The notes under the pieces were generated by a model. That model saw only the letters and a list, made by a program, of their open reading frames with translations. It was not told the DNA's origin and ran no database searches. Shown one piece after another: positions 1 to 64,000 of a DNA stretch of 64,000 nucleotides. The stretch's first letter is position 1. Every line of letters starts with the position of its first letter. Source of the stretch: an uncultured bacterium (GTDB lineage Bacteria; Patescibacteriota; Minisyncoccia; Phycocordibacterales; GWA1-40-21); NCBI GenBank assembly GCA_903831595.1, contig CAIKXY010000007.1, positions 3,944-67,943 of the forward strand. Reading direction: 5' to 3'. The position numbers were made by a program, and so were the translations under genes.

Positions 1-221
1 ATAGCGGATTAGAAAATACAAACTCAATAAAAAATCCTGACAATCTTAAGGTTATTTTAGTTTTTTTTAAGATAGTAGCGAGATTATATATTTATATTAT
101 TCCTATATTTTTAATCATTGCTCTCATATCTAGCAATGTTGATGTCAGTGGACTACAGTTTTATTTTACGGTATCTCCAATAGTTATACCAGGAGGAGGA
201 TTAGCCGATGCTTTTTTTTGT

Positions 222-413
222 TTGTTGTATGTCCTGATCTCAATTTTTTGTGGAATTTTATGTTTAATTAGTGTAAAAAAAATAGAAAATGGGAATAGAA
301 ATAGTTTAGGTGTATTGAAAGGCCTTATTACATTAACAACAATCGTAACTATAATTACTTGGCTATATGTTATTTTCCCAGTATTTTATATTGTGTCTCA
401 TGATTCTTTTTAA
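222..413 (+). CDS. small hydrophobic membrane protein (hypothetical); TTG start in ORF track, start uncertain
   Basis: 63-aa ORF, two predicted TM helices. Upstream AGGAGGA (194-200) plus ATG at 208 is out of frame by one nt across a T8 run (212-219). Confidence 0.3.
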   Translation: MLYVLISIFCGILCLISVKKIENGNRNSLGVLKGLITLTTIVTIITWLYVIFPVFYIVSHDSF

Positions 414-416
414 TAA

Positions 417-1241
417 ATGAAAAATCTTAATCAAAAAACAATAATTCGATTAATATATTCTTGTTTCTTTGCAAGTCTTATTATCGCAATATTTTTTATA
501 ATTTATAAACATAATTTTATATTATTAGTGGAAGGCGTGAAAATTAACCCATTATTTTTTTTAGGTATTGTGGTAACAAATAGTTTATGGTCAATTTTAT
601 ACATTGTTTTTTTAATGGAACTATATAACTGTTTTAATGAAAAAATAAAACCAACCCTAAAAATATTAAAATCCTTAATCATTGGATTGGTAATACTTAT
701 TATAGTTGTTGTTCCAACTGTAATGATTTTATATAAAAACACAGATCATTGCGGAAATATGTCTGGTGGTATGAAGATCAGGTGTTTGGTAAATATAGCC
801 ATTATTAGAAATAACCCAAGTGAATGTGAATTTGCAAATACGAATAGTGAACCGTTTGATAGTGCATACTGTTATTCCCAAATAGCAGGTACTGCCAGCC
901 AAACATTTGATGACTGTAAGTGGCCAAGCGATTTACTTGACAAGATTAGTTGTATTGAGGATATCGCAATTTCCAATGCTAGGATAAAAAAAGAACCATC
1001 TATTTGTGAAAGCATAAACAACAAATTAAACAATTTTGCTGGTGAGTCAATTGTTCCAACTGACGGAAGGTATGAACAAGTCGTTATTAATCAGTCATTC
1101 ATCAATGACAAAGTAGACGAATGTTATAATAGTATTACGCGAGTACTTAACAATAAATCTATTTGTAATAATATTAAAGACAAAAATTCTATTGCAAAAG
1201 AGAGTTGTATAGATTATATAAACAAATATACACAAATATAA
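417..1241 (+). CDS. membrane protein with N-terminal TM helices and Cys-rich extracytoplasmic C-terminal domain (hypothetical)
   Basis: 274-aa ORF. Hydrophobic N-terminal ~110 aa, then a hydrophilic domain with many regularly spaced Cys (PSECEF..C, PSICES.., DECYNS..C..C). Confidence 0.55.
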   Translation: MKNLNQKTIIRLIYSCFFASLIIAIFFIIYKHNFILLVEGVKINPLFFLGIVVTNSLWSILYIVFLMELYNCFNEKIKPTLKILKSLIIGLVILIIVVVPTVMILYKNTDHCGNMSGGMKIRCLVNIAIIRNNPSECEFANTNSEPFDSAYCYSQIAGTASQTFDDCKWPSDLLDKISCIEDIAISNARIKKEPSICESINNKLNNFAGESIVPTDGRYEQVVINQSFINDKVDECYNSITRVLNNKSICNNIKDKNSIAKESCIDYINKYTQI

Positions 1242-1396
1242 AAAATTGCCAAAGTAGAAAACAATGCTATAAACGATTCAAAACCCTAGAAAGAAAAAAT
1301 AATAAATTCAGTGAAATATTTCTTATGTCCATACCAGATTGCACTTACTGAAGCATTCTCAGTTGTTTTGAAAAATGGCCTAAATCTTTTGGGAAT

Positions 1397-3307
1397 TCAA
1401 GCACCAGAAAAAATGTAGAGTTTATTTTTTTGTTCCACAGCTCGTTTATCTGAAGTGACTTTTCCCCTTAATTCTTTTACTATTTCTTCATGTGATTTTC
1501 TATTTGGCCATACTTGGTCACCATTTAACTCATATATTGGGATACCTAATCTTTTTGCTATTAATTCTTGGAATTCTCCAACAGTTGTTTTTTCTGGGTC
1601 AACCTTAAATTTATCTTTTATGTAATTCATCACCGCATTTTTAAAATCATTAATATAATTCTCTTCGGTAATTTTTTGGAAAGGGAATAGTTTTTCTAAA
1701 TTTGGTAACAACTTTTTAAAAATTGATTTTTTAATTTCAGCGATTGATGATTTCTCCACATCAATATCAGGATAATTTAAAAATCTATTGGATTTTATGT
1801 CAAAATTAGACGAATGCTCTACATCGAGATTCTTTCCAAAAAAAGAAGAAGAAAGACTAATTTTCATATCTCTTAAAATAACCCCAGGGATTTTTTCAAT
1901 ATCGTTTTTAGTAATGTTAAGTGGAAGCTGTTTTTCATCAACGTTTAGAATATAACTAACATTAGTTTTGACAAGTTTGAGATCAATACCCTTATGTTCT
2001 CGATATTCAATTTTCTTATTTTTTAAATATTCAATAACGTTTTTGCTATCCTCACTGTCTTTGATCTTAATGACCAATTTCCTACGCACCTCATCTTTAT
2101 GGGTTATTTTATATTCATCTGAATCGGGCTTGTCTAAACCATTTAACATTTTTTCGCCCATATCTTTGCCATATTCAAGCATAGTTTCTTCGATATAATT
2201 ATTTTTTGCTTGTTCTTCAGATAAGTATTCCACTGACGACACCTCAGGCAGTGCTTCTATTCTTCTTTTTATTAATAAAATATCAGAAGCTGAGACATTT
2301 GTTTCAAAATTTGCGTCAATGTCATTATATTTTTTTATTTTATCTAGGTCACTCAATATATTTGAACTTATATCCGACACTAAGCCATATTCATGGAAAA
2401 CATTACTTTCTAAAGATTCTGCCAAAGGTGCTTTGTTCTCACTCTTAATTAACCCTTTTATATTCATAGAGGAAATCGGTTTAATACCCCATACTTCAAA
2501 CATATAATCTCCACTTTGTGCGGGGTCAACAACAAAATTTTCACTATTTTCTGGACTAATTAAGAAATGGCCTTTACGGTTATCTTCATGCTTGCCCGCA
2601 CCCTCGGAGCCCATCCCATACTCACCGATAGAATGTAGTGTTTCTTCGTTACCTGTTAACCACGTTTTTTGATATGTGAGCCAGATGTTTTTATAATCTT
2701 GATTCTCCAGTATTTCTTTTATTAAATTTTTCTTTTGATTTTCTTTAACAGATTTTTCTATCACATTAGAATCAAAAGAAATTATTGATCTCCGGCTAAC
2801 TCCTGTTTTTCCCCACGCATCATTACCCAATAGTGTTGTCATATCGATCACAGCCTTAATTGAATCCTTATTTAATTTTGGGTTAATTTTTATTAATGAG
2901 TCGATTTTTTCTTTCTCTTTTTTCTCAACCCCCTCATTATACTCGGGTGTATGACGTTGAAACCTTTTGTTTATATACGGAACAGGCATTGAAAGACAAA
3001 TAGCGTCACTACCATAATATCCTATGAGACCCGCCGGTGGCATATTTAATAGTTCAGAATTAGTATTTCCTGGTGAAATAATTTTAGCCCTTCTTTCCAT
3101 TTCAAGCCATGGTAAAAGACCCTCATCTTTCCTAAAAAGAAGTGGTGTTTCAAAAATATCAATTGTCTCTCTGACTTCAACTTTCTTTTCAGACTCAATT
3201 GTGCGCCCGTATACTTTTTTGTATCTTTCCAGTCTTTTTTTCTCTTCAGCCTCAAGAGCATCTTGACTTAAACCGTTATTTCCATAGTTAAATTGATCAA
3301 AATTCAT
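1397..3307 (-). CDS. hypothetical protein, 636 aa, K/E-rich, no TM
   Basis: Long uninterrupted ORF with host-like AT-rich codon usage, divergent from ileS. No family recognised. Confidence 0.6.
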   Translation of the reverse strand: MNFDQFNYGNNGLSQDALEAEEKKRLERYKKVYGRTIESEKKVEVRETIDIFETPLLFRKDEGLLPWLEMERRAKIISPGNTNSELLNMPPAGLIGYYGSDAICLSMPVPYINKRFQRHTPEYNEGVEKKEKEKIDSLIKINPKLNKDSIKAVIDMTTLLGNDAWGKTGVSRRSIISFDSNVIEKSVKENQKKNLIKEILENQDYKNIWLTYQKTWLTGNEETLHSIGEYGMGSEGAGKHEDNRKGHFLISPENSENFVVDPAQSGDYMFEVWGIKPISSMNIKGLIKSENKAPLAESLESNVFHEYGLVSDISSNILSDLDKIKKYNDIDANFETNVSASDILLIKRRIEALPEVSSVEYLSEEQAKNNYIEETMLEYGKDMGEKMLNGLDKPDSDEYKITHKDEVRRKLVIKIKDSEDSKNVIEYLKNKKIEYREHKGIDLKLVKTNVSYILNVDEKQLPLNITKNDIEKIPGVILRDMKISLSSSFFGKNLDVEHSSNFDIKSNRFLNYPDIDVEKSSIAEIKKSIFKKLLPNLEKLFPFQKITEENYINDFKNAVMNYIKDKFKVDPEKTTVGEFQELIAKRLGIPIYELNGDQVWPNRKSHEEIVKELRGKVTSDKRAVEQKNKLYIFSGA

Positions 3308-3383
3308 AAAAAAATTATAGCATGAAAGATAAAAATGTGCTTTTTATTTTAATAAAAAACTGTTAAGATAAAACCACAAAGAT

Positions 3384-6300
3384 ATGAGTAATTCTAAACA
3401 AGAAAAAGTTAAAAACCCCATAATAAAAAGCAAATTTGCCGAAAGGGAAGAAGAAATTTTGAAATTTTGGCAAGAAAAAGATATTTTTAAAAAATCTTTA
3501 GAAAAAGACGCGCCAAAAGGTGAGTACGTTTTTTATGATGGCCCACCATTTGCTTCAGGTCTCCCACACTACGGGCATATTATTCCTGGAACGATGAAGG
3601 ATTACATGGGCAGATATCAGACAATGAAAGGGAAACATGTTGCGCGCAGATGGGGTTGGGACACACACGGTCTTCCAATTGAAAATATTGTCGAGAAAGA
3701 AATCGGATTAAAATCAAAAAAAGATATTGAAGATTATGGTATAGAAAAATTTAACGACCTAGCAAGGACGAAGATTTTTACTTATGCAGATGATTGGAAA
3801 AAAATAATTCCAAGAACGGGTCGCTTTGTTGATATGGAAAATGATTACAGAACGATGAACCCAACATACACCGAAACTGTTTGGTGGATTTTTAAAGAAT
3901 TACACAAAAAAGGACTTGTTTATGAAGGTTTCAAATCTATGCACCTATGTCCACATTGCGGTACAACCCTTTCAAATTTTGAGGTTGCTCAAGGATACAA
4001 GGACATTACAGACATCTCTGTAACGGCCAAATTTGAGCTTTTGGACGAGCCAAAAACCTTCTTTTTAGCTTGGACGACCACCCCATGGACGCTTCCAGGT
4101 AACGTGGCTTTGGCAGTAAATCCAGACATCGATTATGTAAAAATTTTGATCGGAGAAGAGAAATTTATTTTAGCGGAATCACGACTTTCTGTGATAAAAG
4201 AACATTATAAAATTATCGAAAAAACTGAGGGAAAAGCTTTAGTTGGGATCTCTTATAAACCTCTTTTTAATTTTTATGACAATAAAGATTTAAAAAATAG
4301 AGAGAATGGTTTCAAAGTTTATGATGCAAGTTTTGTTACTACAGAAGATGGGACAGGAATTGTTCATATCGCACCAGCATTTGGAGAAGATGATATGAAT
4401 CTTGGAAAAGATAAAAAATTACCATTTATTCAACATGTTGGGACAGACGGAATATTTAAAAAAGAAGTCAAAGGTTTTGCTGGAGAAAAAGTTAAACCAA
4501 TAGAAGATCCACAACGCGCAGATATCCAAATAATTAAACATTTGGCGAAAGAAGGAACACTTTATGCAAAAGAAAAATTTATTCACCCATATCCACATTG
4601 TTATAGATGTAATACTCCACTTTTGAATTACGCCACAAGCTCATGGTTTGTTGAAGTTACAAAAATTAAAGATAAACTTGTTGAGGCAAATAAAAAAATA
4701 GACTGGGTTCCATATGAAGTTGGTGATGGAAGATTTGGAAAATGGCTTGAAGGTGCTCATGACTGGGCGATTTCTAGAAGTAGATTTTGGGGAGCACCAC
4801 TTCCTGTTTGGAAATGCAATATGTGTCCGGAAAAAGAATTTATCGGCTCAATCGATGATATAAAAAAGAGAACAAGCAGAGAAAATAATTTTTTTGTTGT
4901 TAGACACGGTGAGGCAGATAGTAATGTTTTAGGAATTCTTAGTTCAAATCCAAAAACAAAACACCACTTGACCAAAAATGGCAGAGAGCAGGCTGAAGTT
5001 GCTGGAGAAAATCTTTTGAAAAACAAAATAGATGTTATTTATTGTTCACCATTTTTAAGAACAAAAGAAACCGCAGAAATTATTGCCGAAAAAATTGGTT
5101 ATCCAAAAGATAAAATAATTTATGATAAAAGATTGCATGAAATATTTGTTGGCGTCCTTGATGGCAAGCCAGATGCAGAATACCAAGCATTTTTTGAATC
5201 TCGAGAAGCAAAATTTACAAAAACTCCAGATGGCGGAGAGAATTATACGTCTGTCAAAAACAGAATGACCGAATTTTTGTATGAAGCAAACGAAAAAAAT
5301 GAAGGAAAAAATATTTTGATTATTTCGCACAATACACCAATCTGGCTTATGTATGCTGGAGCAAGTGGTTTGACTCCAAAGCAAGCGATGACAATAAGAG
5401 AAGCCGGGAAGCCATTCATAAAAAACTCTGAAATAAAAAAACTTGATTTTGCACCAATTCCACACAACAGAAATTATGAGCTCGATATGCATAGGCCTTT
5501 TATTGATGAAATAATTTTGAAATGTGCTTGTGGTGGAGAAATGAAAAGAATTCCAGAAGTTTTTGATTGCTGGTTTGAGTCTGGCTCAATGCCTTATGCC
5601 GAATCGCATTATCCTTTTGAAAATTTAGATAAATTTAATCCACAAAAAAAGATTGGTTTTCCAGCAGATTTTATTGCGGAAGGTGTCGACCAAACAAGGG
5701 GATGGTTTTATTCAATGCTTGTACTTTCTGTAGCACTTTTTGGTGAAGCCTCATATAAAAGTGTTGTTGTAAATGGGATGATGCTTGCAGAAGATGGCAA
5801 AAAAATGTCAAAAAGTTTGAAAAATTACCCAGAGATTATGGATGTTATATCGACTTATAGTGCTGATGCATTCAGGTATTCACTTTTATCGTCTCCTGTA
5901 ATAAAAGCAGAGGACTTAAACTTTTCAAATAAAAGTGTTGATGAGGCACTAAAGAAAATTATTATGAGATTGCAAAATGTCTATTCATTTTTTGAAATGT
6001 ATGGCGGTTTTGATTTGAAAGAAAAACAGAAATGGGATTCAAAAAATATTTTGGACAAGTGGATTCTTACAAGACTAAAAGAAACAGCAACTCAGATGAC
6101 GAAAGCCACAGACAAGCATGAGTTTGATAGGGCAACAAGGCCAATCGCAGATTTTGTTGATGACCTTTCAACTTGGTTTTTGAGAAGATCACGAGACAGA
6201 TTTAAATCCGAAGATGCGGAAGACAGAAATTCTGCAATGTACACGACAAAAACTGTTATTTTGGAATTTTCAAAACTTTTAGCGCCATCAATGCCTTTTC

Positions 6301-6893
6301 TTGCTGAAGATTTGTATTTAAAAATCACTGGAGGAATGGACAAGGAAAGTGTTCACTTGGAAAACTGGCCAGATAATATTGTTGGGGAGATTTCAAGTGT
6401 GGAAAATGATATTTTAGAAAAAATGAAAGAAACAAGAATGGCTGTTTCAATTGGACTTGAAGCTCGTGCAAAAGTTGGACTAAAAGTAAGACAGCCACTT
6501 GCAAGTTTGAAAGTAAAAAGTGAAAAATTAAAAGGAAATATTGAATATCTTGGTTTGATTAAAGAAGAAGTAAATATAAAAGGAATAATTTTTGATAAAA
6601 ATATTGATGCAGATGTTGAGCTTGATTCAAATATTACAACCGAACTTAAAGAAGAGGGAATTATGCGTGACATTGTCCGTGCAATTCAAGAAATGAGAAA
6701 AGTCCAAAAATTAAACCCAGGAGATTTGGCTGACCTTGTTGTTGATACAGATAAAGCAGGGCAAACTATTTTTGAAAAATTTGATAAAGAAATTTCAAAA
6801 GCCACTGGTCTAAAAGGGATTACTTTCGAGACGATGGAAGAAGGAGAAACAGTTGAATTTGATGGATTTAATGCTAGGATGTTAATTGAATAA
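3384..6893 (+). CDS. ileS: isoleucyl-tRNA synthetase (type 2/eukaryote-like) with inserted histidine-phosphatase-like domain
   Basis: PPFASGLPHYGH (HIGH-type motif), WGWDTHGLPIE, CP1 editing region, CWFESGSMPYA, KMSKS (GKKMSKSLKNYPE) and a C-terminal anticodon-binding region. Carries an extra ~190 aa between the editing and KMSKS halves. Confidence 0.85.
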   Translation: MSNSKQEKVKNPIIKSKFAEREEEILKFWQEKDIFKKSLEKDAPKGEYVFYDGPPFASGLPHYGHIIPGTMKDYMGRYQTMKGKHVARRWGWDTHGLPIENIVEKEIGLKSKKDIEDYGIEKFNDLARTKIFTYADDWKKIIPRTGRFVDMENDYRTMNPTYTETVWWIFKELHKKGLVYEGFKSMHLCPHCGTTLSNFEVAQGYKDITDISVTAKFELLDEPKTFFLAWTTTPWTLPGNVALAVNPDIDYVKILIGEEKFILAESRLSVIKEHYKIIEKTEGKALVGISYKPLFNFYDNKDLKNRENGFKVYDASFVTTEDGTGIVHIAPAFGEDDMNLGKDKKLPFIQHVGTDGIFKKEVKGFAGEKVKPIEDPQRADIQIIKHLAKEGTLYAKEKFIHPYPHCYRCNTPLLNYATSSWFVEVTKIKDKLVEANKKIDWVPYEVGDGRFGKWLEGAHDWAISRSRFWGAPLPVWKCNMCPEKEFIGSIDDIKKRTSRENNFFVVRHGEADSNVLGILSSNPKTKHHLTKNGREQAEVAGENLLKNKIDVIYCSPFLRTKETAEIIAEKIGYPKDKIIYDKRLHEIFVGVLDGKPDAEYQAFFESREAKFTKTPDGGENYTSVKNRMTEFLYEANEKNEGKNILIISHNTPIWLMYAGASGLTPKQAMTIREAGKPFIKNSEIKKLDFAPIPHNRNYELDMHRPFIDEIILKCACGGEMKRIPEVFDCWFESGSMPYAESHYPFENLDKFNPQKKIGFPADFIAEGVDQTRGWFYSMLVLSVALFGEASYKSVVVNGMMLAEDGKKMSKSLKNYPEIMDVISTYSADAFRYSLLSSPVIKAEDLNFSNKSVDEALKKIIMRLQNVYSFFEMYGGFDLKEKQKWDSKNILDKWILTRLKETATQMTKATDKHEFDRATRPIADFVDDLSTWFLRRSRDRFKSEDAEDRNSAMYTTKTVILEFSKLLAPSMPFLAEDLYLKITGGMDKESVHLENWPDNIVGEISSVENDILEKMKETRMAVSIGLEARAKVGLKVRQPLASLKVKSEKLKGNIEYLGLIKEEVNIKGIIFDKNIDADVELDSNITTELKEEGIMRDIVRAIQEMRKVQKLNPGDLADLVVDTDKAGQTIFEKFDKEISKATGLKGITFETMEEGETVEFDGFNARMLIE
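4890..5480 (+). other. in-frame histidine phosphatase (phosphoglycerate-mutase superfamily) domain embedded in IleRS
   Basis: FFVVRHGEADSN (RHG catalytic motif at nt 4902-4910) and a downstream LIISHNTPI (second catalytic His). The span is ~190 aa, typical of small PGAM/SixA/CobC-like phosphatases. Canonical IleRS sequence lies on both sides. Confidence 0.6.
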
Positions 6894-6903
6894 TATAGAA
6901 TTT

Positions 6904-8184
6904 ATGAAAAAACAAGATATCATTAAAAGTATAATAATTCTAGTTATTGTCGGTCTATCAATATTTTATTTTTATAACAAAAAAACTGATATTTCCTTAA
7001 CAGATGGCTGGAAAAAACAATTTAATGAGGTAAATAATTTTACGCCAACGATTTCATCATCTACTGTTGAGAAAGTAGATTATTTTACGCTATCAACATC
7101 TTCTGACATTGGATACGCCATATATAAAAAAGGTTTTGATATAGTCGATTTATTAATACAAAATGATGATGGTTCTACTACAACAAAACGTTTTTTAACA
7201 CCATATTTTTTTATAGAAAATTTTAATGATGTCATTAAGTCCATGTCAGAAAATACATCTGCTTGTCCTGAGACTTATACTTTAGTTACAGCATCGAGCA
7301 ATGATTATTTTTCTTCTAAATTTTATATAACAAAAAATTGTATCTATGCTTCTCAAACTAGTAATAAAATAACAAAATTAAAACTTATTGCTAAAGATAA
7401 TTTTAATTCCTTTAATTTTTTGCCTGTTGGTTTTACGTTGGGTTATTATTTATATCAAAACAACGCATATTATATTGGTGTGGATAGTATAGACTTACTC
7501 ACAAATTTTAAAGAGGCTTCCGGTTTATGTGATGTAATTGAGTACGGTCCAATTTTTATTTATTATCCATCACAGGACGGTTTTTTAATTGATCGTGGAC
7601 AAAAGACTGAAGTTTCAGATTCAATTTGTGAAGGTGTTCCAACTGGTCTATATAAAGGTAACACAAAAGTATATTATTTATATAATTTAGTTGGTGGAAT
7701 GATAATTGATGAACTTAATGGGTTAAATTCAAGTACAACAGTAAAAATTGGAGAAAAGCTATTTACTGATGGAAATAAGACTGTGAGAATAGATTCTGGG
7801 AATGGAATGGATGGTACTTTTTGGGATAACGTTATCGATGTGAATATATCAGATATTTCAACATACAAAGAACTTGGGCCAGAATATGCGGTTGACTCTG
7901 TAAATGTATATTACAAGGGAAAGGCGATTGTTGGTGCCGATAGTAAAACTTTTAAAGTTTTATATGATGAAAAAGGAGGATTTGAGGGGAGTGCAGTTTC
8001 TATAGGTAGGGATAATTATTCATTATGGTATGAAAATTATAAAATTATGGAAATTAATCCTGCAACAGAGATAACTTTTAAAGGTAACGGCGGTGATTGG
8101 ACCGACAGAAGCATACATTTCAGCGATGGACAATATAATTATATATATAATGGTCCTGGTGATTTAGTTAAAGAAAAAATTTAA
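6904..8184 (+). CDS. membrane-anchored extracytoplasmic protein (hypothetical); ORF track start 6886 (TTG), ATG 6904 more likely
   Basis: N-terminal TM (IIKSIIILVIVGLSIFYFY), rest hydrophilic. Overlaps the ileS stop. Confidence 0.55.
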   Translation: MKKQDIIKSIIILVIVGLSIFYFYNKKTDISLTDGWKKQFNEVNNFTPTISSSTVEKVDYFTLSTSSDIGYAIYKKGFDIVDLLIQNDDGSTTTKRFLTPYFFIENFNDVIKSMSENTSACPETYTLVTASSNDYFSSKFYITKNCIYASQTSNKITKLKLIAKDNFNSFNFLPVGFTLGYYLYQNNAYYIGVDSIDLLTNFKEASGLCDVIEYGPIFIYYPSQDGFLIDRGQKTEVSDSICEGVPTGLYKGNTKVYYLYNLVGGMIIDELNGLNSSTTVKIGEKLFTDGNKTVRIDSGNGMDGTFWDNVIDVNISDISTYKELGPEYAVDSVNVYYKGKAIVGADSKTFKVLYDEKGGFEGSAVSIGRDNYSLWYENYKIMEINPATEITFKGNGGDWTDRSIHFSDGQYNYIYNGPGDLVKEKI

Positions 8185-8190
8185 TTAGAA

Positions 8191-8226
8191 AATGGGCGGT
8201 CACGGAGTGGCCGCCCATTTTCTTTT
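8191..8226 (+). terminator. rho-independent terminator
   Basis: AATGGGCGG-N11-CCGCCCATTTTCTTTT. GC-rich stem followed by a T-tract. Confidence 0.7.
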
Positions 8227-8259
8227 GACTTTATAGACTTTCGACTTTAGACTATAGTT

Positions 8260-8844
8260 ATGCACCACATTTACACCACTAAAGCCATAATCATTCGAAG
8301 TATTCCTATTGGAGAGGCAAATAAATACTATTTTTTACTAACAGAAAATTTGGGATTTATTAGAGCCACCGCCCAAGGTGTCCGATTAGATAAATCAAAA
8401 TTAAAAGGGCATTTGCAGGATTTCTGTTTTGTAGAAATTTCTCTGGTAAAAGGAAAAGATATTTGGCGAATCACAAGTGTTCAAACTATTGAAGCTGGTT
8501 ATTTCATAAAAAATACAAATAAACTCATTGCGATTAAAAATGTTTTTAACTTACTCACACGTTTACTTCACGGTGAAGAGAAAAATGAGGCACTTTTTGC
8601 AAGTATTGAATCTTTTTATAATTTTTTACTAAAAAATGATTTGAATTTAGAAAATATAAAAAATCTAGAAACAATTACTGTGCTTCGTATTTTGTATCAT
8701 CTTGGCTATTTCAAAAAAACATTTGAATTATCAAATTTCGTAAAAAATCATGATGCGTCTTTAGGCCTTTTAGATATATTTAAGAAAAATAGACAAATTG
8801 CAATTCTGGATATTAATGATGCCTTGAACGAAACGCATTTATAG
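8260..8844 (+). CDS. recO: DNA repair protein RecO-like (short form)
   Basis: The N-terminal OB-fold pattern (AIIIRSIPIGEANKYYFLLTENLGFIRATAQGVRLDKSKL) resembles RecO. 194 aa is shorter than canonical RecO. Confidence 0.45.
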   Translation: MHHIYTTKAIIIRSIPIGEANKYYFLLTENLGFIRATAQGVRLDKSKLKGHLQDFCFVEISLVKGKDIWRITSVQTIEAGYFIKNTNKLIAIKNVFNLLTRLLHGEEKNEALFASIESFYNFLLKNDLNLENIKNLETITVLRILYHLGYFKKTFELSNFVKNHDASLGLLDIFKKNRQIAILDINDALNETHL

Positions 8845-8885
8845 TGCTATTTTTGCTACAAAAACATTGTGGTATAATATCTTGC

Positions 8886-10808
8886 ATGTTTGAGTCTGAT
8901 GAGAAAAAAGATAATATAGAAAAAGTTGAAGAGTCTTTATATTCTAAGACTATTGACAATATTTTTATAAAAAGGAGACATTCTCTACAAGAAGAAAAAA
9001 AGGCGGACGCACCAACAGCTTGGAATGTTAAAGAGGAAGAAGCTGAAAGCCATTTTCAGTTGCCTTATTCAAAAATCCTTTTAGGGGCTTTTATTTTTTT
9101 TGTAATAGCTTTAGGCTTTACTTTTTCTAAATTTTTTCTAGGAAACAATATTGTTTCTGGAAATAACATTGATATTTTAGTAAGTGGACCAGTCTCTATT
9201 GCTGGTGGGGAAGAATTGCCATTAGATATTCAGATTATAAATAACAACAATGTTAATTTAAACAGTGTCGCTTTGAAAGTCGAGTATCCTGTTGGTACAA
9301 AAAGTTCAATCGATCAATCCCAAGATTATCCAAGGTATAGTGAGTTGCTTGGTGATATAAATATAGGTAAGAATCAAAGAAGGCTAGTAAAATCAGTATT
9401 ATTTGGTGAGGAAAATTCTCAACAAGTTGTAAAAATTACAGTCGAGTATCGAACAACTGGTTCAAACGCAATTTTTAGTAAAGAAAAAGATTTTAATGTC
9501 TTGATATCGTCTTCTCCTGTAAATGTGAGTGTAAGTGGACCGACTGAAATTAATTCAAACCAACTTACTGATTTTTCAATTGATGTGAGCTCAAATTCTA
9601 CAAGTATAGTAAAAAATTTAATATTAAAAGCGGAATATCCCTTTGGCTTTAATTTGTCATCTTCTAACCCAAAATCGATAAGTTCTGATGATAGTGTTTT
9701 TGCAATTGGTGATTTGGCTCCAGGAGCAAAAAGAACAATAAGAATCTCTGGCTCTATTACTGGACAAGATGGTGAGCAAAGGGTAATTAAGTTTACTGTC
9801 GGTATACCAAGTAGTAACGATAATACAATAGTAACAACTTCACTTGCCACATACGTTTCAACTATATCATTAAAAAAATCTTCAATAGGTCTTGCTATGG
9901 CAATTAACCAACAGACTGGTGATGATGTCGTTATTGATGTTGGAAGTAAGAACGCAATAAATATTTCTTGGCAGAATAATTTGTCAGAACAAGTTTATGA
10001 TATGGTGATAAAGATAGGGATGAGCGGACAAATATTAAATAAAGAATCAGTGAGTGTGGTAAATGGTTTTTATAATTCTTCTAATAATACAATTGTTTTT
10101 GATAAAGGAGCACAGGGCGGTTTCTCAACTGTAAATCCATCAGACCAAGGAGATTTGGAATTTGATTTTAGTACTTTATATCCATATGCAGGTTCGCCAG
10201 TCCCTTTCGGGAATTCATCCATAAAAATGGATGTTAGTGTCACTGGTAACTTAATTGGCGCTAACGGATCAAAATCACAGGAATTACTTTTTTCTGACAC
10301 GAAAACACTTAAATTATCTTCAAGTTTAAAATTATTATCTCGTGGATTTAGAACCGTTGGACCATTTGAAAATAGCGGACCATTTCCTCCACAAGCTGAT
10401 AATCAAACAACTTACACGATTACATGGACAGCATCGGATTCATTTAATAACGTTACAGGGGCAAAAGTTTCAGCGTTCTTGCCTCCAAATGTTACATGGA
10501 CCGGGTATACTAGCCCAGATTCAGAAAATATTATTTACGATAAGGGAACGGGTGAAGTAGATTGGAACATTGGTGATATGAAATATGGTGTTGGTGTGAA
10601 TTCTCCCGCAAGAACAGTTTCATTCCAAGTTGCGATTATTCCTTCGATTACTCAAGTTGGTCAAGAAATAAATTTGTTGAACGAGGCAACCATAAGTGGA
10701 ACAGATGCATATTCGAAAGCTAGAATAGGTGAGATAAAAAATCCGATCACAACAACAATTACTTCTGACCCAGAATATGTTGATGGAGTGGGTATTGTGA
10801 TTAAATAA
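8886..10808 (+). CDS. large TM-anchored extracytoplasmic protein (hypothetical); ORF track start 8844 (GTG)
   Basis: 640+ aa with a TM segment (ILLGAFIFFVIALGFTF), then an S/T/N/G-rich beta-like domain. The TGgTATAAT extended -10 at 8870-8878 lies immediately upstream of ATG 8886. Confidence 0.55.
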   Translation: MFESDEKKDNIEKVEESLYSKTIDNIFIKRRHSLQEEKKADAPTAWNVKEEEAESHFQLPYSKILLGAFIFFVIALGFTFSKFFLGNNIVSGNNIDILVSGPVSIAGGEELPLDIQIINNNNVNLNSVALKVEYPVGTKSSIDQSQDYPRYSELLGDINIGKNQRRLVKSVLFGEENSQQVVKITVEYRTTGSNAIFSKEKDFNVLISSSPVNVSVSGPTEINSNQLTDFSIDVSSNSTSIVKNLILKAEYPFGFNLSSSNPKSISSDDSVFAIGDLAPGAKRTIRISGSITGQDGEQRVIKFTVGIPSSNDNTIVTTSLATYVSTISLKKSSIGLAMAINQQTGDDVVIDVGSKNAINISWQNNLSEQVYDMVIKIGMSGQILNKESVSVVNGFYNSSNNTIVFDKGAQGGFSTVNPSDQGDLEFDFSTLYPYAGSPVPFGNSSIKMDVSVTGNLIGANGSKSQELLFSDTKTLKLSSSLKLLSRGFRTVGPFENSGPFPPQADNQTTYTITWTASDSFNNVTGAKVSAFLPPNVTWTGYTSPDSENIIYDKGTGEVDWNIGDMKYGVGVNSPARTVSFQVAIIPSITQVGQEINLLNEATISGTDAYSKARIGEIKNPITTTITSDPEYVDGVGIVIK

Positions 10809-10945
10809 AAATTAAAGTAAATTAGAGATAACTTGTCCCGTTACAAATAACGTGACGAATTAAGAAAAAAGACCCAATTTGGATTAAAATAAAAGTAAAA
10901 ATAAGTCGATAAATATTTATAGGCATAAAAAAATTTGTAACTGGG

Positions 10946-12364
10946 ATGATAAAAGAAAAAAATACTAAGGTAGAAAACAATAAAAGAATGGAAGAAATAA
11001 TTTCTCTTTGTAAAAGAAGAGGTTTTGTTTTTCAAGGTTCCGAAATATACGGTGGGCTTGGTGGAGTTTATGACTACGGTCACTATGGAACATTGTTAAA
11101 AAATAATATCAGAGATTCTTGGCAAAAAAGTATGGTTCAAGATAGGGAAGATGTTTTTCTTTTAGACAGTGCTATTTTTATGCATCCAACAACATGGGTT
11201 GCTTCAGGACATGTGGGTAATTTTGATGACCCTTTGGTTGAGTGTAGAAAATGTCACAATAGAATGCGAGCGGATCATATTCTTGAAAGTTTTGGAATCT
11301 CGGCGGATAAAATGCCAATTGATTTTATAAATAAAGAACTAGACAAGCTAAGAGAAGAAAAGAAATTGAAGTGTTCTACTTGTGGACTATCTGATATAAC
11401 ACCCGCAAAAAAGTTTTCCCTTATGATAAAATCAAATTTCGGTTCCCCAACAGATGAATTAAAAGAAGAAAATGTTGTTTATCTTAGACCAGAAACTTGC
11501 GGTGGAATTTATTTGCAATACAAAAATACTGTTGATTCACTACACCCCAAATTACCATTTGGTATTGCACAAATAGGTAAAGCTTTTAGAAATGAAATCG
11601 CTGCAAGGCAATTTATATTTAGAACAAGAGAGTTTGAACAAATGGAAATGCAGTATTTTATTCACAAAAAAGATACAAAAGAAAAATATGAAATGTGGAA
11701 GGAAGCGAGAATGAAATGGTACCTTGACCAAGGAATTTCCAAAGATAAATTGAAATGGTACAAACACGAAAAATTAGCCCACTATGCATCAGAAGCTTAT
11801 GATGTTAAATATGATTTTTCTTGTCTCGGTGGTTTTGACGAGGTTGAAGGAATTCATGCAAGAGGCGATTGGGATTTGTCGCAACACTCAAAATTTTCAG
11901 GTGTCGATTTGAGTTATTATGATGATGAAACAAAAGAGAGATTTACTCCCCATATTGTTGAGACATCAGCTGGATTGAACAGACTAGTTTTAATGTTTTT
12001 AGATAATGCTTACACTGAAGATAATTTGGGTGGTGAAAAAAGACTATTTTTGAAATTGCCTAAACAATTAGCACCAATAAAAATTGCAGTATTTCCACTC
12101 TTGCGAAATAAACCAGCTCTTGTAGAAAAAGCAAAAGAAATATACGAAAATTTGAAGAAAGATTTTATGTGTGAATTTGATGATAATGGAAATATTGGAA
12201 AAAGATATCGAAGACAAGATGAAATAGGGACTCCATATTGTGTCACAATAGATTTTGAGACAATTGAGAAAGATAATATGGTGACAGTAAGGGATAGAGA
12301 TACAGGAAGTCAGGAAAGAGTGGAAATTGAAGAATTAATAAAATATTTCAAAAAAGTATTATAG
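10946..12364 (+). CDS. glyQS: glycyl-tRNA synthetase (dimeric alpha2 type)
   Basis: RRGFVFQGSEIYGGLGGVYDYGHYGTLLKNNI and class II aaRS motifs. 472 aa. Confidence 0.85.
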   Translation: MIKEKNTKVENNKRMEEIISLCKRRGFVFQGSEIYGGLGGVYDYGHYGTLLKNNIRDSWQKSMVQDREDVFLLDSAIFMHPTTWVASGHVGNFDDPLVECRKCHNRMRADHILESFGISADKMPIDFINKELDKLREEKKLKCSTCGLSDITPAKKFSLMIKSNFGSPTDELKEENVVYLRPETCGGIYLQYKNTVDSLHPKLPFGIAQIGKAFRNEIAARQFIFRTREFEQMEMQYFIHKKDTKEKYEMWKEARMKWYLDQGISKDKLKWYKHEKLAHYASEAYDVKYDFSCLGGFDEVEGIHARGDWDLSQHSKFSGVDLSYYDDETKERFTPHIVETSAGLNRLVLMFLDNAYTEDNLGGEKRLFLKLPKQLAPIKIAVFPLLRNKPALVEKAKEIYENLKKDFMCEFDDNGNIGKRYRRQDEIGTPYCVTIDFETIEKDNMVTVRDRDTGSQERVEIEELIKYFKKVL

Positions 12365-12367
12365 AAT

Positions 12368-12405
12368 AAAAGGCGGGTATGCGAAGCAAACCCGCCTTTT
12401 ATTCT
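12368..12405 (+). terminator. rho-independent terminator
   Basis: AGGCGGGT-loop-ACCCGCCTTTTATT. Confidence 0.7.
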
Positions 12406-12436
12406 ATTTGGTCATTTTTTATGATAAAATGGTGTT

Positions 12437-13705
12437 GTGAACTACACTAAAAAGAAATTAAAAAATGGAATGAGAATTATCACTATTCCAATGAAGGAGA
12501 ATCCTACCACAACAGTGTTGGTGCTTGTTGAAACAGGCTCAAAATATGAAAATAAAGAAAATAGTGGAATCTCACATTTTCTTGAGCATGTATGTTTTAA
12601 GGGAACATCAAAAAGACCATCTGCCCTAGAAATTACTAAGGAATTAGACAGTATTGGAGCCCAATATGGTGCTTTTACAGGTCATGAATTTACAGGATAT
12701 TATGCAAAATCTGACTATAAAAATTTGTATACAATACTCGATGTTGTTTCTGATTTATATTTGAACCCGGTTTTTCCAGAAAAGGAAATTGAAAAAGAAA
12801 AAGGGGTGATTATCGAGGAAATAAATATGTATAATGATTTGCCACAAAGTATTGTTGGTGAAGAATTTATGAAACTATTGTATGGAGACACCCCAGCAGG
12901 TAGAAGCATTGCTGGTACAAAAGAAAATATCCAGAAAATGCAAAAAACAGATTTTATTGATTATAGAAGTAAACATTATGTCGCGTCTGCCACAACAATA
13001 ATTGTTGCTGGAAAAATAAATGAAAAAGAAATTGTAAAAAAAATTACTACTGCTTTCAAAGATATAGGTAAGTGGAAAAAAGATGATAAAGAAAAAGTTG
13101 TGGAACATCAAAAATTACCCCATATCGCAGTTCACTATAAAGATACAGATCAAACACACATTATTCTTGGAGTTCGCTCTTTCAATACTTATAATAAATA
13201 CAATCCAATCATAAGAGTTCTTGATGGAGTTTTATCTGGAGGAATGAGTTCTCGTCTATTTCAGAAATTACGAGAGGAAATGGGCATTTGCTATTATGTT
13301 GGTTCAGAAAATAGCACTTTTACTGATCATGGTTTTCTTTCTGTTGCCGCTGGTGTTGATAGTAAGCGAGTAAGTGAAGCCATAACCACTATTTTGTCAG
13401 AAATGAATAAATTAAAAGATATTTTAGTAAAACCAGAAGAATTGAACAAAGTTAAACAATATTTGATAGGTAATTTAAACCTCGGTCTTGAATCTTCAAA
13501 TTCCCAAGCAGGGTTTTTAGGTGGTCAAGAAGTTTTGAGAAAAGATTTAAAAACTCCGGAAGATATTATAAAAGAAATAAAAGCTGTTACAGCCGATGAA
13601 ATAAAATTTGTTGCAGAAAGAATATTCAAAAATGATGGGCTAAATTTGGCTATAGTGGGGAAGTTTAAAGATGATAAAGAATTTAAAAATATTCTCCATT
13701 TTTAA
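12437..13705 (+). CDS. M16-family zinc peptidase (pitrilysin/insulinase-like)
   Basis: HFLEHVCFKGT matches the inverted zinc-binding HxxEH motif. 422 aa. Confidence 0.75.
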   Translation: MNYTKKKLKNGMRIITIPMKENPTTTVLVLVETGSKYENKENSGISHFLEHVCFKGTSKRPSALEITKELDSIGAQYGAFTGHEFTGYYAKSDYKNLYTILDVVSDLYLNPVFPEKEIEKEKGVIIEEINMYNDLPQSIVGEEFMKLLYGDTPAGRSIAGTKENIQKMQKTDFIDYRSKHYVASATTIIVAGKINEKEIVKKITTAFKDIGKWKKDDKEKVVEHQKLPHIAVHYKDTDQTHIILGVRSFNTYNKYNPIIRVLDGVLSGGMSSRLFQKLREEMGICYYVGSENSTFTDHGFLSVAAGVDSKRVSEAITTILSEMNKLKDILVKPEELNKVKQYLIGNLNLGLESSNSQAGFLGGQEVLRKDLKTPEDIIKEIKAVTADEIKFVAERIFKNDGLNLAIVGKFKDDKEFKNILHF

Positions 13706-13754
13706 ATAAAATATTTTGTTGCAATAGGGCTAATATTATGGTAGGATTTCGCTC

Positions 13755-14261
13755 ATGAGTAAAAAAGCAGCAGTTGCAAAAAATAGCGAAGAAAAGATAT
13801 ACGAAGTCGGATATCACATCCTTTCCTCTGTCTCAGAAGAGAATGTTCCAAAAGAAGTAGAAAAAATAAAGGCATATTTGGCAAAAGAAAAAGCAGTTAT
13901 CATTTCAGAAGAAACTCCAAAACTTAGACCTTTAGCTTATTCTATTAAAAAAGCATTCGGTGGTTCTTATAAAGTTTTTGATAAAGCTTATTTTGGATTT
14001 ATCAAATTTGAGCTTGGTATTGATGGAGATATAATAAATATAGATTTAGGTATGAGAAATAACGAATCAATTTTGAGATATATTGTTATCAAAACAGTTA
14101 GAGAAAATACTATGTATTCTCCAAAGATTACTGTGTTCTCAGACAAAGAAGCAAAAATAAAAACAACATTTAAAGAAGATAAAATAGTTAAAGCAGAAAA
14201 AACAGCAACAATTGAGGAAATAGATAAATCAATCGACGCATTGGTGTCAGAAGAAGTTTAA
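13755..14261 (+). CDS. rpsF: 30S ribosomal protein S6 with C-terminal extension
   Basis: YEVGYHIL...KLRPLAYSIKK...YKVF S6 pattern, and the conserved rpsF-ssb-rpsR order. Confidence 0.7.
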   Translation: MSKKAAVAKNSEEKIYEVGYHILSSVSEENVPKEVEKIKAYLAKEKAVIISEETPKLRPLAYSIKKAFGGSYKVFDKAYFGFIKFELGIDGDIINIDLGMRNNESILRYIVIKTVRENTMYSPKITVFSDKEAKIKTTFKEDKIVKAEKTATIEEIDKSIDALVSEEV

Positions 14262-14273
14262 TTTTTTAAAAAT

Positions 14274-14735
14274 ATGTATTTAAACAAAGCATTTCTTTTT
14301 GGAAATTTAACAAGAGACCCAGAACTAAGATCTCTTCCGTCCGGTATTAAAGTTGTTTCATTTGGCCTTGCTACAAACAGAACATGGAAAAATAAAGATG
14401 GTGTTAAGCAAGAAAGTGTCAGTTTTCATAATATAGTTTCTTTTGGTAAACAAGCAGAAATAATGGCTCAATACCTAAAGAAAGGAAGTAGCATTTTTGT
14501 TGAAGGAAGAATTGAAACAAGAAGTTGGGATGACAAAAATGATGGAAGTAAAAAATATAGAACAGAAATAATTGTAGATAACTTCCAATTTGGTCCAAGT
14601 GCGGGCGGAAGAAGTGGGGAAGGTTTTACAAAAAGCCAACCAAACACACCGGCTGAACCAAAAACAAAAGCACCACAGATGGATACGATAGAATATCCAA
14701 CAGAAGAAATTAATCCAGAAGATATTCCATTTTAA
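14274..14735 (+). CDS. ssb: single-stranded DNA-binding protein
   Basis: N-terminal OB fold (FLFGNLTRDPELR...). The acidic C-terminal tail ends in DIPF. Confidence 0.85.
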   Translation: MYLNKAFLFGNLTRDPELRSLPSGIKVVSFGLATNRTWKNKDGVKQESVSFHNIVSFGKQAEIMAQYLKKGSSIFVEGRIETRSWDDKNDGSKKYRTEIIVDNFQFGPSAGGRSGEGFTKSQPNTPAEPKTKAPQMDTIEYPTEEINPEDIPF

Positions 14736-14748
14736 ATAGAAAACGGAG

Positions 14749-14776
14749 GTCGCTCCTTGAGGAGGAGCGGAGCGAC
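14749..14776 (+). promoter_or_regulatory. intergenic hairpin between ssb and rpsR (possible attenuator/processing site)
   Basis: GTCGCTCC-N12-GGAGCGAC, an 8-bp GC-rich stem. The loop contains GGAGGAG. Confidence 0.3.
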
Positions 14777-14821
14777 GGGAAAAGGTGAGTCCTCGGTTTA
14801 CAAAAAAATAAAATAAATAAT

Positions 14822-15022
14822 ATGAAACAATGTTTTTTCTCACAAAATAATATCAAGTATGTAGATTACAAAGACGTAGAACTTTTGAAGAAGTTTTTGA
14901 ATCCCCATGCAAGAATGCAAGGTAAAAAGAAAACCAATGTCAAAGCAAGAAGCCAAAGACAGCTTTCTGAAGCTATAAAGAGGGCAAGATACATGGCTCT
15001 TTTGCCTTTTGTCGCAAGATAA
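14822..15022 (+). CDS. rpsR: 30S ribosomal protein S18
   Basis: KKFLNPHARMQGKKKT...RQLSEAIKRARYMALLPF S18 signature. Confidence 0.85.
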   Translation: MKQCFFSQNNIKYVDYKDVELLKKFLNPHARMQGKKKTNVKARSQRQLSEAIKRARYMALLPFVAR

Positions 15023-15024
15023 TC

Positions 15025-15597
15025 ATGGCTATGCTAGATTACAGTGAAATAGTCCTAAGAAAAATCATCATTCATGATGGTCAGCCTTTTGAAGTGCTTG
15101 CTTCTCATGTATTTAGAAAACAAATGAGAAAGCCGGTAAATGCGACCAAATTAAAAAATCTTATCACTGGTAAAGTTACTGAAATATCTTTTCATCAATC
15201 AGAAAGAGTAGAGGAAGCGGAAATTGAATACAAAGATGCAAAGTTTTTATATCAAAATAAAGGAAAATATTGGTTTTGTGATCCAAAAGACCCCTCAAAA
15301 AGATTTGAAATAGATGGAGAAATTATTGGAACCCCAGCAAAGTTTATGAAAACCAATTCTCTAGTTGAAACGATGATTTTTGAAGAAAAAGTTATTGGAG
15401 TTCAGCTTCCAACGAAAGTTGATCTAAAAGTTACAGATGCTCCGCCAGCTGTGAAAGGAGACACTTCAAGTGGGGGGACAAAACAGATTACTCTCGAAAG
15501 TGGAGCAATTATAAATGGACCATTATTTATTACAGAAGGAGAAATAATTACTGTTAATACAGAGACAGGGGAATATGTGGGAAGAGCAGGGAAATAA
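15025..15597 (+). CDS. efp: elongation factor P
   Basis: EF-P KOW/OB pattern (IIIHDGQPFEVLASHVFRKQMRKPVNATKLKNLITGKV). 190 aa. Confidence 0.85.
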   Translation: MAMLDYSEIVLRKIIIHDGQPFEVLASHVFRKQMRKPVNATKLKNLITGKVTEISFHQSERVEEAEIEYKDAKFLYQNKGKYWFCDPKDPSKRFEIDGEIIGTPAKFMKTNSLVETMIFEEKVIGVQLPTKVDLKVTDAPPAVKGDTSSGGTKQITLESGAIINGPLFITEGEIITVNTETGEYVGRAGK

Positions 15598-15605
15598 TTA
15601 AATAC

Positions 15606-15637
15606 AAAAGGCGGGGCCGTACGGCCCCGCCTTTTTT
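15606..15637. terminator. bidirectional rho-independent terminator (efp / TrmB-1 convergent)
   Basis: AAAAGGCGGGGCCGTACGGCCCCGCCTTTTTT. Confidence 0.75.
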
Positions 15638-15639
15638 AT

Positions 15640-16419
15640 TTAATCAAACTTCTTTCCCTGATTCCATGCTATTTCAAAAATAATTTTTAGAGAATTTACC
15701 AGCTCAGCAGATTTAATAACAACCGCGAAAGGGTTTTCCTCAAGCGATACTATGGCCAATTTATTTTCATACATAGCAAAATCCATCTTTAAATCGGTAA
15801 CGTCAGCCAAATATCTCACTTCTTGCCCGAGGACCTTAAATTTTTTCATGGCGTCTAAATCAAATTTATTATTTGCTACCAAGTGTTTCCCTTTAAGTGG
15901 AATTAAGCCCTTTTTATAATGTTTTACCCAATCTTCTAGTGCCCCAGGAAAGTGCCTCTCTATTTTTTCATATGAAGATACAAACAATGCTTCCTTAGAT
16001 TGGTTAATTTCTTGGTAGATATTCCAAATTCCTTCCTTATTTTCAATATATGATATTTTTGGTCTATTTCCACTTTTATTATGTAGAGTTCTGAACATCG
16101 GAATCATTTCTGAAAAATCTTTCGTAACAGATTTTAATTGGCTCAATATAACTAGTGGATCTGTTGCTTGGTATGTATTAATTTTTTTGTTTAAAACCAT
16201 ACTGACATAACCTCGTTTAATCAACCCCTCGAGTAGAACGTAAATTATTGAACGTTTTAATTCAGATTTTTTTGCTATGTCTGAAACATCTGCTTGCCCA
16301 AACTCAAGGAGGGCAAGGTATACTTTCGCCTCTTTTTCAGTAAAACCGGCTTTTTCTAAAAGTTTTAATAAATCTGTGTCCATACAGAATACGTTACCAA
16401 TGTTTGTATTATTTGTCAA
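15640..16419 (-). CDS. TrmB-family winged-HTH transcriptional regulator, paralog 1
   Basis: N-terminal LLKLLEKAGFTEKEAKVYLALLEFGQADVSDIAKKSELKRSIIYVLLEGLIKRGYV matches the TrmB HTH, plus a ~180-aa C-terminal putative ligand domain. Divergent from SBP-1. Confidence 0.65.
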   Translation of the reverse strand: MTNNTNIGNVFCMDTDLLKLLEKAGFTEKEAKVYLALLEFGQADVSDIAKKSELKRSIIYVLLEGLIKRGYVSMVLNKKINTYQATDPLVILSQLKSVTKDFSEMIPMFRTLHNKSGNRPKISYIENKEGIWNIYQEINQSKEALFVSSYEKIERHFPGALEDWVKHYKKGLIPLKGKHLVANNKFDLDAMKKFKVLGQEVRYLADVTDLKMDFAMYENKLAIVSLEENPFAVVIKSAELVNSLKIIFEIAWNQGKKFD

Positions 16420-16565
16420 TTTTTTTGATAAATATAAATAAAATAGCCATATTATTAGCCAAAATCAATAATATAATTATCAATATAATTGAACAAAAAT
16501 ATCAATGCGTGTAGCATTGTCTTTTTTAGGCGTAGGTATTATTATTAGTAATTTTTATCAAAGCA

Positions 16566-17687
16566 ATGAATAAAAGAATTAAATGGATTGGAGGGCTTGT
16601 AATCATTTTGGTAGTCATAATTTTGATTGCATCCCAACAATCAGGGCAGACAAATATTACTGGGCCAATTAAAATTGGTGCTATTTTACCACTAACGGGT
16701 GACTATGCCGTATTAGGCCAGGAAATACAGAAAGGAATTGATATCGCTGTTGACGAGGTTAATTCGCAGGGCGGAATAAATAACAGAAAAATGGAAATTA
16801 TTTATGAAGATGGTGGCATGGCAGATTTTCCAAAAATTACCTCAGCAGCTCATAAATTAATTGATGTAGACAAAGTGTATACAGTATTAGTTGATTCACT
16901 TACTACTATGAAACCGATTGCTCCACTTTTCCAACAAAATAAGATTCCTGCAATAATGATTTTTGATAATGCAGAATTAGGTAGTTACATTTTCTCTATA
17001 GGTTTTTCTACTCAAAAAACTGGAGAAAAAATGGCAGATTTTGTTTATAGCAAAAAGAATATAAAAGAAGTTGCAATCGTTGCCCAACTCGATGAAGTAA
17101 TGCAAACACTTTCTAAAGCATTCAAAGACAAATTTGAGAAATTGGGAGGCAAAGTTACTATCCTTGAAAATATCAATCCAAGTGAAAACGATTTTAAGAC
17201 AACAATCACAAAAATTAAAAACAGCAAACCACAGGGTATTTATTTTTCATTTGTTCAAGGAATAGATTTGTTTTTAAAGCAAATAAAAGAACAGAAGCTA
17301 AATTTGCCTATATTTGGTAACGATGCTGTCACGGAAGATGTTATTGCCGCTGCTGGCTCTGCTGCCGAAGGAGTATATTTTGCTAATTTCTATACCAATG
17401 ATAACCCAATACTAAAAAGTTTGACTGAAAAATACAAAGAAAAATATAATGAAGAACCACAGTTACTATTGTTCAATGCTTTTGGTTATGATGGAGTATT
17501 AGTTTTGAAAGAAGCAATTAAAAATATAAAAATCGTATCCCCTCAAAACATAACAGAATCATTGTACAAGATAAAAAATCTTGATACATCTAGTGGAGAA
17601 ACGATCTCTATTTCTCCTGTGGGGACAGTTGAAAGAACTGAGAAAATTTTTCAGATTCAGAATGGTAAGGGAATATCGGCAGAATAA
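16566..17687 (+). CDS. livK: Liv-type (type I periplasmic-binding-protein fold) ABC substrate-binding protein, paralog 1, TM-anchored
   Basis: N-terminal TM anchor, then IKIGAILPLTGDYAVLGQEIQKGIDIAVDEVNSQGGINNRKMEIIYEDGG, the LivJ/LivK-like pattern. Immediately upstream of livHMG. Confidence 0.8.
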   Translation: MNKRIKWIGGLVIILVVIILIASQQSGQTNITGPIKIGAILPLTGDYAVLGQEIQKGIDIAVDEVNSQGGINNRKMEIIYEDGGMADFPKITSAAHKLIDVDKVYTVLVDSLTTMKPIAPLFQQNKIPAIMIFDNAELGSYIFSIGFSTQKTGEKMADFVYSKKNIKEVAIVAQLDEVMQTLSKAFKDKFEKLGGKVTILENINPSENDFKTTITKIKNSKPQGIYFSFVQGIDLFLKQIKEQKLNLPIFGNDAVTEDVIAAAGSAAEGVYFANFYTNDNPILKSLTEKYKEKYNEEPQLLLFNAFGYDGVLVLKEAIKNIKIVSPQNITESLYKIKNLDTSSGETISISPVGTVERTEKIFQIQNGKGISAE

Positions 17688-17809
17688 TTTTAAATTACAA
17701 AGGATTTATCTAAAACAAAAAGACGAGTTTCCGCTTTGCGGAAACTCGTCTTTTTGTTGTGATTTTAGCTATTATTTATGCTAAAATTATCTTATTCCTA
17801 TTTATTTAA

Positions 17810-18691
17810 ATGGACATATTCGTACAATTATTAATTAACGGATTGATAGCGGGCGCCATATATTCTTTGGTAGCTTGTGGTTTTTCGCTTATTTATTCAA
17901 CAAACAAATTTATTCACTTCGCACACGGTGGAGTGATTATTGTTTCGTCCTATATTTTTTATACTCTTTTTTCTATTTTACATTTAGAATTTTATCTTTC
18001 TTGTATTCTTGCAATTCTTTTGGCTGGCCTTGTCGGCTATCTGATAAACCAATTTATTTACAAACCCTTCCGAAAAAGAAAAGCCAGCAATTCTATTTTG
18101 CTCATTGCCAGCTTTGGTGTTCTTATCTTTCTAGAATCAATGCTTCTAATTATTTTTGGTGCAAATGTCCAAACAATAGATTATATTCCAAACGCACAAG
18201 GCCTTTCTGTTTTGGGTGCGATTATTACACCGTTACAAATTGTCATAATTATTTCTTCAATAATTCTTTTAATTTTTTTCTATTTTTTTATGAAAAAAAC
18301 GAGAATCGGAAAAGCAATGCGAGCAGTTTCAGACAACCCTGACGTTGCAGAAATAGTCGGTATTTCCGCTAGTAAAATATATGCGTGGACTTTCACGATT
18401 GGTTCAATGGTGGCCGGTATCGCCGCAATTTTAATCTCCCTCGAACAAAATATTGAGCCTAGTATGGGTTCGAGCCTCATGATAAAGGGTTTTACCGCAG
18501 CAGTAATTGGGGGCCTTGGTAGCGTCCCTGGGGCAATATTTGGCGCATTTTTGCTGGGTTTTGCCGAAAACTTTGGTATTTGGTACCTACCTTCCGGCTA
18601 CAAAGACGCAATCGCTTTCGTTCTACTTTTTTTGTTTTTACTTTTTCGTCCAAACGGTATTTTGGGTCTTAAATATAATAATCAAAAATGA
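17810..18691 (+). CDS. livH: branched-chain amino acid ABC transporter permease LivH
   Basis: 293 aa polytopic, LivH-like (INGLIAGAIYSLVACGFSLIY). Confidence 0.8.
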   Translation: MDIFVQLLINGLIAGAIYSLVACGFSLIYSTNKFIHFAHGGVIIVSSYIFYTLFSILHLEFYLSCILAILLAGLVGYLINQFIYKPFRKRKASNSILLIASFGVLIFLESMLLIIFGANVQTIDYIPNAQGLSVLGAIITPLQIVIIISSIILLIFFYFFMKKTRIGKAMRAVSDNPDVAEIVGISASKIYAWTFTIGSMVAGIAAILISLEQNIEPSMGSSLMIKGFTAAVIGGLGSVPGAIFGAFLLGFAENFGIWYLPSGYKDAIAFVLLFLFLLFRPNGILGLKYNNQK

Positions 18692-19560
18692 TAAGCGCAT
18701 ATTTTATACATCTTTTAATATTGATTGGAATATATATTATTTTAGCAATTTCGCTTCAATTGGCGGTTGGTTATGGTGGATTGTTAAATCTTGGACATAT
18801 ATCATATTTTGGTATTGGCGCTTACGTGTACACCATTTTACTTTTCCACGGCGTTAATTTTTGGATTTGTTTTTTACTTGCTGGTTTTTCTGCCGCATTT
18901 TTTGGCTGGATGTCGGCCATCGGAATTCGTAAACTAAAAGGGGATTATCTTGCTCTCGTCACTCTCGGTTTCTCTTTTGTTACTTATGCAGTGCTTATAA
19001 ACTGGACAGAATTGACTCGTGGGCCGCTTGGTATTGCAGGTATTCCACGTCCAGTACTATTTGGTTTTGGCACAAACGAAAATATGGTTTATCTTGTTTT
19101 TGTATTTGTTATTGCTGCTATTTCATACTTTTTTATAAACAAAATCGTTTCTTCTCCGTTTGGTAAGGTTGTTGAGGCTGTTCGAGACGATGAAATCTCA
19201 GCAAAATCTTTGGGTAAAAGCACATTTAAAATAAAATGTATCAATCTTGCCACTTCGGCATTTTTTGCGGGTATCGCCGGTTGTCTTTATGCTTCATATA
19301 TTACTTTTATAGATCCATCATCTTTTACTTTCTCAAACGTAATTCCTATTATACTTATAATCATAATCGGTGGGCTTGCTTCTCTTCCCGGTACGATACT
19401 TGCCACATTTTTTATTATTTTGTTGCCGGAGCCACTTCGTTTTATTGGCTTCTCTTCGTCAATTGTTGGACCAGCAAGACAAATCGTTTACGCTCTGATT
19501 TTGCTTATCGTTTTGTATTATAAACCGCGAGGTTTTTACGGTAAATTAGATTTGGAATAA
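18688..19560 (+). CDS. livM: branched-chain amino acid ABC transporter permease LivM
   Basis: 290 aa polytopic, overlapping livH by 4 nt. LivM-like. Confidence 0.8.
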   Translation: MISAYFIHLLILIGIYIILAISLQLAVGYGGLLNLGHISYFGIGAYVYTILLFHGVNFWICFLLAGFSAAFFGWMSAIGIRKLKGDYLALVTLGFSFVTYAVLINWTELTRGPLGIAGIPRPVLFGFGTNENMVYLVFVFVIAAISYFFINKIVSSPFGKVVEAVRDDEISAKSLGKSTFKIKCINLATSAFFAGIAGCLYASYITFIDPSSFTFSNVIPIILIIIIGGLASLPGTILATFFIILLPEPLRFIGFSSSIVGPARQIVYALILLIVLYYKPRGFYGKLDLE

Positions 19561-19561
19561 C

Positions 19562-20311
19562 ATGTTAAAAATTAGAAACATACAAAAACATTTTTCTGGG
19601 ATTAAAGCAGTAGATGGCTGCTCTTTTGATGTTGAAAAGGGGAAAATAACCGCGCTTATTGGACCCAACGGTTCGGGAAAAACAACAATGTTTAACCTTA
19701 TTTGCGGTAATATAAAATCTGATGGTGGCGAAATTATCTTTTCTACCCCAACTGGAGAAAGAAACATTGTTGGCATGCCGATAGAAAAAATATCAAACTA
19801 TGGTATTTCAAGACTTTTTCAACAATCAAGACTTTTTAAAAATCTTACGGTATTGGAAAATCTTTTAGTATCGGAAGACAATGAAGACCAGAAATTTTGG
19901 AAAAATATATTTGGTTTGAATAAATTTGATAAAAGCAAAATAGACAAAGCAAATAAAATTCTGGGTGATTTTGAAATAAAAGATATTGCGCATCTTACAG
20001 CAGGGGAATTGAGCTTTGGTCAAAAAAGGCTTGTTGAAATTGCCAGAAATATTCTAAATTATCACACGGTTTTGGTGCTTGATGAGCCGGTGGCTGGAGT
20101 AAACCCAAAAATTCGTGAAAAAATCGCAAAAATAATTACTCAATTAAAAAAAGATGGAGAAACAATATTACTTATCGAACATGACATGCAATTTACCCTT
20201 GGTATATCTGATAAAGTGATTGTTATGGACGCTGGTAAAATTATTACCACGGGGACTCCAGAAGAAATCAGAAATAACCCTGAAGTTTTAAGGATATATT
20301 TGGGGAAATAA
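19562..20311 (+). CDS. livG: ABC transporter ATP-binding protein LivG
   Basis: GPNGSGKTT Walker A, LSFGQKRLVEIAR signature, LVLDEP Walker B. Confidence 0.85.
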   Translation: MLKIRNIQKHFSGIKAVDGCSFDVEKGKITALIGPNGSGKTTMFNLICGNIKSDGGEIIFSTPTGERNIVGMPIEKISNYGISRLFQQSRLFKNLTVLENLLVSEDNEDQKFWKNIFGLNKFDKSKIDKANKILGDFEIKDIAHLTAGELSFGQKRLVEIARNILNYHTVLVLDEPVAGVNPKIREKIAKIITQLKKDGETILLIEHDMQFTLGISDKVIVMDAGKIITTGTPEEIRNNPEVLRIYLGK

Positions 20312-20313
20312 TC

Positions 20314-21159
20314 ATGAATAATTTTAAATCATACGAAAGAAAATTGAGGGCTAGCTACTCTGAACTTGATGCTAAAACAGAAGATGGTTGGGCGATATTG
20401 GAATATAAGGGGAAAAAAATAAATGGCTACACTGATAAAGATTATATTTATCATTTTTTTACTAAACACATTGTAGACCTTCAGAAAAAAGATTTGGATA
20501 TTGTTGATTTGGGCGGCGGCGATGGAGTCCTATTGGACATTATTGGCAAACAGCTTGATGCAAAAGGAATAAAGGCCACTTTATTAAATATAGATAATAA
20601 TTCTAATAGTTTACTGCTTTGTAATAAAAAATTTCCACACATAAAAACAAAATTACAAAACGTATTATCGATTACTAATAGAAACCAAGCGGATGTTGTC
20701 ATAAGTCGTTTTTCTTTTCAGTATTTTAGCAAGGCAAATCAGATTAAATTAATGCGCGTAATCCATAATACACTCAAAAGTGGCGGTTTATTGATAGCGG
20801 AGTGGCCTTATGGTAATGATGAAAAAATATTTCACGAGGTTATGACAAATATTAAATCTATTATTTCTGGGGAAGAAGTAAGTGATTTAAAAAAAAGTAT
20901 TTATAATTTTTTACCAAATCATTTCAAAGATTTATTAAAAAAGTCCGGTTACGTCGGTATAAAAAAGGAACTAGGTGGAGTATTTATGCATTCTACAAAA
21001 TCGTGGAAAGACAGATTTAATATAAATGAAAATCAATCAAGGGAAATCGATTTGCTATATTTGAAATATTTTTTAAAAACAAAGAAATTATTTTTTAGAC
21101 AAAAAAACATTATATATTTAAAAAGCCATGTATGTTTTGCTCGTGCTTTTAAGAAATAA
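20314..21159 (+). CDS. class I SAM-dependent methyltransferase (translationally coupled to livG)
   Basis: IVDLGGGDGVLLD motif I. Its start lies 2 nt after the livG stop. Confidence 0.6.
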   Translation: MNNFKSYERKLRASYSELDAKTEDGWAILEYKGKKINGYTDKDYIYHFFTKHIVDLQKKDLDIVDLGGGDGVLLDIIGKQLDAKGIKATLLNIDNNSNSLLLCNKKFPHIKTKLQNVLSITNRNQADVVISRFSFQYFSKANQIKLMRVIHNTLKSGGLLIAEWPYGNDEKIFHEVMTNIKSIISGEEVSDLKKSIYNFLPNHFKDLLKKSGYVGIKKELGGVFMHSTKSWKDRFNINENQSREIDLLYLKYFLKTKKLFFRQKNIIYLKSHVCFARAFKK

Positions 21160-21163
21160 ACCT

Positions 21164-21913
21164 CTATTTTTCTGACGAAATGCCCCAGAGGGCTTGAAAT
21201 AGACCAAGTATCGTCTGATAGAATTCATTGCCCTCGATTACCATTCCAAAATTTGATTTAACAGTAGACATTATTGCAATTTTATTACCATAAATAAAAA
21301 CAGTTGAAGGAATATATATATCTTGCGGAGCATAGCGGATTTCTCTTAAAAAATCCTTTGTTCCCTTATAAAAATAGTCGTTTATTTCTGTTTTTCTCAT
21401 TCTAATGCTCATTCTTTTTATACTTTTTTGAATACATCTTTCAACATAATCTTTCATAAAATCGTCTCCGACTATTTCAATCATTGGCTCGGTTGAGCCA
21501 ATATATCTGACCTCTTTTTCACTAGAATTAATAATATCCTCATAAATATTTCTAATACCTTCCTGCCCATAATAAAATTTTACTAAAGATTTTGTTTTGT
21601 CTTCTTCATATAGATTGAGTAGGGAAGGAACAAACTTTTTTGCATAGTTTAATGCATTATTTGCCTGCCTTATAAAAGTTTCTGGTGACTCGGCTTTGTA
21701 AAGTTGTTTTTTACCCTGAACAATAATAGAAATTATGCCCCTTTTTGTGAGCGCATCTAAAATAATATAGCAGGTGGGTCTTTTTATCCCAGATTTTTTT
21801 GCTATATCAACAACCGTAAATGATTTGAAGGTCAAAGCCGCTAAATATAACCGTGCCTCTTTTTCTTTAAGCCCGAGTATTTCAAGTTGTTTTTCTTTGA
21901 TCATAATTAGCAT
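21164..21913 (-). CDS. TrmB-family wHTH transcriptional regulator, paralog 2
   Basis: LKEKEARLYLAALTFKSFTVVDIAKKSGIKRPTCYIILDALTKRGIIS N-terminal HTH. Divergent from SBP-2. Confidence 0.65.
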   Translation of the reverse strand: MLIMIKEKQLEILGLKEKEARLYLAALTFKSFTVVDIAKKSGIKRPTCYIILDALTKRGIISIIVQGKKQLYKAESPETFIRQANNALNYAKKFVPSLLNLYEEDKTKSLVKFYYGQEGIRNIYEDIINSSEKEVRYIGSTEPMIEIVGDDFMKDYVERCIQKSIKRMSIRMRKTEINDYFYKGTKDFLREIRYAPQDIYIPSTVFIYGNKIAIMSTVKSNFGMVIEGNEFYQTILGLFQALWGISSEK

Positions 21914-21933
21914 TATACACGTATTTAAAATGA

Positions 21934-21950
21934 TGTCAATTTTATTGACA
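21934..21950. promoter_or_regulatory. perfect palindrome TGTCAAT-TTT-ATTGACA in the TrmB-2/SBP-2 divergent region (candidate operator)
   Basis: 17-nt inverted repeat. TGTCA/TGACA half-sites recur in the other divergent intergenic regions. Confidence 0.35.
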
Positions 21951-22074
21951 AAATATAATAATGTATATTAAGCTTATGGAATAAGGATATTTTATATTAA
22001 CTTGTTATTATATGTTGACATATATTATGATTGTCATATAATATACCCATTATTAATAATGTAATAATAAAAAC

Positions 22075-23214
22075 ATGAAAAATAAAAAAATATTAATTTG
22101 GTCTGGTATTGTAATGATTATTATAATCATAGCGTCAATATCTGTAGCAAATATCAAAAAATCGCAATCTTCTATTAAAATAGGAGCTAGTCTTGCTCTG
22201 ACTGGTAATCTTGCGTATCTAGGAAACGCAGAAATGAACGGACTCATTCTTGCAAGTGAGGAAATTAATAATGCTGGTGGAATACTAGGTAGAAAACTTG
22301 AAATTGTTACTGACAACAACCAAGGTGATGCTAAAATTGCAGTTTCAGGTATGGATAAATTGTTATCGATAGACAATTCAGATTTTATTTACACAGCATT
22401 TACTAATATTACACAAGCAATAAAAGGTCCTGTAGCACAAGCCCACAAAGTCCTTATATACGCTTCAACTGTCAGGGCAATAGCACAAGAAAATCCAAAT
22501 TTCTTTGTCGATTATTATGATGGCCAAGCCCATGGGACAGCTTTAGCACAAGCTTTCAACAAGTTTGGATACAAAAAATACAATTTGTTAGCCGAAAAAA
22601 GTGATACATGTAATGTTTTTGCAAAAGCTTTTGCAGATGAAGCTTCAACGCTAAATATTTCATTAAACAAGCAAGAAGCTTTTGATCCAACAAATAAAGA
22701 TTTTAGTACAACGTTACTTAAACTTAAAAATGGAAATTATCCGATAGTTATGTGCACTTGGAGAAGCGAAGATTTGGTAATGAAGCAGATGAAAGCACTG
22801 GGTATGATAAACACACAAACATTCCATGTAGTAGCTCCGTTTTTACCAAATGCAAACACAAAAGAAACGCTTTCTCTCTTTGCTGAAAATAAGGCAGTAA
22901 GTAGCTGGTATGGTTTCAGTATGGACCAAGCATCGATAAATCCAAAGCTAAAGGCTTTTGTAGATAGTTATAAAAAAAGATTTAATGTAGACCCAATATC
23001 AGATTCTGTATATACCTATGACGATGTTTACGCATTAAAAACTGCAATTGAATTGTGTAAAAGTACAGATACAGAATGTGTTTCAGCTAAATTAAAACAG
23101 GTTAAGATTGACGGAGTCGGGGGAGTTTTGAGCTTTAACAAAGACAAAGCTTCAGAACGTGATTCCTTAATTATTCAAAATATTGGAGGTGTTTGGAAGA
23201 AATTAAGTATATAA
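22075..23214 (+). CDS. Liv-type ABC substrate-binding protein, paralog 2
   Basis: TM anchor, then IKIGASLALTGNLAYLGNAEMNGLILASEEINNAGGILGRKLEIV. Confidence 0.75.
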   Translation: MKNKKILIWSGIVMIIIIIASISVANIKKSQSSIKIGASLALTGNLAYLGNAEMNGLILASEEINNAGGILGRKLEIVTDNNQGDAKIAVSGMDKLLSIDNSDFIYTAFTNITQAIKGPVAQAHKVLIYASTVRAIAQENPNFFVDYYDGQAHGTALAQAFNKFGYKKYNLLAEKSDTCNVFAKAFADEASTLNISLNKQEAFDPTNKDFSTTLLKLKNGNYPIVMCTWRSEDLVMKQMKALGMINTQTFHVVAPFLPNANTKETLSLFAENKAVSSWYGFSMDQASINPKLKAFVDSYKKRFNVDPISDSVYTYDDVYALKTAIELCKSTDTECVSAKLKQVKIDGVGGVLSFNKDKASERDSLIIQNIGGVWKKLSI

Positions 23215-23223
23215 AATACAAAT

Positions 23224-23254
23224 AAAAGCCGCGCCCGAAGGGCGCGGCTTTTTT
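23224..23254. terminator. bidirectional terminator hairpin
   Basis: AAAAGCCGCGCCCGAAGGGCGCGGCTTTTTT. Confidence 0.75.
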
Positions 23255-24023
23255 ATTTCTTTTTATTCTTACCGTCTTTAGACAGAGACCAGAGAAACTC
23301 AAAGTTAGTTTGAAATGATTTTACCATGACTGGATTTTTCACACTAAAAACGACAGGTGATTCACCCCATATAGAAAGTAATACCTCATTTTCAGAAATA
23401 TTAATTGCACATGGTCCAAAATATCCCGATGGTAAGTAGCGGGCTATATAAATAGATGGATCCTCACGTTCTTTTTTTAGTGTATCAATTAGGCCTTTAT
23501 CCAGCAGAACTCGGCTCTTTATTTTTTTAGGAATTATAAGTTTATCTATGCCTACAAAAAATGATCTTAGCTCTTTAGATTCAGCACCTTTGGTGTAAGC
23601 CCTTGTAGAAAACCCAATAATACATATAGAATCACCATTTTTCATCCTTCCAACATGTTGATTAAATGCCATTTTAAAACCATGCTTACCTTCATAAATA
23701 TTTACATCATTTCTAGAAGGTATGGTAATAGGTGAATCCGATATTTCTTTTGATAATGTTTTTAAAACACCAATGTTTCTATTTGTTTCATCAATCAATG
23801 TATCTGGAGACTCTGCTTGATAATATTTAATATTGTTTCTTACTAAATAGGATACAAGACCTTTCGATACCAAAAATCTAAGCGACTCATACACCCGAGA
23901 GCTTACAAGTAGGGAATTGCGAATAATGGGTCCTGTCTTTGATCGCCCTATTTTAAGTAAGGTTTCATAAACATAAATATCATTCTTATTTAACCCAAAA
24001 TTTTTCAAAATTGATGTATCCAT
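23253..24023 (-). CDS. TrmB-family wHTH transcriptional regulator, paralog 3
   Basis: N-terminal HTH (IYVYETLLKIGRSKTGPIIRNSLLVSSRVYESLRFLVSKGLVS). Same size and architecture as the other paralogs. Confidence 0.6.
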   Translation of the reverse strand: MDTSILKNFGLNKNDIYVYETLLKIGRSKTGPIIRNSLLVSSRVYESLRFLVSKGLVSYLVRNNIKYYQAESPDTLIDETNRNIGVLKTLSKEISDSPITIPSRNDVNIYEGKHGFKMAFNQHVGRMKNGDSICIIGFSTRAYTKGAESKELRSFFVGIDKLIIPKKIKSRVLLDKGLIDTLKKEREDPSIYIARYLPSGYFGPCAINISENEVLLSIWGESPVVFSVKNPVMVKSFQTNFEFLWSLSKDGKNKKK

Positions 24024-24167
24024 TGGCTTGAATTACTCTCCTTTTTAGGAGGGTTTGTATTACTTTTTAATGTGATTATAATACATCTGTTATCCTTAAT
24101 TGTCAATACTGATTAAGAAATAAAGACGGCGAATTAAGGACAATAGCAGACTAACAATTATTATAAT

Positions 24168-24917
24168 ATGAAAGAAACATTAATACAATCAATTGAATAT
24201 ACAGAGAAAATCAATCCAGAATTAACAATAAACTTTGTTAAGGACATATTGGAAAAAAGCAAGAATGGTATTTATAGAGTAGGGGTAAAAATTGCAGATA
24301 GAATCATTCCTATTGATATATTTCCCAATGTATTTCCTCCAAAATCTGATTACAGTGTCAGCTCACGTTCTGTTTTTGAAGCATTTGGTGATCTAAAGGG
24401 TATGGAAGTTGCTGATATTGGTTCGGGAAGCGGAATTGAATCTATTGTTGCTGTATTAGCGGGTGCTAAGCACGTTGATGCATCAGATATAAGTGAAAAT
24501 GCAGTTTTGTGTTCAAAAAATAATATTAAATTAAATAATTTAAGCGACAAGGTAGAAGTTTATAAGGGAGACATGTTTTCTTCATTACCAAATAAAAAAT
24601 ATGACTTAATTATTGCCAATCTTCCTATCGTTGATTATAAGCCAGCACAAGAATCAGATGTTACAGGTGCTCTATATGATGCCGGTTTAATTTTACACAA
24701 AAGACTATTTACTGAAGCAAAAGGGTATATAAAAGAAAACGGAATTGTCACATTTTCTCACTGCAATCTTCAAAGTAAGAATACAGAAAATCCAGATAAG
24801 GATTTTGAAGTATTAGAAGCTTTGATTAAAGAGAATGGTTTGGAGGTTGTCGGAAGACAAGTATCAGAAGCTCTCGGCTATAAATGGATAAATTATAAAA
24901 TTAAATATTTAAGTTAA
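24168..24917 (+). CDS. SAM-dependent methyltransferase (HemK/PrmC-like small MTase)
   Basis: VADIGSGSGIESI motif I and DLIIANLPIV (an NPPY-like motif). Confidence 0.6.
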   Translation: MKETLIQSIEYTEKINPELTINFVKDILEKSKNGIYRVGVKIADRIIPIDIFPNVFPPKSDYSVSSRSVFEAFGDLKGMEVADIGSGSGIESIVAVLAGAKHVDASDISENAVLCSKNNIKLNNLSDKVEVYKGDMFSSLPNKKYDLIIANLPIVDYKPAQESDVTGALYDAGLILHKRLFTEAKGYIKENGIVTFSHCNLQSKNTENPDKDFEVLEALIKENGLEVVGRQVSEALGYKWINYKIKYLS

Positions 24918-24951
24918 GAGTATAAGGAAAGAATAAATTAATAATAAAAAT

Positions 24952-26079
24952 ATGAAAAATAATATAATTAAATTAACAGTTGGTTTGATCTGTGTTATGG
25001 TCATTGTTTATGTAAGTAATATTGGAATTAAATTTATTGGAGGTTTTGCATCTGTTGCATCATCAAATGAGTCAATTAAAATAGGCGCAGTTTTTCATTT
25101 GACTGGTGCCGGATCGTTTTGGGGTATTGGTGAAAAAAATGGTTCACAGATGGCAATAGATGAAGCAAATATGGGAGGGGGAATAAATGGTAAAAAAATA
25201 TCATTAATTGTAGAAGATGGTGCAACTGATTTTATAAAAACAGCCAATTCTCTTCAAAAGCTTATTAATGTGGATGGAGTTGAGGTTATCATTGGACCAA
25301 CATGGTTTGGTCAGGCAGCAAGCCCAATTGCCAAGGAGTTTAAGAAACTAATAGTTTCTCCGTCTGCGGGGGTAGTACCAGAGCCAAATAAGTATTTTTT
25401 TGATGTTTGGCCAACTGAAAGACAAGAAGTATCACCCATAGCAAAATATATGAAAGAAAAAGGTATTAAAAATGTTGCTATTATTTATAGCCAAAATGAT
25501 TTTTCTCAATCTGTTAGAAATAACTTTATTGAACAAGCAAAAATACTTGGCATAAATGTCGTAAAAGAATTTTCAGTTAATCCAAACGAAAGTGATTTTA
25601 AAACTATCATTTTACAAATGAAAAATTTAAAACTTGATGCCGTTTATGGTACGTTTGCATTTTATCCAAGCCAAGGCACGTTTAGCAAACAAGCAAAAGA
25701 ATTGGGATTAAATTTAATACTCTATTCAAGCTCGGGTACAGAGATTCCAGATCTAGTGAAATCTTATCCGGAAGTAGATGGAACTATTTATGGTTATATT
25801 GCCATGGGTCCGAAGGAAGCTGATTTTTACGCTAAATATCTGGCAAAATTCAATTCATTTCCATCACCATCAGCATCTTATGCATATGATGCAACAAATC
25901 TCATTATTCAGGCCATAAAAGCTGGTAATCAGACCCCAGATGAAATATCATCTTATCTTAAAGGTATCAAATACAGCGGTGTTGCTAATGACATTTCATT
26001 TGATAGTAATGGAAGAATTGCGAACAAGACTTTCATTATTAAGACAGTTAAGAATGGCCAATTTGTTGAAATAAAATAA
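24952..26079 (+). CDS. Liv-type ABC substrate-binding protein, paralog 3
   Basis: TM anchor, then IKIGAVFHLTGAGSFWGIGEKNGSQMAIDEANMGGGINGKKISLIVEDG. Confidence 0.75.
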   Translation: MKNNIIKLTVGLICVMVIVYVSNIGIKFIGGFASVASSNESIKIGAVFHLTGAGSFWGIGEKNGSQMAIDEANMGGGINGKKISLIVEDGATDFIKTANSLQKLINVDGVEVIIGPTWFGQAASPIAKEFKKLIVSPSAGVVPEPNKYFFDVWPTERQEVSPIAKYMKEKGIKNVAIIYSQNDFSQSVRNNFIEQAKILGINVVKEFSVNPNESDFKTIILQMKNLKLDAVYGTFAFYPSQGTFSKQAKELGLNLILYSSSGTEIPDLVKSYPEVDGTIYGYIAMGPKEADFYAKYLAKFNSFPSPSASYAYDATNLIIQAIKAGNQTPDEISSYLKGIKYSGVANDISFDSNGRIANKTFIIKTVKNGQFVEIK

Positions 26080-26080
26080 T

Positions 26081-26109
26081 AAAAAATGCGCCCTTCGGGC
26101 GCATTTTTT
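26081..26109. terminator. bidirectional terminator hairpin
   Basis: AAAAAATGCGCCCTTCGGGCGCATTTTTT. Confidence 0.75.
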
Positions 26110-26160
26110 ATTATTTGATATTTAGCATCTACGCTATGGCGTAGATGAAGCATTTTGATT

Positions 26161-26964
26161 TTACTCTTTTACCAAGGTTGAATGCCAGGAAAGCTCAAAA
26201 ATAACCCTCATCATTTTATTAATTGCCTTGTCTTCTATCACGACACCCAACATTTTCTTTTCACCATAGTTTACTATAGCAACTTTAGAATCATCATACA
26301 TAATAATTTCTCCATTAAAATCAAATTTTTCCGGAGTAATATATTTAATTTTTGGATAAAATTTTTCTGGAGTATTTTTCGGATAAATTTCAATATGATC
26401 TCTATTTTTTTGAGTATCTGGCACAATTGTGTGAGTTGTTATTCCTGCTTTTATTTTTTTTAGCATATATTCTGCAACAAATTTTTCAGGGAAATCAAAT
26501 ACAAGGTCATTGGCCTTGGAATATATAAGCATTTCATAAGGTTTTTTTACATTTACCATATCTTCAAATACAGACATTAAACCTTCAGTCCCTTCGTAAT
26601 ATGTCACTTTCGAATTATTCTTGAATGCGTTAAATAAACTACTGATTTCTGGAACAAGTGCTTTAGTGTCTTCAACTGCACTTAAAGCCTTCTCTGCTTT
26701 ACTTTGAGAATATTTTATAATTTTTTCTGGTTTTTCAATTTGATAGAAAAGTCTGTTTTTTTTATCTATTTCGTTAACAAGACCACGGATAGCTAGCGTT
26801 GCAAGAATATTATAAACAGTAGCTCTTTTTAATCCACAGTATTTAGCTACTGCAGAAGGGAAGGCACCATTTAATTCTAGTAAAGAAACATATACTAAAG
26901 CTTCCTTATCAGTGAAGCCTGTTTTCTCTAGTTTTTTAACCAATACACTGTCTTTTATTTGCAT
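26161..26964 (-). CDS. TrmB-family wHTH transcriptional regulator, paralog 4
   Basis: LEKTGFTDKEALVYVSLLELNGAFPSAVAKYCGLKRATVYNILATLAIRGLV. By eye roughly half or more of positions match paralogs 5 and 6. Confidence 0.7.
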   Translation of the reverse strand: MQIKDSVLVKKLEKTGFTDKEALVYVSLLELNGAFPSAVAKYCGLKRATVYNILATLAIRGLVNEIDKKNRLFYQIEKPEKIIKYSQSKAEKALSAVEDTKALVPEISSLFNAFKNNSKVTYYEGTEGLMSVFEDMVNVKKPYEMLIYSKANDLVFDFPEKFVAEYMLKKIKAGITTHTIVPDTQKNRDHIEIYPKNTPEKFYPKIKYITPEKFDFNGEIIMYDDSKVAIVNYGEKKMLGVVIEDKAINKMMRVIFELSWHSTLVKE

Positions 26965-27104
26965 AAGCTAAGTATAGCAAATACACAATAGTTGTCAAGT
27001 AAAACCGACACTAAAATATAAATTTAAATATAAGCTTATAAATAAGGCTATTTTTTCGTATATATGTCGTTATAAAAACACAAGTAGTGGCCTATCATAT
27101 ATAA

Positions 27105-27132
27105 TTACAACAGAAATTTATTAGTTAGTCTA
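27105..27132. promoter_or_regulatory. conserved upstream motif ACAACAGAAATTTATTAGTTAGTCTA (shared by SBP-4/5/6 promoters)
   Basis: Near-identical copies at 29264-29290 and 31511-31534, all ~50-95 bp upstream of the SBP start codons. Confidence 0.4.
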
Positions 27133-27179
27133 GTCAATTAACCAATAAGTTTCTTTTATTATAAATATTTTATAAATTT

Positions 27180-28283
27180 ATGAATAACATTAAGAGAAAT
27201 TGGTTAGTCGTGGCAGTCGTCTTGTTTTTAGCTGTTACTGTCATCAGTGTTCAGTCAAAGAGTTTTTTTGCTTCTGTACATACTGCAAATCAACAAAATT
27301 CAACAAAAATTATAAAGATTGGTGTCATTACTCCGCTCACTGGTGAAGCTGCAGCGTGGGGAACATGGGTGCAAAAAAGCATGGATTTAGCTTATGCAGA
27401 AATTAATAATCCAAATATTAAGCTTATTTACGAAGATGATAAATGTGATCCAAAAACTGGTGTAGATGCATATATTAAATTAACAACTGTAGACCACGTA
27501 GACATGATAACTGGTCAGGTTTGTTCATCTGTTACTTTAGCCATAGAACCACTCGCAAAAAGAGATAATATACCACTACTTACTACTGGTGCATCCGCTA
27601 CGTCTTTAAGGGGTGCGGGAGATCAATTATTTAATCTTTATTTTTTGAATGATGTCGCATCAATTTATATCGCCAATTACTTAACAAGTATTGGTATCAA
27701 AAAAGCAGCAATCTTGTATGTGAACAATGACTTCGGTGCAACATTACGTGATGGTTTCAAAACACAATTTGAAAATAATGGCGGCACTGTTACCGACATT
27801 GAATCTGTTGATCAAAAATCACAAGATAACAGAACACAGCTAGCAAAAATCAAACAGTCTGGACCAGAATATGTATTTTTGGCCACTTATTATGATAATG
27901 CTGCCTATGCCATGAAACAGAACAAAGAATTGGGTTACGGTTTAAAAACTATTGGGACTATCGATACTTATAATGATAAAAGTATGTCAATTGCTGGCGA
28001 CGGTGTTATCGGACACAAATATACTCGTGCAAAGGCAAATGATTCGAAAGTTAGCGCTGACTTTCTAAAGAATTATCAAGCAAAATATGGTGAAAAGGTT
28101 GATGCTCCAGGACCTACAGCTTATGATGCAATGTACCTAATAAATGATGCAATAAAGAGTGGTAAATCAATCCGTGATTATCTACTTTCTGTAAGAAATT
28201 ATAATGGTGCTTCTGGTAAGCTCAGCATTGATGAAAACGGCGACGTTTCTATAGAACAAGAAGTTATAACGGTAACAAAATAA
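27180..28283 (+). CDS. Liv-type ABC substrate-binding protein, paralog 4 (Cys-pair subfamily)
   Basis: IKIGVITPLTGEAAAWG... YEDDKCD ... QVCSSV, with the conserved Cys pair shared with paralogs 5-8. Confidence 0.75.
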   Translation: MNNIKRNWLVVAVVLFLAVTVISVQSKSFFASVHTANQQNSTKIIKIGVITPLTGEAAAWGTWVQKSMDLAYAEINNPNIKLIYEDDKCDPKTGVDAYIKLTTVDHVDMITGQVCSSVTLAIEPLAKRDNIPLLTTGASATSLRGAGDQLFNLYFLNDVASIYIANYLTSIGIKKAAILYVNNDFGATLRDGFKTQFENNGGTVTDIESVDQKSQDNRTQLAKIKQSGPEYVFLATYYDNAAYAMKQNKELGYGLKTIGTIDTYNDKSMSIAGDGVIGHKYTRAKANDSKVSADFLKNYQAKYGEKVDAPGPTAYDAMYLINDAIKSGKSIRDYLLSVRNYNGASGKLSIDENGDVSIEQEVITVTK

Positions 28284-28287
28284 GTTA

Positions 28288-28320
28288 AAACAAAAAGCCC
28301 CGAAAGGGGCTTTTTGTTTT
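28288..28320. terminator. bidirectional terminator hairpin (AAAAAGCCCCGAAAGGGGCTTTTT family)
   Basis: GCCCC-GAAA-GGGGC stem-loop flanked by an A-run and a T-run. The identical core recurs at 30541-30566. Confidence 0.75.
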
Positions 28321-29170
28321 ATTCTTTTGCAGACCTAGAGTCCCAAGCGAGCTCGAATGCGGTTCTCATCATCTGGTTAATATTTTTATCTTCAATAATG
28401 ACACCAATTAGTCTGTTCTCATTGAAGTTCATAATAGCAATTTTCGATTCTCCATATACTGTTATTTCACCATTAAAACCAAATTTTGCGGGGTCAATAT
28501 ATCTTGCTTTTGGACAGAATTTTTTATCCACGTTTTTTAAATACACATTAAAGTATTTTTTATTTTCTGGTGTATCTGGAACAAGTGCTCGTGATGTCAC
28601 ACCAAGTTTGGCCTTACTTTTGACATATTTTTCCAAAACTTTTTCAGGGATCATTTTAGTAATATCACCAGTTTTCGAAAAACCAACCATTTCATAAGGT
28701 TTTTTCTCGTTCATTTTATCTTCATACATCGATATCCAGCCATCAAGTCCCTCGTAGTAGGTGACTTTCGAGTTGTATTTAAGTAGACCAAACAAACCAC
28801 TGATTTCAGGAATCAATGCTCTTGTTTTATCTATAGATTCCTCAATTTTGGCGGCCTGATTTTGGAAAAAACCAAGAATTTTTTCTGGTTTTTCTATCTG
28901 GTAAAAAAGTTTATTTCTTTTTTCTATTTCATTTATAAAACCACGAATAGACAAAGTTGTTAGCACATCATAAGTTGTAGCTCTTTTTAAACCACAGTAC
29001 TGGGCGATTTTAGAAGGGTATGCACCCCCTAACTCTAAAAGGGAAACATATACAAGAGCTTCTCTTTCCGTAAACCCAGTTTTTTCCATTTTCTTCACCA
29101 AAGCTTCATTTTTAATATTCATATTTCTATTATACACTTTTTCTTCAAATTTGTCGAATATATCCGACAA
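28319..29170 (-). CDS. TrmB-family wHTH transcriptional regulator, paralog 5
   Basis: MEKTGFTEREALVYVSLLELGGAYPSKIAQYCGLKRATTYDVLTTLSIRGFI. Closely related to paralogs 4 and 6. Confidence 0.7.
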   Translation of the reverse strand: MSDIFDKFEEKVYNRNMNIKNEALVKKMEKTGFTEREALVYVSLLELGGAYPSKIAQYCGLKRATTYDVLTTLSIRGFINEIEKRNKLFYQIEKPEKILGFFQNQAAKIEESIDKTRALIPEISGLFGLLKYNSKVTYYEGLDGWISMYEDKMNEKKPYEMVGFSKTGDITKMIPEKVLEKYVKSKAKLGVTSRALVPDTPENKKYFNVYLKNVDKKFCPKARYIDPAKFGFNGEITVYGESKIAIMNFNENRLIGVIIEDKNINQMMRTAFELAWDSRSAKE

Positions 29171-29263
29171 AATATATCCAATTTTATTTTATCCTTATAA
29201 TACAAGGCAAATATCAAATATTTGTCGCAATAAAAACTCAAAACATTATAATACTTGTATAAT

Positions 29264-29290
29264 CACAACAGATTTTTATTAGTTAGTCTA
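29264..29290. promoter_or_regulatory. conserved upstream motif CACAACAGATTTTTATTAGTTAGTCTA
   Basis: Copy of the 27105-27132 motif upstream of SBP-5. Confidence 0.4.
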
Positions 29291-29382
29291 CCCGTTTGTA
29301 AAAACAGGTAGGGTTTGTTGATTAGTTGGATTTTAAGATATGTTAATATAGTATTAATTATTAGTTTAAAATTATAAAAATT

Positions 29383-30528
29383 ATGGAAAAGAAAAAAGGA
29401 AATTTGTGGTCAGTGGTTATCGTTGTGATTTTAGTAATTATAATCGGAGGACTATTTGGATCACAAAGTGCTGGAAGTAAAAGTATAAAAATAGGATATA
29501 TAAGTCCTATGAGCGGGCCAGCAGCTGCTTATGGAGACTATACCAGAAAAGCTTTTCAGCTTGGATTAGATGAATGGAACGCAAATCATACTGACAAGAT
29601 GCAAGCAATCTACGAAGATGGAAAATGTGCTCCAGCCGACGCTGTAACAGCAGCAAACAAATTAATCAATGTAGACAAAGTAAATTTTTTGATGACTTTC
29701 TGTACCGGAGAAACAAACGCTGTGGCTCCAATAGCAGAGCAGAGCAAAATAATACTTTTGACATCTGGAACAACTGCTCCAAATATTGTTAAAGGGAAGT
29801 ATATCTTTAGAAATATCGGTTCTGTGGGGAGCGGATTGCCTGTTTTGACTAAATTAGCATATGATTTTAACAAACAAATTGCATTAATATCTGAAAATAC
29901 TGATTATGCAGCTTCTACAAAAAATGGTTTTACTCAGCAGTACACAGCGCTCGGTGGAAAAGTATTGTTCGATGAATCATTTGATGCAAAAAGTTTAGAC
30001 TTCAAAACAATAATTACAAAATTGAAAGAAAACAAAGTAGAAAGTATTTTTGTTGTTGTACAGTCTCTTGATAATTCTGCAGTTTTGTTTAAACAAATGA
30101 AAGAGTTGAATTATCACCCACAGATATTTACTACAGAGGGGGCCATTAGCACTAAGGCGCTAGATAAATATACCAAAGAAGGTTATGAAAATATTGTTGA
30201 AGGGTCAATACTTGTTCAACCTTATTTTGACAGAGAAAATCCTAAAGCAAAAGCAATGATTAGCACTTATGATATGAAATTTGGTACATCAACAGGGCCA
30301 ATTCCAGAAAGTTACTTGGCAACACACTATGATGCTGTTTCTTTGATAGGGGAAGCAGTGGAAAGCGTTGGAAATAAAGCCGATGCTGTAAGTAATTATT
30401 TCATAACCAAAATCAGCAATTGGAGTGGGGCGATTGGCTCGTTTGGATTTGATAAGACTGGGGATACTATAGTTCAAACTCAAACAAAGATTGTTAAAGG
30501 CGGAAATATTGTGGAGTATAAAAAATAA
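29383..30528 (+). CDS. Liv-type ABC substrate-binding protein, paralog 5
   Basis: IKIGYISPMSGPAAAYGDYTRKAFQLGLDEW...YEDGKCAPAD...FCTGET. Confidence 0.75.
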   Translation: MEKKKGNLWSVVIVVILVIIIGGLFGSQSAGSKSIKIGYISPMSGPAAAYGDYTRKAFQLGLDEWNANHTDKMQAIYEDGKCAPADAVTAANKLINVDKVNFLMTFCTGETNAVAPIAEQSKIILLTSGTTAPNIVKGKYIFRNIGSVGSGLPVLTKLAYDFNKQIALISENTDYAASTKNGFTQQYTALGGKVLFDESFDAKSLDFKTIITKLKENKVESIFVVVQSLDNSAVLFKQMKELNYHPQIFTTEGAISTKALDKYTKEGYENIVEGSILVQPYFDRENPKAKAMISTYDMKFGTSTGPIPESYLATHYDAVSLIGEAVESVGNKADAVSNYFITKISNWSGAIGSFGFDKTGDTIVQTQTKIVKGGNIVEYKK

Positions 30529-30540
30529 GCAATAAAATTA

Positions 30541-30566
30541 AAAAAGCCCCGAAAGGGGCTTTTTTA
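30541..30566. terminator. bidirectional terminator hairpin (same family)
   Basis: AAAAAGCCCCGAAAGGGGCTTTTTT. Confidence 0.75.
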
Positions 30567-31367
30567 ATCTCTCACCGATCTTGAATCCCAAGTTAAATCA
30601 AATATAACGCGCATCATTCCATTGAGTGCTTTATCTTCCATAATAACACCAGTTAATTTATTTTCTCCAAAATTTGTAATAGCAATTTTTGAATCACCGT
30701 ATATTACTATTTCACCATTAAAAACAAATTTTTCTGGCGCAATATATTTTATGACAGGATAAAATTTCTTGGGCGTATTTTCTGGATAAATTGGTAAATG
30801 TTTTCTGTTTTCCGGGGTGTCTGGAATAAATATTTTTGTCGTTATTCCAAGTTCAATTTTTTTCTTTGCATAATTTTTAATAAATTTATCCGGCACTAAC
30901 GGAATTAGTTCACTTGCTTTTGAGAAGGCTAACATTTCGTATGGTTTCTTTATACTTATCATATCCTCATACATAGATAGCAGTCCATCGAGACCTTCAT
31001 AGTAGGTAACCTTTGAATGGTCTTTTAGTAATTCAAATAAATGAGTTATTTCTGGAATTAATGTTTTTGTTTTTTCTAAAGAATTCTCAGATTCGCTTAC
31101 TTTATTTTGGGCGTACCTTAATATTTTTTCTGGTTTTTCTATTTGATAAAATAGTTTATTTTTTCTTTCAATTTCATTTACAAGCCCACGAACAGATAGG
31201 GCAGTAAGTACAAAATATACCGTTGCCCTTTTTAAATCAGTATATTCAGCTATTTTGGAAGGGAACGCTCCACCAAGCTCAAGAAGTGATACATACACCA
31301 AAGCTTCCTTATCTGTGAAGCCAGTTTTTTCTAGTTTTTTGATTAATATCTGGTTTTTTACTTGCAT
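30564..31367 (-). CDS. TrmB-family wHTH transcriptional regulator, paralog 6
   Basis: LEKTGFTDKEALVYVSLLELGGAFPSKIAEYTDLKRATVYFVLTALSVRGLV. Confidence 0.7.
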   Translation of the reverse strand: MQVKNQILIKKLEKTGFTDKEALVYVSLLELGGAFPSKIAEYTDLKRATVYFVLTALSVRGLVNEIERKNKLFYQIEKPEKILRYAQNKVSESENSLEKTKTLIPEITHLFELLKDHSKVTYYEGLDGLLSMYEDMISIKKPYEMLAFSKASELIPLVPDKFIKNYAKKKIELGITTKIFIPDTPENRKHLPIYPENTPKKFYPVIKYIAPEKFVFNGEIVIYGDSKIAITNFGENKLTGVIMEDKALNGMMRVIFDLTWDSRSVRD

Positions 31368-31396
31368 GTGTTAAGTATATCAAGCATGACAATAAT

Positions 31397-31414
31397 TGTC
31401 AATTTTTACTGACA
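31397..31414. promoter_or_regulatory. inverted repeat TGTCA-N8-TGACA in the TrmB-6/SBP-6 divergent region (candidate operator)
   Basis: TGTCAATTTTTACTGACA. The same half-sites occur at 21934-21950. Confidence 0.3.
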
Positions 31415-31510
31415 GAATATGTCATGTATAAATATAGTCATATGATAAGCCATATATATAATATATGTGTCAGCATTAGCACGCAAAACGCTATTGATAT
31501 TATATAATAT

Positions 31511-31534
31511 CAGCAGATATTTATTAGTTTGGCA
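31511..31534. promoter_or_regulatory. conserved upstream motif CAGCAGATATTTATTAGTTTGGCA
   Basis: Third copy of the ACAGAWWTTTATTAGTT motif, ~45 bp upstream of the SBP-6 ATG at 31575. Confidence 0.35.
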
Positions 31535-31574
31535 ATAGATGCTAAAATATTACAAGTTAATTATCAATAAAAAT

Positions 31575-32681
31575 ATGAATAATAAAAAAAGAAATCTCAC
31601 GTCTATAATTATTGTTTGTGCTTTAGTCATCATAGTTATAGGGCTATCGGTTTGGCAAAAAGCAATATCACCAAGGGGTGATATAAAAGTTGCATACGTA
31701 TCATCTCTATCAGGAGATGCAGGAGTATGGGGACAAAGTTTACAAAAAGGTTTTGATTTTGCATTGAATGAAATTAATGCGAAAGGTGGTATTAATGGCA
31801 GAAAGATTACTGCTGTCTATGAAGATGATAAATGCGATGCAGCAACAGGAGTTACTGCATTCAATAAGGTCATCGGAATTGATGGGGTAAAATATATTAC
31901 AGGAACAGTATGTTCTTCTGTTGCAATGAGTGTTGAAAAAAATACACAAGCAAATGGAGTTTTCTATGTTGCTTCTGGTGCAACTGATCCAGAAGTTACA
32001 AAACAAGGAAATGGCCTAGTATTTAGACCATGGGCATCAGATGCTTATGATGCGCAGGAGGTAGGTAGAGATTTGATATCAACGTTTGGCTTAAAAAAAG
32101 TCTCAGTAATTTCTATGAGTGACATTCCTAGTGGTGAAGCAATAAAAAACACTTTTAAAGATGCTGTTGTTGCAAATGGTGGACAAGTTGTTTCTGAAGA
32201 AATGGTAGTTTCAACGAATAAAGATATAAAAACATCCGTTATGAAATTAATCGATAGTTCTCCTGAGGGAGTATATATCGCATCTCTTCCGGATCAGACG
32301 GTTTTAATTATTTCTCAGTTAAAAGCTCTAGGTTACAAAGGAAAGATATTTGTTTATAGTGCTTCGGCTGCGTCAGAAGGTTTTGCGACAAAGGTAAAAA
32401 ACAAAGATAGTGTTTTTTATGTTTTTCCTGTCACAAATCAAGAGACAAATTTCTGGAATGATTACAAAACACAAACCGGCACAAATGCAGACTTACTTGT
32501 AGCCCTTGGTTATGACAGTATGAACATGATTGCTGATGGTATTAAAAGCTGTGGAGAAAATAATACTTGTATAAGAGATTATTTTATAAATGTAGAAAAT
32601 TACCAAATGTCTAGAGGGAAAGTTAGCTTTGATAAGTATGGAGATGTTAGTGGTTTGAAGTATGAAATAAAAGCTTTATAA
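31575..32681 (+). CDS. Liv-type ABC substrate-binding protein, paralog 6 (ORF track start 31539)
   Basis: ATG 31575 gives an MNNKKRNLTSIIIVCALVIIV signal anchor. IKVAYVSSLSGDAGVWG...YEDDKCD...TVCSSV. Confidence 0.75.
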   Translation: MNNKKRNLTSIIIVCALVIIVIGLSVWQKAISPRGDIKVAYVSSLSGDAGVWGQSLQKGFDFALNEINAKGGINGRKITAVYEDDKCDAATGVTAFNKVIGIDGVKYITGTVCSSVAMSVEKNTQANGVFYVASGATDPEVTKQGNGLVFRPWASDAYDAQEVGRDLISTFGLKKVSVISMSDIPSGEAIKNTFKDAVVANGGQVVSEEMVVSTNKDIKTSVMKLIDSSPEGVYIASLPDQTVLIISQLKALGYKGKIFVYSASAASEGFATKVKNKDSVFYVFPVTNQETNFWNDYKTQTGTNADLLVALGYDSMNMIADGIKSCGENNTCIRDYFINVENYQMSRGKVSFDKYGDVSGLKYEIKAL

Positions 32682-32710
32682 ATTTTATTAATTATTAATT
32701 ATAAAATAAT

Positions 32711-33856
32711 ATGGAAAATAAAAAAGGAAAATTATTAGTGTGGGCAATTGTGATCGTTTTGGTGATTGTTGGTATTTTTTTACTATCAAATAGTAAACCA
32801 GTCTCAACAGAGCCAATAAAAATCGGTTTTGTTGCACCGCTTACTGGCCCAGCTGCTGCTTATGGTGAGGTAGAAAAGAATGCAGTTATTATGGCACTTG
32901 AAAAAATTAATGGTAGTGGGGAAACGAAAAGAAATGTTGAAGTTATATATGAGGATGGTAAATGTAATGGTCAAGATGCGGCAACAGCAGCGCAAAAGTT
33001 AATCAATGTTGATAAGGTCAAAATTATTTTAGGTGGTTTGTGTAGTAGCGAAACACTAGCTATCGCCCCGATATCAGAATCAAATAAAGTTATACTTTTC
33101 TCTGCTTTTTCTTCTAGTCCAGCCATTACAAATGCGGGGGATTATGTATTTCGTAATTCACCATCAGACTTAGATTTTGGAAAAGCTGATGCACAATTTA
33201 TTATAAAAAAAGGTGTTAAGAATATTGCTATTATTTCTGAAAATGCTGATTACTCACAAGGTGTACGAACAGTTATGAAAAATGCTTTCCAAAACAATGG
33301 AGTAAATGTAATAGCAGATGAAGTATTTAATTCAGATGTAAAAGATTTTAGAACGCAATTAACAAAAATAAAGTCGCTAAAACCAGAGGCAATATATATT
33401 AATCCAGGAACATCTCCAGATGTGGCGGGAATAATTCCAAAGGAAATGAAAGAACTTGGAATGACAAACACAAAAATATTTGGTAACTATGTTTTGGGGG
33501 ATAAAGTAGCACTAAAAATTGGGGGATCAGCAATGAATGGTATTATATTTAGTGATTATACAGATCTTGCGTTATCAAATCAGGCTATTATAGATCAATA
33601 TAAAACTGAATTTCAAAAAGACCCAGCAAATAATTATCCTTTGATGGCTAGATATGATTCAGTATTTATTATTACGGACGCAATTAGAAGTTGTGGAACT
33701 GATGACAGTAGCTGTATAAAAAATTATTTATATAAAATGAAGAGTTTTTCTGGTGCTCTTGGTACATATAGATTCGATTCTAATGGGGATTTGTTGAATA
33801 AAGAATTGGCAGTTCATAAAATAATTCAAAATGGAGTCGCTGTGTTGATAAAATAA
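32711..33856 (+). CDS. Liv-type ABC substrate-binding protein, paralog 7 (tandem with paralog 6)
   Basis: IKIGFVAPLTGPAAAYGEVEKNAV...YEDGKCNGQDAATAAQKLINVDKV...GGLCSSETLA. Close to paralog 8. Confidence 0.75.
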   Translation: MENKKGKLLVWAIVIVLVIVGIFLLSNSKPVSTEPIKIGFVAPLTGPAAAYGEVEKNAVIMALEKINGSGETKRNVEVIYEDGKCNGQDAATAAQKLINVDKVKIILGGLCSSETLAIAPISESNKVILFSAFSSSPAITNAGDYVFRNSPSDLDFGKADAQFIIKKGVKNIAIISENADYSQGVRTVMKNAFQNNGVNVIADEVFNSDVKDFRTQLTKIKSLKPEAIYINPGTSPDVAGIIPKEMKELGMTNTKIFGNYVLGDKVALKIGGSAMNGIIFSDYTDLALSNQAIIDQYKTEFQKDPANNYPLMARYDSVFIITDAIRSCGTDDSSCIKNYLYKMKSFSGALGTYRFDSNGDLLNKELAVHKIIQNGVAVLIK

Positions 33857-33859
33857 TAC

Positions 33860-33888
33860 AAAAAGTCCCGAAAAGGGGCTTTTTGTTT
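33860..33888. terminator. bidirectional terminator hairpin (variant of the same family)
   Basis: AAAAAGTCCCGAAAAGGGGCTTTTTG. Confidence 0.7.
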
Positions 33889-33890
33889 TG

Positions 33891-34634
33891 CTATTTATTT
33901 TCATCTGGCAACATCTCCCACATAATTTCGAAAATTTGTTTTATTGAATCGTGAATTTTAGGGCTTTCAATAATAATACCTATTTTATCTGAAAAATTCA
34001 TAATAGCGGTTTTATTTTTGTCATACAGCATAATTTCATTTTCCATGTTAAATTTTTTCTCGCTAACCATTTTAGATTTTCTGAGTTGTTGGACATTCTT
34101 TCCAACATACGGTTTTAATTTTTCAGCATTAGGTAGTATGGTTCGTATGTGGATATTTTTTTTTAACCTTTCTGGCACATAGATTTTTTCTTGGTATGAA
34201 TCACTTCCAATTGTACTTAAGCCAGCAAACCAAGATTGAATCTCCTTATTGGGTGTTAAAAGTGTATCTCTGTATACTTCCTTTAACCCCTCTTCGCCCT
34301 CAAAATAACTTACTGTGGGTTTTTTATCAATTGCTGATCCTATTGATAAAAGATTGACCATGTTTTGTTCTAATTCTTTTTTGTTTTCATCAAGAATAGA
34401 CAAAATCATTTTAGGGCTTTGTGCAGTATAATATTTTAGATTTTTTCTTACTGATTGACTAACTAGCCCTTTTTTTATTAGGTTTTCAAGTTCTATATAA
34501 GTAGTTGGTCTTTTTACTCCGGATTTTTGTGAGATTCTAGACGCAGTCGTTTCCCCAAGTTCATAACTAGCAAGGTATACTGAGGCTTCTTTGGGTGATA
34601 GACCAGCTTTTATTAAGATGTTAATGTAATTCAT
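33891..34634 (-). CDS. TrmB-family wHTH transcriptional regulator, paralog 7 (divergent member)
   Basis: N-terminal HTH (LIKAGLSPKEASVYLASYELGETTASRISQKSGVKRPTTYIELENLIKKGLVS). 247 aa. Confidence 0.65.
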   Translation of the reverse strand: MNYINILIKAGLSPKEASVYLASYELGETTASRISQKSGVKRPTTYIELENLIKKGLVSQSVRKNLKYYTAQSPKMILSILDENKKELEQNMVNLLSIGSAIDKKPTVSYFEGEEGLKEVYRDTLLTPNKEIQSWFAGLSTIGSDSYQEKIYVPERLKKNIHIRTILPNAEKLKPYVGKNVQQLRKSKMVSEKKFNMENEIMLYDKNKTAIMNFSDKIGIIIESPKIHDSIKQIFEIMWEMLPDENK

Positions 34635-34830
34635 TGTTTTTTAAGCAAATTGTTCTACTGTTATTAAAACTGACAACAGATAGATTATATACAAATACAT
34701 ATAATATGTCAAGTAAAATAAAGGGATATTAGAAATAGCTACAATTTTACATTGTCAATTTATCAAACACTAATTGCATATTCGCAAAATAAGCATATAA
34801 TTGATGTGTTATAAGTTAATTATTAAAAAC

Positions 34831-35973
34831 ATGAATAAAAACAATAAAATATTAATAAGTTTAGTTGTGATAATAATCGTTATCATTTTAGGATCTTTAC
34901 TAATAAATAACAAACCAGCCTCAACTGAACCAATTAAATTTGGTTTTATCGCACCACTTACTGGTGATGCTGCGATATATGGAACAGATGAAAGAAATGC
35001 AACTGCACTTGCTGTACAAGAGATCAACAATGCTGGCGGAGTAAATGGTAGAAAAATTGAAGTTTTGTACGAAGATGGAAAATGTAACGGAAAAGATGCT
35101 GCAAACTCTGCACAAAAGCTCGTTAATGTTGACCAAGTCAGAGTAATTATTGGAGGGGGATGCAGTAGTGAAACTTTAGCTGCAGCGCCTGTTGCAGAAG
35201 CAAATAAAGTAATTTTATTCTCACCATTTTCGAGTAGCCCAGCCATAACAGACGCAGGAGACTACGTTTTCAGAAATTATCCATCCGATTCAGAGGTTGT
35301 AAGACAACAAGCCCGACTTGTTATCAATTATGGTTACAAAAAAATTGCAATAATTTCAGAAAATTCTGATTATGCTATTAGTTCAAAAACTATTTTTTCT
35401 GATGAAGTTAAAAAACAAGGTGCTCAAATTGTAGCAGATGAAATATTTGCTCAGGGTGCTCGAGATTTTAAAACAAACATTCTAAAAATAAAATCAGCCA
35501 ATCCAGACGCAATATTTATCAACCCTCAATCTGGAGTGACTGGCGGTTTGTTATTAAAACAACTCAGAGAGATGGGAGTTAATACTCAAGCTTTTAGTTA
35601 CTTTGTGTTTGGTGATAAAGATGCAATAAAGACAGCAGGGTCAGCAATAAATGGAATGATTTATTTTGATACCGTTGGTCTTATAACAGCAAAAGGGCAG
35701 GCTTTCAACGATAAATACATTGCACAATTTGGTCAGATACAAAGCAGCGCATATGGGGTTGGGGCACAGTACGATGCAGTTCATATTTTAGCAAACGCTG
35801 AAGCAAAATGTTCTGATGATACCGCTTGTATAAAAAATTATTTATATAAAATGTCACCATATGATGGAGTTATCGGTAAATACAACTTTGATTCAAATGG
35901 AGATATTAAAGGTATAAGTGCACTTGTCCCAAAGATAGTAAAAAATGGAGTAGCGGAATTATATATTAAATAA
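34831..35973 (+). CDS. Liv-type ABC substrate-binding protein, paralog 8 (ORF track start 34801 TTG)
   Basis: ATG 34831 gives an MNKNNKILISLVVIIIVIIL anchor. IKFGFIAPLTGDAAIYG...YEDGKCNGKDAANSAQKLVNVDQV...GGGCSSETLA. Confidence 0.75.
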   Translation: MNKNNKILISLVVIIIVIILGSLLINNKPASTEPIKFGFIAPLTGDAAIYGTDERNATALAVQEINNAGGVNGRKIEVLYEDGKCNGKDAANSAQKLVNVDQVRVIIGGGCSSETLAAAPVAEANKVILFSPFSSSPAITDAGDYVFRNYPSDSEVVRQQARLVINYGYKKIAIISENSDYAISSKTIFSDEVKKQGAQIVADEIFAQGARDFKTNILKIKSANPDAIFINPQSGVTGGLLLKQLREMGVNTQAFSYFVFGDKDAIKTAGSAINGMIYFDTVGLITAKGQAFNDKYIAQFGQIQSSAYGVGAQYDAVHILANAEAKCSDDTACIKNYLYKMSPYDGVIGKYNFDSNGDIKGISALVPKIVKNGVAELYIK

Positions 35974-35983
35974 ATACTCAAAC

Positions 35984-36016
35984 AAAAAAGCGGTGCTTTC
36001 CAGCACCGCTTTTTTG
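35984..36016 (+). terminator. rho-independent terminator
   Basis: AAGCGGTGCTTTCCAGCACCGCTTTTTTG. Confidence 0.75.
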
Positions 36017-36044
36017 TTTAATAAATTTAAGTTATAATCCTAAT

Positions 36045-36785
36045 ATGTTAAGTATAAAAAAACTTTATTCTGGTTACAATAAATCGGAAATATTACATGG
36101 TGTAGATATTGATGTAAACGCCGGAGAGATCGTTGTCCTTATCGGCCCAAACGGAGCGGGGAAGTCGACTGCATTAAAAAGTATATTTAGTCTTACAGAT
36201 ATTTATAGTGGAAAGATTATTTATAATGATAGAGATATAACAAAACTAAAAACATTTGAGCTTATAGAGCTTGGTATAAGTTTTGTGCCACAAGGGAGGC
36301 AGCTTTTTCAAAACATGACTGTTTTAGAGAATCTTCAGATGGGGGCCTTTATGATAAGAGATAAAGAAGTTATTCAAAAGGGTATTGAAGAAGTCTTCAA
36401 AAAGTTTCCTGTCTTGAAAGAAAAACAAAACCAGATTTCTGCAACTCTTTCTGGTGGGCAACAGCAGCTAGTAGCTATTGCAAGGGCTTTAATACAAAAT
36501 CCACAACTTTTATTACTTGATGAGCCATCGCTCGGTCTTTCTCCTAAAATGATGCAGGAAGTATTTGATAAAATTGTAGAAATAAAAAATTCCGGTGTTG
36601 ATATTTTAATTGTGGAACAAAATGCAAGGCAAGCTATGTGTATCGCAGATAGAACATATGTATTGGAAGGGGGGAAAATAGGAATAAGTGGTGGAAAAGA
36701 TATCATAGATAATCCTAAAATTCGAGAAATATACTTTGGGAGTGATTTAAACCCTGAAAAAGTGAAAGCTTGTCCTATATTATAA
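36045..36785 (+). CDS. livF: ABC transporter ATP-binding protein LivF
   Basis: GPNGAGKST Walker A, LSGGQQQLVAIARAL signature, LLLDEPSLGL Walker B. 246 aa. Confidence 0.85.
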   Translation: MLSIKKLYSGYNKSEILHGVDIDVNAGEIVVLIGPNGAGKSTALKSIFSLTDIYSGKIIYNDRDITKLKTFELIELGISFVPQGRQLFQNMTVLENLQMGAFMIRDKEVIQKGIEEVFKKFPVLKEKQNQISATLSGGQQQLVAIARALIQNPQLLLLDEPSLGLSPKMMQEVFDKIVEIKNSGVDILIVEQNARQAMCIADRTYVLEGGKIGISGGKDIIDNPKIREIYFGSDLNPEKVKACPIL

Positions 36786-36792
36786 AAAGTAA

Positions 36793-36830
36793 AGTGCCTA
36801 CCAGATATTTTCTGGCAGGCACTTGTTTTT
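36793..36830. terminator. bidirectional terminator hairpin
   Basis: GTGCCTACCAGA-N6-TCTGGCAGGCAC (12-bp stem with one mismatch), then a T-run. Confidence 0.65.
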
Positions 36831-37065
36831 AGAAGTTGCAATGGCTGGATATATCTTTATCGCCAGCCATTACTTTTCTATTTTTGAAATATGCCTTTTC
36901 ATTGCTCTTGTTAATCACTGGAATATAAGTTCCAGCAAAATGAAGCAGACCGCATTTTTCACACGGATGAGTATGGTTCCATCCATAACATCCACCGGGG
37001 ACACGGACGGTTACTTTAGTGTTTATTTCACCGCGGCAATTTTTGCCTTTGCATTTTTCACCCAT
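36829..37065 (-). CDS. small Cys-rich (zinc-ribbon-like) protein, hypothetical
   Basis: 78 aa with CKGKNC ... CEKC pairs. Strong SD AAGGAGGA 8 nt upstream of the ATG on the minus strand. The plus-strand overlapping ORF has no such signals. Confidence 0.5.
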   Translation of the reverse strand: MGEKCKGKNCRGEINTKVTVRVPGGCYGWNHTHPCEKCGLLHFAGTYIPVINKSNEKAYFKNRKVMAGDKDISSHCNF

Positions 37066-37247
37066 TTTTAAATCCTCCTTGTTTCAAAGATGAGATTTTA
37101 ATATTCCAAATCCCTATCTGTACAACCTCATTATATATATCGCTATAAAGATGATTTGTCAATAAATACAAAAAACAAATTTCCGCCTTGCAGGAATTCG
37201 TTTTTTGTATTTACTATATATTGAATACTATATACTTATACTGATTT

Positions 37248-38300
37248 TTATATTTCTTTCAACTTAGCTCTTATTTGTTTCAATATTTCACTAGCAACTT
37301 TTCCATTCTCTTTCAAGAATGTTCTTGCTGAATCATAACCGCGTCCAATTTTTTCACCATTGTATTCATACGAAGAACCAGATTTTTTTATTATTTCCAT
37401 TTTTTCTCCAAGCGCTAGTATTTCTCCTTCTTTTGAAATACCTTCGTTATACATAAGATCAAATTCTGTTTGTTTGAATGGGGCAGCAACTTTATTTTTT
37501 ACAACTTTTACACGGACTCTTCCTCCCATTATTTCTTCGCCCTTCTTTATTTGTGCAATTCTTCTTATATCAAGTCTGACAGAAGTATAAAATTTCAAAG
37601 CTTTTCCTCCCGGAGTAGTTTCTGGGTTGCCAAACATAACGCCAATTTGCATTCTAATTTGATTTATGAAAATTACGATTGTTTTTGACTTTGCGACAAT
37701 CGCAGTGAGTTTTCGGAGAGCCTGTGACATCAACCTTGCTTGTTTACCGACGTGATATGCCCCCATGTCGCCTTCAATCTCATCTTTAGGGGTAAGTGCA
37801 GCCACAGAGTCAATAACAATGATATCTATCTTTCCTGAGCGGACCAAGCTATCAACAATATCAAGTGCTTGTTCTCCATTGTCTGGCTGAGAAATTAATA
37901 GTTGGTCAATTTTTACTCCAATCTTTTTTGCATATTCTGGGTCCATGGCATGTTCTGCGTCTATATAAGCACAGACACCGTCCATTTTTTGTGCTTCGGC
38001 AACAGCGTGAAGGGCAAGGGTAGTTTTTCCTGAAGATTCTGGTCCAAATATTTCAATAATTCTACCTCTTGGGAATCCTCCAACGCCAAGAGCAGCATCA
38101 AGGCCAATTGAGCCAGACGGAATTACATTTATGTTTAATCTTGGTTTATCTCCAAGCATCATAATAGAATCATCACCAAATTTGGTTTTTATTGCATCAA
38201 TAGCGTCTTCTATCTTGTGTGAATTTGCTTCCTTTTTTTCTACTTGTGTCTCAACTGATTCGTTTGAATCTTGTTTTTTTTCTTTTACTTTTTTTACCAT
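37248..38300 (-). CDS. recA: recombinase RecA
   Basis: [20 protein letters not shown] Walker A, plus L1/L2 loops. 350 aa. Confidence 0.9.
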
Positions 38301-38359
38301 GGTTATCTTGTTAAAATTTATAAATTTCTTCCAAATAATTATATCATATCTTTTATATT

Positions 38360-38713
38360 CTACTTATAAATCACCTCAATAATTTTTTCTGTATTTCTAC
38401 CAAATTTATCACTAGCTTTTATGACAATTGCATTATATCCATATGATAATAAAACCTGCTCTTTAAAATTTCCTTGCTCATCAATAAATATTTTTCTGTC
38501 ATCCAAGCTTATGTCTTTGATATTTTTCGCAATTCCAGATACTTCTGTTAAAGAATCAGATACCAAGGCTCCATTTTTGGGGGAGAGTACAGTAATTCTT
38601 GGTCCAAATAAGACTCTTTGTATTTCAAACCCAGTGTAGATCAAAACAAATAATGTGATTACTGAAATAATAATTATTTTAAGCAATTTTCTTGTTGCAT
38701 GTCTGTCTGTCAT
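38360..38713 (-). CDS. small TM-anchored protein (hypothetical), downstream of ftsK
   Basis: 117 aa with an N-terminal TM ([16 protein letters not shown]). Its start lies 2 nt after the ftsK stop. Confidence 0.45.
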
Positions 38714-38715
38714 GG

Positions 38716-40995
38716 CTATAAGTAGTCTCCCTCATTATGCTCAACCCCTTCAAGTGGTTTTTCTTCAACATCTTCAACTTTACTTGCCCCAATAACTTCT
38801 CTTGCTTTTGCTCCATCACCTGGACCAATAACTCCTTTTTGTTCAAGTAAATCTATAAGTCTAGCGGCTCTTGAATATCCAACTCGAAGCTTTCTTTGTA
38901 TATATGAAGTTGAAGCCTTTCCAGCCCTCAAAACTTCCTCCTTGGCTTGTTCGTATAGTTCATCGTCCGCATCATCATCTAAGCTGTTGAATACACCAAC
39001 TCCGTCACTTTCTCCACCTTTTGCGACTTCTGCAAGGTCAATTTCTCCACCTATAAGCTCATTTTTATATTCATCAACTAAATATTTCACCACATCTTTT
39101 ACTTCTTTTTCAGAAACAAAAGCAGATTGAATTCTGATAGGTTTTGACATTTCTCCTCCCATAAATAGCATGTCTCCAGCACCGAGAAGTTTTTCTGCAC
39201 CCGGAGTATCTAAAATTGTTCGTGAATCGATTTGTGATACAACTTGGAGTGCAATTCTTGAAGGAATGTTTGCTTTAATAATACCAGTAATAACATTTAC
39301 GCTAGGTCTTTGTGTCGAAATTATAAGGTGAATACCAACAGCTCTGCTCATCTGTGCCAAGCGGACGATACCAGCCTCAAGCTCACGTGGATAAGCCATC
39401 ATAATATCTGCAAGTTCATCAATGACAATAACAATGTATGGCATTGGTTCTGGAGCGGTATGTTTTTCTGGGTTGTAAGTACCTTTTTTCTTTAATTCAT
39501 CAATTTTCTTTATTTCAGGAGCCAAAATATTTTTATGATATGAATCAATATCTTTTACAGCCATTGATTCTAAAATATCATATCTGCGATCCATTTCTTT
39601 TGTTGCCCATTTCAAAGCAAGAATTGTTTTCTTTGCATCGGTAATTACAGGTGTGAGAAGGTGGGGAATTTTGTTATACAAAGTAAGCTCAACTCTTTTT
39701 GGGTCAATCATAATGAATCTCATACTTTCTGGTGAATTTCTGTAAAGCAAAGATGTAATAATTGCATGAATGGTAACGGATTTTCCAGAACCAGTAGCAC
39801 CAGCGACAAGAACGTGGGGCATTTTTGCAATGTTAACGAAATGTGATTTTCCAGAAATACCTTTTCCAAGTGTTACGAGCAAAGGTTTGTCTGATTTTTG
39901 AAATTCTTCAGAGCCAATAAGCATTGAAAGACCGACTGTGGATTTTATTGAATTCGGTATCTCAATACCCACGAGAGACTTCCCGGGTATTGGCGCTTCA
40001 ATTCTAAGTGGGTGGGCAGCAAGGGCAAGTGACAAGTCATTTTGCAGTCCTAAAATTCTTGAAATTTTTACACCCTCTGCAGGTTTTAATGCATATCTTG
40101 TGACAGAAGGGCCGATTGAAACTTCATCCATTTCCACATCGATGCCAAAATTTTGCAAAGTTCTTTTTATTATATTTGCGTTCGCTTTTATGTCACCAGA
40201 AACAACTCTACCTTTATCATCTTCAAGTAAAGATAGTGGGGGAGGAACATATTTTGTACTACCAACGGCGCGTGGGTTGTATTTAATCCCTGATTCTTCA
40301 TCCTCGTTAGTTTTTACAAAGAAACCTTTTGACTGTTTTTTGTCTCTTTTGTCCTCTTTTTCTTTTTCAGCTTCATCTGCTTTTTCTTCATCTTCCTCTG
40401 CTTTGTCAGCAATCATTTTAATGTCTTCGTCGGCGTTTTCATCTTCCTCTTTTTCTTTCTTTTTCCAAAACATTAATGAATCAATTGTAAGCTTTGTTTC
40501 AAATAAAATTAAGAAGGAAATAATTAATAGTGCAATTAATATTATTGCACTCGCGTAAAATCCAAACATTTTTAAAAGGGGAGTGGAAATAACCCATCCA
40601 ACATAACCACCTTGGGCGATCCAATATTGTGTTGAGATTAAATTAATAAGCCCAAGCCCTGAAATAAAAAAGAAAAGGCCGCCAAAAATTTTTAATTTGT
40701 TTAAATTTTTTTCTTCCGCCTTAAAAAATGAAATACCGAGCATAAGAAAAAATACTGGCAAAAGAAAATACCCAATACCCAGAAACAAGAAGAGTATTTT
40801 AAAAATCTCTTTACCGACTGGGCCGGCAAAACTTCCGCCATCAGAATTATTGATAGATGCGAGAATAAAAATAATTGCAAGTACAATGAAAACCACAGCA
40901 AAAATTCCTTGCCTAGTTTGATGTTTAATTCCGCTTAGAATATTTTCCTTCGATGATTTTTGGAGCGTTTTTTTGTCTTTATTTTTTTTAGCCAT
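38716..40995 (-). CDS. ftsK: DNA translocase FtsK/SpoIIIE
   Basis: N-terminal TM helices, K/E/D-rich linker, motor domain with VAGATGSGKSV Walker A, and a C-terminal gamma wHTH (YIQRKLRVGYSRAARLIDLLEQKGVI). Confidence 0.85.
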   Translation of the reverse strand: MAKKNKDKKTLQKSSKENILSGIKHQTRQGIFAVVFIVLAIIFILASINNSDGGSFAGPVGKEIFKILFLFLGIGYFLLPVFFLMLGISFFKAEEKNLNKLKIFGGLFFFISGLGLINLISTQYWIAQGGYVGWVISTPLLKMFGFYASAIILIALLIISFLILFETKLTIDSLMFWKKKEKEEDENADEDIKMIADKAEEDEEKADEAEKEKEDKRDKKQSKGFFVKTNEDEESGIKYNPRAVGSTKYVPPPLSLLEDDKGRVVSGDIKANANIIKRTLQNFGIDVEMDEVSIGPSVTRYALKPAEGVKISRILGLQNDLSLALAAHPLRIEAPIPGKSLVGIEIPNSIKSTVGLSMLIGSEEFQKSDKPLLVTLGKGISGKSHFVNIAKMPHVLVAGATGSGKSVTIHAIITSLLYRNSPESMRFIMIDPKRVELTLYNKIPHLLTPVITDAKKTILALKWATKEMDRRYDILESMAVKDIDSYHKNILAPEIKKIDELKKKGTYNPEKHTAPEPMPYIVIVIDELADIMMAYPRELEAGIVRLAQMSRAVGIHLIISTQRPSVNVITGIIKANIPSRIALQVVSQIDSRTILDTPGAEKLLGAGDMLFMGGEMSKPIRIQSAFVSEKEVKDVVKYLVDEYKNELIGGEIDLAEVAKGGESDGVGVFNSLDDDADDELYEQAKEEVLRAGKASTSYIQRKLRVGYSRAARLIDLLEQKGVIGPGDGAKAREVIGASKVEDVEEKPLEGVEHNEGDYL

Positions 40996-41368
40996 TTATA
41001 TTTATTTAGTATAAACTTTTAATTTACAATATTATAACTTAATCCAATTATATCAAATTTTTTTTATTATTTCTTGTTATATTTTGTCGATAATTTTTTT
41101 CGGCTATTCTTTATGGTATTAATTTCTTAAATATTTTTTTATACACATATAAAAAAAATAAATCACTAACATATTCAGTAAAATTTAGGTCTATTGCCAC
41201 AGTAATAAAGAATGTTTCGCAATGGTGTATTTGCTCTTTACAATTTTTTACGGACATAATATTATTATCTAACTTAACCATTTGTCCAATAAGTTCTTTT
41301 AAAGACAAAATTAAAAGGACAGTAATATAATAAAGGACGTTTTATTAAAGACAATAATCAACTTAATT

Positions 41369-42193
41369 ATGGAAAACAATAACCAAAATAATTTAGTTAA
41401 TTCTCAAGGTAAAAATAACTCTATTGTTAAAGCCGATATTGGAATATTGTTTGATGGTGACTCTTACGGACTATTTATTTTTCAAAAGACAGAAAAGCTA
41501 GTAAAAGGAATATATCTGCTCACTAGCCATATGTCTGATAAAGAGCCAATGAAAGAAAGAGCTCGACATATTTCTCACAAGATGCTTGGTAGCGTTTTGG
41601 AAATGTCCGATAGAATTTGGGGCGAAGAAACATATCATAAAAATCTACTGTCAGCTATTACTGAAATATCAACCCTTTTTGATATTGCAGAACACACCAA
41701 AATGATATCAAGAAATAACCACCATATAATTAACACAGAATTGACAAAATTAGCTAATTTTTTGATTACTTCGGCGTCGAATTATTCTTCAGCAAAGATC
41801 GCTTTTGAACCGAATCTTTTTGATGGAGATTATAATTTTGTGCAAGATCAGGTCTTTCCAAATTCGCATCAGAACCAAAACCATATCAAAAGTGATTTTG
41901 TAAAGGACAATTATAAAGGACAGACTCAATCGGACAGAACAACCATAAACAGTGATATGTCTTTAACAAAAAATGTTGTCCCAGAAAAAATCATAAAGGA
42001 CAAAAATAATAGGCAAGAAATAATACTCTCAATGTTAAAAAGCGGGGTTAAACTAACCATCAAGGATTTTGCAAAGAATATAAAGGGTTGTAGTGAAAAA
42101 ACAATCCAACGAGAACTTCTATCACTTGTTTCGAAAGGTGTCCTAAAGAAAGAAGGGGAGAGAAGATGGTCAAAATATTTTATCATAAAATAA
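41369..42193 (+). CDS. hypothetical protein with C-terminal winged-HTH-like segment
   Basis: 274 aa. The C-terminus IKDFAKNIKGCSEKTIQRELLSLVSKGVLKKEG resembles a DNA-binding wHTH. Confidence 0.5.
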   Translation: MENNNQNNLVNSQGKNNSIVKADIGILFDGDSYGLFIFQKTEKLVKGIYLLTSHMSDKEPMKERARHISHKMLGSVLEMSDRIWGEETYHKNLLSAITEISTLFDIAEHTKMISRNNHHIINTELTKLANFLITSASNYSSAKIAFEPNLFDGDYNFVQDQVFPNSHQNQNHIKSDFVKDNYKGQTQSDRTTINSDMSLTKNVVPEKIIKDKNNRQEIILSMLKSGVKLTIKDFAKNIKGCSEKTIQRELLSLVSKGVLKKEGERRWSKYFIIK

Positions 42194-42199
42194 AGGACA

Positions 42200-42242
42200 A
42201 AAATAGCTCGATTTCCAAGGCCGGAAATCGAGCTATTTTTGT
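42200..42242 (+). terminator. rho-independent terminator
   Basis: ATAGCTCGATTTCC-AAGGCC-GGAAATCGAGCTAT (14-bp stem), then a T-run. Confidence 0.75.
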
Positions 42243-43121
42243 CCTTTTTTAGTGCTACATTTGTTGGTGTTTGAATCTCTATTATATCGAGCCAATTTTG
42301 GATTTAAAGATGTGGTTTAGCATTATAAAAGCCGATGCAAGATTAACTATAGTTTACATGTATTTTTTGTTGCTTTTCGATTAATAATATGTAAGAATGT
42401 ATATGTGGTCGTAATTAGTTGCAGTTTTTATTTAAAGCCTTTAATTTTTTAAGAGTTAAGCGCAGTAAATAGAAGCTTTTTTTAGTTATCCACAGTTATA
42501 TATTTTGCTAGATATTCTAACAAGATATATAATATACATTGAGATTTATTAAGTGCCAAAAAGTGCTTTATAATTCTCAAGATTTAGACGGCTGAAAGGC
42601 GGTCTAATCGGCTTAATCTGAAAGGATTAGGTTAATACAGAAATACTGATTCGGGTTTGCTCAAACCCATTTGTCAGTGGTCGAGAACTTTGACAATTGA
42701 ATATTCGGAAATACAGAAAGTTCAGTTTTAGTTTATGTAACTAATCCAACTTTTTTGTGTCGAACTCAAACACTTTAAAAAACTTTCATCTGCTCAAGGT
42801 GATCGTGTGTATGAGAATATGAAAAAGAGGGAATAGTAGAAAGAAAGTCGCGTGTGCAATGTGTTGGCCACGTGTTATCTCGAAATTTTTAGAAGGTCAT
42901 TTTAAGAATTTCAATGAGAGCAGAAACATTCATCAGGTTTAAATAAATTTGTTTTTAGTCGAAACATTTTATTTTGCTTACGATTTAATAAAATGAAAAT
43001 TTTGTTTATCAAAAAGTTCACTGGTGAGAAAATAAAGATGATTCTTTCCAACGTTATTAGTTTTTTATTAGTTAATGTTCGGGAAAGTTTTTTCTTTTAA
43101 TTTAAAAATTACAAATTAGAT

Positions 43122-46100
43122 ATGAGTAAAAAATTAATTGGTATCTTTGCGTCAGTCGCATTGGTACTTTCATTGGCAGGTGCAAATGTTGCATCAGCTT
43201 TGACAGCAAGTGATATATCTATGCTTTTAGGAGCAGGGATAATCAGTGCTTCTCAAGCCGCAACACTTACAGCTTCATTAGCTCCAGCATCAGTCACAGT
43301 GTCAGCAGGATATAACTTTGCAAAAGATTTAACAATCGGAAGCAAGGGTGCTGATGTTACAGCATTACAAAATTTGCTAGGAGTTTCTCCAGCAACAGGA
43401 TTTTTTGGAGCAAAAACAAAAGCTGCTCTTATAACATTCCAGTTGTCAAAAGGAATTACACCTGCATCAGGATATTTTGGTGCTAAAACAAGAAAAATAG
43501 CAAATGCTTCAGCAGGAACTACAGTTTCAAATGGTACAACAACAGTCGTTCCAACAGGAACAAGTGTCGCAGTATCATTAGCAGCAAGTTCACCTGTTTC
43601 AGGTGCTATTATTGCAGGTCAAGCAGCAGCTGATCTTGCGGAATATACATTCCAAAACACATCAGCAGCTCCAGCAGTTGTCACAAACGTAACATTACAA
43701 AGAGGTGGAGTATCAGCAGATACATCACTTTCAAATGTTTATTTGTTCCAAGGTGCTGTTAGATTGACAGACGCAGCAACAGTTTCAGCAGGAAAAATTA
43801 CATTTAATGCTGGACAAGGATTGTTTACAATCCCTGCAGGTTCTTCAGTTACAATAGCTGTTAAGTCAGATATTCTTCTTTCAGCAGCAGCAGGCCAGAC
43901 AGTTAATGTTTCACTTTTGAGTGTAACATTAGGGTCAACAAGCCAAGTAGTCTCAGCTGTATATCCAGTATCTGGTGCAGTCATGACAGTTGCTTCAGCA
44001 GGAGATATTTCACCACTTAGTCTTGCAAAAGTAGCAGTTAGTCAAAGTGTTACAGCAGGAACATTAAGTCAAACAATTTGGTCAGCAAATTTATCTGGTA
44101 TAACAAGATATGTCTGGTTAAAGAGTTTGGCAGTTAAAGTTATTGGTTCAATTCCTTCAAATTCACTTCAGAATTTGAATCTCTACATTTCAGGTATTCA
44201 AGCAGCTACAGCTTCTGGTGTGGATGCAAACGGTATGATCACTTTCGATCTTACTGCTAAGCCATACAAGATAGACAGCTCAAGAACTCTTGAAGTAAGA
44301 GCAGATATTGTTAATGGTTCATCAAGATCATTCTCATTATCACTTCAGAATGCAGCTGATATTTCTGTTATAGATTCAAACTATAACGTTGGAATTGCAG
44401 CTTCAGGACTTCCAATAACAACAGATAATATTTCTGTTACCGTTGGTAATGTATCTATTTCTCAGGATTCAAACTTGAGTGCTGGAAATATAGTTTACGG
44501 CTCAACAAATATTCCTTTGGCACAATACACATTAAAAGCTTATGGTGAAGATGAAAAGATTTCATATCTTAACATTTCAGCCAACCAAAAATTGTCAAAT
44601 GTTGCTTTGTACGCAAACGGCATTGCAATTTCAAGCTCACAAAATGTATTGCCAACAGCAAGCACTTTGTTTAGCTTAGGTTCTTCTTTGGTAATAGGTG
44701 CAAACCAAACAGTTACACTTACAGTTAAAGGAGATTTGAAAGATTCAACAGGTAGTAGTACTCCAGTTGGTTCTCAGGTTATTATTACTTTGGGTGGTTA
44801 TGCAAATAACACACAAGGTTCATATTCTTCACAAATGTGTACATTCCCTGGAACGGGAGGTACAATTGCTGGTTGTCCAACAGTGGTTTCTACAATTGCT
44901 GGCCCAACAATGACAATCGTCGGTGGAGGTTTGACAGTTTCTACAAATGCTTCATTTAACAACTCATCAATAACAGCCAATTCAACTGGTGTTAAGATAG
45001 GTTCGTTTAATTTGAGCTCAAACTCATCAGAACCAGTAAGAATTACTACTTTGGTGTTGGGTATTGCTTCATCAAGCACTTTACCTTTGTCAGGTTTGTC
45101 AAATTTGAAAATTTCAGATGCTAATACATCTGTAAATCCTCAAAGTTCAAACAACTTTGGAGTAAACTTCACAATCCCAGCAAATGGCACACACGTAGTA
45201 GATGTATTTGCAGATGTCGGAGCTCTAGCAGGTATTGCAAATAGCGCTTCAACAAATGTTACTAGTACAACAACAGGAACAACAGCGACATATGCTACTG
45301 GTACAATTACTGTTTCATCACCAAGTCTTCAAGCTTCAACAACAGTTAACGGGGTTCTTTATGCTGTTAACATTGCAAACGCTACACAATCAACTTCAAC
45401 AACAGCTGCACAATTAGCTACAGCTATTCAGAATGGACAATCAGGTGTTGTTACCGCAACAGCAAATGCAGGTGTTATAACACTTACATCAGTTGCAATT
45501 GGTACTGGTAACGGTATCAATACAGGTAATGCTATAACAATGGTTGCAGGAGGAAATACAGCGGTTAATGGTGCCACATTAGTTGGTGGTACAGCTGGTA
45601 CAGCATCAACTGCTACAGTCCAACCTGGTTCAATAGTTGCAGGAAACACATTTACGTTAAAAGTAAATGGTATTACATACAGCTATGTTGCTAACACAGG
45701 CGATACGAACATATCAGTTTCTGATGGTTTGAAAGCAGCTATTGGAAGTGCACTTTCTGGTATTGCTACAATTAATGCAACCGGAAATACTTCAGTTATA
45801 ATAACTGCAAGTCCAATAACATCTGCTAATAATACTATTGTTCAAGGTGTCACATCGGGAACTATTACAGGTACAACATCTTTAACAAATCAAATTATTA
45901 CAAGTTTGGCAGTCACAGCTACAGGTGTTAATAGCAATATTGATGCCTCACAAGTTACACCTATATATGGACAGGTATTGACAGTTGGAAATGGTTCATT
46001 GTCAACAACAGGTCTTGCATCAGGTATTACACCAACATCAGCACAACTTGTTATCGGTGGTTCAACATCAGCAAACGCAGTTATTGGAACATATACATTT

Positions 46101-46907
46101 AAATCAACTATCGGTACTTCAGTTATTACTGATCTTGGATTTATGGCAAGCTCTACAAACTTGAATGCGATTACATCAATTTCTGTTGGAGGAGTCACAG
46201 TTCCAGTTTCAGCAGGTGCTACAACAACAATTTCTGGTCTAAATATTCAAATCCCAGTTTCAAATGTGGGTACAAATATTCCAGTTTCTGTTGCTTATAA
46301 CACAGTTGGAGTAACAGCCGGAGGTATTACATCTGGAGTTCCAGTTCAGTTGGTATTAACTTCTGTAAAATATCAAGCAGGAAATAATACAACAACGTTC
46401 TATCCAAACAAACCAACATTGGCTATGTCACCAGTAGCTGCTTACCCACTTGTTTCTTTGGTGTCTTCATCAAGAACAGGTTTGTCAAACAGCACTTCAG
46501 TTAAATTGGCCGACATAACAATTACAGTTGTTGGTAAGACAGTTGAAATGTCTACAATTGGAGTCACTGTATCACTTGGAAAAACAGCAAGCACAACAGG
46601 CTCAGCTCTTATTCTAAAGGATAACAACAACACAATCGTAGCAACATCATCAGCCATTGGTACAGATGGTGCAAATAGAACACTTACATTTGTTCCTACA
46701 TATAACTTAGCCCCAGGTACATATAATTATGCACTATACGGCTCTGTTAGTGCCGTAACATCTGGTGTTAATACAGATTCTCTTACAACACAGCTAAGTG
46801 CACCAACAACATTAGGATGGTACGATGTCGAAGGAAATTCAAGTCTCTTAGATGCGACTTTGATCCCTTCATATAACACATCAAATCAAGCCTACTTGTC
46901 TAACTAA
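43122..46907 (+). CDS. giant secreted cell-surface protein (S-layer/adhesin-like), S/T/A/G/V-rich, with N-terminal peptidoglycan-binding-like repeat
   Basis: Signal peptide MSKKLIGIFASVALVLSLAGANVASA. Tandem GADVTALQNLLGV...GFFGAKTKAALITFQ / GYFGAKTRKI segments resemble PG_binding_1. ~1100 aa low-complexity beta-rich region. Confidence 0.7.
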   Translation: MSKKLIGIFASVALVLSLAGANVASALTASDISMLLGAGIISASQAATLTASLAPASVTVSAGYNFAKDLTIGSKGADVTALQNLLGVSPATGFFGAKTKAALITFQLSKGITPASGYFGAKTRKIANASAGTTVSNGTTTVVPTGTSVAVSLAASSPVSGAIIAGQAAADLAEYTFQNTSAAPAVVTNVTLQRGGVSADTSLSNVYLFQGAVRLTDAATVSAGKITFNAGQGLFTIPAGSSVTIAVKSDILLSAAAGQTVNVSLLSVTLGSTSQVVSAVYPVSGAVMTVASAGDISPLSLAKVAVSQSVTAGTLSQTIWSANLSGITRYVWLKSLAVKVIGSIPSNSLQNLNLYISGIQAATASGVDANGMITFDLTAKPYKIDSSRTLEVRADIVNGSSRSFSLSLQNAADISVIDSNYNVGIAASGLPITTDNISVTVGNVSISQDSNLSAGNIVYGSTNIPLAQYTLKAYGEDEKISYLNISANQKLSNVALYANGIAISSSQNVLPTASTLFSLGSSLVIGANQTVTLTVKGDLKDSTGSSTPVGSQVIITLGGYANNTQGSYSSQMCTFPGTGGTIAGCPTVVSTIAGPTMTIVGGGLTVSTNASFNNSSITANSTGVKIGSFNLSSNSSEPVRITTLVLGIASSSTLPLSGLSNLKISDANTSVNPQSSNNFGVNFTIPANGTHVVDVFADVGALAGIANSASTNVTSTTTGTTATYATGTITVSSPSLQASTTVNGVLYAVNIANATQSTSTTAAQLATAIQNGQSGVVTATANAGVITLTSVAIGTGNGINTGNAITMVAGGNTAVNGATLVGGTAGTASTATVQPGSIVAGNTFTLKVNGITYSYVANTGDTNISVSDGLKAAIGSALSGIATINATGNTSVIITASPITSANNTIVQGVTSGTITGTTSLTNQIITSLAVTATGVNSNIDASQVTPIYGQVLTVGNGSLSTTGLASGITPTSAQLVIGGSTSANAVIGTYTFKSTIGTSVITDLGFMASSTNLNAITSISVGGVTVPVSAGATTTISGLNIQIPVSNVGTNIPVSVAYNTVGVTAGGITSGVPVQLVLTSVKYQAGNNTTTFYPNKPTLAMSPVAAYPLVSLVSSSRTGLSNSTSVKLADITITVVGKTVEMSTIGVTVSLGKTASTTGSALILKDNNNTIVATSSAIGTDGANRTLTFVPTYNLAPGTYNYALYGSVSAVTSGVNTDSLTTQLSAPTTLGWYDVEGNSSLLDATLIPSYNTSNQAYLSN

Positions 46908-46957
46908 CCACTTGTGATTCTATCTATAGGATTCGCTATAGAAGAATAGGTTGAGAG

Positions 46958-46995
46958 ATAGGCCAGTCGCGCAAGCGACTGGCCTATTTCTTTTG
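46958..46995 (+). terminator. rho-independent terminator (first of three tandem hairpins)
   Basis: ATAGGCCAGTCGC-GCAA-GCGACTGGCCTAT, then TTCTTTT. Confidence 0.7.
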
Positions 46996-47020
46996 TATGA
47001 TTTACAAATTTATGATTTAC

Positions 47021-47046
47021 AAAAAACCGCCTTCGGGCGGTTTTTT
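47021..47046 (+). terminator. rho-independent terminator (second hairpin)
   Basis: AAAAAACCGCCTTCGGGCGGTTTTTT. Confidence 0.7.
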
Positions 47047-47064
47047 GCTTGCAACAAAATTAAT

Positions 47065-47095
47065 AAACTCCCCGAGGTGGAGCCTCGGGGAGTTT
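47065..47095. repeat. REP-like palindromic element copy 1 (AAACTCCCCGAGGTGGAGCCTCGGGGAGTTT)
   Basis: Hairpin CCCCGAGG-TGGAG-CCTCGGGG. The same 21-nt core occurs at 47316-47336 (loop inverted) and 47798-47818. Confidence 0.7.
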
Positions 47096-47147
47096 ATTAA
47101 CAAAAAATTTAATTAATTCTGGAACTTATGTTAAAATATTTTTAGAT

Positions 47148-47822
47148 ATGAAGAAAAAAGTTGATATTTCAATTGGTGAATATTATCACATATATAACAG
47201 AGGAGTAGAGAAGAGGGATATTTTTATCGACACCGCTGATTATCGCAGATTTATACTATTATTACATCTTTTTAATGATGAAAAACCTATAAACGTAAGA
47301 GATTTCAAAGACTCTCCCCGAGGCTCCACCTCGGGGATAAGAAAAACCCTTGTCGATATAGGGGCATATTGTCTTATGCCGAATCATTTCCATATATTGG
47401 TAAAAGAAAAAAACGAAGGAGGAGCAAGAAATTTTTTACATAAATTAATGACTGGTTACACAATGTACTTTAATAAAAGGTATGAAAGGGTAGGGCCATT
47501 ATTTCAAGGGACTTTTAAAGCAGAACACGCAAATTCTGATGAGTATCTAAAATATTTATTTTCATATATACATTTAAATCCATTAAAAATATTTGATAAA
47601 AATTGGAAAGAAAATAGTTTGGAAGAAACAGAATCACTTAAAAAATATTTAGAAAAATATGAATACTCTAGTTATCTCGATTACCACAATCCACAGAAAT
47701 ATAGTTCAGAAATTTTAAATAAAAATTCATTTCCAGATTATTTTATTTCACAACAAGATTTTGATTCAAATATCTTTGACCTGATGAGTTATAATTTCCC
47801 CGAGGTGGAGCCTCGGGGATGA
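47148..47822 (+). CDS. REP-associated tyrosine transposase (RAYT) / IS200-like Y1 HUH transposase
   Basis: YHIYNRGVEKRDIF, AYCLMPNHFHILV (HuH motif), and YTMYFNKRYERVGPLFQGTFK ... YLKYLFSYIHLNPLK (the catalytic Tyr region typical of COG1943/RAYT). Flanked by REP hairpins. Confidence 0.8.
   Translation: MKKKVDISIGEYYHIYNRGVEKRDIFIDTADYRRFILLLHLFNDEKPINVRDFKDSPRGSTSGIRKTLVDIGAYCLMPNHFHILVKEKNEGGARNFLHKLMTGYTMYFNKRYERVGPLFQGTFKAEHANSDEYLKYLFSYIHLNPLKIFDKNWKENSLEETESLKKYLEKYEYSSYLDYHNPQKYSSEILNKNSFPDYFISQQDFDSNIFDLMSYNFPEVEPRG
47316..47336. repeat. REP-like palindrome copy 2, inside the RAYT coding sequence (loop in opposite orientation)
   Basis: CCCCGAGGCTCCACCTCGGGG, encoding the linker ...SPRGSTSG... 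in frame. Confidence 0.65.
47798..47818. repeat. REP-like palindrome copy 3 at the 3' end of RAYT
   Basis: CCCCGAGGTGGAGCCTCGGGG, encoding the C-terminal ...PEVEPRG. Confidence 0.7.
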
Positions 47823-49330
47823 AAGTTATCCACAAAAAAATTAGGAATGGGCTAAGGTGGATGATAAAATATTTTGTAATTATGCCTAAAAACAAAAAAT
47901 ATTTGTTCTTTTTATTTTGCATTTTATCAATCATTATTTCTAATTTTGTATATGTTAAAAAAGTTTTTGCGAGTCCATCTATTACATCATTTTTATTAAA
48001 TGGTGTCTCACAGTCTGCAACTATTAACCCAAATAATGGTGAAAGTGTTTCTATAGAAGTTAAAGCGAGTACGCCGGTAAAATTTACAAGGCTTTATATC
48101 TGCTCAATAAGTCAGGTATGTAATGGAACGAGTGGAAATTATACAAAATATTTTATCCAGACGGATATTTCGGATACGGTAAACAAAACTTGGGATGGAA
48201 AAAATTCTGCTGGCAATGTTGTATCAGAAGGAGAATATAAAGTTATGGCATCGATGGTGGAAGGATCAAATCTTGCAGTTACTCAATTCGGTCAATACTC
48301 GATTTTTATAAATTATTCAATTTCAAGTAGCTCAACGGAAGTAACTAGTACAGCAAGTTCAAGCGATAGTACAACAACATCTACGAACACAAGCACGACA
48401 ACCAATTTGAGCAGTACAACAAGCCCAACAGTTATAACAAGAACCGTTTATGTTTCGGCGCACTCAAGTACAGAAGATTTAAGTAATTACACGGAAAAAA
48501 TAGTTTTTCAAACATCTGCTGGCAGAGAAAGAATGGCTCTAGTTGGCTCTCCTTTGGAATTTGATGCTAAATATTTTTTCTCAAATATAAATCAGTGCAC
48601 ACCAATATTTAGATGGTCATTTGGTGATGGCTTTGATGAACCAGGAAAGAATATTACGCATACATACAAGCACGCTGGCGAGTATCAAGTTGTGTTAAAT
48701 GGAATCTGCGGAGAAGAAAGTTCAGTGTCCAGAACTATAGTAAAAGTAATTATCCCAGAAGTATCAGTCGCACAAATATTAAGTGGTGACATCGAAATAA
48801 AAAATAAAGGAAAAACAGAAATAAATATTGGAGATTGGAAAATTCGTGGTATCGAAAAATATTTTATTTTTCCAAAAGATACAATAATAAGTGCTGGAAA
48901 TAAAATTATTTTATCAAAGGAGGACTTAAACATTAGCTCATCAACGGAAAGAATTGCTTTAGTAAATCCATCTGGTAGGGAAGTCACCTATTTTAATATT
49001 ATAAGCAAAGAACAAGGGAATTCAGTTTTGTCGATGGTAGCGACAACCACACAAGCTGTAACATTATCAGATAATCCAAGCATATCTGTTGCTGATGCGG
49101 AAGTATTGGTTGAACAATATAAAAAGCAGGTTGCTGTATCTCAAATACCACAAAAAACTAAATTAATAAATAATAATAGTATAAATTCATCCGATAAAGA
49201 TAATACTCAAGAAGTTGCAACAGTGGCGGAAGCAATAACTTCTTCATCTACAAAAAGTTTCTGGGCTAAAATGATAGAGGCTCCCATAAATGGGCTAAAG
49301 GCTTTTGCACGAATATTTTACAATTTTTAA
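47819..49330 (+). CDS. secreted protein with PKD-like domain and C-terminal lamin-tail-like domain (hypothetical); likely true start ATG 47882
   Basis: Signal/TM MPKNKKYLFFLFCILSIIISNFV. FRWSFGDGFDEPGKNITHTYKHAGEYQVVLNG is a PKD signature. IGDWKIRGIEKYFIFPKDTIISAGNKIIL is LTD-like. A Ser/Thr-rich linker is present. Confidence 0.6.
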   Translation: MKVIHKKIRNGLRWMIKYFVIMPKNKKYLFFLFCILSIIISNFVYVKKVFASPSITSFLLNGVSQSATINPNNGESVSIEVKASTPVKFTRLYICSISQVCNGTSGNYTKYFIQTDISDTVNKTWDGKNSAGNVVSEGEYKVMASMVEGSNLAVTQFGQYSIFINYSISSSSTEVTSTASSSDSTTTSTNTSTTTNLSSTTSPTVITRTVYVSAHSSTEDLSNYTEKIVFQTSAGRERMALVGSPLEFDAKYFFSNINQCTPIFRWSFGDGFDEPGKNITHTYKHAGEYQVVLNGICGEESSVSRTIVKVIIPEVSVAQILSGDIEIKNKGKTEINIGDWKIRGIEKYFIFPKDTIISAGNKIILSKEDLNISSSTERIALVNPSGREVTYFNIISKEQGNSVLSMVATTTQAVTLSDNPSISVADAEVLVEQYKKQVAVSQIPQKTKLINNNSINSSDKDNTQEVATVAEAITSSSTKSFWAKMIEAPINGLKAFARIFYNF

Positions 49331-49547
49331 TACGCAGAGACTGGTGCTATAATAATAGTCATGTTTAATTCAACATTTTTAAAATTCTTAATCACCTTCG
49401 CTGTTATTATAGGTATAAGCTTCATAATCATGGGGATTACAGACTCTGTTGAAAAAAAAGAAGCTATAAATAATACTGCCGGTATTAATGTAGAAAGGTA
49501 ATACATCTCATTTAAAAAAGTATGGCTCAAATACACCGTTTTCGCTG

Positions 49548-49575
49548 TTGACATTTCTTTGAATTTTGCTAATAT
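49548..49575 (+). promoter_or_regulatory. sigma70-like promoter for the ribosomal protein cluster
   Basis: TTGACA-16 nt-TAATAT, ~50 nt upstream of the rpsS ATG. Confidence 0.5.
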
Positions 49576-49625
49576 GCTTACTCGAGCTCTTAGGAGCTTC
49601 TTGTTTTATTTTACGCAAATAATTT

Positions 49626-49967
49626 ATGTCACGATCACTAAAGAAAGGACCATATGTTGATGAAAATCTTCTAAAAAAAATAGAAGGTAAAAAACCTGTA
49701 GAAACTGGTTCAATAAAAACATGGTCAAGAAGAAGTCAGATTTCTCCAGAAATGGTTGGCTTTGTTTTTGGTGTTCACAATGGTAAACAACACATAGATG
49801 TTTTGGTAACAGAAGATATGGTTGGACACAGACTAGGTGAATTTTCTCCAACAAGAAAGTTTACTAAACACGGAGGTAAAATGCAGAAAGATATTGATAT
49901 TGCAGCAAAAGAGTCAGAAATCGCAGCATCAAAAGCAGCTAAAGCATCAACAGACGCTAAAAAATAA
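49626..49967 (+). CDS. rpsS: 30S ribosomal protein S19 (with K/A-rich C-terminal extension)
   Basis: [19 protein letters not shown]...[17 protein letters not shown]. Confidence 0.9.
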
Positions 49968-49973
49968 ACACCT

Positions 49974-50447
49974 ATGATGATTACAGCAAATTTAAATGAT
50001 TATAGACAGTCACCAAGAAAGGTAAGATTAGTTGCCAATCTAGTGAAAGGAAAAAAAGTAGAAGAGGCAAAAAATTCTCTAACTTTTTTGGTAAAGAGAG
50101 CAGCAAAACCACTTTCAGATTTGATAGATTCAGCAGTAGCAAATGCATCTCACAATTTTAATATTTCATCCGACAAGCTTTATGTAAAAGAATTTAGAGT
50201 AGATGCAGGTGTTGTTCTAAAGAGAAGAATGCCAAGATCAAGAGGAATGGCTTACCCAATCAACAAAAGAACAAGCCATGTTTTTGTACAATTAGATACA
50301 ATAGATAATATGCCAGCAAAGAAGTCTAAACTTTCAAAATTTAAAGCCACAGCAAAGCCAGTAGCAAAAGCCGAAACAACAGAAAAGAAAGCTGAAGTAA
50401 AAACAAAAGCAAAAAAGGCAGAAAAAGTTAAAGAAGAAACAAAATAA
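49974..50447 (+). CDS. rplV: 50S ribosomal protein L22 (with K/A/E-rich C-terminal extension)
   Basis: Conserved position and SPRKVRLVANLVKGKKVEEA...FRVDAG.... Confidence 0.85.
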   Translation: MMITANLNDYRQSPRKVRLVANLVKGKKVEEAKNSLTFLVKRAAKPLSDLIDSAVANASHNFNISSDKLYVKEFRVDAGVVLKRRMPRSRGMAYPINKRTSHVFVQLDTIDNMPAKKSKLSKFKATAKPVAKAETTEKKAEVKTKAKKAEKVKEETK

Positions 50448-50454
50448 TAAAATT

Positions 50455-51144
50455 ATGTCACATTCAGTTCACCCATATTCACATAGATTAGGAATTATCA
50501 GAGATTGGAAGTCTCGATGGTTTTCTACTGGCCAAAAATACAAAGATTTTCTAAGAGCAGATATGATGCTAAGAGAATATTTGGAAAAGAAAATGAGAGG
50601 CCAATATATTGGTGCTATTGAAATGGAAAGAAATGACAAGACATTTAGATTGATACTAAAAACATCAAGACCAGGTGTCGTTATTGGTAGAAGTGGGGAA
50701 GGCTCAGTCAAACTTCGAAAAGATATAATGAAATTTGCTTCAAGACACAAACTTTCTATTCCAGCAGATTTCAAGCTTGATGTTGAAGAAATAAAATCAC
50801 CAGAATCAAATGCTGCAATAGTAGGGCAAATGATTGCTGAAGGATTAGAAAAAAGATTGCCTTTCAGAAGAGTTATGAAACAAACTGTTGAAAAAGTTAT
50901 GGCAAACAGAGATGTAAAAGGTATAAGAATTTACTGTGGTGGAAGACTTGGCGGTGCTGAAATCGCAAGAGCAGAAGAATTAAAAAGAGGAAGAATTCCA
51001 CTTCAAACATTGAGAGCGGATATTGACTATGCACAAGAAAAAGCCCATATGACATATGGAGATTTAGGAATTAAAGTCTGGATATATAAAGGAGATATAT
51101 TTGCTAAGAAAAGTGGACAAGCCGCTGATACAAAAAATAAATAA
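50455..51144 (+). CDS. rpsC: 30S ribosomal protein S3
   Basis: HPYSHRLGIIRDWKSRWF, KH domain, GIRIYCGGRLGGAEIAR. Confidence 0.9.
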   Translation: MSHSVHPYSHRLGIIRDWKSRWFSTGQKYKDFLRADMMLREYLEKKMRGQYIGAIEMERNDKTFRLILKTSRPGVVIGRSGEGSVKLRKDIMKFASRHKLSIPADFKLDVEEIKSPESNAAIVGQMIAEGLEKRLPFRRVMKQTVEKVMANRDVKGIRIYCGGRLGGAEIARAEELKRGRIPLQTLRADIDYAQEKAHMTYGDLGIKVWIYKGDIFAKKSGQAADTKNK

Positions 51145-51155
51145 TTTTAAAAGCC

Positions 51156-51572
51156 ATGTTGATGCCAAAAAAAGTAAAATTTAGAAAAGCACATACATTC
51201 AGAGAAAACTCTGAAAAAGTTGGTGTTGAAACTAGAGGAACTAAAATTTCTTTCGGTTCTTTTGGTTTGAAAGCCACTTCAGCAGGCAGAATAAAATCAC
51301 AACAAATAGAAGCAGCAAGAAAAGCAATTGCACACACAATGAGCAAAAGCGGAAAGATTTGGGTAAGAATTTTCCCAGACCACCCATATACGCAAAAGCC
51401 AGCCGAAGTTAAAATGGGAAAGGGTAAAGGAGAATTGCAAGGATATGTTGCTATCGTAAAGCCAGGAAGAGTACTTTTTGAGGTAGATGGAGTTGATGCA
51501 GTTTCTGCAAAAGAAATGTTAAGAAAAGGCGGAACAAAACTTCCAGTAGATACAAAATTCCTAGCAAGATAA
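51156..51572 (+). CDS. rplP: 50S ribosomal protein L16
   Basis: MLMPKKVKFRKAHTFR...RIFPDHPYTQKPAEVKMGKGKG. Confidence 0.9.
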   Translation: MLMPKKVKFRKAHTFRENSEKVGVETRGTKISFGSFGLKATSAGRIKSQQIEAARKAIAHTMSKSGKIWVRIFPDHPYTQKPAEVKMGKGKGELQGYVAIVKPGRVLFEVDGVDAVSAKEMLRKGGTKLPVDTKFLAR

Positions 51573-51582
51573 TTTTAATACA

Positions 51583-51783
51583 ATGAATATAAAAGATTTA
51601 AGAAAAAAAACAGCAGGCGAACTAGACAAAGAACTTGGAGAAAAAGCAGTAGCTTTGAGCAATTTCAAATTCGGTGCATCAGGAAGCAAAACAAAAAATG
51701 TTAAAGCTGGAAGAAATTTGAAAAAAGAGATTGCACAAATACTTACAATTTTAAACGAATCAAAAAAAGAAAAGAAAGCATAA
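51583..51783 (+). CDS. rpmC: 50S ribosomal protein L29
   Basis: 66 aa (IKDLRKKTAGELDKELGEK), conserved order. Confidence 0.8.
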   Translation: MNIKDLRKKTAGELDKELGEKAVALSNFKFGASGSKTKNVKAGRNLKKEIAQILTILNESKKEKKA

Positions 51784-51800
51784 TTTTTTAACCAAAACAA

Positions 51801-52052
51801 ATGGAAAAAACAACAGCAAAAAAGAATAATGGAAAAATATTGAAAGGTGTAGTCGTTTCTACAAAAATGAAAGACACCGTGGTTATTTCTATTGATTCTT
51901 TCAAGAAACATCCAAAATACGGAAAATATATCAAGAAACAAAATAAAATAATGGCTCATAATGCAGGAAATACTTGTAAAGAAGGAGAAATTATTCAAAT
52001 TATAGAAACAAAACCAATTTCGAAGAATAAGAATTTTAAAGTTTTAAAATAA
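51801..52052 (+). CDS. rpsQ: 30S ribosomal protein S17
   Basis: KILKGVVVSTKMKDTVVISID...HNAGNTCKEGEIIQIIETKPISK. Confidence 0.85.
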   Translation: MEKTTAKKNNGKILKGVVVSTKMKDTVVISIDSFKKHPKYGKYIKKQNKIMAHNAGNTCKEGEIIQIIETKPISKNKNFKVLK

Positions 52053-52079
52053 AGATTAGAATTTAATTAATACACCAAA

Positions 52080-52451
52080 ATGATACAACCAAGATCAATT
52101 ATAAAAATAACAGATAACTCAGGTGCCAAAATAGGCAGAGTTTTTAAGATTCTTGGAAGTTCAAAAAAGAGATGGGCAAAGATAGGTGAGGTAGTTGTCC
52201 TTTCAGTACAAAAAGCAGAACCAAGAAAAATGGCAAAGAAAAAAGATATTCTTTACGGGGTTATTGTTAGACAAAGACAACCTTTTAGAAGAGCAGATGG
52301 TTCATATATAAGATTTGATGAGAACGCAGTTGTTATTATAGAAAAAGGTAAACAAGATCCAATAGCAGGTAGAGTTTTCGGTCCTATTCCAAGAGAAATC
52401 GCAGAATTAGGTTTTAAGAAAATTGCATCACTTGCACCAGAAATCGTATAA
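52080..52451 (+). CDS. rplN: 50S ribosomal protein L14
   Basis: MIQPRSIIKITDNSGAK...IRFDENAVVII. Confidence 0.9.
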   Translation: MIQPRSIIKITDNSGAKIGRVFKILGSSKKRWAKIGEVVVLSVQKAEPRKMAKKKDILYGVIVRQRQPFRRADGSYIRFDENAVVIIEKGKQDPIAGRVFGPIPREIAELGFKKIASLAPEIV

Positions 52452-52457
52452 GGATAG

Positions 52458-52784
52458 TTGAAAGTAAAAAATACAATAAATACAATGAAAATTAAAAAAG
52501 GAGACAGCGTAATAGTGATCGCAGGAAAAGACAAGGGTAAAACCGGAAAGGTTCTTGCTGCTTTTCCAAAATTAAACAAAGTTGTCGTTGAGGGTGTAAA
52601 CATCAGCAAGAAACACCAAAAAGCAAAAAAGTCAGGTTCAAAAGGCCAAGTTATAGATAAAACTATGCCTATCAACGCTTCAAACGTTATGGTAAATGAA
52701 GCTGGCAAGAGAGCAAGAGTCGGCAAGAAACTTATTGGTGGTAAGTTTGTCAGAATTTCAAAACAAACAGGAAAAGAAATATAA
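52458..52784 (+). CDS. rplX: 50S ribosomal protein L24
   Basis: KIKKGDSVIVIAGKDKGKTGKVL, a KOW motif. Confidence 0.85.
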   Translation: MKVKNTINTMKIKKGDSVIVIAGKDKGKTGKVLAAFPKLNKVVVEGVNISKKHQKAKKSGSKGQVIDKTMPINASNVMVNEAGKRARVGKKLIGGKFVRISKQTGKEI

Positions 52785-52836
52785 AATCAGTATTATAGTA
52801 TAAGTATTTAGTATACAGTATAAAAAAATAAACATC

Positions 52837-53415
52837 ATGATTTCATTAAAAGAAAAACAGAATAAAGCATTTGAATCCTTAAAGGGAGCTTTGGGTTTAA
52901 AGAACAAAATGCAAACACCAAAAGTTGTGAAGGTTGTTTTGAGTTCTGGTACCGGTTCATTCAAAGACAAAAATAAAAACAAAGTTGTTGAAGATAGACT
53001 TACAAAAATCTCTGGACAGAAAGTTATGCTTAAAGTTGCAAAGAAATCAGTCGCGACTTTCAAAGTTAGAGAAGGGGATCCAGTCGGATATCAAGTTACC
53101 CTAAGAGGACACAGAATGTTTGATTTTCTAGATAAGCTTGTTTATGTTGCTTTGCCACGAACAAAAGATTTTAGAGGTCTTACTGCTCATGCAATAGACA
53201 ATATGGGCAATTTTACAATCGGAATGAAAGAAAATACAGTTTTTCCAGAAGCATCAAACGAAGAATTAAAAGATGTTTTCGGATTATCAATCACAATAGT
53301 TACAAATCAAAAAGATAAAGTCTCAGCAAGAGCTTTCCTAGAATATTTGGGCTTCCCATTCAAGAAAGGAGAGGATGCTAAAAGAATTAAGAGCAAAAGA
53401 AAAAAGACCGCATAA
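52837..53415 (+). CDS. rplE: 50S ribosomal protein L5
   Basis: PKVVKVVLSSGTG...GYQVTLRGHRMFDFLDKLVYVALPRTKDFRG. Confidence 0.9.
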   Translation: MISLKEKQNKAFESLKGALGLKNKMQTPKVVKVVLSSGTGSFKDKNKNKVVEDRLTKISGQKVMLKVAKKSVATFKVREGDPVGYQVTLRGHRMFDFLDKLVYVALPRTKDFRGLTAHAIDNMGNFTIGMKENTVFPEASNEELKDVFGLSITIVTNQKDKVSARAFLEYLGFPFKKGEDAKRIKSKRKKTA

Positions 53416-53511
53416 TCGCGGTTTTTTTACTTCTCCTAAAATATGTTTGACATTTGTCAGTATATTTAGTATAAAAACTACATATTAAGTTCTTTTATAT
53501 AAACGTCATTT

Positions 53512-53560
53512 AAGACGAGCTTTTTTGGCCTTATTCCATAGGACTAAAAAAGCTCGTCTT
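53512..53560 (+). repeat. long hairpin at the left border of the GC-rich insertion
   Basis: AAGACGAGCTTTTTT-N19-AAAAAAGCTCGTCTT, a 15-bp inverted repeat directly after rplE. Confidence 0.55.
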
Positions 53561-53617
53561 AATGAGAGCCGCAAAATAGTCAGGGCGAATCTGACAAAAG
53601 ACGAAAGGAGGTGTGCT

Positions 53618-54388
53618 ATGGATAAAACCATGGTAAGCCAAATGTCGAGAGGCCAAGGTCACGAGTTTTTGAATAAACTCGAAGCCGCAGGTCTCAACAG
53701 TCACCTTTGTCAAAAGGTGATAGATTCAAAAAACAATGAGCTCGCCACAAAAGTGGTAAGACTTATTGAACACGGAGGCTTTGAAGCATCAACCTCACAG
53801 AAGAGTGCCCGTGAAATTATGGGTAAAAACTTCTTCGGCACTGAGGAAGCGATAAAGTACTTTGGGGTTAATCCATCAAAGGGACAGCTTGATTTTTTTG
53901 CTGGGGTACCCTTCCCTGAAGAAGTGCTCAGGTTCGTGAAAAATACCCACATTCTTGTTGCCGTTTTCAAGATGTCGGTTTTAGACATTCGCTTATGTGT
54001 CATAGACAAGGGTTTGCTTTTCTTTAAACAGGACTGGTATAACAGCATGGCCTTTGCTAAAGACAAGGGCGAGGTTGGGTGGCAACTGATTCGCAAGACT
54101 CCAGTCGCCGGCTCGATAAACAGGACGTGGGGTTGGCAGAAAGCACTCCTCGCTGAAAACGAGGAAACGCCTACTGCACAGGTGATGGTTTACTCTATCA
54201 TCGGACATTTTCTTGCCAATGGCGAGAAATTGTTCATCGATGTCTACGTTCGCACGTCGAGTCTCGATTCAGTTGGCAACAACGTCAGCGTCGGTATTTT
54301 TGATTTCCTCGGTCTTACCGTTTGCAGTGGACGTGGTGAAAAAAACGGCTGCATCGGGTTGGCGTCTGCTTTTGATACAGCGAGATGA
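53618..54388 (+). CDS. ORFan protein on a GC-rich (~45-48% by eye) island inserted inside the ribosomal protein operon (ORF track start 53525)
   Basis: ATG 53618 is preceded by AGGAGGTG. Codon usage is GC-rich and unlike the flanking genes. No family recognised. Confidence 0.55.
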   Translation: MDKTMVSQMSRGQGHEFLNKLEAAGLNSHLCQKVIDSKNNELATKVVRLIEHGGFEASTSQKSAREIMGKNFFGTEEAIKYFGVNPSKGQLDFFAGVPFPEEVLRFVKNTHILVAVFKMSVLDIRLCVIDKGLLFFKQDWYNSMAFAKDKGEVGWQLIRKTPVAGSINRTWGWQKALLAENEETPTAQVMVYSIIGHFLANGEKLFIDVYVRTSSLDSVGNNVSVGIFDFLGLTVCSGRGEKNGCIGLASAFDTAR

Positions 54389-54398
54389 AGTTTTTCTG

Positions 54399-54456
54399 CC
54401 CGCACCTTTTCGTTTTGTTTAACAAACAATAACGAAAAGGTGCGGGTTTTCTTTTT
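54399..54456 (+). terminator. long terminator hairpin at the right border of the GC-rich insertion
   Basis: CCCGCACCTTTTCGTT-N16-AACGAAAAGGTGCGGG, then TTTTCTTTTT. Confidence 0.65.
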
Positions 54457-54620
54457 ATACAATAATCTTTGACCCCCAACACTATTTTTATTAATCGAGT
54501 TTTTTCTTAATTTAGAACAAGTTTTATATCACCAATTTTAGTTATTATTATGATTTTACAGAAATATTGACGGGGTCAATGAAATATAGTCATCTTATCT
54601 GAATAAGACTCGTTATTTCA

Positions 54621-54649
54621 TTGACTTTCCACTAGGTTCTTGCTAGTAT
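54621..54649 (+). promoter_or_regulatory. sigma70-like promoter re-initiating the distal ribosomal genes (rpsN onward)
   Basis: TTGACT-17 nt-TAGTAT, ~35 nt upstream of the rpsN ATG 54684. Confidence 0.5.
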
Positions 54650-54683
54650 ATTGCGACAAGCTTTTTCAAGCTTTTATTTAATT

Positions 54684-54869
54684 ATGGCTAAAAAATCAGT
54701 AATAGCTAGATCAAAAAAACCAGTAAAATTCGCATCAAGAGTAGTGCGAAGATGTTTCCGTTGCGGAAGAAAACACGGTTACATGAGAGAGTTCGATCTA
54801 TGCAGAATTTGCTTTAGAGAGTTTGCTAATCAGGGAAAAATTCCCGGTGTAAAAAAATCATCATGGTAA
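54684..54869 (+). CDS. rpsN: 30S ribosomal protein S14 type Z (zinc-binding, 61 aa); ORF track start 54651
   Basis: [16 protein letters not shown]...[25 protein letters not shown], with CxxC...CxxC. Confidence 0.85.
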
Positions 54870-55252
54870 CAGATATTATCGGAGACTTTATAATAAGAAT
54901 TAAAAACGCAAATCTTTCTGGCAAGGAGTCAGTTTCTGTTTACACTTCAAAATTGAAAGTTGGAATTGCAGATGCACTCGTCAGAGCTGGTTATGTAAAA
55001 TCATTTTCAAAAAATAGCACAGGCAGAATGCTTGATATTGTTTTGAGTTATAAATCAGACAAAGCTCCAAAAATAACTGGAGTACAAAGAGTTTCAAAAC
55101 CATCAAGAAGAATATATCAAAAATCAGGAGATATAAAACCTTTTAAATACGGATTTGGTACAACAATTTTTTCAACACCAGCAGGTATTCTTTCAAACAA
55201 GGAGGCTGTTAAACAAAAAGTTGGTGGGGAAGTATTGTTCAAAATTTGGTAA
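54863..55252 (+). CDS. rpsH: 30S ribosomal protein S8
   Basis: [16 protein letters not shown].... Overlaps the rpsN stop. Confidence 0.9.
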
Positions 55253-55270
55253 ATATTTTAATAAAATACA

Positions 55271-55804
55271 ATGTCAAGATTAGGCAAAAAAGGAATAGAA
55301 ATACCAGCAAAAACCACAGTTACGGTGAACGGTGATGTTGTTACTGTAAAAGGTCCACTAGGAGAACTTTCAAGATCTTTCAAGAAAAATATCATTATTG
55401 AAGTCGCAGGAAACAAGGTTGAATTAAAACCAGTAAAAGACACTTTAGAAAACAAAGCTCTTTGGGGTACTTATTCTTCTCACATTACAAATATGGTTGA
55501 AGGAGTAAACAAAGGATACACAAATAGACTTGTTGTTGAGGGAATTGGTTTTAAAGCAGACATTACACCAGTAGAAATTGTTTTTAAAGTAGGATTTTCT
55601 CACCCAGTAAAAGTTTCAATTCCAAAAAATCTTAAAGTAACTTCAGACAAAGGAATTATTGTTATAAACGGTATTGATAAAGAATTGGTTACAAGTTTTG
55701 CTTCAAGTTTGAAAGCAATAAAGAAGCCAGAACCATATAAAGGAAAGGGGATCAGATTTGAAGGCGAAGTAATCAGAAGAAAAGAAGGAAAGAAGACAGC
55801 ATAA
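55271..55804 (+). CDS. rplF: 50S ribosomal protein L6
   Basis: MSRLGKKGIEIPAKTTVTVNGDVVTVKGPLGEL. Confidence 0.9.
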   Translation: MSRLGKKGIEIPAKTTVTVNGDVVTVKGPLGELSRSFKKNIIIEVAGNKVELKPVKDTLENKALWGTYSSHITNMVEGVNKGYTNRLVVEGIGFKADITPVEIVFKVGFSHPVKVSIPKNLKVTSDKGIIVINGIDKELVTSFASSLKAIKKPEPYKGKGIRFEGEVIRRKEGKKTA

Positions 55805-55850
55805 AAAGTATATAGTATAAGTATTCAGTATATAGTATAAAAAACACAAA

Positions 55851-56201
55851 ATGAAAAGATCAATAACAAAATCATTAAAAATAGAAGTAAGACACAATAG
55901 AATCAGAGCAAAAATCTCTGGTACTTCATTGATGCCACGACTTTGTGTTTACAAATCAAATACTTCAGTTTACGGACAAGTTATTGATGACTCAAAAGGA
56001 ATTACTTTGGCTGCATATTCAGCTGACAAGGCAAAAGGAAAAGGACTTCTAGAGAAATCCGCAAATGCAGGAAAAGAATTGGCAAAACTTGCACAAGAAA
56101 AAGGCATATCAAAAGTAGTTTTTGATAGAGGTGGATTTATTTACACAGGTAAAATAAAAGCCTTTGCCGATGGCGCAAGAGAAGGTGGGCTTAAATTTTA
56201 A
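55851..56201 (+). CDS. rplR: 50S ribosomal protein L18
   Basis: RHNRIRAKISGTSLMPRLCVYKSN...VVFDRGGFIYTGKIKAFADGAREGGLKF. Confidence 0.9.
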   Translation: MKRSITKSLKIEVRHNRIRAKISGTSLMPRLCVYKSNTSVYGQVIDDSKGITLAAYSADKAKGKGLLEKSANAGKELAKLAQEKGISKVVFDRGGFIYTGKIKAFADGAREGGLKF

Positions 56202-56210
56202 TAAATAATT

Positions 56211-56876
56211 ATGGATACAGAAACCACAAAAACAAATATAACCCCAGCAACTCCAGCAGTTGCCGCTCCAACAAAAACTTTTTCATCAAAAAATGTTACT
56301 TTTAGTAAACCAAAACAAGGTTTTGGAGCTGATAGAGCAAAAAATCCAAGAAGAGGAGGACACGGTAGACCAGAAAGGATCAAACCAGAATTTGACCAGA
56401 AAATTTTAAATATAAGAAGAGTTACCAGAGTTACAAAAGGAGGTAAAAGATTGAATTTTAGCGTTCATATGGTTGTTGGAAATAAAAAAGGTTCAGTAGG
56501 TGTTGGAACAGGAAAGGCAAACGACACATCACTTGCTATTGATAAAGCATACAGAAACGCAAAGAAAAATATAATGCAATTGAATCTTACAAAAACAATG
56601 TCAATTCCTCATGATGTTAGCGCAAAATATTGCAGTGGTAGAGTAGTTTTGATACCAGCAAAAGGAAGAGGAGTTTCAGCAGGAAGCGCACTAAAGAGTG
56701 TTATTGAACTTGCAGGAATCAAAGATGTTACAGCAAAAATAATCTCTCCATCAAAAAATAAATTAAACATGGCAAGAGCAGCAATTATGGCACTTTCAGC
56801 TTTTGATAAAAAAAGAAATCCTGTCGTGGCCACAGTTGAAGCAAAAAAAGAAACAAAAGAAGAAGTTAAAAAATAA
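56211..56876 (+). CDS. rpsE: 30S ribosomal protein S5 with ~50-aa N-terminal extension
   Basis: RRVTRVTKGGKRLNFSVHMVVGNKKGSVGVGTGKA.... No rpmD follows. Confidence 0.9.
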   Translation: MDTETTKTNITPATPAVAAPTKTFSSKNVTFSKPKQGFGADRAKNPRRGGHGRPERIKPEFDQKILNIRRVTRVTKGGKRLNFSVHMVVGNKKGSVGVGTGKANDTSLAIDKAYRNAKKNIMQLNLTKTMSIPHDVSAKYCSGRVVLIPAKGRGVSAGSALKSVIELAGIKDVTAKIISPSKNKLNMARAAIMALSAFDKKRNPVVATVEAKKETKEEVKK

Positions 56877-56885
56877 TTTACGACT

Positions 56886-57317
56886 ATGAAAATACACAAC
56901 GTTAAAAGAGTAACAAAAAATAGAAAAACCCAAATCATTGGCCGTGGTGGAAAGAGAGGAAAAACATCCGGTAGAGGAGGAAAGGGTCAAACAGCACGTT
57001 CTGGACACAAAATAAGACCAGAGTGGAGAGACACTATCAAAAGAATGCCTAAATTAAGAGGGTATTCTTTTAAAACAATACAAGAAAAACCAGTAGTATT
57101 AAATGTCGGACAACTCGAAGTAGTTTTCTCAAATGGAGATTCTGTAACACCAACAACTTTGGTAAATAAAGGCATATTAGAAACAAGATTGGGAAGAAAA
57201 CCAAAAGTAAAAATACTTGGCTTAGGAGATATTTCAAAAAAATTAAACATTTCAAATTGTAAAGTTTCAGTTGAGGCAAAAACAAAAATAGAAAAAGCCG
57301 GAGGGACAGTTAAATAA
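56886..57317 (+). CDS. rplO: 50S ribosomal protein L15
   Basis: IGRGGKRGKTSGRGGKGQTARSG. Confidence 0.85.
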   Translation: MKIHNVKRVTKNRKTQIIGRGGKRGKTSGRGGKGQTARSGHKIRPEWRDTIKRMPKLRGYSFKTIQEKPVVLNVGQLEVVFSNGDSVTPTTLVNKGILETRLGRKPKVKILGLGDISKKLNISNCKVSVEAKTKIEKAGGTVK

Positions 57318-57322
57318 AACCT

Positions 57323-58594
57323 ATGAATTTCTGGGATAAAATAAAAATGGTTTTTCAAGACAAAGGTCTAAGAAATAGATTGCTTTTCGTGCTTGGTGCT
57401 TTGTTTATCTCAAGACTTTTAGCAGCTATTCCAATACCAGGGATTGACCCAGCAAAACTTCTTACTTTTTTCTCAGGAAATGATTTTCTAAGTTTCTTGA
57501 ACGTATTTTCAGGAGGTGGAATGAGCAAACTTTCTATCGTTATGCTTGGAGTAGGACCATATATTACCGCTTCTATTATCATGCAGCTTCTTACCATGAT
57601 GTCTTCAAAGATAAAGAATATGTATCAGGAAGAAGGGGAAATTGGAAGAAGAAAATTTACACAGATTTCAAGAGCGCTTACAGTGCCAATAGCATTGGTA
57701 CAAGGTTTTGCTTTCCTAAAACTTCTTGAGAATTCTTCGGTTATTACGCACATCAGCTCACTAGATTTCTTTATCAATCTTATGATAATCGTCGGTGGCT
57801 CAATGCTTATGATGTGGATAGGTGAGCTAATGACAGAGTTTGGTATCGGAAACGGAACATCACTTTTGATTTTTGCTGGTATCGTAGCGCGTCTTCCTAC
57901 AACAATTACACAAATGAGTTTGTCTTTTAGTATTGACCAGATCCCAATGTACATTATTTTACTTGCAGTATTTTTGGCTGTTATATATGGAGTCGTATTT
58001 ATTTCAGAGGCAGAAAGACCAGTTCCTGTCACTTATGCAAAAAGAATTACTGGCTCAAAAGTTTCTGGAGGAGTTTCAACATATTTGCCTTTGAGATTGA
58101 ATCAAGCTGGAGTTATACCAATAATCTTCGGTATGTCCATTTTGCTTTTCCCTCAAATGATATTTAAGTTTTTATCTACAGCAGTTGCCAGTGACACTTG
58201 GAGAGGTATTTTCTTGTCTTTAAATGATTTCCTAACAAACCCTTGGGCTCATGGTATTTTGTATTTTATTTTGGTTGTTTTGTTTACATATTTTTACACA
58301 GCAGTTACTTTTGACCCAGATCAAATTTCAAAAAATCTTCAGCAAGGTGGGGCATTTATTCCAGGTGTAAGGCCAGGAGCTTCAACTTCAGAATATTTGG
58401 CAAAAGTATTAACAAGAATTACTTTAGTTGGTGCATTATTCTTGGGCGTTATCGCAGTCCTTCCTTTGATAGTTCAATCTGCTTCAGGACTCAGCTCAAT
58501 TGCAGTTGGAGGAACAGCTTTGCTTATCGTAGTCTCAGTTGTTATTGATTTAATCAAGAAAATACAGGCTCAAATAACGATGAGGGAATACTAA
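57323..58594 (+). CDS. secY: preprotein translocase SecY
   Basis: 423 aa polytopic. The conserved GIGNGTSLLIFAGI plug/pore region is present. Confidence 0.9.
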   Translation: MNFWDKIKMVFQDKGLRNRLLFVLGALFISRLLAAIPIPGIDPAKLLTFFSGNDFLSFLNVFSGGGMSKLSIVMLGVGPYITASIIMQLLTMMSSKIKNMYQEEGEIGRRKFTQISRALTVPIALVQGFAFLKLLENSSVITHISSLDFFINLMIIVGGSMLMMWIGELMTEFGIGNGTSLLIFAGIVARLPTTITQMSLSFSIDQIPMYIILLAVFLAVIYGVVFISEAERPVPVTYAKRITGSKVSGGVSTYLPLRLNQAGVIPIIFGMSILLFPQMIFKFLSTAVASDTWRGIFLSLNDFLTNPWAHGILYFILVVLFTYFYTAVTFDPDQISKNLQQGGAFIPGVRPGASTSEYLAKVLTRITLVGALFLGVIAVLPLIVQSASGLSSIAVGGTALLIVVSVVIDLIKKIQAQITMREY

Positions 58595-58602
58595 ATTTAA
58601 TA

Positions 58603-58637
58603 AAATGCGGGCGCCCTTCGGGCGCTCGCATTTTATT
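58603..58637 (+). terminator. rho-independent terminator
   Basis: AAAATGCGGGCGCCCTTCGGGCGCTCGCATTTTATTTTT. Confidence 0.75.
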
Positions 58638-58672
58638 TTTCCAATCAGCTATCATATGCTATAATCATTTTT

Positions 58673-59296
58673 ATGAAAAATACATTTAAAAAAGAAGAAA
58701 AAACAATAAGCCCAACGGCTTGTCTTTTTATTGGTAGATCTGGTTGTGGAAAAGGTACACAAGTAGAGCTTTTTATTAAAAAAATACAGGAAGTTAATAG
58801 TTTAAAAACGTTGAGAATTGAAACCGGTTCTCTTCTTCGTGATTTAGCAACGAAAACTTCATTTACAGCTGAAAAAACAAAGCAACTCTTGGACAAAGGC
58901 GCGCTTATGCCCGAATCTTTAGTTATTGGTCTTTGGAGTTCATATCTTATTGAAAATTATTCTGGTAAAGAAAATCTAGTTTTTGATGGTTTAGCAAGAA
59001 GATTGCCAGAAGCATTGATTCTTGATGCCGCTTTGCAGTTTTACGGTATTTCAAAATATAAAGTTGTTTATATAAATGTCAGTAGAAAATGGGGGACAGA
59101 GAGACTTTTGGCTAGAAAAAGAAAGGATGATACTGAAGAAGATATAAAAAACAGAATGGATTGGTTTGATACAAACGTTTCTGCCTCAATTGAATATTTT
59201 AAAAAGAATAAAAATTGTGATTTTATAGATGTGAATGGTGAGCAAACAATCGAAGAAGTCCATGCCGAATTGGTAAAGAAAGTTTTTGGAAAATAA
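58673..59296 (+). CDS. adk: adenylate kinase-like nucleoside monophosphate kinase (atypical P-loop)
   Basis: Sits in the conserved secY-adk-map position. Has an NMP-kinase fold, but with GRSGCGKGTQ where GPPGAGKGTQ is expected. Confidence 0.65.
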   Translation: MKNTFKKEEKTISPTACLFIGRSGCGKGTQVELFIKKIQEVNSLKTLRIETGSLLRDLATKTSFTAEKTKQLLDKGALMPESLVIGLWSSYLIENYSGKENLVFDGLARRLPEALILDAALQFYGISKYKVVYINVSRKWGTERLLARKRKDDTEEDIKNRMDWFDTNVSASIEYFKKNKNCDFIDVNGEQTIEEVHAELVKKVFGK

Positions 59297-59301
59297 TCCA
59301 A

Positions 59302-60075
59302 ATGGCTGTAACTATTAAAACAAAAGAAGATATAGAAATACTACGAGAATGTGGGAAAAATTTGGCATATATTTTACAGGAAGTAAGCAAGGCCATAAAG
59401 CCGGGAGTAGCGACAGACGAGTTGAATGATTTGGTAAATAAACTTGCGAGAAAACTTGGAGATACTCCTTCAACTTTAAATTATAGACCAAAAGGTGCAA
59501 AGAGAGCATATCCTGCAAGTATTTGCGTTTCAATAAATGACGAAATTGTCCACGGAATACCGAATGAAAATCCAAAAATATTAAAAGAAGGTGATATTGT
59601 TTCTCTTGATATGTGTCTTACACATAAAGGTTTAGTCACTGATTCTGCCATTACAGTCCCCGTTGGAAAAGTTGATTCAATATCAAATAAATTAATTGCG
59701 GTTACAAAAGAGGCTTTATTTTCTGGAATAAAAGCAGCAAAAGGAAATAAGACTACTGGAGATATTGGCTACGCTGTTGAAAGAGTTGCAAAAGCAAACA
59801 GTTTTTCTGTTGTTGAAGAATTGTGTGGCCACGGAGTTGGTTATGATGTGCATGAAGACCCTTATATACCAAATTACGGAGAGAGAGGTAGGGGCGATAA
59901 ATTAAAACCTGGAATGGTGATATCAATTGAGCCAATGTTAAACATTGGGTTAAAAGATATTTTTATTGATAAAGACGGTTATACTTTCAAAACAAAAGAT
60001 GGTTCAAGAAGTGCACATTTTGAACATACTATTTTAATTACAAGCGGCGAGCCAGAGATACTTACTAAAATCTAG
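59302..60075 (+). CDS. map: methionine aminopeptidase type I
   Basis: Metal ligands in the DIVSLDM, HGVGYDVHE, ISIEPML and HFEHTILIT contexts. Confidence 0.85.
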   Translation: MAVTIKTKEDIEILRECGKNLAYILQEVSKAIKPGVATDELNDLVNKLARKLGDTPSTLNYRPKGAKRAYPASICVSINDEIVHGIPNENPKILKEGDIVSLDMCLTHKGLVTDSAITVPVGKVDSISNKLIAVTKEALFSGIKAAKGNKTTGDIGYAVERVAKANSFSVVEELCGHGVGYDVHEDPYIPNYGERGRGDKLKPGMVISIEPMLNIGLKDIFIDKDGYTFKTKDGSRSAHFEHTILITSGEPEILTKI

Positions 60076-60113
60076 TGTGCAAAATATTTACATATTGTGA
60101 TATAATTTGACTT

Positions 60114-62891
60114 ATGGTTGAACAATTTGGAAGCCAAAAGATTGAACAAAAATTCAAAACCCCAGATGAGGAGTTGAAATATTTACGTGAAAAAGTTTCA
60201 AGTCATGAGAGACAAATGGCTGAAGACGGTAAAGATGTTATACAAGATGAAGTTATTCATGATGAAATTCATGTCCATGCAGATAAAAAACCAGAAGATA
60301 TCTTAGATAAAGATTACGTATTAAGAAAAAGTGAGGTTGAAGCTATTGTTCTAGATTTAGCACCAGAAGCACATGATGCTAAAATGGCTGAACTTATTGA
60401 TATTTTGCAGGAAAAAGGAGTATCAAATACATTATCTATTGTTGATAAATTAAACAACCCACATATAGAGGATGATTTCCATAGGTTTTTAGTTCAATAT
60501 ATTAAGGCTGGTTTTAGGCTTGCTAGTGACAATGAAAAAAACCCTATTTTCAAAGCTTTAAAAATGACGCTTTTTGAAGTTTCCTTACCGGGGGCACTTA
60601 AAGATGAAGCTCAAAAAAATAAAAATTTGAAAGAACTTATTTCAAAAATGGAGCAATTTTATGCTGGTATGTTTTCTGTTGAAAAAGATGATAAAACCGG
60701 ATCTGGATATTTTGCGCTAGAACTTTCAAATGCAAATCATAGTGAAGAAATCATTTTTTATATATCAATTCCAGATTCTAAACGGTCACTTTTTGAAAAG
60801 CAGGCACAATCTATTTTCCCAAATATTAAACTTGTTGAAAAGAAAAATGATTACAACATTTTTAATGAGTCAGGGGATTATGTCGGCTCATCAGCTTCAT
60901 TTTCAAAAAATGATATTTTTCCGATAAAAACCTATGAACAGTTTGACTATGACCCGCTAAATGTATTATTGAATAGCTTTTCAAAAGTTGATAAAGATGG
61001 GGAGGGGGCATCAATACAAATAATTGTTAAGCCAGCGCCAGCTGAAAAGATGTCTTTTTATAAAAGGGTGTTAAAAGAAATGGATAAAGGATTAAAATTC
61101 AAGGAAGCTCTTGCCAAGGCAGATGCATCATTTTTTGGAATTATAAAACAAATAGGTAAAGAAATCATCAAAGAAACAACAAAAGGTAAGGATGATAAAA
61201 AAGAAGATAACGGTGCTTCAAATGCCACGCCGATTGAAAATATTAAAGCAAAAATTTCAAGTCCAATAGCAAGTGTGAATATCAGAATCATGACTTCGTC
61301 TACTACAAGCGAACAAGCTTTTGCTATTTTATCAGATATTGAATCAGCCTTTAATCAATTTGAAAACACAAATGGTAACAAAATAAAATTTGAAAGGGCG
61401 GAAGGAAAGAATTTATTGAAACTTGCAAGAGATTATTCTTTTAGAATTTTTAACGAAAATAAAGTTTTAAACACAAACTTAAAAGAGTTAACAACAATAA
61501 TGCATTTGCCAGAAGTTGATTTTAATAGTGCGTCACAACTTAAAAAAACAGAAGCCATTAGTGCTCCTGCACCTCTAGATTTACCAAAAGAAGGAATATT
61601 ATTAGGTACAAATAAATATAGAAACATTGAAACCCCAATACGCCTTAATGCAGAGGATAGATTGAGACATTTTTATGTTATCGGGCAGACTGGTACTGGT
61701 AAAACGGTTCTTTTAAAAACCATGATTCGTCAGGATATTTTGAATGGAGAAGGTGTTTGTATGATTGACCCACACGGCTCTGATATTCAAGAAGTTTTGT
61801 CTTTTGTTCCACCAGAAAGATATGATGATGTTATTTATTTTGATCCAAGCTACACAGAAAGACCGATGGGTTTGAATATGCTTGAATTTGATAGACGATT
61901 TCCAGAACAAAAAACATTTGTCGTAAACGAAATGCTTTCAATATTTAATAAACTTTTTGACATGAAAGCGACAGGCGGTCCTATGTTTGAACAATATTTT
62001 AGGAATGCAGTAAACTTAGTTTTGGAAGATCCAGATTCTGGTTCAACTCTTTTGGATGTATCTAGGGTTTTGTCTGATAAAACATATAGAGAACTAAAGC
62101 TTTCAAGATGTAAAAATCCAATCGTCCTTCAATTTTGGAGAGAAATTGCCGGAAAGGCTGGTGGAGAAGCATCTTTAGCGAACATTGTCCCATACATAAC
62201 CTCAAAATTTGATGTGTTTCTTTCAAACGAAATTATGCGCCCAATAGTATCTCAAGAAAAATCATCTTTTGATTTTAGGGATATCATGGATAATAAAAAA
62301 ATTCTTCTAGTTAACCTAGCCAAAGGGAGGCTTGGTGATATAAACTCAAATCTTATCGGTCTTATTATTGTTGGTAAACTATTAATGGCGGCGCTTTCTA
62401 GAACCGATTCTTTTGGACAAGATTTTCCACCATTCTATCTTTATATTGATGAATTCCAAAATGTTACAACTGATTCTATTTCAACTATTCTTTCAGAGGC
62501 CAGAAAATATAAACTAGCTCTTACGGTTGCACACCAGTTTATTAGTCAGCTCGACGAAAAAATAAAAAATTCTGTTTTTGGAAACGTCGGTTCTATGGTA
62601 TCATTTCGTGTTAGCTCTGAAGATGCCGAATACTTGGAAAAACAGTTTGCTCCAGTATTTTCAGCGAAAGATTTAATGAATATTGATAATCACGGATCTT
62701 ATGTGAAAATGCTTGCTAATGGTAAGCCCGTTAAACCATTTAGTATGGAGACAAATTTACCACCGCGTGGAAATAAAATTCTACTTGATAAAATTAAACA
62801 ATTATCATATCTTAAGTATGGTAAAGATAGGCAAGAAGTAGAGGAACAAATTTTAGAAAAGTATAAAAAGCCTGAACCAGAGTTAGAATAA
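60114..62891 (+). CDS. large P-loop ATPase of the HerA/FtsK/VirD4-VirB4-like (AAA-like, DUF87-type) superfamily; N-terminal ~500 aa uncharacterised
   Basis: HFYVIGQTGTGKTVLLK Walker A, and FYLYIDEFQNV Walker B ~270 aa downstream. 925 aa, no TM. Confidence 0.45.
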   Translation: MVEQFGSQKIEQKFKTPDEELKYLREKVSSHERQMAEDGKDVIQDEVIHDEIHVHADKKPEDILDKDYVLRKSEVEAIVLDLAPEAHDAKMAELIDILQEKGVSNTLSIVDKLNNPHIEDDFHRFLVQYIKAGFRLASDNEKNPIFKALKMTLFEVSLPGALKDEAQKNKNLKELISKMEQFYAGMFSVEKDDKTGSGYFALELSNANHSEEIIFYISIPDSKRSLFEKQAQSIFPNIKLVEKKNDYNIFNESGDYVGSSASFSKNDIFPIKTYEQFDYDPLNVLLNSFSKVDKDGEGASIQIIVKPAPAEKMSFYKRVLKEMDKGLKFKEALAKADASFFGIIKQIGKEIIKETTKGKDDKKEDNGASNATPIENIKAKISSPIASVNIRIMTSSTTSEQAFAILSDIESAFNQFENTNGNKIKFERAEGKNLLKLARDYSFRIFNENKVLNTNLKELTTIMHLPEVDFNSASQLKKTEAISAPAPLDLPKEGILLGTNKYRNIETPIRLNAEDRLRHFYVIGQTGTGKTVLLKTMIRQDILNGEGVCMIDPHGSDIQEVLSFVPPERYDDVIYFDPSYTERPMGLNMLEFDRRFPEQKTFVVNEMLSIFNKLFDMKATGGPMFEQYFRNAVNLVLEDPDSGSTLLDVSRVLSDKTYRELKLSRCKNPIVLQFWREIAGKAGGEASLANIVPYITSKFDVFLSNEIMRPIVSQEKSSFDFRDIMDNKKILLVNLAKGRLGDINSNLIGLIIVGKLLMAALSRTDSFGQDFPPFYLYIDEFQNVTTDSISTILSEARKYKLALTVAHQFISQLDEKIKNSVFGNVGSMVSFRVSSEDAEYLEKQFAPVFSAKDLMNIDNHGSYVKMLANGKPVKPFSMETNLPPRGNKILLDKIKQLSYLKYGKDRQEVEEQILEKYKKPEPELE

Positions 62892-62919
62892 AAAATTAAT
62901 AATATAATAATAATCAATA

Positions 62920-63516
62920 ATGAAAACAGAAAAAACATTCGTCATAATAAAACCAGATGGAATACAGAGATCACTAATTGGTGAAATAATAGGAAGATTT
63001 GAAAGGATTGGTCTGAAGCTCGTCGCGATGAGAATGTGCCTTCCAACTCCAGAAATGGCACGAAAACACTACACGATAGATCCAGAGTGGGTAAGAAAAG
63101 CAGGACAAAAATCTATTGATAATTATAAGTCAAAAGGTCTTGTTCCACCTTCCGATAATCCATTAGAAATTGGGAATAAAGTTTTGGGTAGATTAGAAAA
63201 ATATCTTTCAAGCGGACCTGTAGTAACTATGGTTTGGCAAGGTGCACACGCAATACAGATTGTGAGGAAACTTGTTGGCGGTACTGAGCCACTTTCTTCT
63301 GATACCGGAACAATTAGGGGTGATTTTGTTTTGGATTCGTATAGAATGTCTGACCAAGATGAGAGGTCAATTAGAAACTTAATACATGCCTCGGGAAGCG
63401 TTGATGAAGCACACCAGGAGATTGATTTGTGGTTTAAAAAAGATGAGGTTATTAAATATAAACACATTCAAGAAGCTATTTTATATGATGTAAATTTGGA
63501 TGGAATATTGGAGTAA
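62920..63516 (+). CDS. ndk: nucleoside diphosphate kinase (long form with insertion)
   Basis: TFVIIKPDGIQRSLIGEIIGRFERIGLKLVAMRM ... NLIHASGSVDEAHQEIDLWF with the active-site His. 198 aa against the usual ~140. Confidence 0.8.
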   Translation: MKTEKTFVIIKPDGIQRSLIGEIIGRFERIGLKLVAMRMCLPTPEMARKHYTIDPEWVRKAGQKSIDNYKSKGLVPPSDNPLEIGNKVLGRLEKYLSSGPVVTMVWQGAHAIQIVRKLVGGTEPLSSDTGTIRGDFVLDSYRMSDQDERSIRNLIHASGSVDEAHQEIDLWFKKDEVIKYKHIQEAILYDVNLDGILE

Positions 63517-63547
63517 TTCATTAAAAAATTTGTGCGTATTGAATAAG

Positions 63548-63577
63548 AAAAAGACCAGTAATTACCTGGTCTTTTTT
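63548..63577 (+). terminator. rho-independent terminator
   Basis: AAAAAGACCAGTAATTACCTGGTCTTTTTT. Confidence 0.75.
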
Positions 63578-63614
63578 AGTGTTTTAATAAAATGGATATT
63601 CCACTAATAATTCC

Positions 63615-63746
63615 TTGACTTTATATAGCCTTTCCTATATACTCGTTCCTACACAGATATGTTTATAAAAAACCAATTATTACAGCGGAAAGTATAGTCG
63701 GCATTTTTAATGTTGTCACTACAAACCGCAATAAGCGGTTTTTTTC
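63615..63746 (+). ncRNA. candidate small RNA: promoter (TTGACT-17-TATACT, 63615-63643) to terminator (AAACCGC-AATAA-GCGGTTTTTTT, 63723-63746) with no ORF
   Basis: A consensus-like promoter and an intrinsic terminator bracket ~95 nt of non-coding sequence. Confidence 0.25.
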
Positions 63747-64000
63747 ACGGAAAGATTGAAACTTGAAAAATAAGATTAAGATTTCAGTGATTCTCTTTGG
63801 AGGATAATTAAAATTTAAATCTTCATTCTGTCATAGTACCACCAATTTTCCACGCGAAGTGGATTGGGTCTTTTATAGGTATTATAGGCAGGCAGGTGAA
63901 TCAATCATTTTTCTTGGAGAGAGATGATATGATTTAAAATAATTTTATCAATTAATTTTGATAAGACTGTTATAAGGGATTGATTCCATATAACAGGTTA

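Follow-up and report, generated by a model that had tools for sequence, protein, structure and literature searches.

Aminoacyl-tRNA synthetases are among the best-studied of enzymes, and the accessory domains known from them edit, bind tRNA or assemble complexes. In the synthetases for isoleucine and valine (viz. IleRS and ValRS), the flexible CCA end of the tRNA is known to move back and forth between two places, viz. the synthetic site and the editing site in CP1. The histidine phosphatases, in turn, act by an established superfamily mechanism, in which a pocket of two Arg, two His and an Asn residue binds a terminal, unsubstituted phosphate. A search of the literature for a fusion of a histidine phosphatase with IleRS or ValRS found no description of one, and a phosphatase insert in CP3 is also unmentioned in a 2026 survey of 96,219 IleRS architectures. 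The initial annotation of this DNA called a phosphatase module within an aminoacyl-tRNA synthetase unusual. The gene considered here belongs to a tiny-genome bacterium of the CPR (Patescibacteria) and lies in a window of 64 kb (the whole stretch of DNA that was analysed), in which an Rfam scan detected zero RNA families at gathering thresholds; all features described below are on its forward strand.

The ileS gene (3384..6893) encodes a type-2 IleRS of 1169 aa with an embedded phosphatase. Its product scores 855.6 bits against the isoleucyl-tRNA synthetase equivalog TIGR00392, for which the cut-off is 621.4, and in a structure search with Foldseek its top match was the Priestia megaterium IleRS2 (8c8v, E=1.8e-74), the IleRS2 structures 8c8v and 8c8w being matched at E~1e-74 versus 1.8e-43 for the IleRS1 structure 8c9e. 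The assignment to type 2 is based upon a catalytic domain that is nearest to IleRS2 and the presence of the C-terminal domain DUF5915. All of the signatures expected of an IleRS (viz. HYGH, KMSKS, WTTTPWT and GTGIVHIAPAFGEDD) are found in this protein. The HIGH signature reads HYGH (aa 62-65, 3567..3578), with H62 and G64 invariant in alignment A2, and the CP1 editing motifs WTTTPWT (aa 230-236) and GTGIVHIAPAFGEDD (aa 323-337), which span 4071..4394, are intact and their residues are invariant. These are followed by DWAISRSRFWG (aa 460-470, 4761..4793), which by its position is the linker between CP2 and CP3 and whose yeast counterpart lines the pocket for tRNA A76 and reveromycin (PMC7955072, from which the domain naming is also taken). 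In the zinc knuckle of CP3, the first two cysteines (C478 and C481, 4815..4826) are invariant in A2, and CP3 resumes, as seen from the alignment and its motifs, with DMHRPFID and the second Cys pair, C714 and C716 (5484..5531). The second half of the Rossmann fold (5571..5816) carries WFESG (aa 730-734), DQTRGWF (aa 769-775) and KMSKS (aa 807-811), and the Pfam matches to the anticodon-binding domain PF08264 (aa 891-1039) and the type-2 C-terminal DUF5915 (aa 1058-1169) together occupy 6054..6890. Because insert-less relatives measure 818-972 aa, the ~200 extra residues in this IleRS are real, and the earlier statement that the protein is unusually long by ~190 aa is correct.

Alignment with insert-less IleRS sequences places the histidine-phosphatase insert at aa ~498-699 (4875..5480), inclusive of a conserved C-terminal linker, APIPHNRNYEL; the limits of 4890-5480 proposed earlier were thus right to within ~15 nt. 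The insert is located in CP3, between the pairs C478/C481 and C714/C716 of the zinc knuckle, and it lies 30-40 residues C-terminal to the CP2-CP3 linker, which lines the pocket for the 3' end of the tRNA. The flanks had been described as the return from the editing domain on one side and the resumption at HRPFID on the other; the latter is correct, but DWAISRSRFWG is, strictly speaking, the linker between CP2 and CP3 rather than that return itself. The Pfam family His_Phos_1 (PF00300) matches aa 504-668 (E=4e-35), interrupting PF00133, and the excised segment 4890-5480 alone matches it with E=1.1e-36; the bit scores (121.7 with the full-length protein, 126.8 with the segment) are far above the gathering cut-off of 21.7. 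With this strong match, a full catalytic set and the alpha/beta/alpha fold of the histidine phosphatase superfamily, the insert is the in-frame phosphatase domain that had been claimed. The linkers joining it to the IleRS are rigid and conserved, and they are modelled confidently (pLDDT 86-95) in the full-length model. The dN/dS value of the insert is 0.057 versus 0.058 for the N-terminal part of the synthetase, and purifying selection acts on the insert as strongly as on its host.

The two motifs by which the domain was initially recognized are present as RHGE (aa 507-510, 4902-4913) and ISHNT (aa 647-651, 5322-5336). The catalytic core consists of R507, the nucleophile H508 and G509 of the RHG motif (4902..4910), R559 as the second phosphate-pocket arginine (SPFLRTKETA, 5058..5060), E586 as the presumed proton donor (RLHEI, 5139..5141) and H649 as the second catalytic histidine (ISHNT, 5328..5330). 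All of these residues are invariant in 114 homologues, so the orthologues retain a catalytic segment rather than a decayed one. Among 82 domain copies (free, fused or extra), the R and H of RHG, the second arginine and the second histidine are present in 82/82, and the proton-donor position is E or D in every copy. From its sequence, the embedded phosphatase is complete and apparently active.

This fusion is not a one-off. It is clade-wide, with a free-standing equivalent beside ileS and a convergent counterpart in ValRS. PF00300 is found in the IleRS of 120/120 best homologues, down to 55% identity, and the phosphatase family, free and fused, has at least 526 relatives in GTDB species genomes. 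The closest free-standing relatives (~190 aa) are encoded directly upstream of an insert-less ileS, with synteny retained. The free arrangement, directly upstream of an insert-less IleRS, was seen at 47-48 of 82 non-redundant loci and the fused one at 28-30; the available flank was without an IleRS in only four. The free gene often overlaps the downstream ileS and the two are therefore probably co-translated; where phosphatase and synthetase are fused, IleRS borders directly on ArgRS and a free copy of the phosphatase is no longer present. The genes downstream of ileS in the window (RecO, a DUF11/CLIPPER protein, GlyRS and an M16 peptidase, 8260..13705) are shared in their synteny with the free-phosphatase loci, and free and fused copies conform to one common subfamily consensus (82 copies). 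In a neighbour-joining tree of the IleRS cores, fused and free forms are interleaved, requiring at least seven parsimony changes, of which three are well supported. This interleaving fits either repeated insertion or lateral allele replacement at a syntenic locus; a phosphatase-domain tree for one versus several insertions at the main site gave low bootstraps on 189 columns. At ~10 loci, other genes (a toxin-antitoxin pair, an HD-domain protein, radical SAM and, in one species, CYTH) lie between the free phosphatase and ileS; considered as a clue to function, these are heterogeneous and uninformative. A TsaC-phosphatase fusion (P0229) also exists.

The main site of insertion (site A, the CP3 zinc-knuckle hairpin) is occupied in 215 proteins. 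In rarer IleRS lineages the phosphatase is found at one of three other sites (A', B or C) or as two to three copies. Site A, like A' and B, lies beside strands of the active site, whereas C comes after the KMSKS/stem-contact fold. In one protein (P0120) the phosphatase is accompanied by a GNAT domain, which is located in CP1. In CPR of the Gracilibacteria/Peregrinibacteria type, ValRS contains one to four His_Phos domains, which in ~60/71 cases are found at the homologous DW...WF hairpin of CP3. A free phosphatase gene adjoining an insert-less ValRS was looked for at two loci and was absent from both. Based on these sequences, the phosphatase is an acquisition that ValRS made independently of IleRS. 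Hosts of this kind are confined to the two branched-chain synthetases.

Since the phosphatase is a neighbouring gene in related bacteria and occurs independently in ValRS, it would seem to be a hitherto undescribed partner of these synthetases. We lean towards the interpretation that the insert is an active phosphohydrolase and probably a dedicated partner of the Ile/Val synthetases, and of IleRS in Paceibacteria-type CPR. A phosphatase kept at a synthetase would act on something that passes through the synthetic site and strip a terminal phosphate from it. The leading specific model, which we offer tentatively, is that it may heal tRNA 3' ends bearing a 2'/3'-phosphate or a pyrophosphate, where the flexible CCA end would visit a third, inserted site beyond the synthetic and CP1 editing sites. 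ToxSAS toxins pyrophosphorylate tRNA 3' ends, and some of them are tRNA-specific (PMC11559606). Stated for the CPR Ile/Val synthetases generally, it is conceivable, albeit doubtful, that their third catalytic site removes a 2'/3'-phosphate or a toxin-added pyrophosphate from the tRNA prior to charging, and the free neighbouring gene would then be the trans-acting form. Against a role at the tRNA end, the nearest structural relatives use free small molecules and not RNA, and the TsaC-phosphatase fusion fits it poorly. LeuRS and other synthetases are, to our knowledge, not known to bear the domain, though all of them would suffer from damage to tRNA ends. Net charge and pI were considered as a sign of RNA binding, with the free phosphatases having a median of +15 to +17 and fused copies of other clades +11; however, the basicity of the phosphatase is uninformative, as the fused copies and the IleRS cores are also basic, reflecting lysine-rich proteomes. 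A second model, to which we give somewhat less credence, is that the phosphatase might clear a nucleotide or PPi that the editing cycle yields as it consumes ATP. With copies in tandem or at site C, not every phosphatase can adjoin the same site of IleRS, a fact that speaks against tight channelling.

Of the alternatives to a dedicated partner, the most serious, although we consider it improbable, is that a housekeeping phosphatase or mutase (e.g. a missing phosphoglycerate mutase or a phosphoserine phosphatase) with a substrate unrelated to aminoacylation has hitch-hiked with ileS. Having started out beside ileS among clustered translation genes, it would then have been captured into a permissive surface loop and retained as both activities are essential. 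Gene-order conservation in streamlined genomes is by itself no proof of a common function, and CP3 is a variable and probably permissive loop, so IleRS and ValRS may share this site because the structure tolerates an insert there and not for reasons of function; the heterogeneous genes between the free phosphatase and ileS are also in keeping with this explanation. The insert is a branch-1 histidine phosphatase of the PhoE/PspA/CobC/GpgP-like subgroup, and its nearest structural neighbours (viz. PspA, GpgP, PhoE and CobC) are small-molecule metabolic phosphatases, as a captured metabolic enzyme would be. Likewise, its best NCBIfam match is the short archaeal-type dPGM. However, this match (NF038349, dPGM_arch) reaches only 99-104 bits, below the cut-off of 225, and all of the other equivalog cut-offs are also missed widely: TIGR01258 (24.5 vs 81.7 bits), PspA (NF045917, 70-73 vs 350), CobC (TIGR03162, 70-75 vs 162.9) and SixA (TIGR00249, 37-41 vs 74.5). 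Further, when the insert is aligned to 4ij5, the E-I-D-H-G position of PspA reads E-I-F-V-G, a stretch without an equivalent of PspA His85, which lies beside the proton-donor Glu; its GGE(N/S) motif similarly is without the residues R90 and Y92 of dPGM. Phosphoglycerate mutase is reported to be missing from several shallow Parcubacteria clades (Jaffe et al. 2020, PMC7304191), an absence that favours a hitch-hiking enzyme; nonetheless, the profile cut-offs and the comparison of motifs argue against the idea that the insert is a missing dPGM. Neutral capture would also leave unexplained the four sites in IleRS, the multiple intact copies and the independent insertion in ValRS, whose insert-less relatives had no phosphatase gene beside them at the two loci inspected.

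It is much less probable that IleRS or ValRS senses the branched-chain amino acid or its charging status and gates the phosphatase on a metabolic or signalling phospho-compound, as the HisRS-like domain of GCN2 controls a kinase. The restriction of the hosts to the two branched-chain synthetases and the rigid, conserved linkers would suit such gating, and the 64-kb window contains a branched-chain-type ABC transporter with at least seven paralogous binding proteins. Domains of this superfamily can regulate, as exemplified by the C-terminal phosphatase domain of MutT1, which acts on sensor kinases (PMC12407098). However, this reading is inference only: the neighbourhoods showed no target or regulatory partner, and the free-standing form would require a non-covalent complex for gating. 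About as improbable, and if anything a little more so, is a protein phosphatase that protects its own host by stripping inhibitory phosphorylation off the synthetase, e.g. at the Ser in its KMSKS loop. HipA/HipT-type toxin kinases target this Ser in other class I synthetases, the superfamily includes the protein phosphatases SixA, PGAM5, Sts and the C-terminal domain of MutT1, and the insertion sites adjoin either the active-site strands (A, A' and B) or the end of the KMSKS/stem-contact fold (C).

The initial annotation suggested that the domain could act on aminoacyl-adenylate or mischarged products, which would add a further step of proofreading. The domain is near the synthetic site along the chain, and IleRS and ValRS are both editing synthetases. 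However, this proposal is chemically unlikely and we consider it very improbable, because the pocket takes a terminal phosphate, whereas that of the aminoacyl-adenylate is substituted with a 5'-adenosyl group and the hydrolysis of a mischarged tRNA involves no phosphate to be removed; the CP1 editing motifs are also intact. The other substrates suggested there, a phosphorylated metabolite or a protein, may still apply. Lastly, a chimeric assembly, a pseudogene or an intein-like selfish insert, in favour of which there is nothing except the unusual architecture, can be dismissed, as the reading frame is unbroken, the GC content does not shift across the insert, PF00300 is the only Pfam family there (with no Hint/splicing or homing endonuclease domain), the dN/dS value is low, 28-30 of the 82 loci are likewise fused, and the 120 best homologues and the family relatives in GTDB come from many sources, the fusion being found in hundreds of independent assemblies.

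If the phosphatase is a dedicated partner of these synthetases, as we favour, a nested phosphoryl-transfer enzyme would bring a new accessory chemistry to aminoacylation. The link between phosphatase and synthetase is conserved over a large bacterial radiation, is mirrored by a translationally linked neighbouring gene and was established independently in ValRS. The fusion also provides a handle on the biology of CPR organisms, which so far cannot be cultivated on their own, as it could indicate pressure from tRNA damage or toxins, product clearance or nutrient sensing. The pairs of free and fused forms are a ready Rosetta-stone system. The fusion proteins are currently annotated merely as 'class I tRNA ligase family protein', and recognizing their architecture would improve the annotation of hundreds of genomes.

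In comparison with known systems, the host enzyme resembles other type-2 (eukaryote-like, mupirocin-resistant) IleRS, e.g. 8c8v and the yeast structures 8wnd and 7d5c, in its overall architecture, CP3 zinc knuckle, HIGH and KMSKS signatures and type-2 C-terminal domains, but all of the solved IleRS structures are without the ~200-aa insert in CP3. The small-molecule phosphomonoesterases of the PhoE/PspA/CobC/GpgP type (~200 aa) are 22-27% identical to the insert, which falls under every NCBIfam equivalog cut-off; the insert family differs from them in having its own signature and in being always tied to IleRS, as a neighbouring gene or an in-frame insert. A catalytic module nested within a class Ia synthetase is also seen in the NCBIfam family ileS_w_GNAT (NF040702), although the present protein scores only 302.5 bits against its cut-off of 1999 and a Pfam GNAT domain is absent from it. 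Similarly, the CP1 editing domain of Ile/Val/LeuRS is a catalytic domain in its own right, lodged in a connective-peptide loop of class Ia enzymes; however, CP1 is universal and hydrolyses aminoacyl esters, whereas the phosphatase is lineage-specific, is located in CP3 and belongs to phosphoryl-transfer chemistry. The phosphatase domain of MutT1 was also considered, as a nucleoside-diphosphate hydrolase, for a precedent of anhydride cleavage, which was not borne out (PMC12407098). In the mycobacterial MutT1 (Nudix and phosphatase), as well as in the Rv2228c-type RNase H/acid phosphatase and PFK-2/FBPase-2, the domains are fused end to end, whereas the IleRS phosphatase is nested in the catalytic domain; in addition, its host is an aminoacyl-tRNA synthetase, and the same pair also exists as conserved, unfused genes.

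The uninterrupted ORF at positions 3384-6893 (+) of the window encodes a protein of 1169 aa, which is identified as an isoleucyl-tRNA synthetase (IleRS) by its TIGR00392 score (855.6 bits vs a cut-off of 621.4). The complete set of synthetase signatures is found in this protein, viz. HYGH (aa 62-65), WTTTPWT and GTGIVHIAPAFGEDD (both present in the CP1 editing domain), WFESG (aa 730-734), DQTRGWF (aa 769-775) and KMSKS (aa 807-811). In Pfam searches, its class I catalytic domain (PF00133) is interrupted by a histidine-phosphatase domain (His_Phos_1, PF00300; aa 504-668, E=4e-35), and the excised segment, which the initial annotation had proposed to be a phosphatase lying in frame within IleRS, matches PF00300 by itself (E=1.1e-36), bearing out that proposal. 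The phosphatase motifs in the insert are RHGE (aa 507-510), SPFLRTKETA (containing R559), RLHEI (containing E586), GGEN (aa 617-620) and ISHNT (containing H649). When aligned to insert-less IleRS from relatives, which also confirmed the insertion point, the junctions are ...GSIDDIKKRT / SRENNFFVVRHGE and KLDFAPIPHNRNYEL / DMHRPFIDE..., and thus the insert covers approximately aa 498-699 (nt 4875-5480), bracketed by the zinc-knuckle Cys pairs C478/C481 and C714/C716. In the nomenclature of yeast IleRS, the zinc-knuckle region is CP3, downstream of a CP2-3 linker that reads ARDWNVSRNRYWG in yeast and that lines the binding pocket of the tRNA 3'-end and reveromycin (PMC7955072); the counterpart of this linker in the window IleRS is DWAISRSRFWG. 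No discontinuity in GC is seen across the insert segment. Further, PF00300 is present in 120/120 best database homologues of the window IleRS (identity from 100% down to 55%), all from MAGs named Paceibacterota, Minisyncoccia, Parcubacteria or Patescibacteria (taxon names throughout are as given by submitters), and due to this the concern that the fusion originated from a chimeric assembly is excluded.

Across 114 full-length homologues, the insert is conserved to the same degree as the remaining protein (compared with the window IleRS, its mean identity is 0.67, vs 0.74 and 0.64 for the N- and C-terminal parts), and R507, H508, G509, R559, E586 and H649 are invariant. Against one 88%-identical relative, the Nei-Gojobori dN/dS of the insert (0.057) is practically that of the N-terminal part (0.058), and the C-terminal part has a value of 0.112. 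The residues R/H/R/(E or D)/H are found in 82/82 copies, both fused and free (viz. stand-alone relatives of ~190 aa), with a single subfamily consensus for both. By these sequence criteria the insert is shown to be a real and selected domain, with phosphoryl transfer as its predicted activity. In an AF2 model of the full-length protein (pLDDT 83, pTM 0.73), the insert and both linkers have pLDDT of 86-96, and the top PDB matches are the type-2 IleRS 8c8v (E=1.8e-74), followed by yeast 8wnd and T. thermophilus 1ile, from all three of which the insert is missing. The insert modelled by itself (pLDDT 91.4) resembles most closely PspA, GpgP, PhoE and CobC-type phosphatases, which outrank dPGM (19.7), FBPase-2 (18.7), SixA (16.9), PGAM5 (14.8) and Sts (14.2). 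By sequence, no cut-off of the NCBIfam equivalog models was reached by the insert, viz. dPGM_arch (99-104 vs a cut-off of 225), CobC (70-75 vs 163), PspA (70-73 vs 350) and SixA (37-41 vs 74.5). The specificity residues of dPGM (R90/Y92) and PspA (His85) are also missing from its GGE(N/S) motif and E-I-F-V-G stretch.

A search with the insert against 1.84 billion cluster representatives gave mostly IleRS fusions and fragments, and also a coherent free-standing family of ~190 aa, which is 33-41% identical to the insert. At each of the three loci looked up, ArgRS, the free gene and an insert-less IleRS follow one another with gaps of 1-3 nt, and next come RecO, a DUF11/CLIPPER protein, GlyRS and an M16 peptidase, and the same order is found downstream of the fused ileS in the window. 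In GTDB species genomes, a scan detected no fewer than 526 relatives of the phosphatase family. The sampling of loci was capped at 80, and 82 non-redundant loci were analysed. The free gene is just upstream of an insert-less IleRS in 47-48 of them (~37 overlapping or <100 nt apart; ~10 with unrelated genes between), in 28-30 the domain is inserted in frame at the CP3 site used in the window, and in 4/82 no IleRS was found within the available flank. Where the domain is fused, ArgRS and IleRS are direct neighbours and the free copy is gone. In the window, a divergent 636-aa ORF (1397-3307, -), with only a weak FtsX_ECD match, lies upstream of ileS at the position occupied by ArgRS in most relatives, and synteny is broken there. 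In one Staskawiczbacteria genome, representing one species only, the free phosphatase gene is separated from ileS by a CYTH (triphosphate tunnel metalloenzyme) gene (L003:10570-11160, contig shared with L010). In some relatives, small RelE/YafQ-type toxin-antitoxin-like pairs occur within the ArgRS-phosphatase-IleRS cluster, at L009:6652-7135 and L090:2423-2910, the latter, from the window's 88%-identical relative, just upstream of the fused ileS.

Elsewhere in the window there is a branched-chain-amino-acid-type ABC transporter (16566-21159; a Peripla_BP_6 binding protein and four more genes) and, after it, a series of ORFs of ~375-390 aa arranged in tandem (22075-35973; at least 7 by size and spacing), which appear from a Pfam scan of one ORF to be paralogous Peripla_BP_6 binding proteins, alternating with minus-strand ORFs of ~250-280 aa that are TrmB-type regulator-like (again from one ORF scanned). 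An FtsK/SpoIIIE translocase (38716-40995, -) and a 925-aa HerA/TraG/VirD4-like coupling-protein homologue (60114-62891, +; DUF87, TraG-D_C) are also present, and the latter may be part of a DNA-transfer or type IV secretion-like system.

Of the proteins classified by insertion site, 215 have the domain at site A, the CP3 insertion point seen in the window. In rarer IleRS lineages, the domain is found after the second Cys pair (site A'), between WFESGSMPYA and FPADFIAEG.DQTRGWF (site B), or between the stem-contact fold and the anticodon-binding domain (site C), and the combinations B+C (the P0216 cluster, on contigs up to 1.06 Mb), A+C, A+A', and A'+B plus a truncated C are also seen. At one locus, a 1009-aa IleRS paralogue (L069:8086-11115) right after a functional fused IleRS (4525-8067) is without CP1, its HIGH, KMSKS and DQTRGWF motifs have degenerated, and in its embedded phosphatase RHG is changed to RPG. 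This paralogue is apparently a pseudo-enzyme, dead in both activities, which retains the architecture. The same phosphatase subfamily is fused to a TsaC/Sua5-type threonylcarbamoyl-AMP synthase in P0229 (387 aa), the lone fusion of this kind (a single cluster, 3.7-kb contig), whose phosphatase part pairs with an IleRS-inserted copy in the domain tree (bootstrap 91). All trees were built by neighbour-joining. In that of the IleRS cores, midpoint rooting sets a clade made up solely of free forms apart from a side on which free and fused forms are interleaved (at least 7 parsimony changes between them, 3 with bootstrap 94-100), and the phosphatase-domain tree gives no resolved branching. The site A pattern would reflect either repeated insertion or allele exchange at the syntenic locus.

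In other CPR classes (named Gracilibacteria and Peregrinibacteria), PF00300 is often present in ValRS too, as was found using as query P0182, a ValRS-like match with four copies. With a custom profile, 1-4 phosphatase copies were detected in 71/120 listed ValRS proteins, and in ~60 of the 71 it is preceded by DWCISRQ and followed by DTWFSS, a position corresponding to the tip of the homologous CP3 hairpin. The phosphatase-bearing ValRS range from ~1040 to 1626 aa (P0396-P0513; example locus L089:6001-9270), and the catalytic residues are retained in most copies (R 82/84, H 82/84, second R 83/84, E 60/84, second H 74/84). No phosphatase gene adjoins the insert-less ValRS in the 2 loci looked up.

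The association of the phosphatase with IleRS, and in other lineages with ValRS, is specific and recurrent, and we infer that it serves the synthetase. In the explanation ranked first, the CP3 phosphatase would be a nested enzyme like CP1 in the same Rossmann fold, visited by the flexible CCA end, and would clear a 2'/3'-phosphate or pyrophosphate off the tRNA 3' end. Such tRNA-end lesions exist, as toxSAS toxins, some of them tRNA-specific, pyrophosphorylate CCA ends (bioRxiv 10.1101/2021.04.30.441581; PMC11559606). In that ranked second, it would remove a nucleotide or PPi product of the ATP-hungry editing cycle common to the Ile and Val synthetases. Several points speak against tight coupling: copies in tandem or at site C could not all be neighbours of a single site, the CP3 loop is permissive, free metabolites are the substrates of the closest structural relatives of the insert, and the TsaC-phosphatase fusion does not fit. 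The main rival, that a housekeeping phosphatase/mutase is merely riding on ileS, is backed to some extent by a report that several Parcubacteria clades lack PGM (PMC7304191), but it leaves the independent ValRS insertions and the multiple IleRS sites unexplained. Less probably, the synthetase-embedded phosphatase may have a regulatory role, as sensor-effector, or may dephosphorylate its own synthetase, e.g. at KMSKS, which is targeted by HipA-type kinases in other class I synthetases. Aminoacyl-adenylate or mischarged tRNA, suggested as substrates in the initial annotation, are unlikely, as the pocket of the histidine-phosphatase superfamily takes a terminal phosphate and the editing motifs are intact.

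In literature searches, no description was found of a histidine phosphatase within or beside IleRS or ValRS, and neither a phosphatase nor Patescibacteria is named in the main text of a 2026 survey that covered 96,219 IleRS domain architectures. The component families are known; the nested architecture, its neighbour-gene equivalent and the ValRS convergence are undescribed in the literature searched. The fused proteins are named by NCBI only as 'class I tRNA ligase family protein', and NCBI has no model for the IleRS-phosphatase architecture, though GNAT-containing IleRS has its own NCBIfam model (NF040702). One IleRS, P0120 (1325 aa), combines both, with a GNAT acetyltransferase in the CP1 region (aa 285-415) and the phosphatase in CP3 (aa 664-827).

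Follow-up and report, generated by a model that had tools for sequence, protein, structure and literature searches.

Organization of the locus

The window that we analysed, a 64-kb stretch of DNA from a Patescibacteria bacterium with a small genome, carries between efp and recA an array (15640-36785) of seven PF01978 regulators on the minus strand (R1 to R7) and eight Peripla_BP_6 substrate-binding proteins on the plus strand (SBPs, S1 to S8), together with livHMG, livF, and two methyltransferase genes (Table 1). The livH-livM-livG genes lie 3′ of the first SBP gene and livF 3′ of the last, and no further regulator, SBP, or Liv genes were found elsewhere in the 64 kb. This inventory, including the flanks, agrees with the first-pass annotation of this DNA, although two details had to be amended. 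The divergent pairing of regulators with SBP genes holds generally, but R3 is divergent from methyltransferase 2, and S3 lies behind that gene. Likewise, both embedded methyltransferases are present, but what had been described as translational coupling to livG is a spacing of 2 nt between the livG stop and the start of methyltransferase 1, a lineage-specific gene for which no homologs were found in other loci. For R1 and R5, whose open reading frames are longer, the most likely starts are internal ATGs at 16383 (248 aa) and 29122 (267 aa), respectively, as indicated by the position of the promoter, by the alignment of the paralogs, and by how the gene in question has been called in another assembly.

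That the array is an assembly artefact of collapsed or mis-joined repeats has a negligible probability, and we found nothing in favour of it. The window is 100% identical to contigs of three other assemblies over 13.9, 4.0, and 4.0 kb, its internal DNA repeats, including the paralogous genes, are at most 69% identical, which is too low for collapse or misjoining, and the same layout is present in dozens of other species, in many independent genomes.

Table 1. Genes and predicted control features of the array, in window coordinates.
Feature	Position	Strand	Remarks
R1, TrmBL2-type regulator	15640-16383	-	PF01978 E 8e-16; full-length match to independent R6-like profile, E 5e-36
R1 open reading frame	15640-16419	-	extends to TTG at 16419
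R1 candidate dyad, imperfect, TGTCAATTTTTTTGATA	16414-16430		left arm is R1 -35, TTGACA on minus strand
S1, LivJ-family binding protein, predicted N-terminal membrane anchor	16566-17687	+	Peripla_BP_6 E 9e-54
Strong hairpin, 20-bp stem, terminator- or attenuator-like, S1/livH gap	17715-17757	+	
livH, permease	17810-18691	+	BPD_transp_2 E 2.5e-41
livM, permease	18688-19560	+	BPD_transp_2 E 1.3e-44
livG, ATPase	19562-20311	+	ABC_tran plus BCA_ABC_TP_C
Methyltransferase 1	20314-21159	+	class I SAM-dependent
R2, regulator	21164-21913	-	PF01978 E 7e-14; profile match E 6e-34
R2 predicted promoter, 12/12	-35 at 21939-21934	-	overlapped by R2 dyad
R2 candidate dyad, TGTCAATTTTATTGACA	21934-21950		overlaps R2 12/12 promoter
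S2 predicted promoter, 12/12	22015-22042	+	
S2, binding protein	22075-23214	+	Peripla_BP_6
Predicted bidirectional terminator, S2/R3	23224-23252		
R3, most divergent regulator	23253-24023	-	PF01978 E 6e-11
Methyltransferase 2	24168-24917	+	HemK/PrmA-like SAM fold; canonical NPPY motif absent; first gene of R3-divergent unit
S3, binding protein	24952-26079	+	Peripla_BP_6; 3′ of methyltransferase 2
R4, regulator	26161-26964	-	PF01978; profile match
R4 candidate dyad, TGTCAAGTAAAACCGACA	26993-27010		left arm is R4 -35
S4, binding protein	27180-28283	+	Peripla_BP_6
Predicted bidirectional terminator, S4/R5	28286-28321		
R5, regulator	28319-29122	-	PF01978; longer ORF 28319-29170
R5 candidate dyad, TGTCGAATATATCCGACA	29152-29169		overlaps R5 -35
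S5, binding protein	29383-30528	+	Peripla_BP_6
Predicted terminator, S5/R6	30534-30571		
R6, regulator (modelled)	30564-31367	-	PF01978
R6 candidate dyad, TGTCAATTTTTACTGACA	31397-31414		overlaps R6 -35
S6, binding protein	31539-32681	+	Peripla_BP_6; one unit with S7
S7, binding protein	32711-33856	+	Peripla_BP_6; 29-nt gap from S6
Predicted terminator, S7/R7	33858-33886	+	
R7, regulator	33891-34634	-	PF01978; profile match
R7 predicted promoter, 12/12	34712-34684	-	
S8, binding protein	34801-35973	+	Peripla_BP_6
Strong hairpin, S8/livF gap	35978-36021		
livF, second ATPase	36045-36785	+	NCBIfam LivF 231 bits, E 1.6e-68; ABC_tran

Binding proteins and translocator

All eight SBPs match PF13458 (Peripla_BP_6) with E values of 3e-40 to 2e-56 and, with two BPD_transp_2 permeases, a LivG with BCA_ABC_TP_C, and a LivF-type ATPase, they form the set that defines the HAAT family. 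The proposal of a single importer core serving a battery of SBPs stands as regards the one LivHMGF core within the window, but the translocator genes lie inside the units headed by R1 and R7 and not in a separate core operon. We infer that this translocator is common to all SBPs genome-wide. The eight SBPs are predicted to be surface-anchored via an N-terminal helix; in S1, for example, the N-terminus is hydrophobic and a lipobox is absent.

The LivJ features that we compared are the Cys53-Cys78 disulfide and what we take to be the contacts with the alpha-amino and carboxylate groups of the ligand, Ser79, Thr102, Tyr202, and Glu226. In an alignment to E. coli LivJ, the disulfide and Ser/Thr at positions 79 and 102 are retained in S4 to S8 and missing from S1 to S3; S4 alone has kept Tyr202 and S5 alone Glu226, with the C-lobe positions uncertain at the identity of about 25%. 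Pocket positions 150, 202, 226, and 276 vary among the paralogs, the predicted ligand-pocket residues differ among the eight SBPs, and the nearest solved relatives of S8 are binders of branched-chain amino acids.

The idea that SBPs 4 to 8 and R4, R5, and R6 are recent tandem duplicates is mostly wrong. The SBPs share 22 to 34% identity (27 to 34% within S4 to S8), with the exception of S7 and S8 at 52%, and the Cys pair that had been read as a mark of duplication is, judging from the alignment, the ancestral LivJ disulfide. R4, R5, and R6 share 57 to 63% identity, and each is closer to relatives in other assemblies (94%, 76%, and 90%, respectively), so that they must be older paralogs. At the DNA level, units 4, 5, and 6 are alike only in the regulator gene and its control region, and the SBP coding sequences are unlike.

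Family and fold of the regulators

The seven regulators match PF01978 at E values of 8e-16 to 6e-11 (42.6 to 58.1 bits, against a gathering cutoff of 25.6), which bears out their assignment to the TrmB family of winged-helix proteins. Their architecture is that of the short TrmBL2 type, in which a winged helix, a long dimerising helix of the coiled-coil kind, and one PLD-like domain of alpha/beta type make up about 260 aa; the catalytic HxK(x)4D (HKD) motif of the PLD/Nuc superfamily is not present. The AF2 models of R6 and R3 are confident (pLDDT 90 and 88.9), place the long helix at residues 81-114 and 73-96, respectively, and match TrmBL2, TrmB, and PLD-fold proteins structurally. The best PDB matches of the R3 model are TrmBL2 (E 1e-13). 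Structural matches to 2f5t and 3qph align 126 to 158 of the 233 to 335 residues of these entries.

The earlier analogy with sugar sensors does not hold up. The regulators are 247 to 267 aa long, as against about 340 aa for the sugar-sensing TrmB and TrmBL1, none of them matches the PF11495 effector domain at E <= 0.01, and the beta-barrel subdomain with which TrmB makes most of its sugar contacts is absent; thus, sugar sensing cannot be transferred to these proteins. With the NCBIfam TrmB and TrmBL1 equivalogs, they score 19 to 39 bits against cutoffs of 600 to 650, and these matches stop by model position 170 of 338-341. Orthology to archaeal TrmBL2 at the sequence level was also rejected, because NF041141 (cutoff 530) gives only 15.6 to 21.4 bits for R1, R2, and R7 and no match for R3 and R6.

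Tyr51 is invariant in both the 7-sequence and the 83-sequence regulator alignments, and it corresponds to Tyr50 in the recognition helix of TrmB, a DNA-contact residue (PMC4158304). In the C-terminal domain, residues are kept within a regulator subfamily but not between paralogs, as distinct effectors would lead one to expect. Since TrmBL2, the closest solved structure, has no known ligand and the main sugar-contacting part of TrmB is missing here, ligand sensing by the regulators is a tentative proposal.

Transcription units and a candidate operator

Sigma-70 matches of 11-12/12 lie directly upstream of R2 to R7, and 25 terminator-like sites were found, as against 9.3 +/- 2.3 in shuffles, falling between convergent gene ends and also after S1 and S8. 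Every regulator/SBP unit, with strong promoters and bidirectional terminators of its own, thus seems to be transcribed separately. Several regulator mRNAs also look leaderless. For instance, the R4 promoter has a -10 element that ends 7 nt 5′ of the ATG, and so its mRNA is predicted to be leaderless.

Of 166 regions upstream of regulator genes, 52 contain a dyad with the consensus TTTGTY-N10-RACAAA (0.2 in shuffles). In 34 of these 52 it ends 28 to 29 nt from the regulator ATG. One arm of the dyad is the -35 hexamer of the promoter from which the regulator itself is transcribed. The upstream arm covaries with recognition-helix residues 46 and 52, the latter adjoining the invariant Tyr51. Asn46/Lys52 accompanies TTGTTCG arms in 27 of 29 cases, and Lys or Arg46/Asn52 accompanies TTGTCGG arms in 11 of 12, a covariation that is partly confounded by phylogeny; in a tree from which the recognition helix had been left out, the latter combination falls into three distinct clusters. 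The covariation with residue 52 supports direct, sequence-specific binding, and each regulator probably binds the dyad as a dimer. Since the arms are alike in R1, R2, R4, R5, and R6, these paralogs may cross-regulate. The dyad lies at the regulator promoter, and for several SBP genes the site that most resembles a promoter is about 100 bp away from it. A search near the SBP promoters found no consistent second site, so it is only adjacency that suggests a possible control of the SBP promoters by the adjoining regulator.

Conservation in Patescibacteria

The array is a conserved layout of Patescibacteria. We compared 79 species loci. Of their 163 regulator genes, 95 adjoin a Liv-type SBP gene in divergent orientation, and only 6 run in the same direction as their neighbour (96% are divergent from the upstream neighbour). 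Of the 136 SBP genes, 89 have a regulator gene directly beside them in divergent orientation. The pairs are often interleaved with one split livHM/G/F, a second livH or livM was found in none of the 79 loci, and a regulator divergent from an SBP-livH unit occurs in 11 of 21 cases. The numbers of regulators and SBPs are correlated across loci (r 0.60), and the partner SBP is S7-like for R6-like regulators in 23 of 29 cases and S3-like for R3-like regulators in 6 of 9. Our literature search found no paper on TrmB together with CPR or Patescibacteria and no description of a regulator-paired SBP array.

A proposed explanation and its alternatives

We consider it reasonably probable that the array is a nutrient-uptake island in which one LivHMGF translocator is served by eight anchored LivJ-family SBPs, encoded in seven units with TrmBL2-type regulators and dyad-based control. 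In such an island, a regulator dimer would bind the dyad at its own -35 and thereby autoregulate, and the same or a linked binding event would set transcription of the divergent SBP unit. The PLD-like domain might sense a small molecule, most likely the imported solute or its product, and the SBPs would carry different amino-acid-like solutes to the common translocator, whose genes, located behind strong hairpins in the R1 and R7 units, would be expressed so as to leave SBPs in excess over membrane components. If the regulators were simple repressors, the translocator genes could be expressed only when units 1 and 7 are switched on, and this is hard to square with independent control of each SBP.

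A rather unlikely alternative is that the regulators only autoregulate or coat DNA as general, TrmBL2-like repressors, with SBP expression largely constitutive or set by other factors. The pairing would then be due to co-inheritance or to bidirectional promoter regions that both genes use, and not to one-to-one control by specific ligands. Among solved structures the nearest is indeed TrmBL2, a chromatin protein for which no ligand is known (PMC4158304), and the conserved dyad at the regulator's own -35, its similar arms among paralogs, and the failure to find a consistent second site at SBP promoters all suit this idea. Nevertheless, the nearly universal divergence from the upstream neighbour is typical of local regulators, loci with more regulators tend to have more SBPs, particular regulator and SBP types keep company, the arm/residue 52 covariation indicates sequence-specific recognition, and the subfamily-restricted conservation of the C-domain is what distinct effectors would produce. 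It is quite unlikely that the inverted repeat represents only a pair of -35 hexamers placed back to back, one for the regulator promoter and one for the divergent SBP promoter. On the regulator strand the left arm does read TTGACA, exactly or nearly so, and a good -10 lies at 16-17 nt; in the R6 region, the right arm is CTGACA, and a plus-strand TATAGT lies 18 nt beyond it. But in most species the second arm is CGAACAAAA or CCGACAAAA, a poor -35 with no consistent -10 at 16-18 nt, and yet it is conserved and covaries with recognition-helix residues. In the R2 region, moreover, no -10 accompanies the second TTGACA, and the distance from there to the 12/12 S2 promoter is 65 bp.

Some SBPs could instead serve another transporter, encoded elsewhere in the genome, or be receptors on the cell surface that sense or contact a host, for instance. 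Our view of the genome comprises 64 kb, S1 to S3 lack the LivJ disulfide and Ser79, and all SBPs are predicted to be surface-anchored, but we regard this as very unlikely, given that all eight strongly match one HAAT-type SBP family, that their genes are interspersed with the livHMG and livF parts of the split translocator, both in this array and in many species, and that a second HAAT-family transporter was found in none of the 20-kb loci.

Comparison with known systems

The array resembles two HAAT-family ABC importers, the LivJ/LivK-LivHMGF system of E. coli and BraDEFG-BraC/BraC3 of Rhizobium, in having a pair of BPD_transp_2 permeases, one LivG ATPase that carries the BCA C-terminal motif, one LivF ATPase, and at least two Peripla_BP_6 SBPs per translocator. 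E. coli has livJ and livK annotated with one livHMGF, and its liv genes are under the global regulator Lrp, whereas seven of the eight array SBP genes lie in a unit with their own divergent regulator, S6 and S7 sharing R6. In Rhizobium, the orphan BraC3 is an additional SBP on one HAAT translocator (PMC2978685). These systems have two or three periplasmic SBPs, whereas the array has eight, predicted to be anchored by an N-terminal helix, and part of its translocator is encoded in the first unit and part in the last, at a distance of 16 kb.

TrmB and TrmBL1 of Thermococcales are sugar-sensing regulators of the adjoining maltose/trehalose ABC transporter operon (PMC4158304). The array regulators share with these archaeal proteins the PF01978 winged helix, the DNA-contact tyrosine, the dimerising helix, a palindromic operator (a candidate in our case), and an adjoining ABC importer with its SBP. 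They differ in lacking the C-terminal sugar-binding subdomain (247-267 aa against 338), in their bacterial host with sigma-70 promoters, in a partner SBP that is Liv-type and not sugar-type, and in numbering seven paralogs per locus. TrmBL2 of Thermococcus/Pyrococcus (PDB 5bpd, 5bqt, 5box) is the best full-length structural match, with the same three-part architecture and a similar length (264 aa), but sequence identity is only 12 to 16%, and TrmBL2 coats DNA with little sequence preference, while the position-fixed, covarying dyad of the array suggests specific binding.

Finally, LysR-type regulators are divergent from their target, and their binding site overlaps their own promoter, implying autoregulation. 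The arrangement of the array regulators is similar, but these are proteins of an unrelated family with an unrelated effector domain; the analogy is purely functional.

Composition and age of the array

The array proved to have the composition described in the first-pass annotation. Open reading frame listing and Pfam scans place the PF01978 TrmB DNA-binding domain in seven minus-strand proteins (regulators R1 to R7, E 8e-16 to 6e-11) and Peripla_BP_6 in eight plus-strand Liv-type substrate-binding proteins (SBPs S1 to S8, E 3e-40 to 2e-56). By position and by Pfam and NCBIfam matches, the only livH, livM, and livG genes directly follow S1, the LivF-type ATPase gene (NCBIfam LivF, E 1.6e-68) lies 3′ of S8 at the far end, and two SAM methyltransferase genes are embedded in the array, which is flanked by efp and recA. 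R3 is divergent from the second of these methyltransferases (MT2), and S3 is the second gene of the MT2 unit; for R1 and R5, the most likely starts are internal ATGs at 16383 and 29122. We found no further regulator, binding-protein, or Liv gene in the rest of the 64-kb window, and one translocator is encoded at the locus within these visible 64 kb. The array does not stem from misassembly: contigs of three other assemblies match the window at 100% identity, and the highest DNA similarity within the array is only 63–69% identity.

The proposal that R4, R5, and R6 and S4 to S8 are recent tandem duplicates proved mostly wrong. R4, R5, and R6 share 57–63% identity, against 19–29% for every other regulator pair, but each has closer relatives in other assemblies (94% and 74% for R4, 76% for R5, and 90% and 87% for R6), and R3 and R7 have orthologs in other species at 63–75% identity. 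The SBPs are 22–34% identical to one another, with the exception of S7 and S8 (52%), and the cysteine pair taken as the mark of their recent duplication ("YEDGKC...CSSE") corresponds, in the alignment to E. coli LivJ, to the LivJ Cys53–Cys78 disulfide. These identities argue that the array is a set of old paralogous units without a recent burst of duplication. In units 4, 5, and 6, DNA similarity covers the regulator gene and about 160 bp of intergenic region and ends before the binding-protein coding sequence; either a regulator with its control region was set beside unrelated SBP genes, or the SBPs diverged much faster.

Outside the array, the window encodes a 1169-aa class I aminoacyl-tRNA synthetase (3384–6893, plus strand) that looks IleRS-like, with tRNA-synt_1, Anticodon_1, and DUF5915 domains and a complete His_Phos_1 domain (residues 504–668, E 4e-35) that splits the catalytic domain into its two halves; the same architecture occurs in a related Patescibacteria contig (L005, 19433–20804). 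Four ORFs, at 43122–46907 (plus), 1397–3307 (minus), 417–1241 (plus), and 41369–42193 (plus), match no Pfam family at E <= 1e-5, and such ORFs of the window include products of 1261 and 636 aa. Neighboring ORFs carry DUF11, PKD, LTD, and DKNYY, which are typical of surface proteins. A 117-aa Glucodextran_B-domain protein (E 2e-9; 38360–38713, minus) lies between recA and ftsK, and ARAGORN detected neither tRNA nor tmRNA genes in the window (1–64000).

Recurrence in Patescibacteria

A profile search of 5.8 billion proteins returned 348 close regulator homologs, whose listed sources include "Patescibacteria group bacterium", and 1.84 billion 50%-identity representatives contained 1,916 family members at E <= 1e-30 and 9,991 at E <= 1e-10. 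Scanning one genome per GTDB species yielded 79 loci, which were then annotated by profiles of proteins from the window itself. All those with taxon names belong to Patescibacteria; the named groups are Paceibacteria or Parcubacteria, such as Taylor-, Nomura-, Kaiser-, Uhr-, Kuenen-, Moranii-, and Falkowbacteria, and many loci carry generic "Saccharibacteria" labels. The pairing and the interleaved array recur in these loci. For instance, 95 of the 163 regulator genes with a defined upstream neighbor are divergent from a Liv-type SBP gene, 62 are divergent from another gene, and 6 are co-directional, and 89 of 136 SBPs are directly divergent from a regulator, with 11 of 136 following another SBP. 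Classes of regulator and of SBP, which were assigned by best BLAST matches at about 28% identity, pair as a trend only. Many species (e.g., L004, L006, L022, L049, L054, L061, L065, and L068) have arrays in which livHM, livG, and livF are interspersed among three to seven units, and the seven regulators and eight SBPs of the window represent the top of the range. No locus examined had more than one livH or livM, and livH lies 3′ of an SBP gene divergent from a regulator in 11 of 21 cases.

The other partners of the family are varied and mostly lack a Pfam match. Radical SAM/B12-binding enzymes (8 of 60 divergent partners in alignment A3) and class V aminotransferases (4 of 60) are joined by other transporters, including a Vut_1 vitamin transporter and a sodium:solute symporter, and by many small proteins without Pfam match; one locus (L004) has an extra family copy near an NMT1-type ABC importer. 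This is therefore a general family of local regulators, whose commonest partner is a Liv-type SBP.

The methyltransferases were dropped as conserved components of the system. MT1, which follows livG, has no homolog in other loci, and MT2 has one in those of two other species (L036 and L071), so they are not a defining part of it. One further locus (L005, 10805–13378) holds a different arrangement, an SBP–methyltransferase–methyltransferase operon, beside a pair of regulator and SBP genes; taken with the two methyltransferase genes of the window, it gives a hint that SAM-dependent methyltransferases are associated with uptake units, loosely and not universally.

Regulators and binding proteins

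Pfam and NCBIfam families recognize only the N-terminal domain of the regulators; the C-terminal domain has no match in either collection and was identified by structure prediction only. For R3, the most divergent paralog (19–22% identity to the other regulators), the model (pLDDT 88.9) matched TrmBL2 chains first (E 1e-13), followed by TrmB and then Zucchini and PLD3. When the profile was restricted to homologs of other genomes, it matched R1, R2, and R7 at full length (E 1e-34 to 1e-42) and R3 over residues 6–142; this profile and the R3 model were preferred because alignment A2 contains R3 and R7, which makes hhalign of these two against A2 no clean test. The HxKxxxxD motif is absent from all seven regulators. 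Taken together, the profile matches, the R3 model, and the missing motif indicate that all seven are TrmB-family proteins of the short TrmBL2 architecture. Thus, the family assignment of the first-pass annotation stands, and its sugar-sensor role does not, since all seven lack a C-terminal subdomain of roughly 70 residues that has been described as containing the sugar-binding domain of TrmB (PMC4158304). Ligand sensing by these regulators is a candidate function. We know of no ligand for their closest structural relative.

Some family members are much longer (510–1079 aa; P0138, P0156, P0169, P0175, and others, and L087 1175–3556). They match the 267-position profile in 3–7 stretches and seem to consist of two to four whole regulator modules joined in a single chain; for one of them, of 793 aa, the neighborhood gave no information. 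Among more distant family members, P0156 has almost no annotated genes around it, and the contig of P0200 is too short to show its context.

Among the binding proteins, S8 has the branched-chain amino-acid binders 4gnr, LivJ (1z15), and LivK (1usg) as closest solved relatives. In the alignment of S1 to S8 to LivJ, at about 25% identity, S4 to S8 keep the disulfide, Ser/Thr79, and Ser/Thr102, and S1 to S3 lack the disulfide. The positions equivalent to Tyr150, Tyr202, Glu226, and Phe276 vary, with only S7 and S8 alike, which fits, and does not prove, a different ligand for each SBP. At the N-terminus, all eight are basic and then strongly hydrophobic for about 20 residues, without a lipobox, as are 124 of 131 homologs from other loci; an N-terminal helix probably tethers them to the membrane. 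In the annotation, S6 (31539–31575, MLKYYKLIINKN-M) and S8 (34801–34831, MMCYKLIIKN-M) carry similar N-terminal extensions, each ahead of a second Met that leads into the typical basic and hydrophobic anchor; translation probably starts at the downstream ATGs, and the resemblance probably stems from a shared 5′ leader.

Transcription signals and a candidate operator

The best minus-strand sigma-70 matches stand immediately upstream of six regulators, R2 to R7. In R4, R5, and R6, and by eye in R1, the -10 element ends 7 nt 5′ of the ATG, a spacing that is conserved in many species and predicts leaderless mRNAs for R4, R5, R6, and probably R1. Terminator-like hairpins are enriched, with 25 against 9.3 ± 2.3 in shuffles. 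Those between S1 and livH and between S8 and livF would yield more binding protein than membrane components; a hairpin between binding-protein and membrane genes is the usual device for SBP excess. A riboswitch or leader RNA in the long SBP 5′ regions was excluded, as no Rfam family reached threshold: a permissive search of 15000–37500 gave only sub-threshold matches, which fell on terminator hairpins.

Coordinates of predicted signals, similar segments, and partner loci
Feature	Gene or unit	Position or loci	Strand	Match or remark
Sigma-70 promoter	R2	21939-21912	-	12/12
Sigma-70 promoter	R3		-	11/12
Sigma-70 promoter	R4	26998-26971	-	11/12
Sigma-70 promoter	R5	29157-29129	-	11/12
Sigma-70 promoter	R6	31402-31374	-	11/12
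Sigma-70 promoter	R7	34712-34684	-	12/12
Leaderless-type promoter region	R1	16384-16419		
Leaderless-type promoter region	R4	26965-26998		
Leaderless-type promoter region	R5	29123-29157		
Leaderless-type promoter region	R6	31368-31402		
Candidate operator dyad	R1	16414-16430		imperfect
Candidate operator dyad	R2	21934-21950		
Candidate operator dyad	R4	26993-27010		
Candidate operator dyad	R5	29152-29169		
Candidate operator dyad	R6	31397-31414		
Second palindrome (example)		27028-27050		TATATT-like hexamer follows
Terminator-like hairpins	convergent gene ends	15606; 23224; 28286; 30534; 33858		
Strong hairpin	S1/livH	17715-17757		
Strong hairpin	S8/livF	35978-36021		
Similar DNA segments	units 4-6	26159-27126; 28277-29284; 30522-31529		DNA comparison
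Partners of other types		L026, L034, L037, L039, L040, L042, L046, L048, L059, and others		divergent pairing

Upstream of the regulators, a dyad occupies a fixed position. TGTC-N9/10-GACA has a density of 1.9 per kb in divergent intergenic regions versus 0.063 per kb in all fetched DNA, and TTTGT-N12-ACAAA is exact in 11 of 78 regions versus 0.1 in shuffles. A looser pattern is present in 52 of 166 regulator upstream regions versus 0.2 in shuffles (maximum 2), and ends 28–29 nt from the ATG in 34 of the 52. The cross-species consensus, in the regulator direction, is TTTTGTY(C/G)GT-N5-TTGACAAAA, 17 nt, TAnnnT, about 7 nt, and ATG; the 17-nt distance from arm to the -10-like TAnnnT identifies this arm as the -35 of the regulator itself. 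As a -35, the other arm is poor, and no consistent -10 comes after it, yet it is conserved. It is this non-promoter arm that covaries with the recognition helix: TTGTTCG occurs with Asn46 and Lys52 in 27 of 29 cases, TTGTCGG with Lys or Arg46 and Asn52 in 11 of 12, TTGTTAG with Met52 in 4 of 6, and TGTCAG with Phe, Leu, or Ile52. Residue 52 directly follows Tyr51, which is invariant in the regulator alignments; the two positions correspond to Tyr50, a DNA-contact residue of TrmB, and Asp51, its second listed DNA-binding residue (PMC4158304).

Such covariation could reflect shared ancestry. In a neighbor-joining tree built without the recognition helix, and rough as such, the Lys/Arg46–Asn52 and TCGG combination falls in three separate clusters, so that descent is probably not the whole explanation. 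The fixed, conserved dyad and its covariation are good indirect evidence that the regulators bind it and would hence at least autoregulate. We looked for the dyad at R3 and R7 in the window and did not find it, and the similar arms of R1, R2, R4, R5, and R6 leave room for cross-talk. For the SBP genes, a second regulator site was considered and dropped: class-specific half-sites (AACARAA or TTGACR) occur near SBP promoters in few loci only, and the most promoter-like SBP sites, among them extended -10 elements about 40–60 nt before the SBP ATG in several species, lie about 100 bp from the dyad, so the one indication of their control is the conserved divergent arrangement. Independent control of each SBP is also harder to hold because units 1 and 7 include translocator genes. 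Toward the SBP gene, about 20 nt past the dyad, many R6-like regions carry a second palindrome (CCTT-N7-9-AAGG or GGCT...AGCC), for which a distal SBP promoter and a second protein site are both possibilities.

Significance and comparison with known systems

Patescibacteria (CPR) have tiny genomes, do not make most of their building blocks, and are mostly uncultured, and to our knowledge the sensing and regulation of their nutrient uptake are largely unknown. Related contigs of 0.57–0.75 Mb suggest that this genome is probably small, and seven regulators within 21 kb would then be a sizeable share of its transcription factors. A broader reading, which we advance tentatively and think rather unlikely as a whole, is that short TrmB-like proteins are the main one-component sensor family of Patescibacteria, that their HKD-less PLD-like domain is a previously unrecognized sensor of small molecules (amino acids or metabolites), that residue 52 sets operator specificity, and that a regulator with its bidirectional control region is a portable module placed before unrelated binding-protein genes. 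If so, reduced genomes could assemble a battery of uptake functions, regulated per nutrient, around a single translocator. The locus type offers a concrete system, testable in a heterologous host, for a large uncharacterized bacterial TrmB branch, with the predicted operator and specificity residue as handles, and the SBP ligands would reveal which compounds these cells draw from their environment or hosts. What makes it valuable is that the combination is conserved and yields testable predictions, which could open an opaque part of CPR biology.

In agreement with the initial impression that the system had not been described as such, the literature searched, with most subscription journals outside it, held nothing relevant on TrmB in CPR or Patescibacteria or on Liv transporters in Parcubacteria. 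Divergent pairs of a local regulator and a transporter gene are common, and the individual components are ordinary. As in the array, several SBPs serve one HAAT translocator in E. coli (LivJ and LivK) and in Rhizobium, where BraC3 is a further SBP of a shared translocator (PMC2978685), and a TrmB regulator beside an ABC importer under its control is the founding example of the family (PMC4158304). What is new with respect to these systems is the large bacterial, Patescibacteria-centered branch of short TrmBL2-like regulators; its systematic pairing with Liv-type SBPs in arrays of several units built around a single split translocator; a predicted operator, one arm of which doubles as the -35 of a leaderless promoter; and a candidate specificity-determining residue.

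Follow-up and report, generated by a model that had tools for sequence, protein, structure and literature searches.

How does a single bacterial gene come to carry three exact copies of one 21-nt palindrome, two at its borders and one within its reading frame? The question is raised by a locus in the 64-kb stretch of Patescibacteria DNA analysed here (hereafter the window), where a gene for a Y1 tyrosine transposase-like protein had been put down, in a preliminary description, as a RAYT with its REP hairpins. RAYT/REP is the best-known case of a domesticated bacterial transposase. To our knowledge, no benefit to the host has been established, and for group 1 / subclass 2.1, the most populous RAYT branch, we know of no DNA substrate so far.

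A palindrome in triplicate

A pattern search of the 64-kb window for CCCCGAGGTGGAGCCTCGGGG returned exactly three exact copies, at 47070-47090, 47316-47336 and 47798-47818, all of them at the locus of ORF 47148-47822 (copies A, B and C; Table 1). No fourth copy was found in the window with up to three mismatches allowed, nor any other GC-rich hairpin of the same family, and dinucleotide shuffles gave no match to the 21-mer (0/100). The first and third copies lie on the + strand, such that the flanking hairpins are direct rather than inverted, and the middle one is the reverse complement, with CTCCA as its + strand loop. The 5-nt loop is closed by a stem of 8 bp, or of 9 bp if the flanking T/A is counted. 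Copy A is further embedded in a perfect palindrome with an 18-bp stem and is predicted to fold as ssDNA at -19.5 kcal/mol (z -10.5); the value for B and C is -11.1 kcal/mol each (z -5.5 and -5.8). The trio is not an assembly artefact, because two independent assemblies agree across the locus: the Logan assembly of SRR8496323 matches it exactly, and contig CAJBML010000017.1 of GCA_903954215.1 differs only in its first base (46977), which lies outside the gene. No Rfam family was found in the window, including 42200-43130.

The 21-nt unit equals seven codons and is free of stops in all six frames. Copy B, in frame 0, supplies codons 57-63 with the peptide PRGSTSG. Copy C is translated as PEVEPRG, after which the gene ends in TGA (47820-47822), a stop codon that consists of the last hairpin base and flanking DNA. 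The preliminary description was thus right about the palindrome and its three copies, including an upstream one within 47065-47095 and one in frame with an inverted loop. It had also placed the 3´ copy at the extreme end of the gene. This copy is read through by the ORF and is probably the downstream flanking hairpin; in the orthologue P0002 translation stops 3 nt short of it, and the model shows residues 220-224 as disordered.

Table 1. Positions of the hairpins, the Y1 gene and adjacent elements in the window
Feature	Position	Strand	Remarks
Hairpin copy A	47060..47100	.	core 47070-47090, loop TGGAG; between the terminator of the upstream gene (about 47026-47050) and the Y1 promoter region
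Putative extended -10 (TGTTAAAAT) of the Y1 gene	47129..47137	+	consensus resemblance only
Y1 HUH tyrosine transposase-like gene, RAYT-like	47148..47822	+	224 aa
Hairpin copy B	47316..47336	.	intragenic, in frame; linker between helix A and strand 2, 5´ of the HuH motif
HuH motif, H80-F-H82	47385-47393	+	role inferred from PMC6006769
Catalytic Tyr, Y140 in YIHLNP	47565-47567	+	role inferred from PMC6006769
Metal-ligand position N144	47577-47579	+	role inferred from PMC6006769
Conserved C-terminal extension	residues 146-215	+	family comparison
Hairpin copy C	47797..47819	.	core 47798-47818, loop TGGAG; right edge of the 728-bp segment missing in the closest relative
AGTTATCCACA box with TTAGGA / TGATAAAAT promoter-like region	47824..47870	+	belongs to the downstream PKD/LTD surface-protein gene, not to the element

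A protein related to RAYTs

The ORF scores 26.9 bits against Pfam Y1_Tnp (PF01797), above the gathering threshold of 23, and 35.7 bits against the NCBIfam RAYT equivalog NF047646 (REP_Tyr_transpos), which has a cut-off of 80. Since this score falls below the cut-off, the protein is related to the curated RAYT family without being its equivalog. REP_Tyr_transpos was the sole NCBIfam match for the ORF and for all of its 120 closest homologues (best E-value among these 4.5e-14), and neither the ORF nor any of the 120 matched an NCBIfam IS200 model. H80, H82, Y136, Y140 and N144 are invariant in this set, in the contexts PNHFH and Y140-IHL-N144-P. A fold search was required to place the protein, because a PDB sequence search with the family profile gave only matches at E~0.6, to ISDra2 TnpA. 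With the AF2 model (pLDDT 86, falling to 59 in linker residues 51-60), the best Foldseek match in the PDB was 4ER8_A (E 1.7e-5), in which the E. coli RAYT is bound to a REP hairpin. The TnpA structures of IS608 and ISDra2 ranked behind it, and the probability was 1.00 for all three. The profile matches and the predicted fold support a Y1 HUH transposase-like protein that stands nearer to RAYTs than to IS200 transposases. In this respect the original assignment is borne out by Pfam, by the only NCBIfam match and by the fold; as a RAYT in the narrower, equivalog sense it falls short. More than 8000 homologues of the protein occur in Patescibacteria.

The motifs NHFH, LFQG and YIHLNP, the length of 224 aa and the sequence YSSYLDY fit TnpA_Y1 subclass 2.1, by inspection against Table 1 of Quentin et al. 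(2018; PMC6006769). That subclass has the signature NH[YF]H, FQ and Y[IV]HLNP, a median length of 238 aa and a C-terminal extension with a conserved Ser (PMC6006769). The assignment of the present protein is motif-based; its length is near the median, and its extension contains Ser (YSSY). Subclass 2.1 equals RAYT group 1 and holds most of the TIRYTs of Di Nocera et al. (2013), whose TIRs carry GGGGWSAS (PMC3733652); REPs were not found for it by Quentin et al. (2018; PMC6006769). In contrast to a subclass described as REP-less or TIR-bearing, the gene studied here is flanked and entered by cognate hairpins. A second difference concerns the C-terminus, which in subgroup 2.1.2 resembles Bac_DnaA_C, HTH_23 or HTH_28 (PMC6006769), whereas none of the 120 family members had a Bac_DnaA_C or HTH Pfam match there at E<=5.

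Descent of the locus

The Y1 gene occupies the same syntenic site, downstream of a giant PG_binding_1 surface-protein gene, in seven other lineages (L006, L007, L009, L066, L067, L068 and L065). In the window, L006, L007, L009 and L066 it is followed by a PKD/LTD surface-protein gene and then by the S19-L22-S3 operon. The Y1 proteins are 53-73% identical, compared with 68-80% for L22, 83-93% for S19 and 35-47% for the neighbouring surface protein. The window has one Y1 copy in 64 kb, the 90%-identity clusters of most homologues comprise only 1-3 contigs each, and tnpB is absent among the neighbouring genes in the window and at the syntenic loci. RAYTs have been likened to housekeeping genes in that they are transmitted vertically and present in few copies (Bertels, 2017; PMC5581495). 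Judged by its sequence relationships, the Y1 gene behaves in this way, being vertical, syntenic and present once in 64 kb. Two diverged Y1 paralogues were seen in L063.

In the closest relative (L005/L010; 83-94% nucleotide identity in the flanks) the Y1 gene is absent and a single hairpin is found at the site. The comparison is one of hairpin versus hairpin-gene-hairpin, with a difference of 728 bp. Loss in L005 is favoured by parsimony, because outgroups carry the gene.

Hairpins that change with the gene

Each Y1 locus has its own variant of the hairpin at the same places, i.e. upstream, in the linker and at the 3´ end. The variants are CCCCGAGG-TGGAG in the window, L054, L006 and L007, CCCCGAGGT-TAA in L009, CCCCGAGGT-GAG in L062, CCCCAAGG-GCGGT in L063/64, CCAAGG-TCTGG in L066, TCAAGG-ACGGT in L067 and CCCCGTAGG-ACAGT at a paralogue in L063. 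Four of the eight stem pairs vary on both sides, in a count in which the 100% pairing is partly circular because the hairpins were chosen as perfect. The cognate hairpin is present on both sides in 9 of the 11 distinct loci, on the 3´ side only in L063/64 and not at all in L065. Orientation is less constant: the window and L009 have direct flanking copies, L054 and L062 have inverted ones, and doublets are seen in L006, L007 and L068. The loop orientation relative to the Y1 gene varies among the loci, which would not be expected of a loop that is read on a single strand. Among 75 distinct flank pairs there was neither a GTAG/CGTC tag nor a conserved flank (<=0.42 bits/position), only a bias towards A-rich 5´ and T-rich 3´ flanks. 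Since the palindrome co-varies with the Y1 gene across orthologous loci and is dispersed in a related population (see below), we take it to be a cognate REP-like hairpin.

A copy inside the reading frame

A linker hairpin is found in 7 of the 11 loci, in both orientations, in three reading frames and at a variable distance from strand 2. The encoded peptides are unrelated (PRGSTSG, PRGGASG, PRGETSG, LRGLTSG, PQGRSLG and HQGQTLV); PRGSTSG is also carried by P0063. The linker is hypervariable, with low pLDDT, and in L007, L065 and L067 the copy is missing from an otherwise intact protein. Whether the linker peptide is an insertion had been left to an alignment with orthologues; we regard it as a probable insertion (see below). 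By the comparison of the loci, the maintained feature in the linker is the DNA palindrome and not the peptide.

REPs in frame within their own RAYT gene have already been published for subclass 2.4 and were judged neutral by their describers (Quentin et al., 2018; PMC6006769). In that subclass (RAYT group 4; Cyanobacteria and Bacteroidetes) the REPs likewise leave the frame intact, lie in a peripheral variable loop and are accompanied by flanking REPs (PMC6006769). The present copy is different in its location 5´ of the HuH motif, within the linker that joins helix A to strand 2. The motifs also differ (NH[IFV]H/WQ/YIxNNP in subclass 2.4, NHFH/FQ/YIHLNP here), and the REPs of subclass 2.4, unlike the 21-mer, are long elements with a GT[AG]G tag or a "double foot".

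Dispersal in a related population

The exact 21-mer occurs in 52 metagenome loci, only 2 of which carry a Y1 gene. At least 75 exact copies are present in 339 kb of related metagenome loci, with up to 8 on contigs of 90-120 kb (up to about 1 per 10 kb), which are linked to the orthologue L007 by a shared sample. They appear as singlets and as REPIN-like inverted doublets with a 24-nt spacer. Among 25 neighbouring pairs, 24 have a CTCCA-loop unit followed by a TGGAG-loop unit, and 18 have their starts spaced by 44-46 nt; an identical spacer was seen only once (two copies in L028), the others being loosely similar. REPINs similarly consist of two inverted hairpin units with a short spacer of fixed length (Bertels and Rainey, 2011; PMC3116915), and some spacers recur among the present doublets as well. 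The doublets described here differ in that they are found in the related metagenome population and not in the window, in their loosely conserved spacers and in that each unit is a perfect palindrome, for which reason the loop alone sets the orientation of a unit.

Several copies lie in frame within genes, namely those for RuvC, RNase HII, UvrC, LigA, GatB, Fmt, MnmA and an HI0933-like flavoprotein. In RNase HII the copy is identical at 21/21 positions in five lineages, with flanking coding sequence that is only 70-80% identical, an observation that is biased because the search was for exact matches. Palindromic elements (RPE) of about 100-150 nt, in frame within functional genes, were reportedly found in Rickettsia by Ogata in 2000. 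The present unit is similar in being palindromic and in frame inside housekeeping genes, but is much shorter (21 nt), and a candidate mobilising enzyme can be named for it. Enrichment of intragenic REPs in replication and repair genes has been noted (Di Nocera et al., 2013; PMC3733652), and the first four hosts listed above are in line with this.

Dispersed copies were not found in the remaining ~63 kb of the window or in the 20-kb loci L066 and L067, and in the 20-kb locus L068 there is one extra match, to half of its own hairpin, at 14860. As dispersed copies are nearly absent there, the "REP family" of most lineages hardly extends beyond the two or three copies at the gene.

A probable domesticated enzyme with its hairpin

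The locus is probably best explained by a domesticated and chromosomally fixed Y1 enzyme of the RAYT branch that copies or replaces its cognate 21-nt hairpin, the copy in the linker being an insertion. The observations behind this explanation are the fold and motifs of the protein, the synteny of the locus, the co-variation of gene and hairpin, the dispersal of the hairpin in a related population together with its in-frame insertions, and the presence or absence of the gene between hairpin bounds. What we infer in addition, in the following scheme, is that the enzyme binds the hairpin, the chemistry by which it cleaves, its preference for a strand and for action in cis, and the mechanism that keeps the copies alike. 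The ORF would encode a Y1 HUH ssDNA endonuclease/ligase of the TnpA_REP branch of the IS200-like superfamily, with subclass-2.1-like motifs, and the palindrome would be the ssDNA hairpin that it recognises. If it acts like TnpA_REP of E. coli and TnpA of IS608, the enzyme may bind the hairpin as a dimer when the DNA is single-stranded, e.g. in the lagging-strand template. Y140 would then nick near the foot of the hairpin, with H80, H82 and N144 holding the metal, and rejoining would follow. Hairpins would be copied or replaced in this manner, with most of them landing beside the Y1 gene. In some lineages they may occasionally spread through the genome as singlets and REPIN-like doublets, and even in frame into tolerant loops of housekeeping proteins. 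In the gene of the enzyme itself, the disordered surface linker would be the only tolerant spot for an insertion, and turnover or gene conversion may keep that copy identical to the flanking ones.

One alternative is that the trio is functional, either as an operator or attenuator for self-control or as a set of recombination sites (A-B, B-C, A-C) for self-limiting switch-off or excision. Such a role would fit the recurrence of the trio in lineages without dispersed hairpins (window, L066 and L063) and a linker copy that stays perfect and matches the flanking variant over 53-78% protein identity. It would also fit the sister lineage, from which the whole gene is missing precisely between the hairpins, and the inversion of copy B relative to C, which is shared by the window, L009, L063 and L066. 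We nevertheless consider it unlikely. Three lineages lack the linker copy in spite of an intact protein, its linker position and orientation vary, no terminator-like sequence follows it, inversion or deletion variants are absent among the three assemblies of the gene, and the counterpart in subclass 2.4 was considered neutral by those who described it.

In a rather doubtful variant, the hairpins would be recombination sites, and DNA between two of them would be excised, inverted or integrated by the Y1 enzyme, whose own gene would be one such cassette. The reasons for proposing it are that the sister genome retains one hairpin at the site of the gene and that paralogues in L033 are bracketed by hairpins. 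These are small genes in tandem, each with hairpins on its sides, and they gave no tandem-repeat call. If true, the intragenic hairpin would be a built-in means to switch off or truncate the enzyme, and there would be a concrete function for the large set of REP-less "group 1 / subclass 2.1" RAYTs.

It is very unlikely that the gene is an autonomous IS of the IS200/IS605 type that still moves as a unit, with A as the subterminal hairpin of its left end and C as that of its right end. In the window these two are direct and bound the gene, the presence/absence polymorphism relative to L005/L010 is precise, and the Y1 fold is common to the IS608 and ISDra2 transposases, from which hairpin-guided ssDNA cleavage and joining chemistry may be extrapolated. 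However, in place of a multi-copy or patchy distribution, the gene is found at one chromosomal site in eight lineages, with host-gene-like divergence that tracks the ribosomal proteins, and most homologues are confined to clusters on 1-3 contigs. The protein, at 224 aa with a conserved C-terminal extension, is longer than TnpA_IS200 (about 150 aa), has no NCBIfam IS200 match and is not accompanied by tnpB. Moreover, the "empty" site keeps a hairpin, unlike the outcome of canonical peel-and-paste excision, and parsimony, with the gene in the outgroups, points to loss in L005. Membership in IS200/IS605, for which about 130-155 aa would be expected, was rejected on the grounds of length, IS200 models, syntenic host-like divergence and the lack of tnpB. 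Least plausible of all, and rejected in its pure terminator form, is that the hairpins are host terminators or mRNA stabilisers that accumulate in intergenic DNA independently of the Y1 enzyme: many dispersed copies do have an A-run on one side, a T-run on the other and extended palindromic flanks, in the manner of intrinsic terminators (L015, L025, L029, L044, L058 and copy A), or lie between a terminator and the next promoter, but this leaves unexplained the three exact copies on a 750-bp gene when the other 63 kb have none, the lineage-specific co-variation with that gene, the in-frame copies in eight housekeeping genes and the fixed geometry of the inverted doublets. Hairpins that act as terminators may have been co-opted secondarily, which is known to happen with REPs.

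The domesticated enzyme with its hairpin has one of its closest parallels in the E. coli TnpA_REP/REP system, on which Nunvar (in 2010) and Ton-Hoang and Messing (both in 2012) are said to have reported. That system, TnpA_REP (RAYT, YafM) with REP/BIME, has been termed a "REPtron" (summarised in PMC6006769). Shared features are the Y1 HUH fold with its Y...NP motif, 4ER8 being the best structural match, a single chromosomal gene with cognate GC-rich hairpin flanks and vertical inheritance, and the dispersal of hairpins, both singly and as inverted doublets, in at least one related population. The two differ in sequence, with about 14% identity and a score under the NCBIfam equivalog cut-off. 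The present hairpin has a perfect 8-9-bp stem without the 5´ GTAG guide tetranucleotide of E. coli REP, its flanking copies are direct in the window, dispersed copies are hardly found in most lineages examined, and the host is a Patescibacteria genome of ~33% GC. The arrangement was initially called "textbook", which it is not, given the lack of a GTAG/CGTC tag, the direct flanking copies, the absence of dispersed copies from the window, the RAYT score of 35.7 against 80 and the subclass-2.1 motifs. It was also overstated that such systems are rarely documented outside Proteobacteria, as RAYT classes have been described in Cyanobacteria, Bacteroidetes and further phyla. Our literature search found nothing on RAYT or REP in Patescibacteria/CPR. 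New here are a REPtron in this phylum and its unusual protein subclass; REPtrons as such, REPtrons without REP families, in-gene REPs and REPs inside RAYT genes are already published.

The locus pairs a subclass-2.1-like enzyme with an unambiguous, lineage-specific and perfectly palindromic hairpin and thus provides a basis for the design of binding and cleavage assays. It also indicates that ultra-small CPR genomes host REP/REPIN-like repeats, that these invade essential replication and repair genes in frame, and that precise loss of a hairpin-bounded gene is possible in CPR. The hairpin-coded peptides PRGSTSG, PRGGASG and PEVEPRG are relevant to annotation, and the repeats are relevant to breaks in metagenome assemblies and to genome plasticity of streamlined symbionts.

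Promoter elements beside the locus

The putative -10 element of the Y1 gene was not flagged by a consensus promoter scan; an element that resembles it, ATGNTAAAATATTTT, precedes the next gene. The start of this PKD/LTD gene is ATG 47882, not 47819, by comparison with L005, L054 and L066. Translational coupling through an ATGA overlap of the Y1 stop with "ORF 47819" was rejected on account of this start. In 8/11 Y1 loci the sequence (A/G)(A/G)TT(A/G)TC(C/A)ACA, often the perfect DnaA-box consensus TTATCCACA, is found 1-12 nt after the 3´ hairpin. Hairpin-free AGTTATCCACA boxes occur 5-10 nt upstream of the -35/-10 pairs of other genes (window 42484, L066 4746, L068 5798 and 18004, L067 and L018). 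In view of these occurrences and of the lack of Bac_DnaA_C matches (0/120 members), the box was rejected as part of the repeat or as a second recognition site of the enzyme and is regarded as a promoter-upstream element of the downstream gene. An exception is seen in L009, where the hairpin and 12 nt of the box have been copied into the gene.

Results

The gene for the RAYT-like Y1 HUH transposase-like protein (Y1 gene) is accompanied by three copies of a hairpin core, the 21-mer CCCCGAGGTGGAGCCTCGGGG, which on direct reading of the sequence forms a 5-nt loop on a stem of 8 bp, or of 9 bp if the flanking T/A is counted (Table). No fourth copy is present in the 64-kb window with up to 3 mismatches allowed, 100 dinucleotide shuffles of the window gave 0 copies at the same tolerance, and a window-wide scan for GC-rich perfect hairpins found elsewhere just ordinary terminators. 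Copy A lies centrally in a perfect palindrome with an 18-bp stem (47060-47100) and folds as ssDNA at -19.5 kcal/mol (z -10.5); copies B and C fold at -11.1 kcal/mol each (z -5.5 and -5.8). Copy B makes up codons 57-63 of ORF 47148-47822 (peptide PRGSTSG), and copy C is read through by the ORF as PEVEPRG, with flanking DNA completing the stop TGA. The Logan assembly matches exactly across the Y1 locus, and a second assembly (an NCBI contig) has a single mismatch, at the contig's first base and outside the Y1 gene. Exact 21-mers at three positions, in a locus that matches in two other assemblies, establish that the hairpins are real. The preliminary description, a “textbook” RAYT-REP arrangement with a REP embedded in its own gene, was essentially right in its identification but not in the word “textbook”. 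The embedded REP is present as copy B, but this oddity is already known in kind from subclass 2.4, with in-frame REPs within tnpA_REP itself (Quentin et al., 2018, PMC6006769).

Table. Hairpin copies, hairpin types at orthologous Y1 loci, in-frame copies and occurrences of the 11-mer AGTTATCCACA.
Feature	Locus	Position	Strand, type or arrangement
Copy A, upstream	window	47070-47090	+; exact 21-mer
Copy B, linker	window	47316-47336	reverse complement, loop CTCCA on + strand; exact 21-mer
Copy C, 3´ end	window	47798-47818	+; exact 21-mer
Cognate hairpin	window	upstream, linker, 3´	CCCCGAGG-TGGAG-CCTCGGGG
Cognate hairpin	L054	upstream, linker, 3´	window type
Cognate hairpin	L006	both sides, linker	window type; inverted doublets both sides, linker copy
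Cognate hairpin	L007	both sides	two copies each side; none in linker
Cognate hairpin	L009	upstream, linker, 3´	CCCCGAGGT-TAA-ACCTCGGGG
Cognate hairpin	L062	upstream, linker, 3´	CCCCGAGGT-GAG/CTC-ACCTCGGGG
Cognate hairpin	L063/L064	upstream, linker, 3´; 3´ end only in the count of flanking copies	CCCCAAGG-GCGGT/ACCGC-CCTTGGGG
Cognate hairpin	L066	upstream, linker, 3´	CCAAGG-TCTGG/CCAGA-CCTTGG
Cognate hairpin	L067	both sides	TCAAGG-ACGGT-CCTTGA
Cognate hairpin	L068	both sides	long doublet hairpin
Cognate hairpin	L065		no hairpin
In-frame copy, related CPR genomes	L001	828
In-frame copy, related CPR genomes	L004 (and L012, L013, L022, L030, L047, L049)	6190
In-frame copy, related CPR genomes	L037	1910
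In-frame copy, related CPR genomes	L059	834
In-frame copy, related CPR genomes	L021	3521
In-frame copy, further loci	L045/L048; L035/L061; L032/L053/L038
11-mer	window	42484-42494	ahead of giant surface-protein gene
11-mer	window	47824-47834	ahead of PKD/LTD gene
11-mer	L005	6513/1987
11-mer	L066	4746/10718
11-mer	L068	5798/10719/18004
11-mer	L067	19378/20506
11-mer	L018	37

The protein barely exceeds the Pfam Y1_Tnp threshold (26.9 bits for residues 67-142; threshold 23), and its sole NCBIfam match, REP_Tyr_transpos, lies at 35.7 bits far under the equivalog cut-off of 80. This model is matched by 120/120 of the closest homologues and the NCBIfam IS200 models by 0/120. Homologues gave at least 8000 matches; among the matches listed, sources are labelled Paceibacterota, Parcubacteria, Yonathbacteria or Minisyncoccia, and most 90% clusters are found on 1-3 contigs only. 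H80, H82, Y136, Y140 and N144 are invariant in the 120 closest homologues and, because the third metal ligand lies ~4 residues after the catalytic Tyr (Quentin et al., 2018, PMC6006769), we take Y140 as the nucleophile and N144 as the ligand. An AlphaFold model (pLDDT 86, pTM 0.84) predicts the expected strand-helix-strand-strand-helix core with a helical C-terminal extension, at low confidence for residues 51-66 (the linker with copy B) and 220-224 (encoded by copy C). A PDB sequence-profile search with the Y1 family was uninformative; the best Foldseek match in the PDB was 4ER8_A (E 1.7e-5), the E. coli RAYT on a REP hairpin, followed by IS608, ISDra2 and IS200 transposases. By inspection, the protein fits the signature of TnpA_Y1 subclass 2.1 (NHFH, FQ, YIHLNP, 224 aa and a YSSY-containing extension), which corresponds to RAYT group 1 (Quentin et al., 2018, PMC6006769).

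Four orthologues (P0005, P0006, P0011, P0039) share the same site, 3´ of a giant PG_binding_1 surface-protein gene and followed by a PKD/LTD surface-protein gene and then the S19-L22-S3 operon; for three more (P0083, P0106, P0118) the upstream neighbour is likewise a giant surface-protein gene. Y1 identity among syntenic loci is 53-73%, compared with 68-80% for L22, 83-93% for S19 and 35-47% for the adjacent surface protein. Low copy number and vertical inheritance are the criterion parting RAYTs from insertion sequences (Bertels et al., 2017, PMC5581495), and judged from sequence this RAYT pattern is that of the Y1 gene.

The order RecA - (small gene) - FtsK - ... - giant PG_binding_1 - Y1 - second surface gene - S19 operon is deeply conserved (window 37248-49330; L006, L007, L009, L065-L068), the second large surface protein being PKD/LTD or Ig-like, and in all these loci fast-evolving surface-protein genes border the Y1 gene on both sides. 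Pfam assigned RecA and FtsK in L066 and L068; window ORFs 37248-38300 and 38716-40995 are presumed by position. The mechanical ORF 47819-49330 seems to overlap the Y1 stop (ATGA). Its first 21 codons are poorly conserved intergenic/promoter DNA, and comparison with L005, L054 and L066 places the conserved start of the PKD/LTD gene at ATG 47882 (MPKNKKYLFF..., a signal-peptide-like N-terminus).

Co-variation of the hairpins and the intragenic copy

The hairpin scan took in every orthologous locus with DNA available (Table). L063 has a second, diverged Y1 paralogue with its own 3´ type, CCCCGTAGG-ACAGT-CCTACGGGG. Across eight hairpin variants, 4/8 stem pairs are changed on both sides around a constant apical part, (G/A)AGG...CCT(C/T); the variants were chosen as perfect hairpins, so that full pairing is partly by construction. 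Such lineage-specific, locus-wide co-variation is what one expects when an enzyme and the structure it recognises evolve together.

In the 120 homologues, the linker N43-I71 is hypervariable in length and sequence. It carries a hairpin in 7/11 loci, in either orientation, in three reading frames and encoding unrelated peptides, with the hairpin end 1-19 codons 5´ of the conserved IG of strand 2. Orientation, frame, position and peptide all vary, so conservation concerns neither the peptide nor the exact site but the palindrome itself, as DNA (or RNA), and its agreement with the flanking copies. We favour an origin by recurrent insertion, or by gene conversion, into the single tolerant loop that the gene nearest the enzyme offers. 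The linker insert of L009 includes 12 nt that follow its flanking hairpins, which indicates that this copy was made locally from a flank. Selection for a cis-acting role would fit the persistence of the trio in lineages where a dispersed population is not visible, but L007, L065 and L067 do without the linker copy, and loops of unrelated proteins carry this hairpin too; for these two reasons insertion or gene conversion is preferred.

Dispersed copies and probable gene loss

The genome scan found the exact 21-mer in two other MAGs (5 loci) and the metagenome scan in 52 loci, only 2 of which contain a Y1 gene. The main source of the metagenome loci is sample Ga0265338, also home of the orthologue L007, and contigs of 90 and 120 kb have 8 copies each; these copy-rich contigs share the sample, and may share the genome, of the L007 Y1 gene. 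The 93 copies with ≤2 mismatches include 25 close pairs, 24 with the polarity CTCCA loop then TGGAG loop and 18 with a start spacing of 44-46 nt (24-nt spacer). The spacers are only loosely related, and the pairs are, by their arrangement, REPIN-like. No conserved tag was found in the hairpin flanks, which are just A-rich 5´ and T-rich 3´; given these flanks and a stem extended by ≥4 bp in one-quarter of copies, many dispersed copies probably also act as terminators.

The 21-mer is without stop codons in any frame, and about one-third of the copies lie deep within long ORFs (Pfam-confirmed hosts: RuvC, RNase HII, UvrC, NAD-dependent DNA ligase, GatB, Fmt, MnmA and an HI0933-like flavoprotein). 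Five lineages share the RNase HII copy at 21/21 identity, with an adjoining CDS that is only 70-80% identical; this comparison is biased by a search that demanded exact matches. The in-frame insert is the 21-nt hairpin or its 66-nt inverted doublet and adds PRGSTSG, PRGGASG, PEVEPRG or PRLHLG; in the flavoprotein, two orthologues have the doublet and a third just one copy at that place. L033 has, 3´ of lepA (2451-3456), a pair of small paralogous ORFs on the minus strand, 108 and 131 aa long and with ...KYKFF as their common C-terminus. Hairpins, single or in doublets, lie on both sides of each ORF, with five exact copies in 1 kb, and the arrangement resembles duplicated cassettes bounded by hairpins.

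Scanning genomes with the 21-mer also found a syntenic locus in MAG CAIJUJ01 (L005), and the metagenome scan its twin (L010). They are the window's nearest relatives: their flanking genes have 83-94% nucleotide identity to it, compared with 70-79% for Y1-bearing loci, and the order is surface-protein stop, terminator, one hairpin (loop CTCCA), ATGAAAGTTATCCACA... and the next gene. Relative to the window, 728 bp are missing, namely the Y1 gene and one hairpin. Since all outgroups carry the gene at this site, recent precise loss between two hairpins is the parsimonious reading, by either short-homology recombination or the enzyme. With the joint placed 3´ of the loop, the orientation of the retained loop agrees with an ancestor resembling L054, whose upstream loop is CTCCA. 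A 66-nt segment (window 46950-47023) is also missing from L005; it comprises a 17-bp-stem hairpin, AGAGATAGGCCAGTCGC gcaa GCGACTGGCCTATTTCT (46954-46991), and the direct repeat TATGATTTACAAA x2. At 46977, exactly in the loop of this hairpin, the locus breaks off in two other assemblies.

Relation to known systems

REPtrons have been described also in species without REP families, as have REPs inside genes, many of them for replication or repair (Di Nocera et al., 2013, PMC3733652). No publication on RAYTs or REPs in Patescibacteria came up in our literature search, and a RAYT/REP-type system in this phylum is new. New too are clear hairpins paired with a subclass-2.1-like enzyme, a class previously “REP-less”, a hairpin that is untagged and perfectly palindromic, and the recurrent upstream/linker/3´ trio, even without a dispersed family. 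The mechanism joining Y1 protein and hairpin we infer by homology.

A promoter-associated element

In most Y1 loci the 3´ hairpin is followed by AGTTATCCACA, an 11-mer containing the perfect DnaA-box consensus TTATCCACA. A link to the enzyme was tempting because DnaA_C-like tails have been reported on subclass 2.1 proteins (Quentin et al., 2018, PMC6006769). Bac_DnaA_C is matched by none of 120 Y1 family members, and the 11-mer was rejected as part of the Y1 system, as it also occurs without hairpins just upstream of the -35/-10 pairs of other genes. Several genes have the 11-mer 5-10 nt upstream of a promoter-like pair, and its conservation extends over Patescibacteria lineages of 33-48% GC; it looks like a promoter-upstream or regulator-binding element of the downstream gene.

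A 930-bp stretch without genes (42194-43121) lies 5´ of the giant surface-protein gene, with a strong promoter-like site at ~42500-42545 and a leader of ~580 nt. Rfam gave no match to this stretch at E≤1; conservation in L005 and L066 covers its promoter-proximal part. Directly after the giant surface-protein stop, CTAACTAACCACTTGTGAT... (46900-46925) recurs at the equivalent place in L005, L054, L006, L007 and L009, conserved across lineages in which the intergenic DNA is otherwise unalignable.
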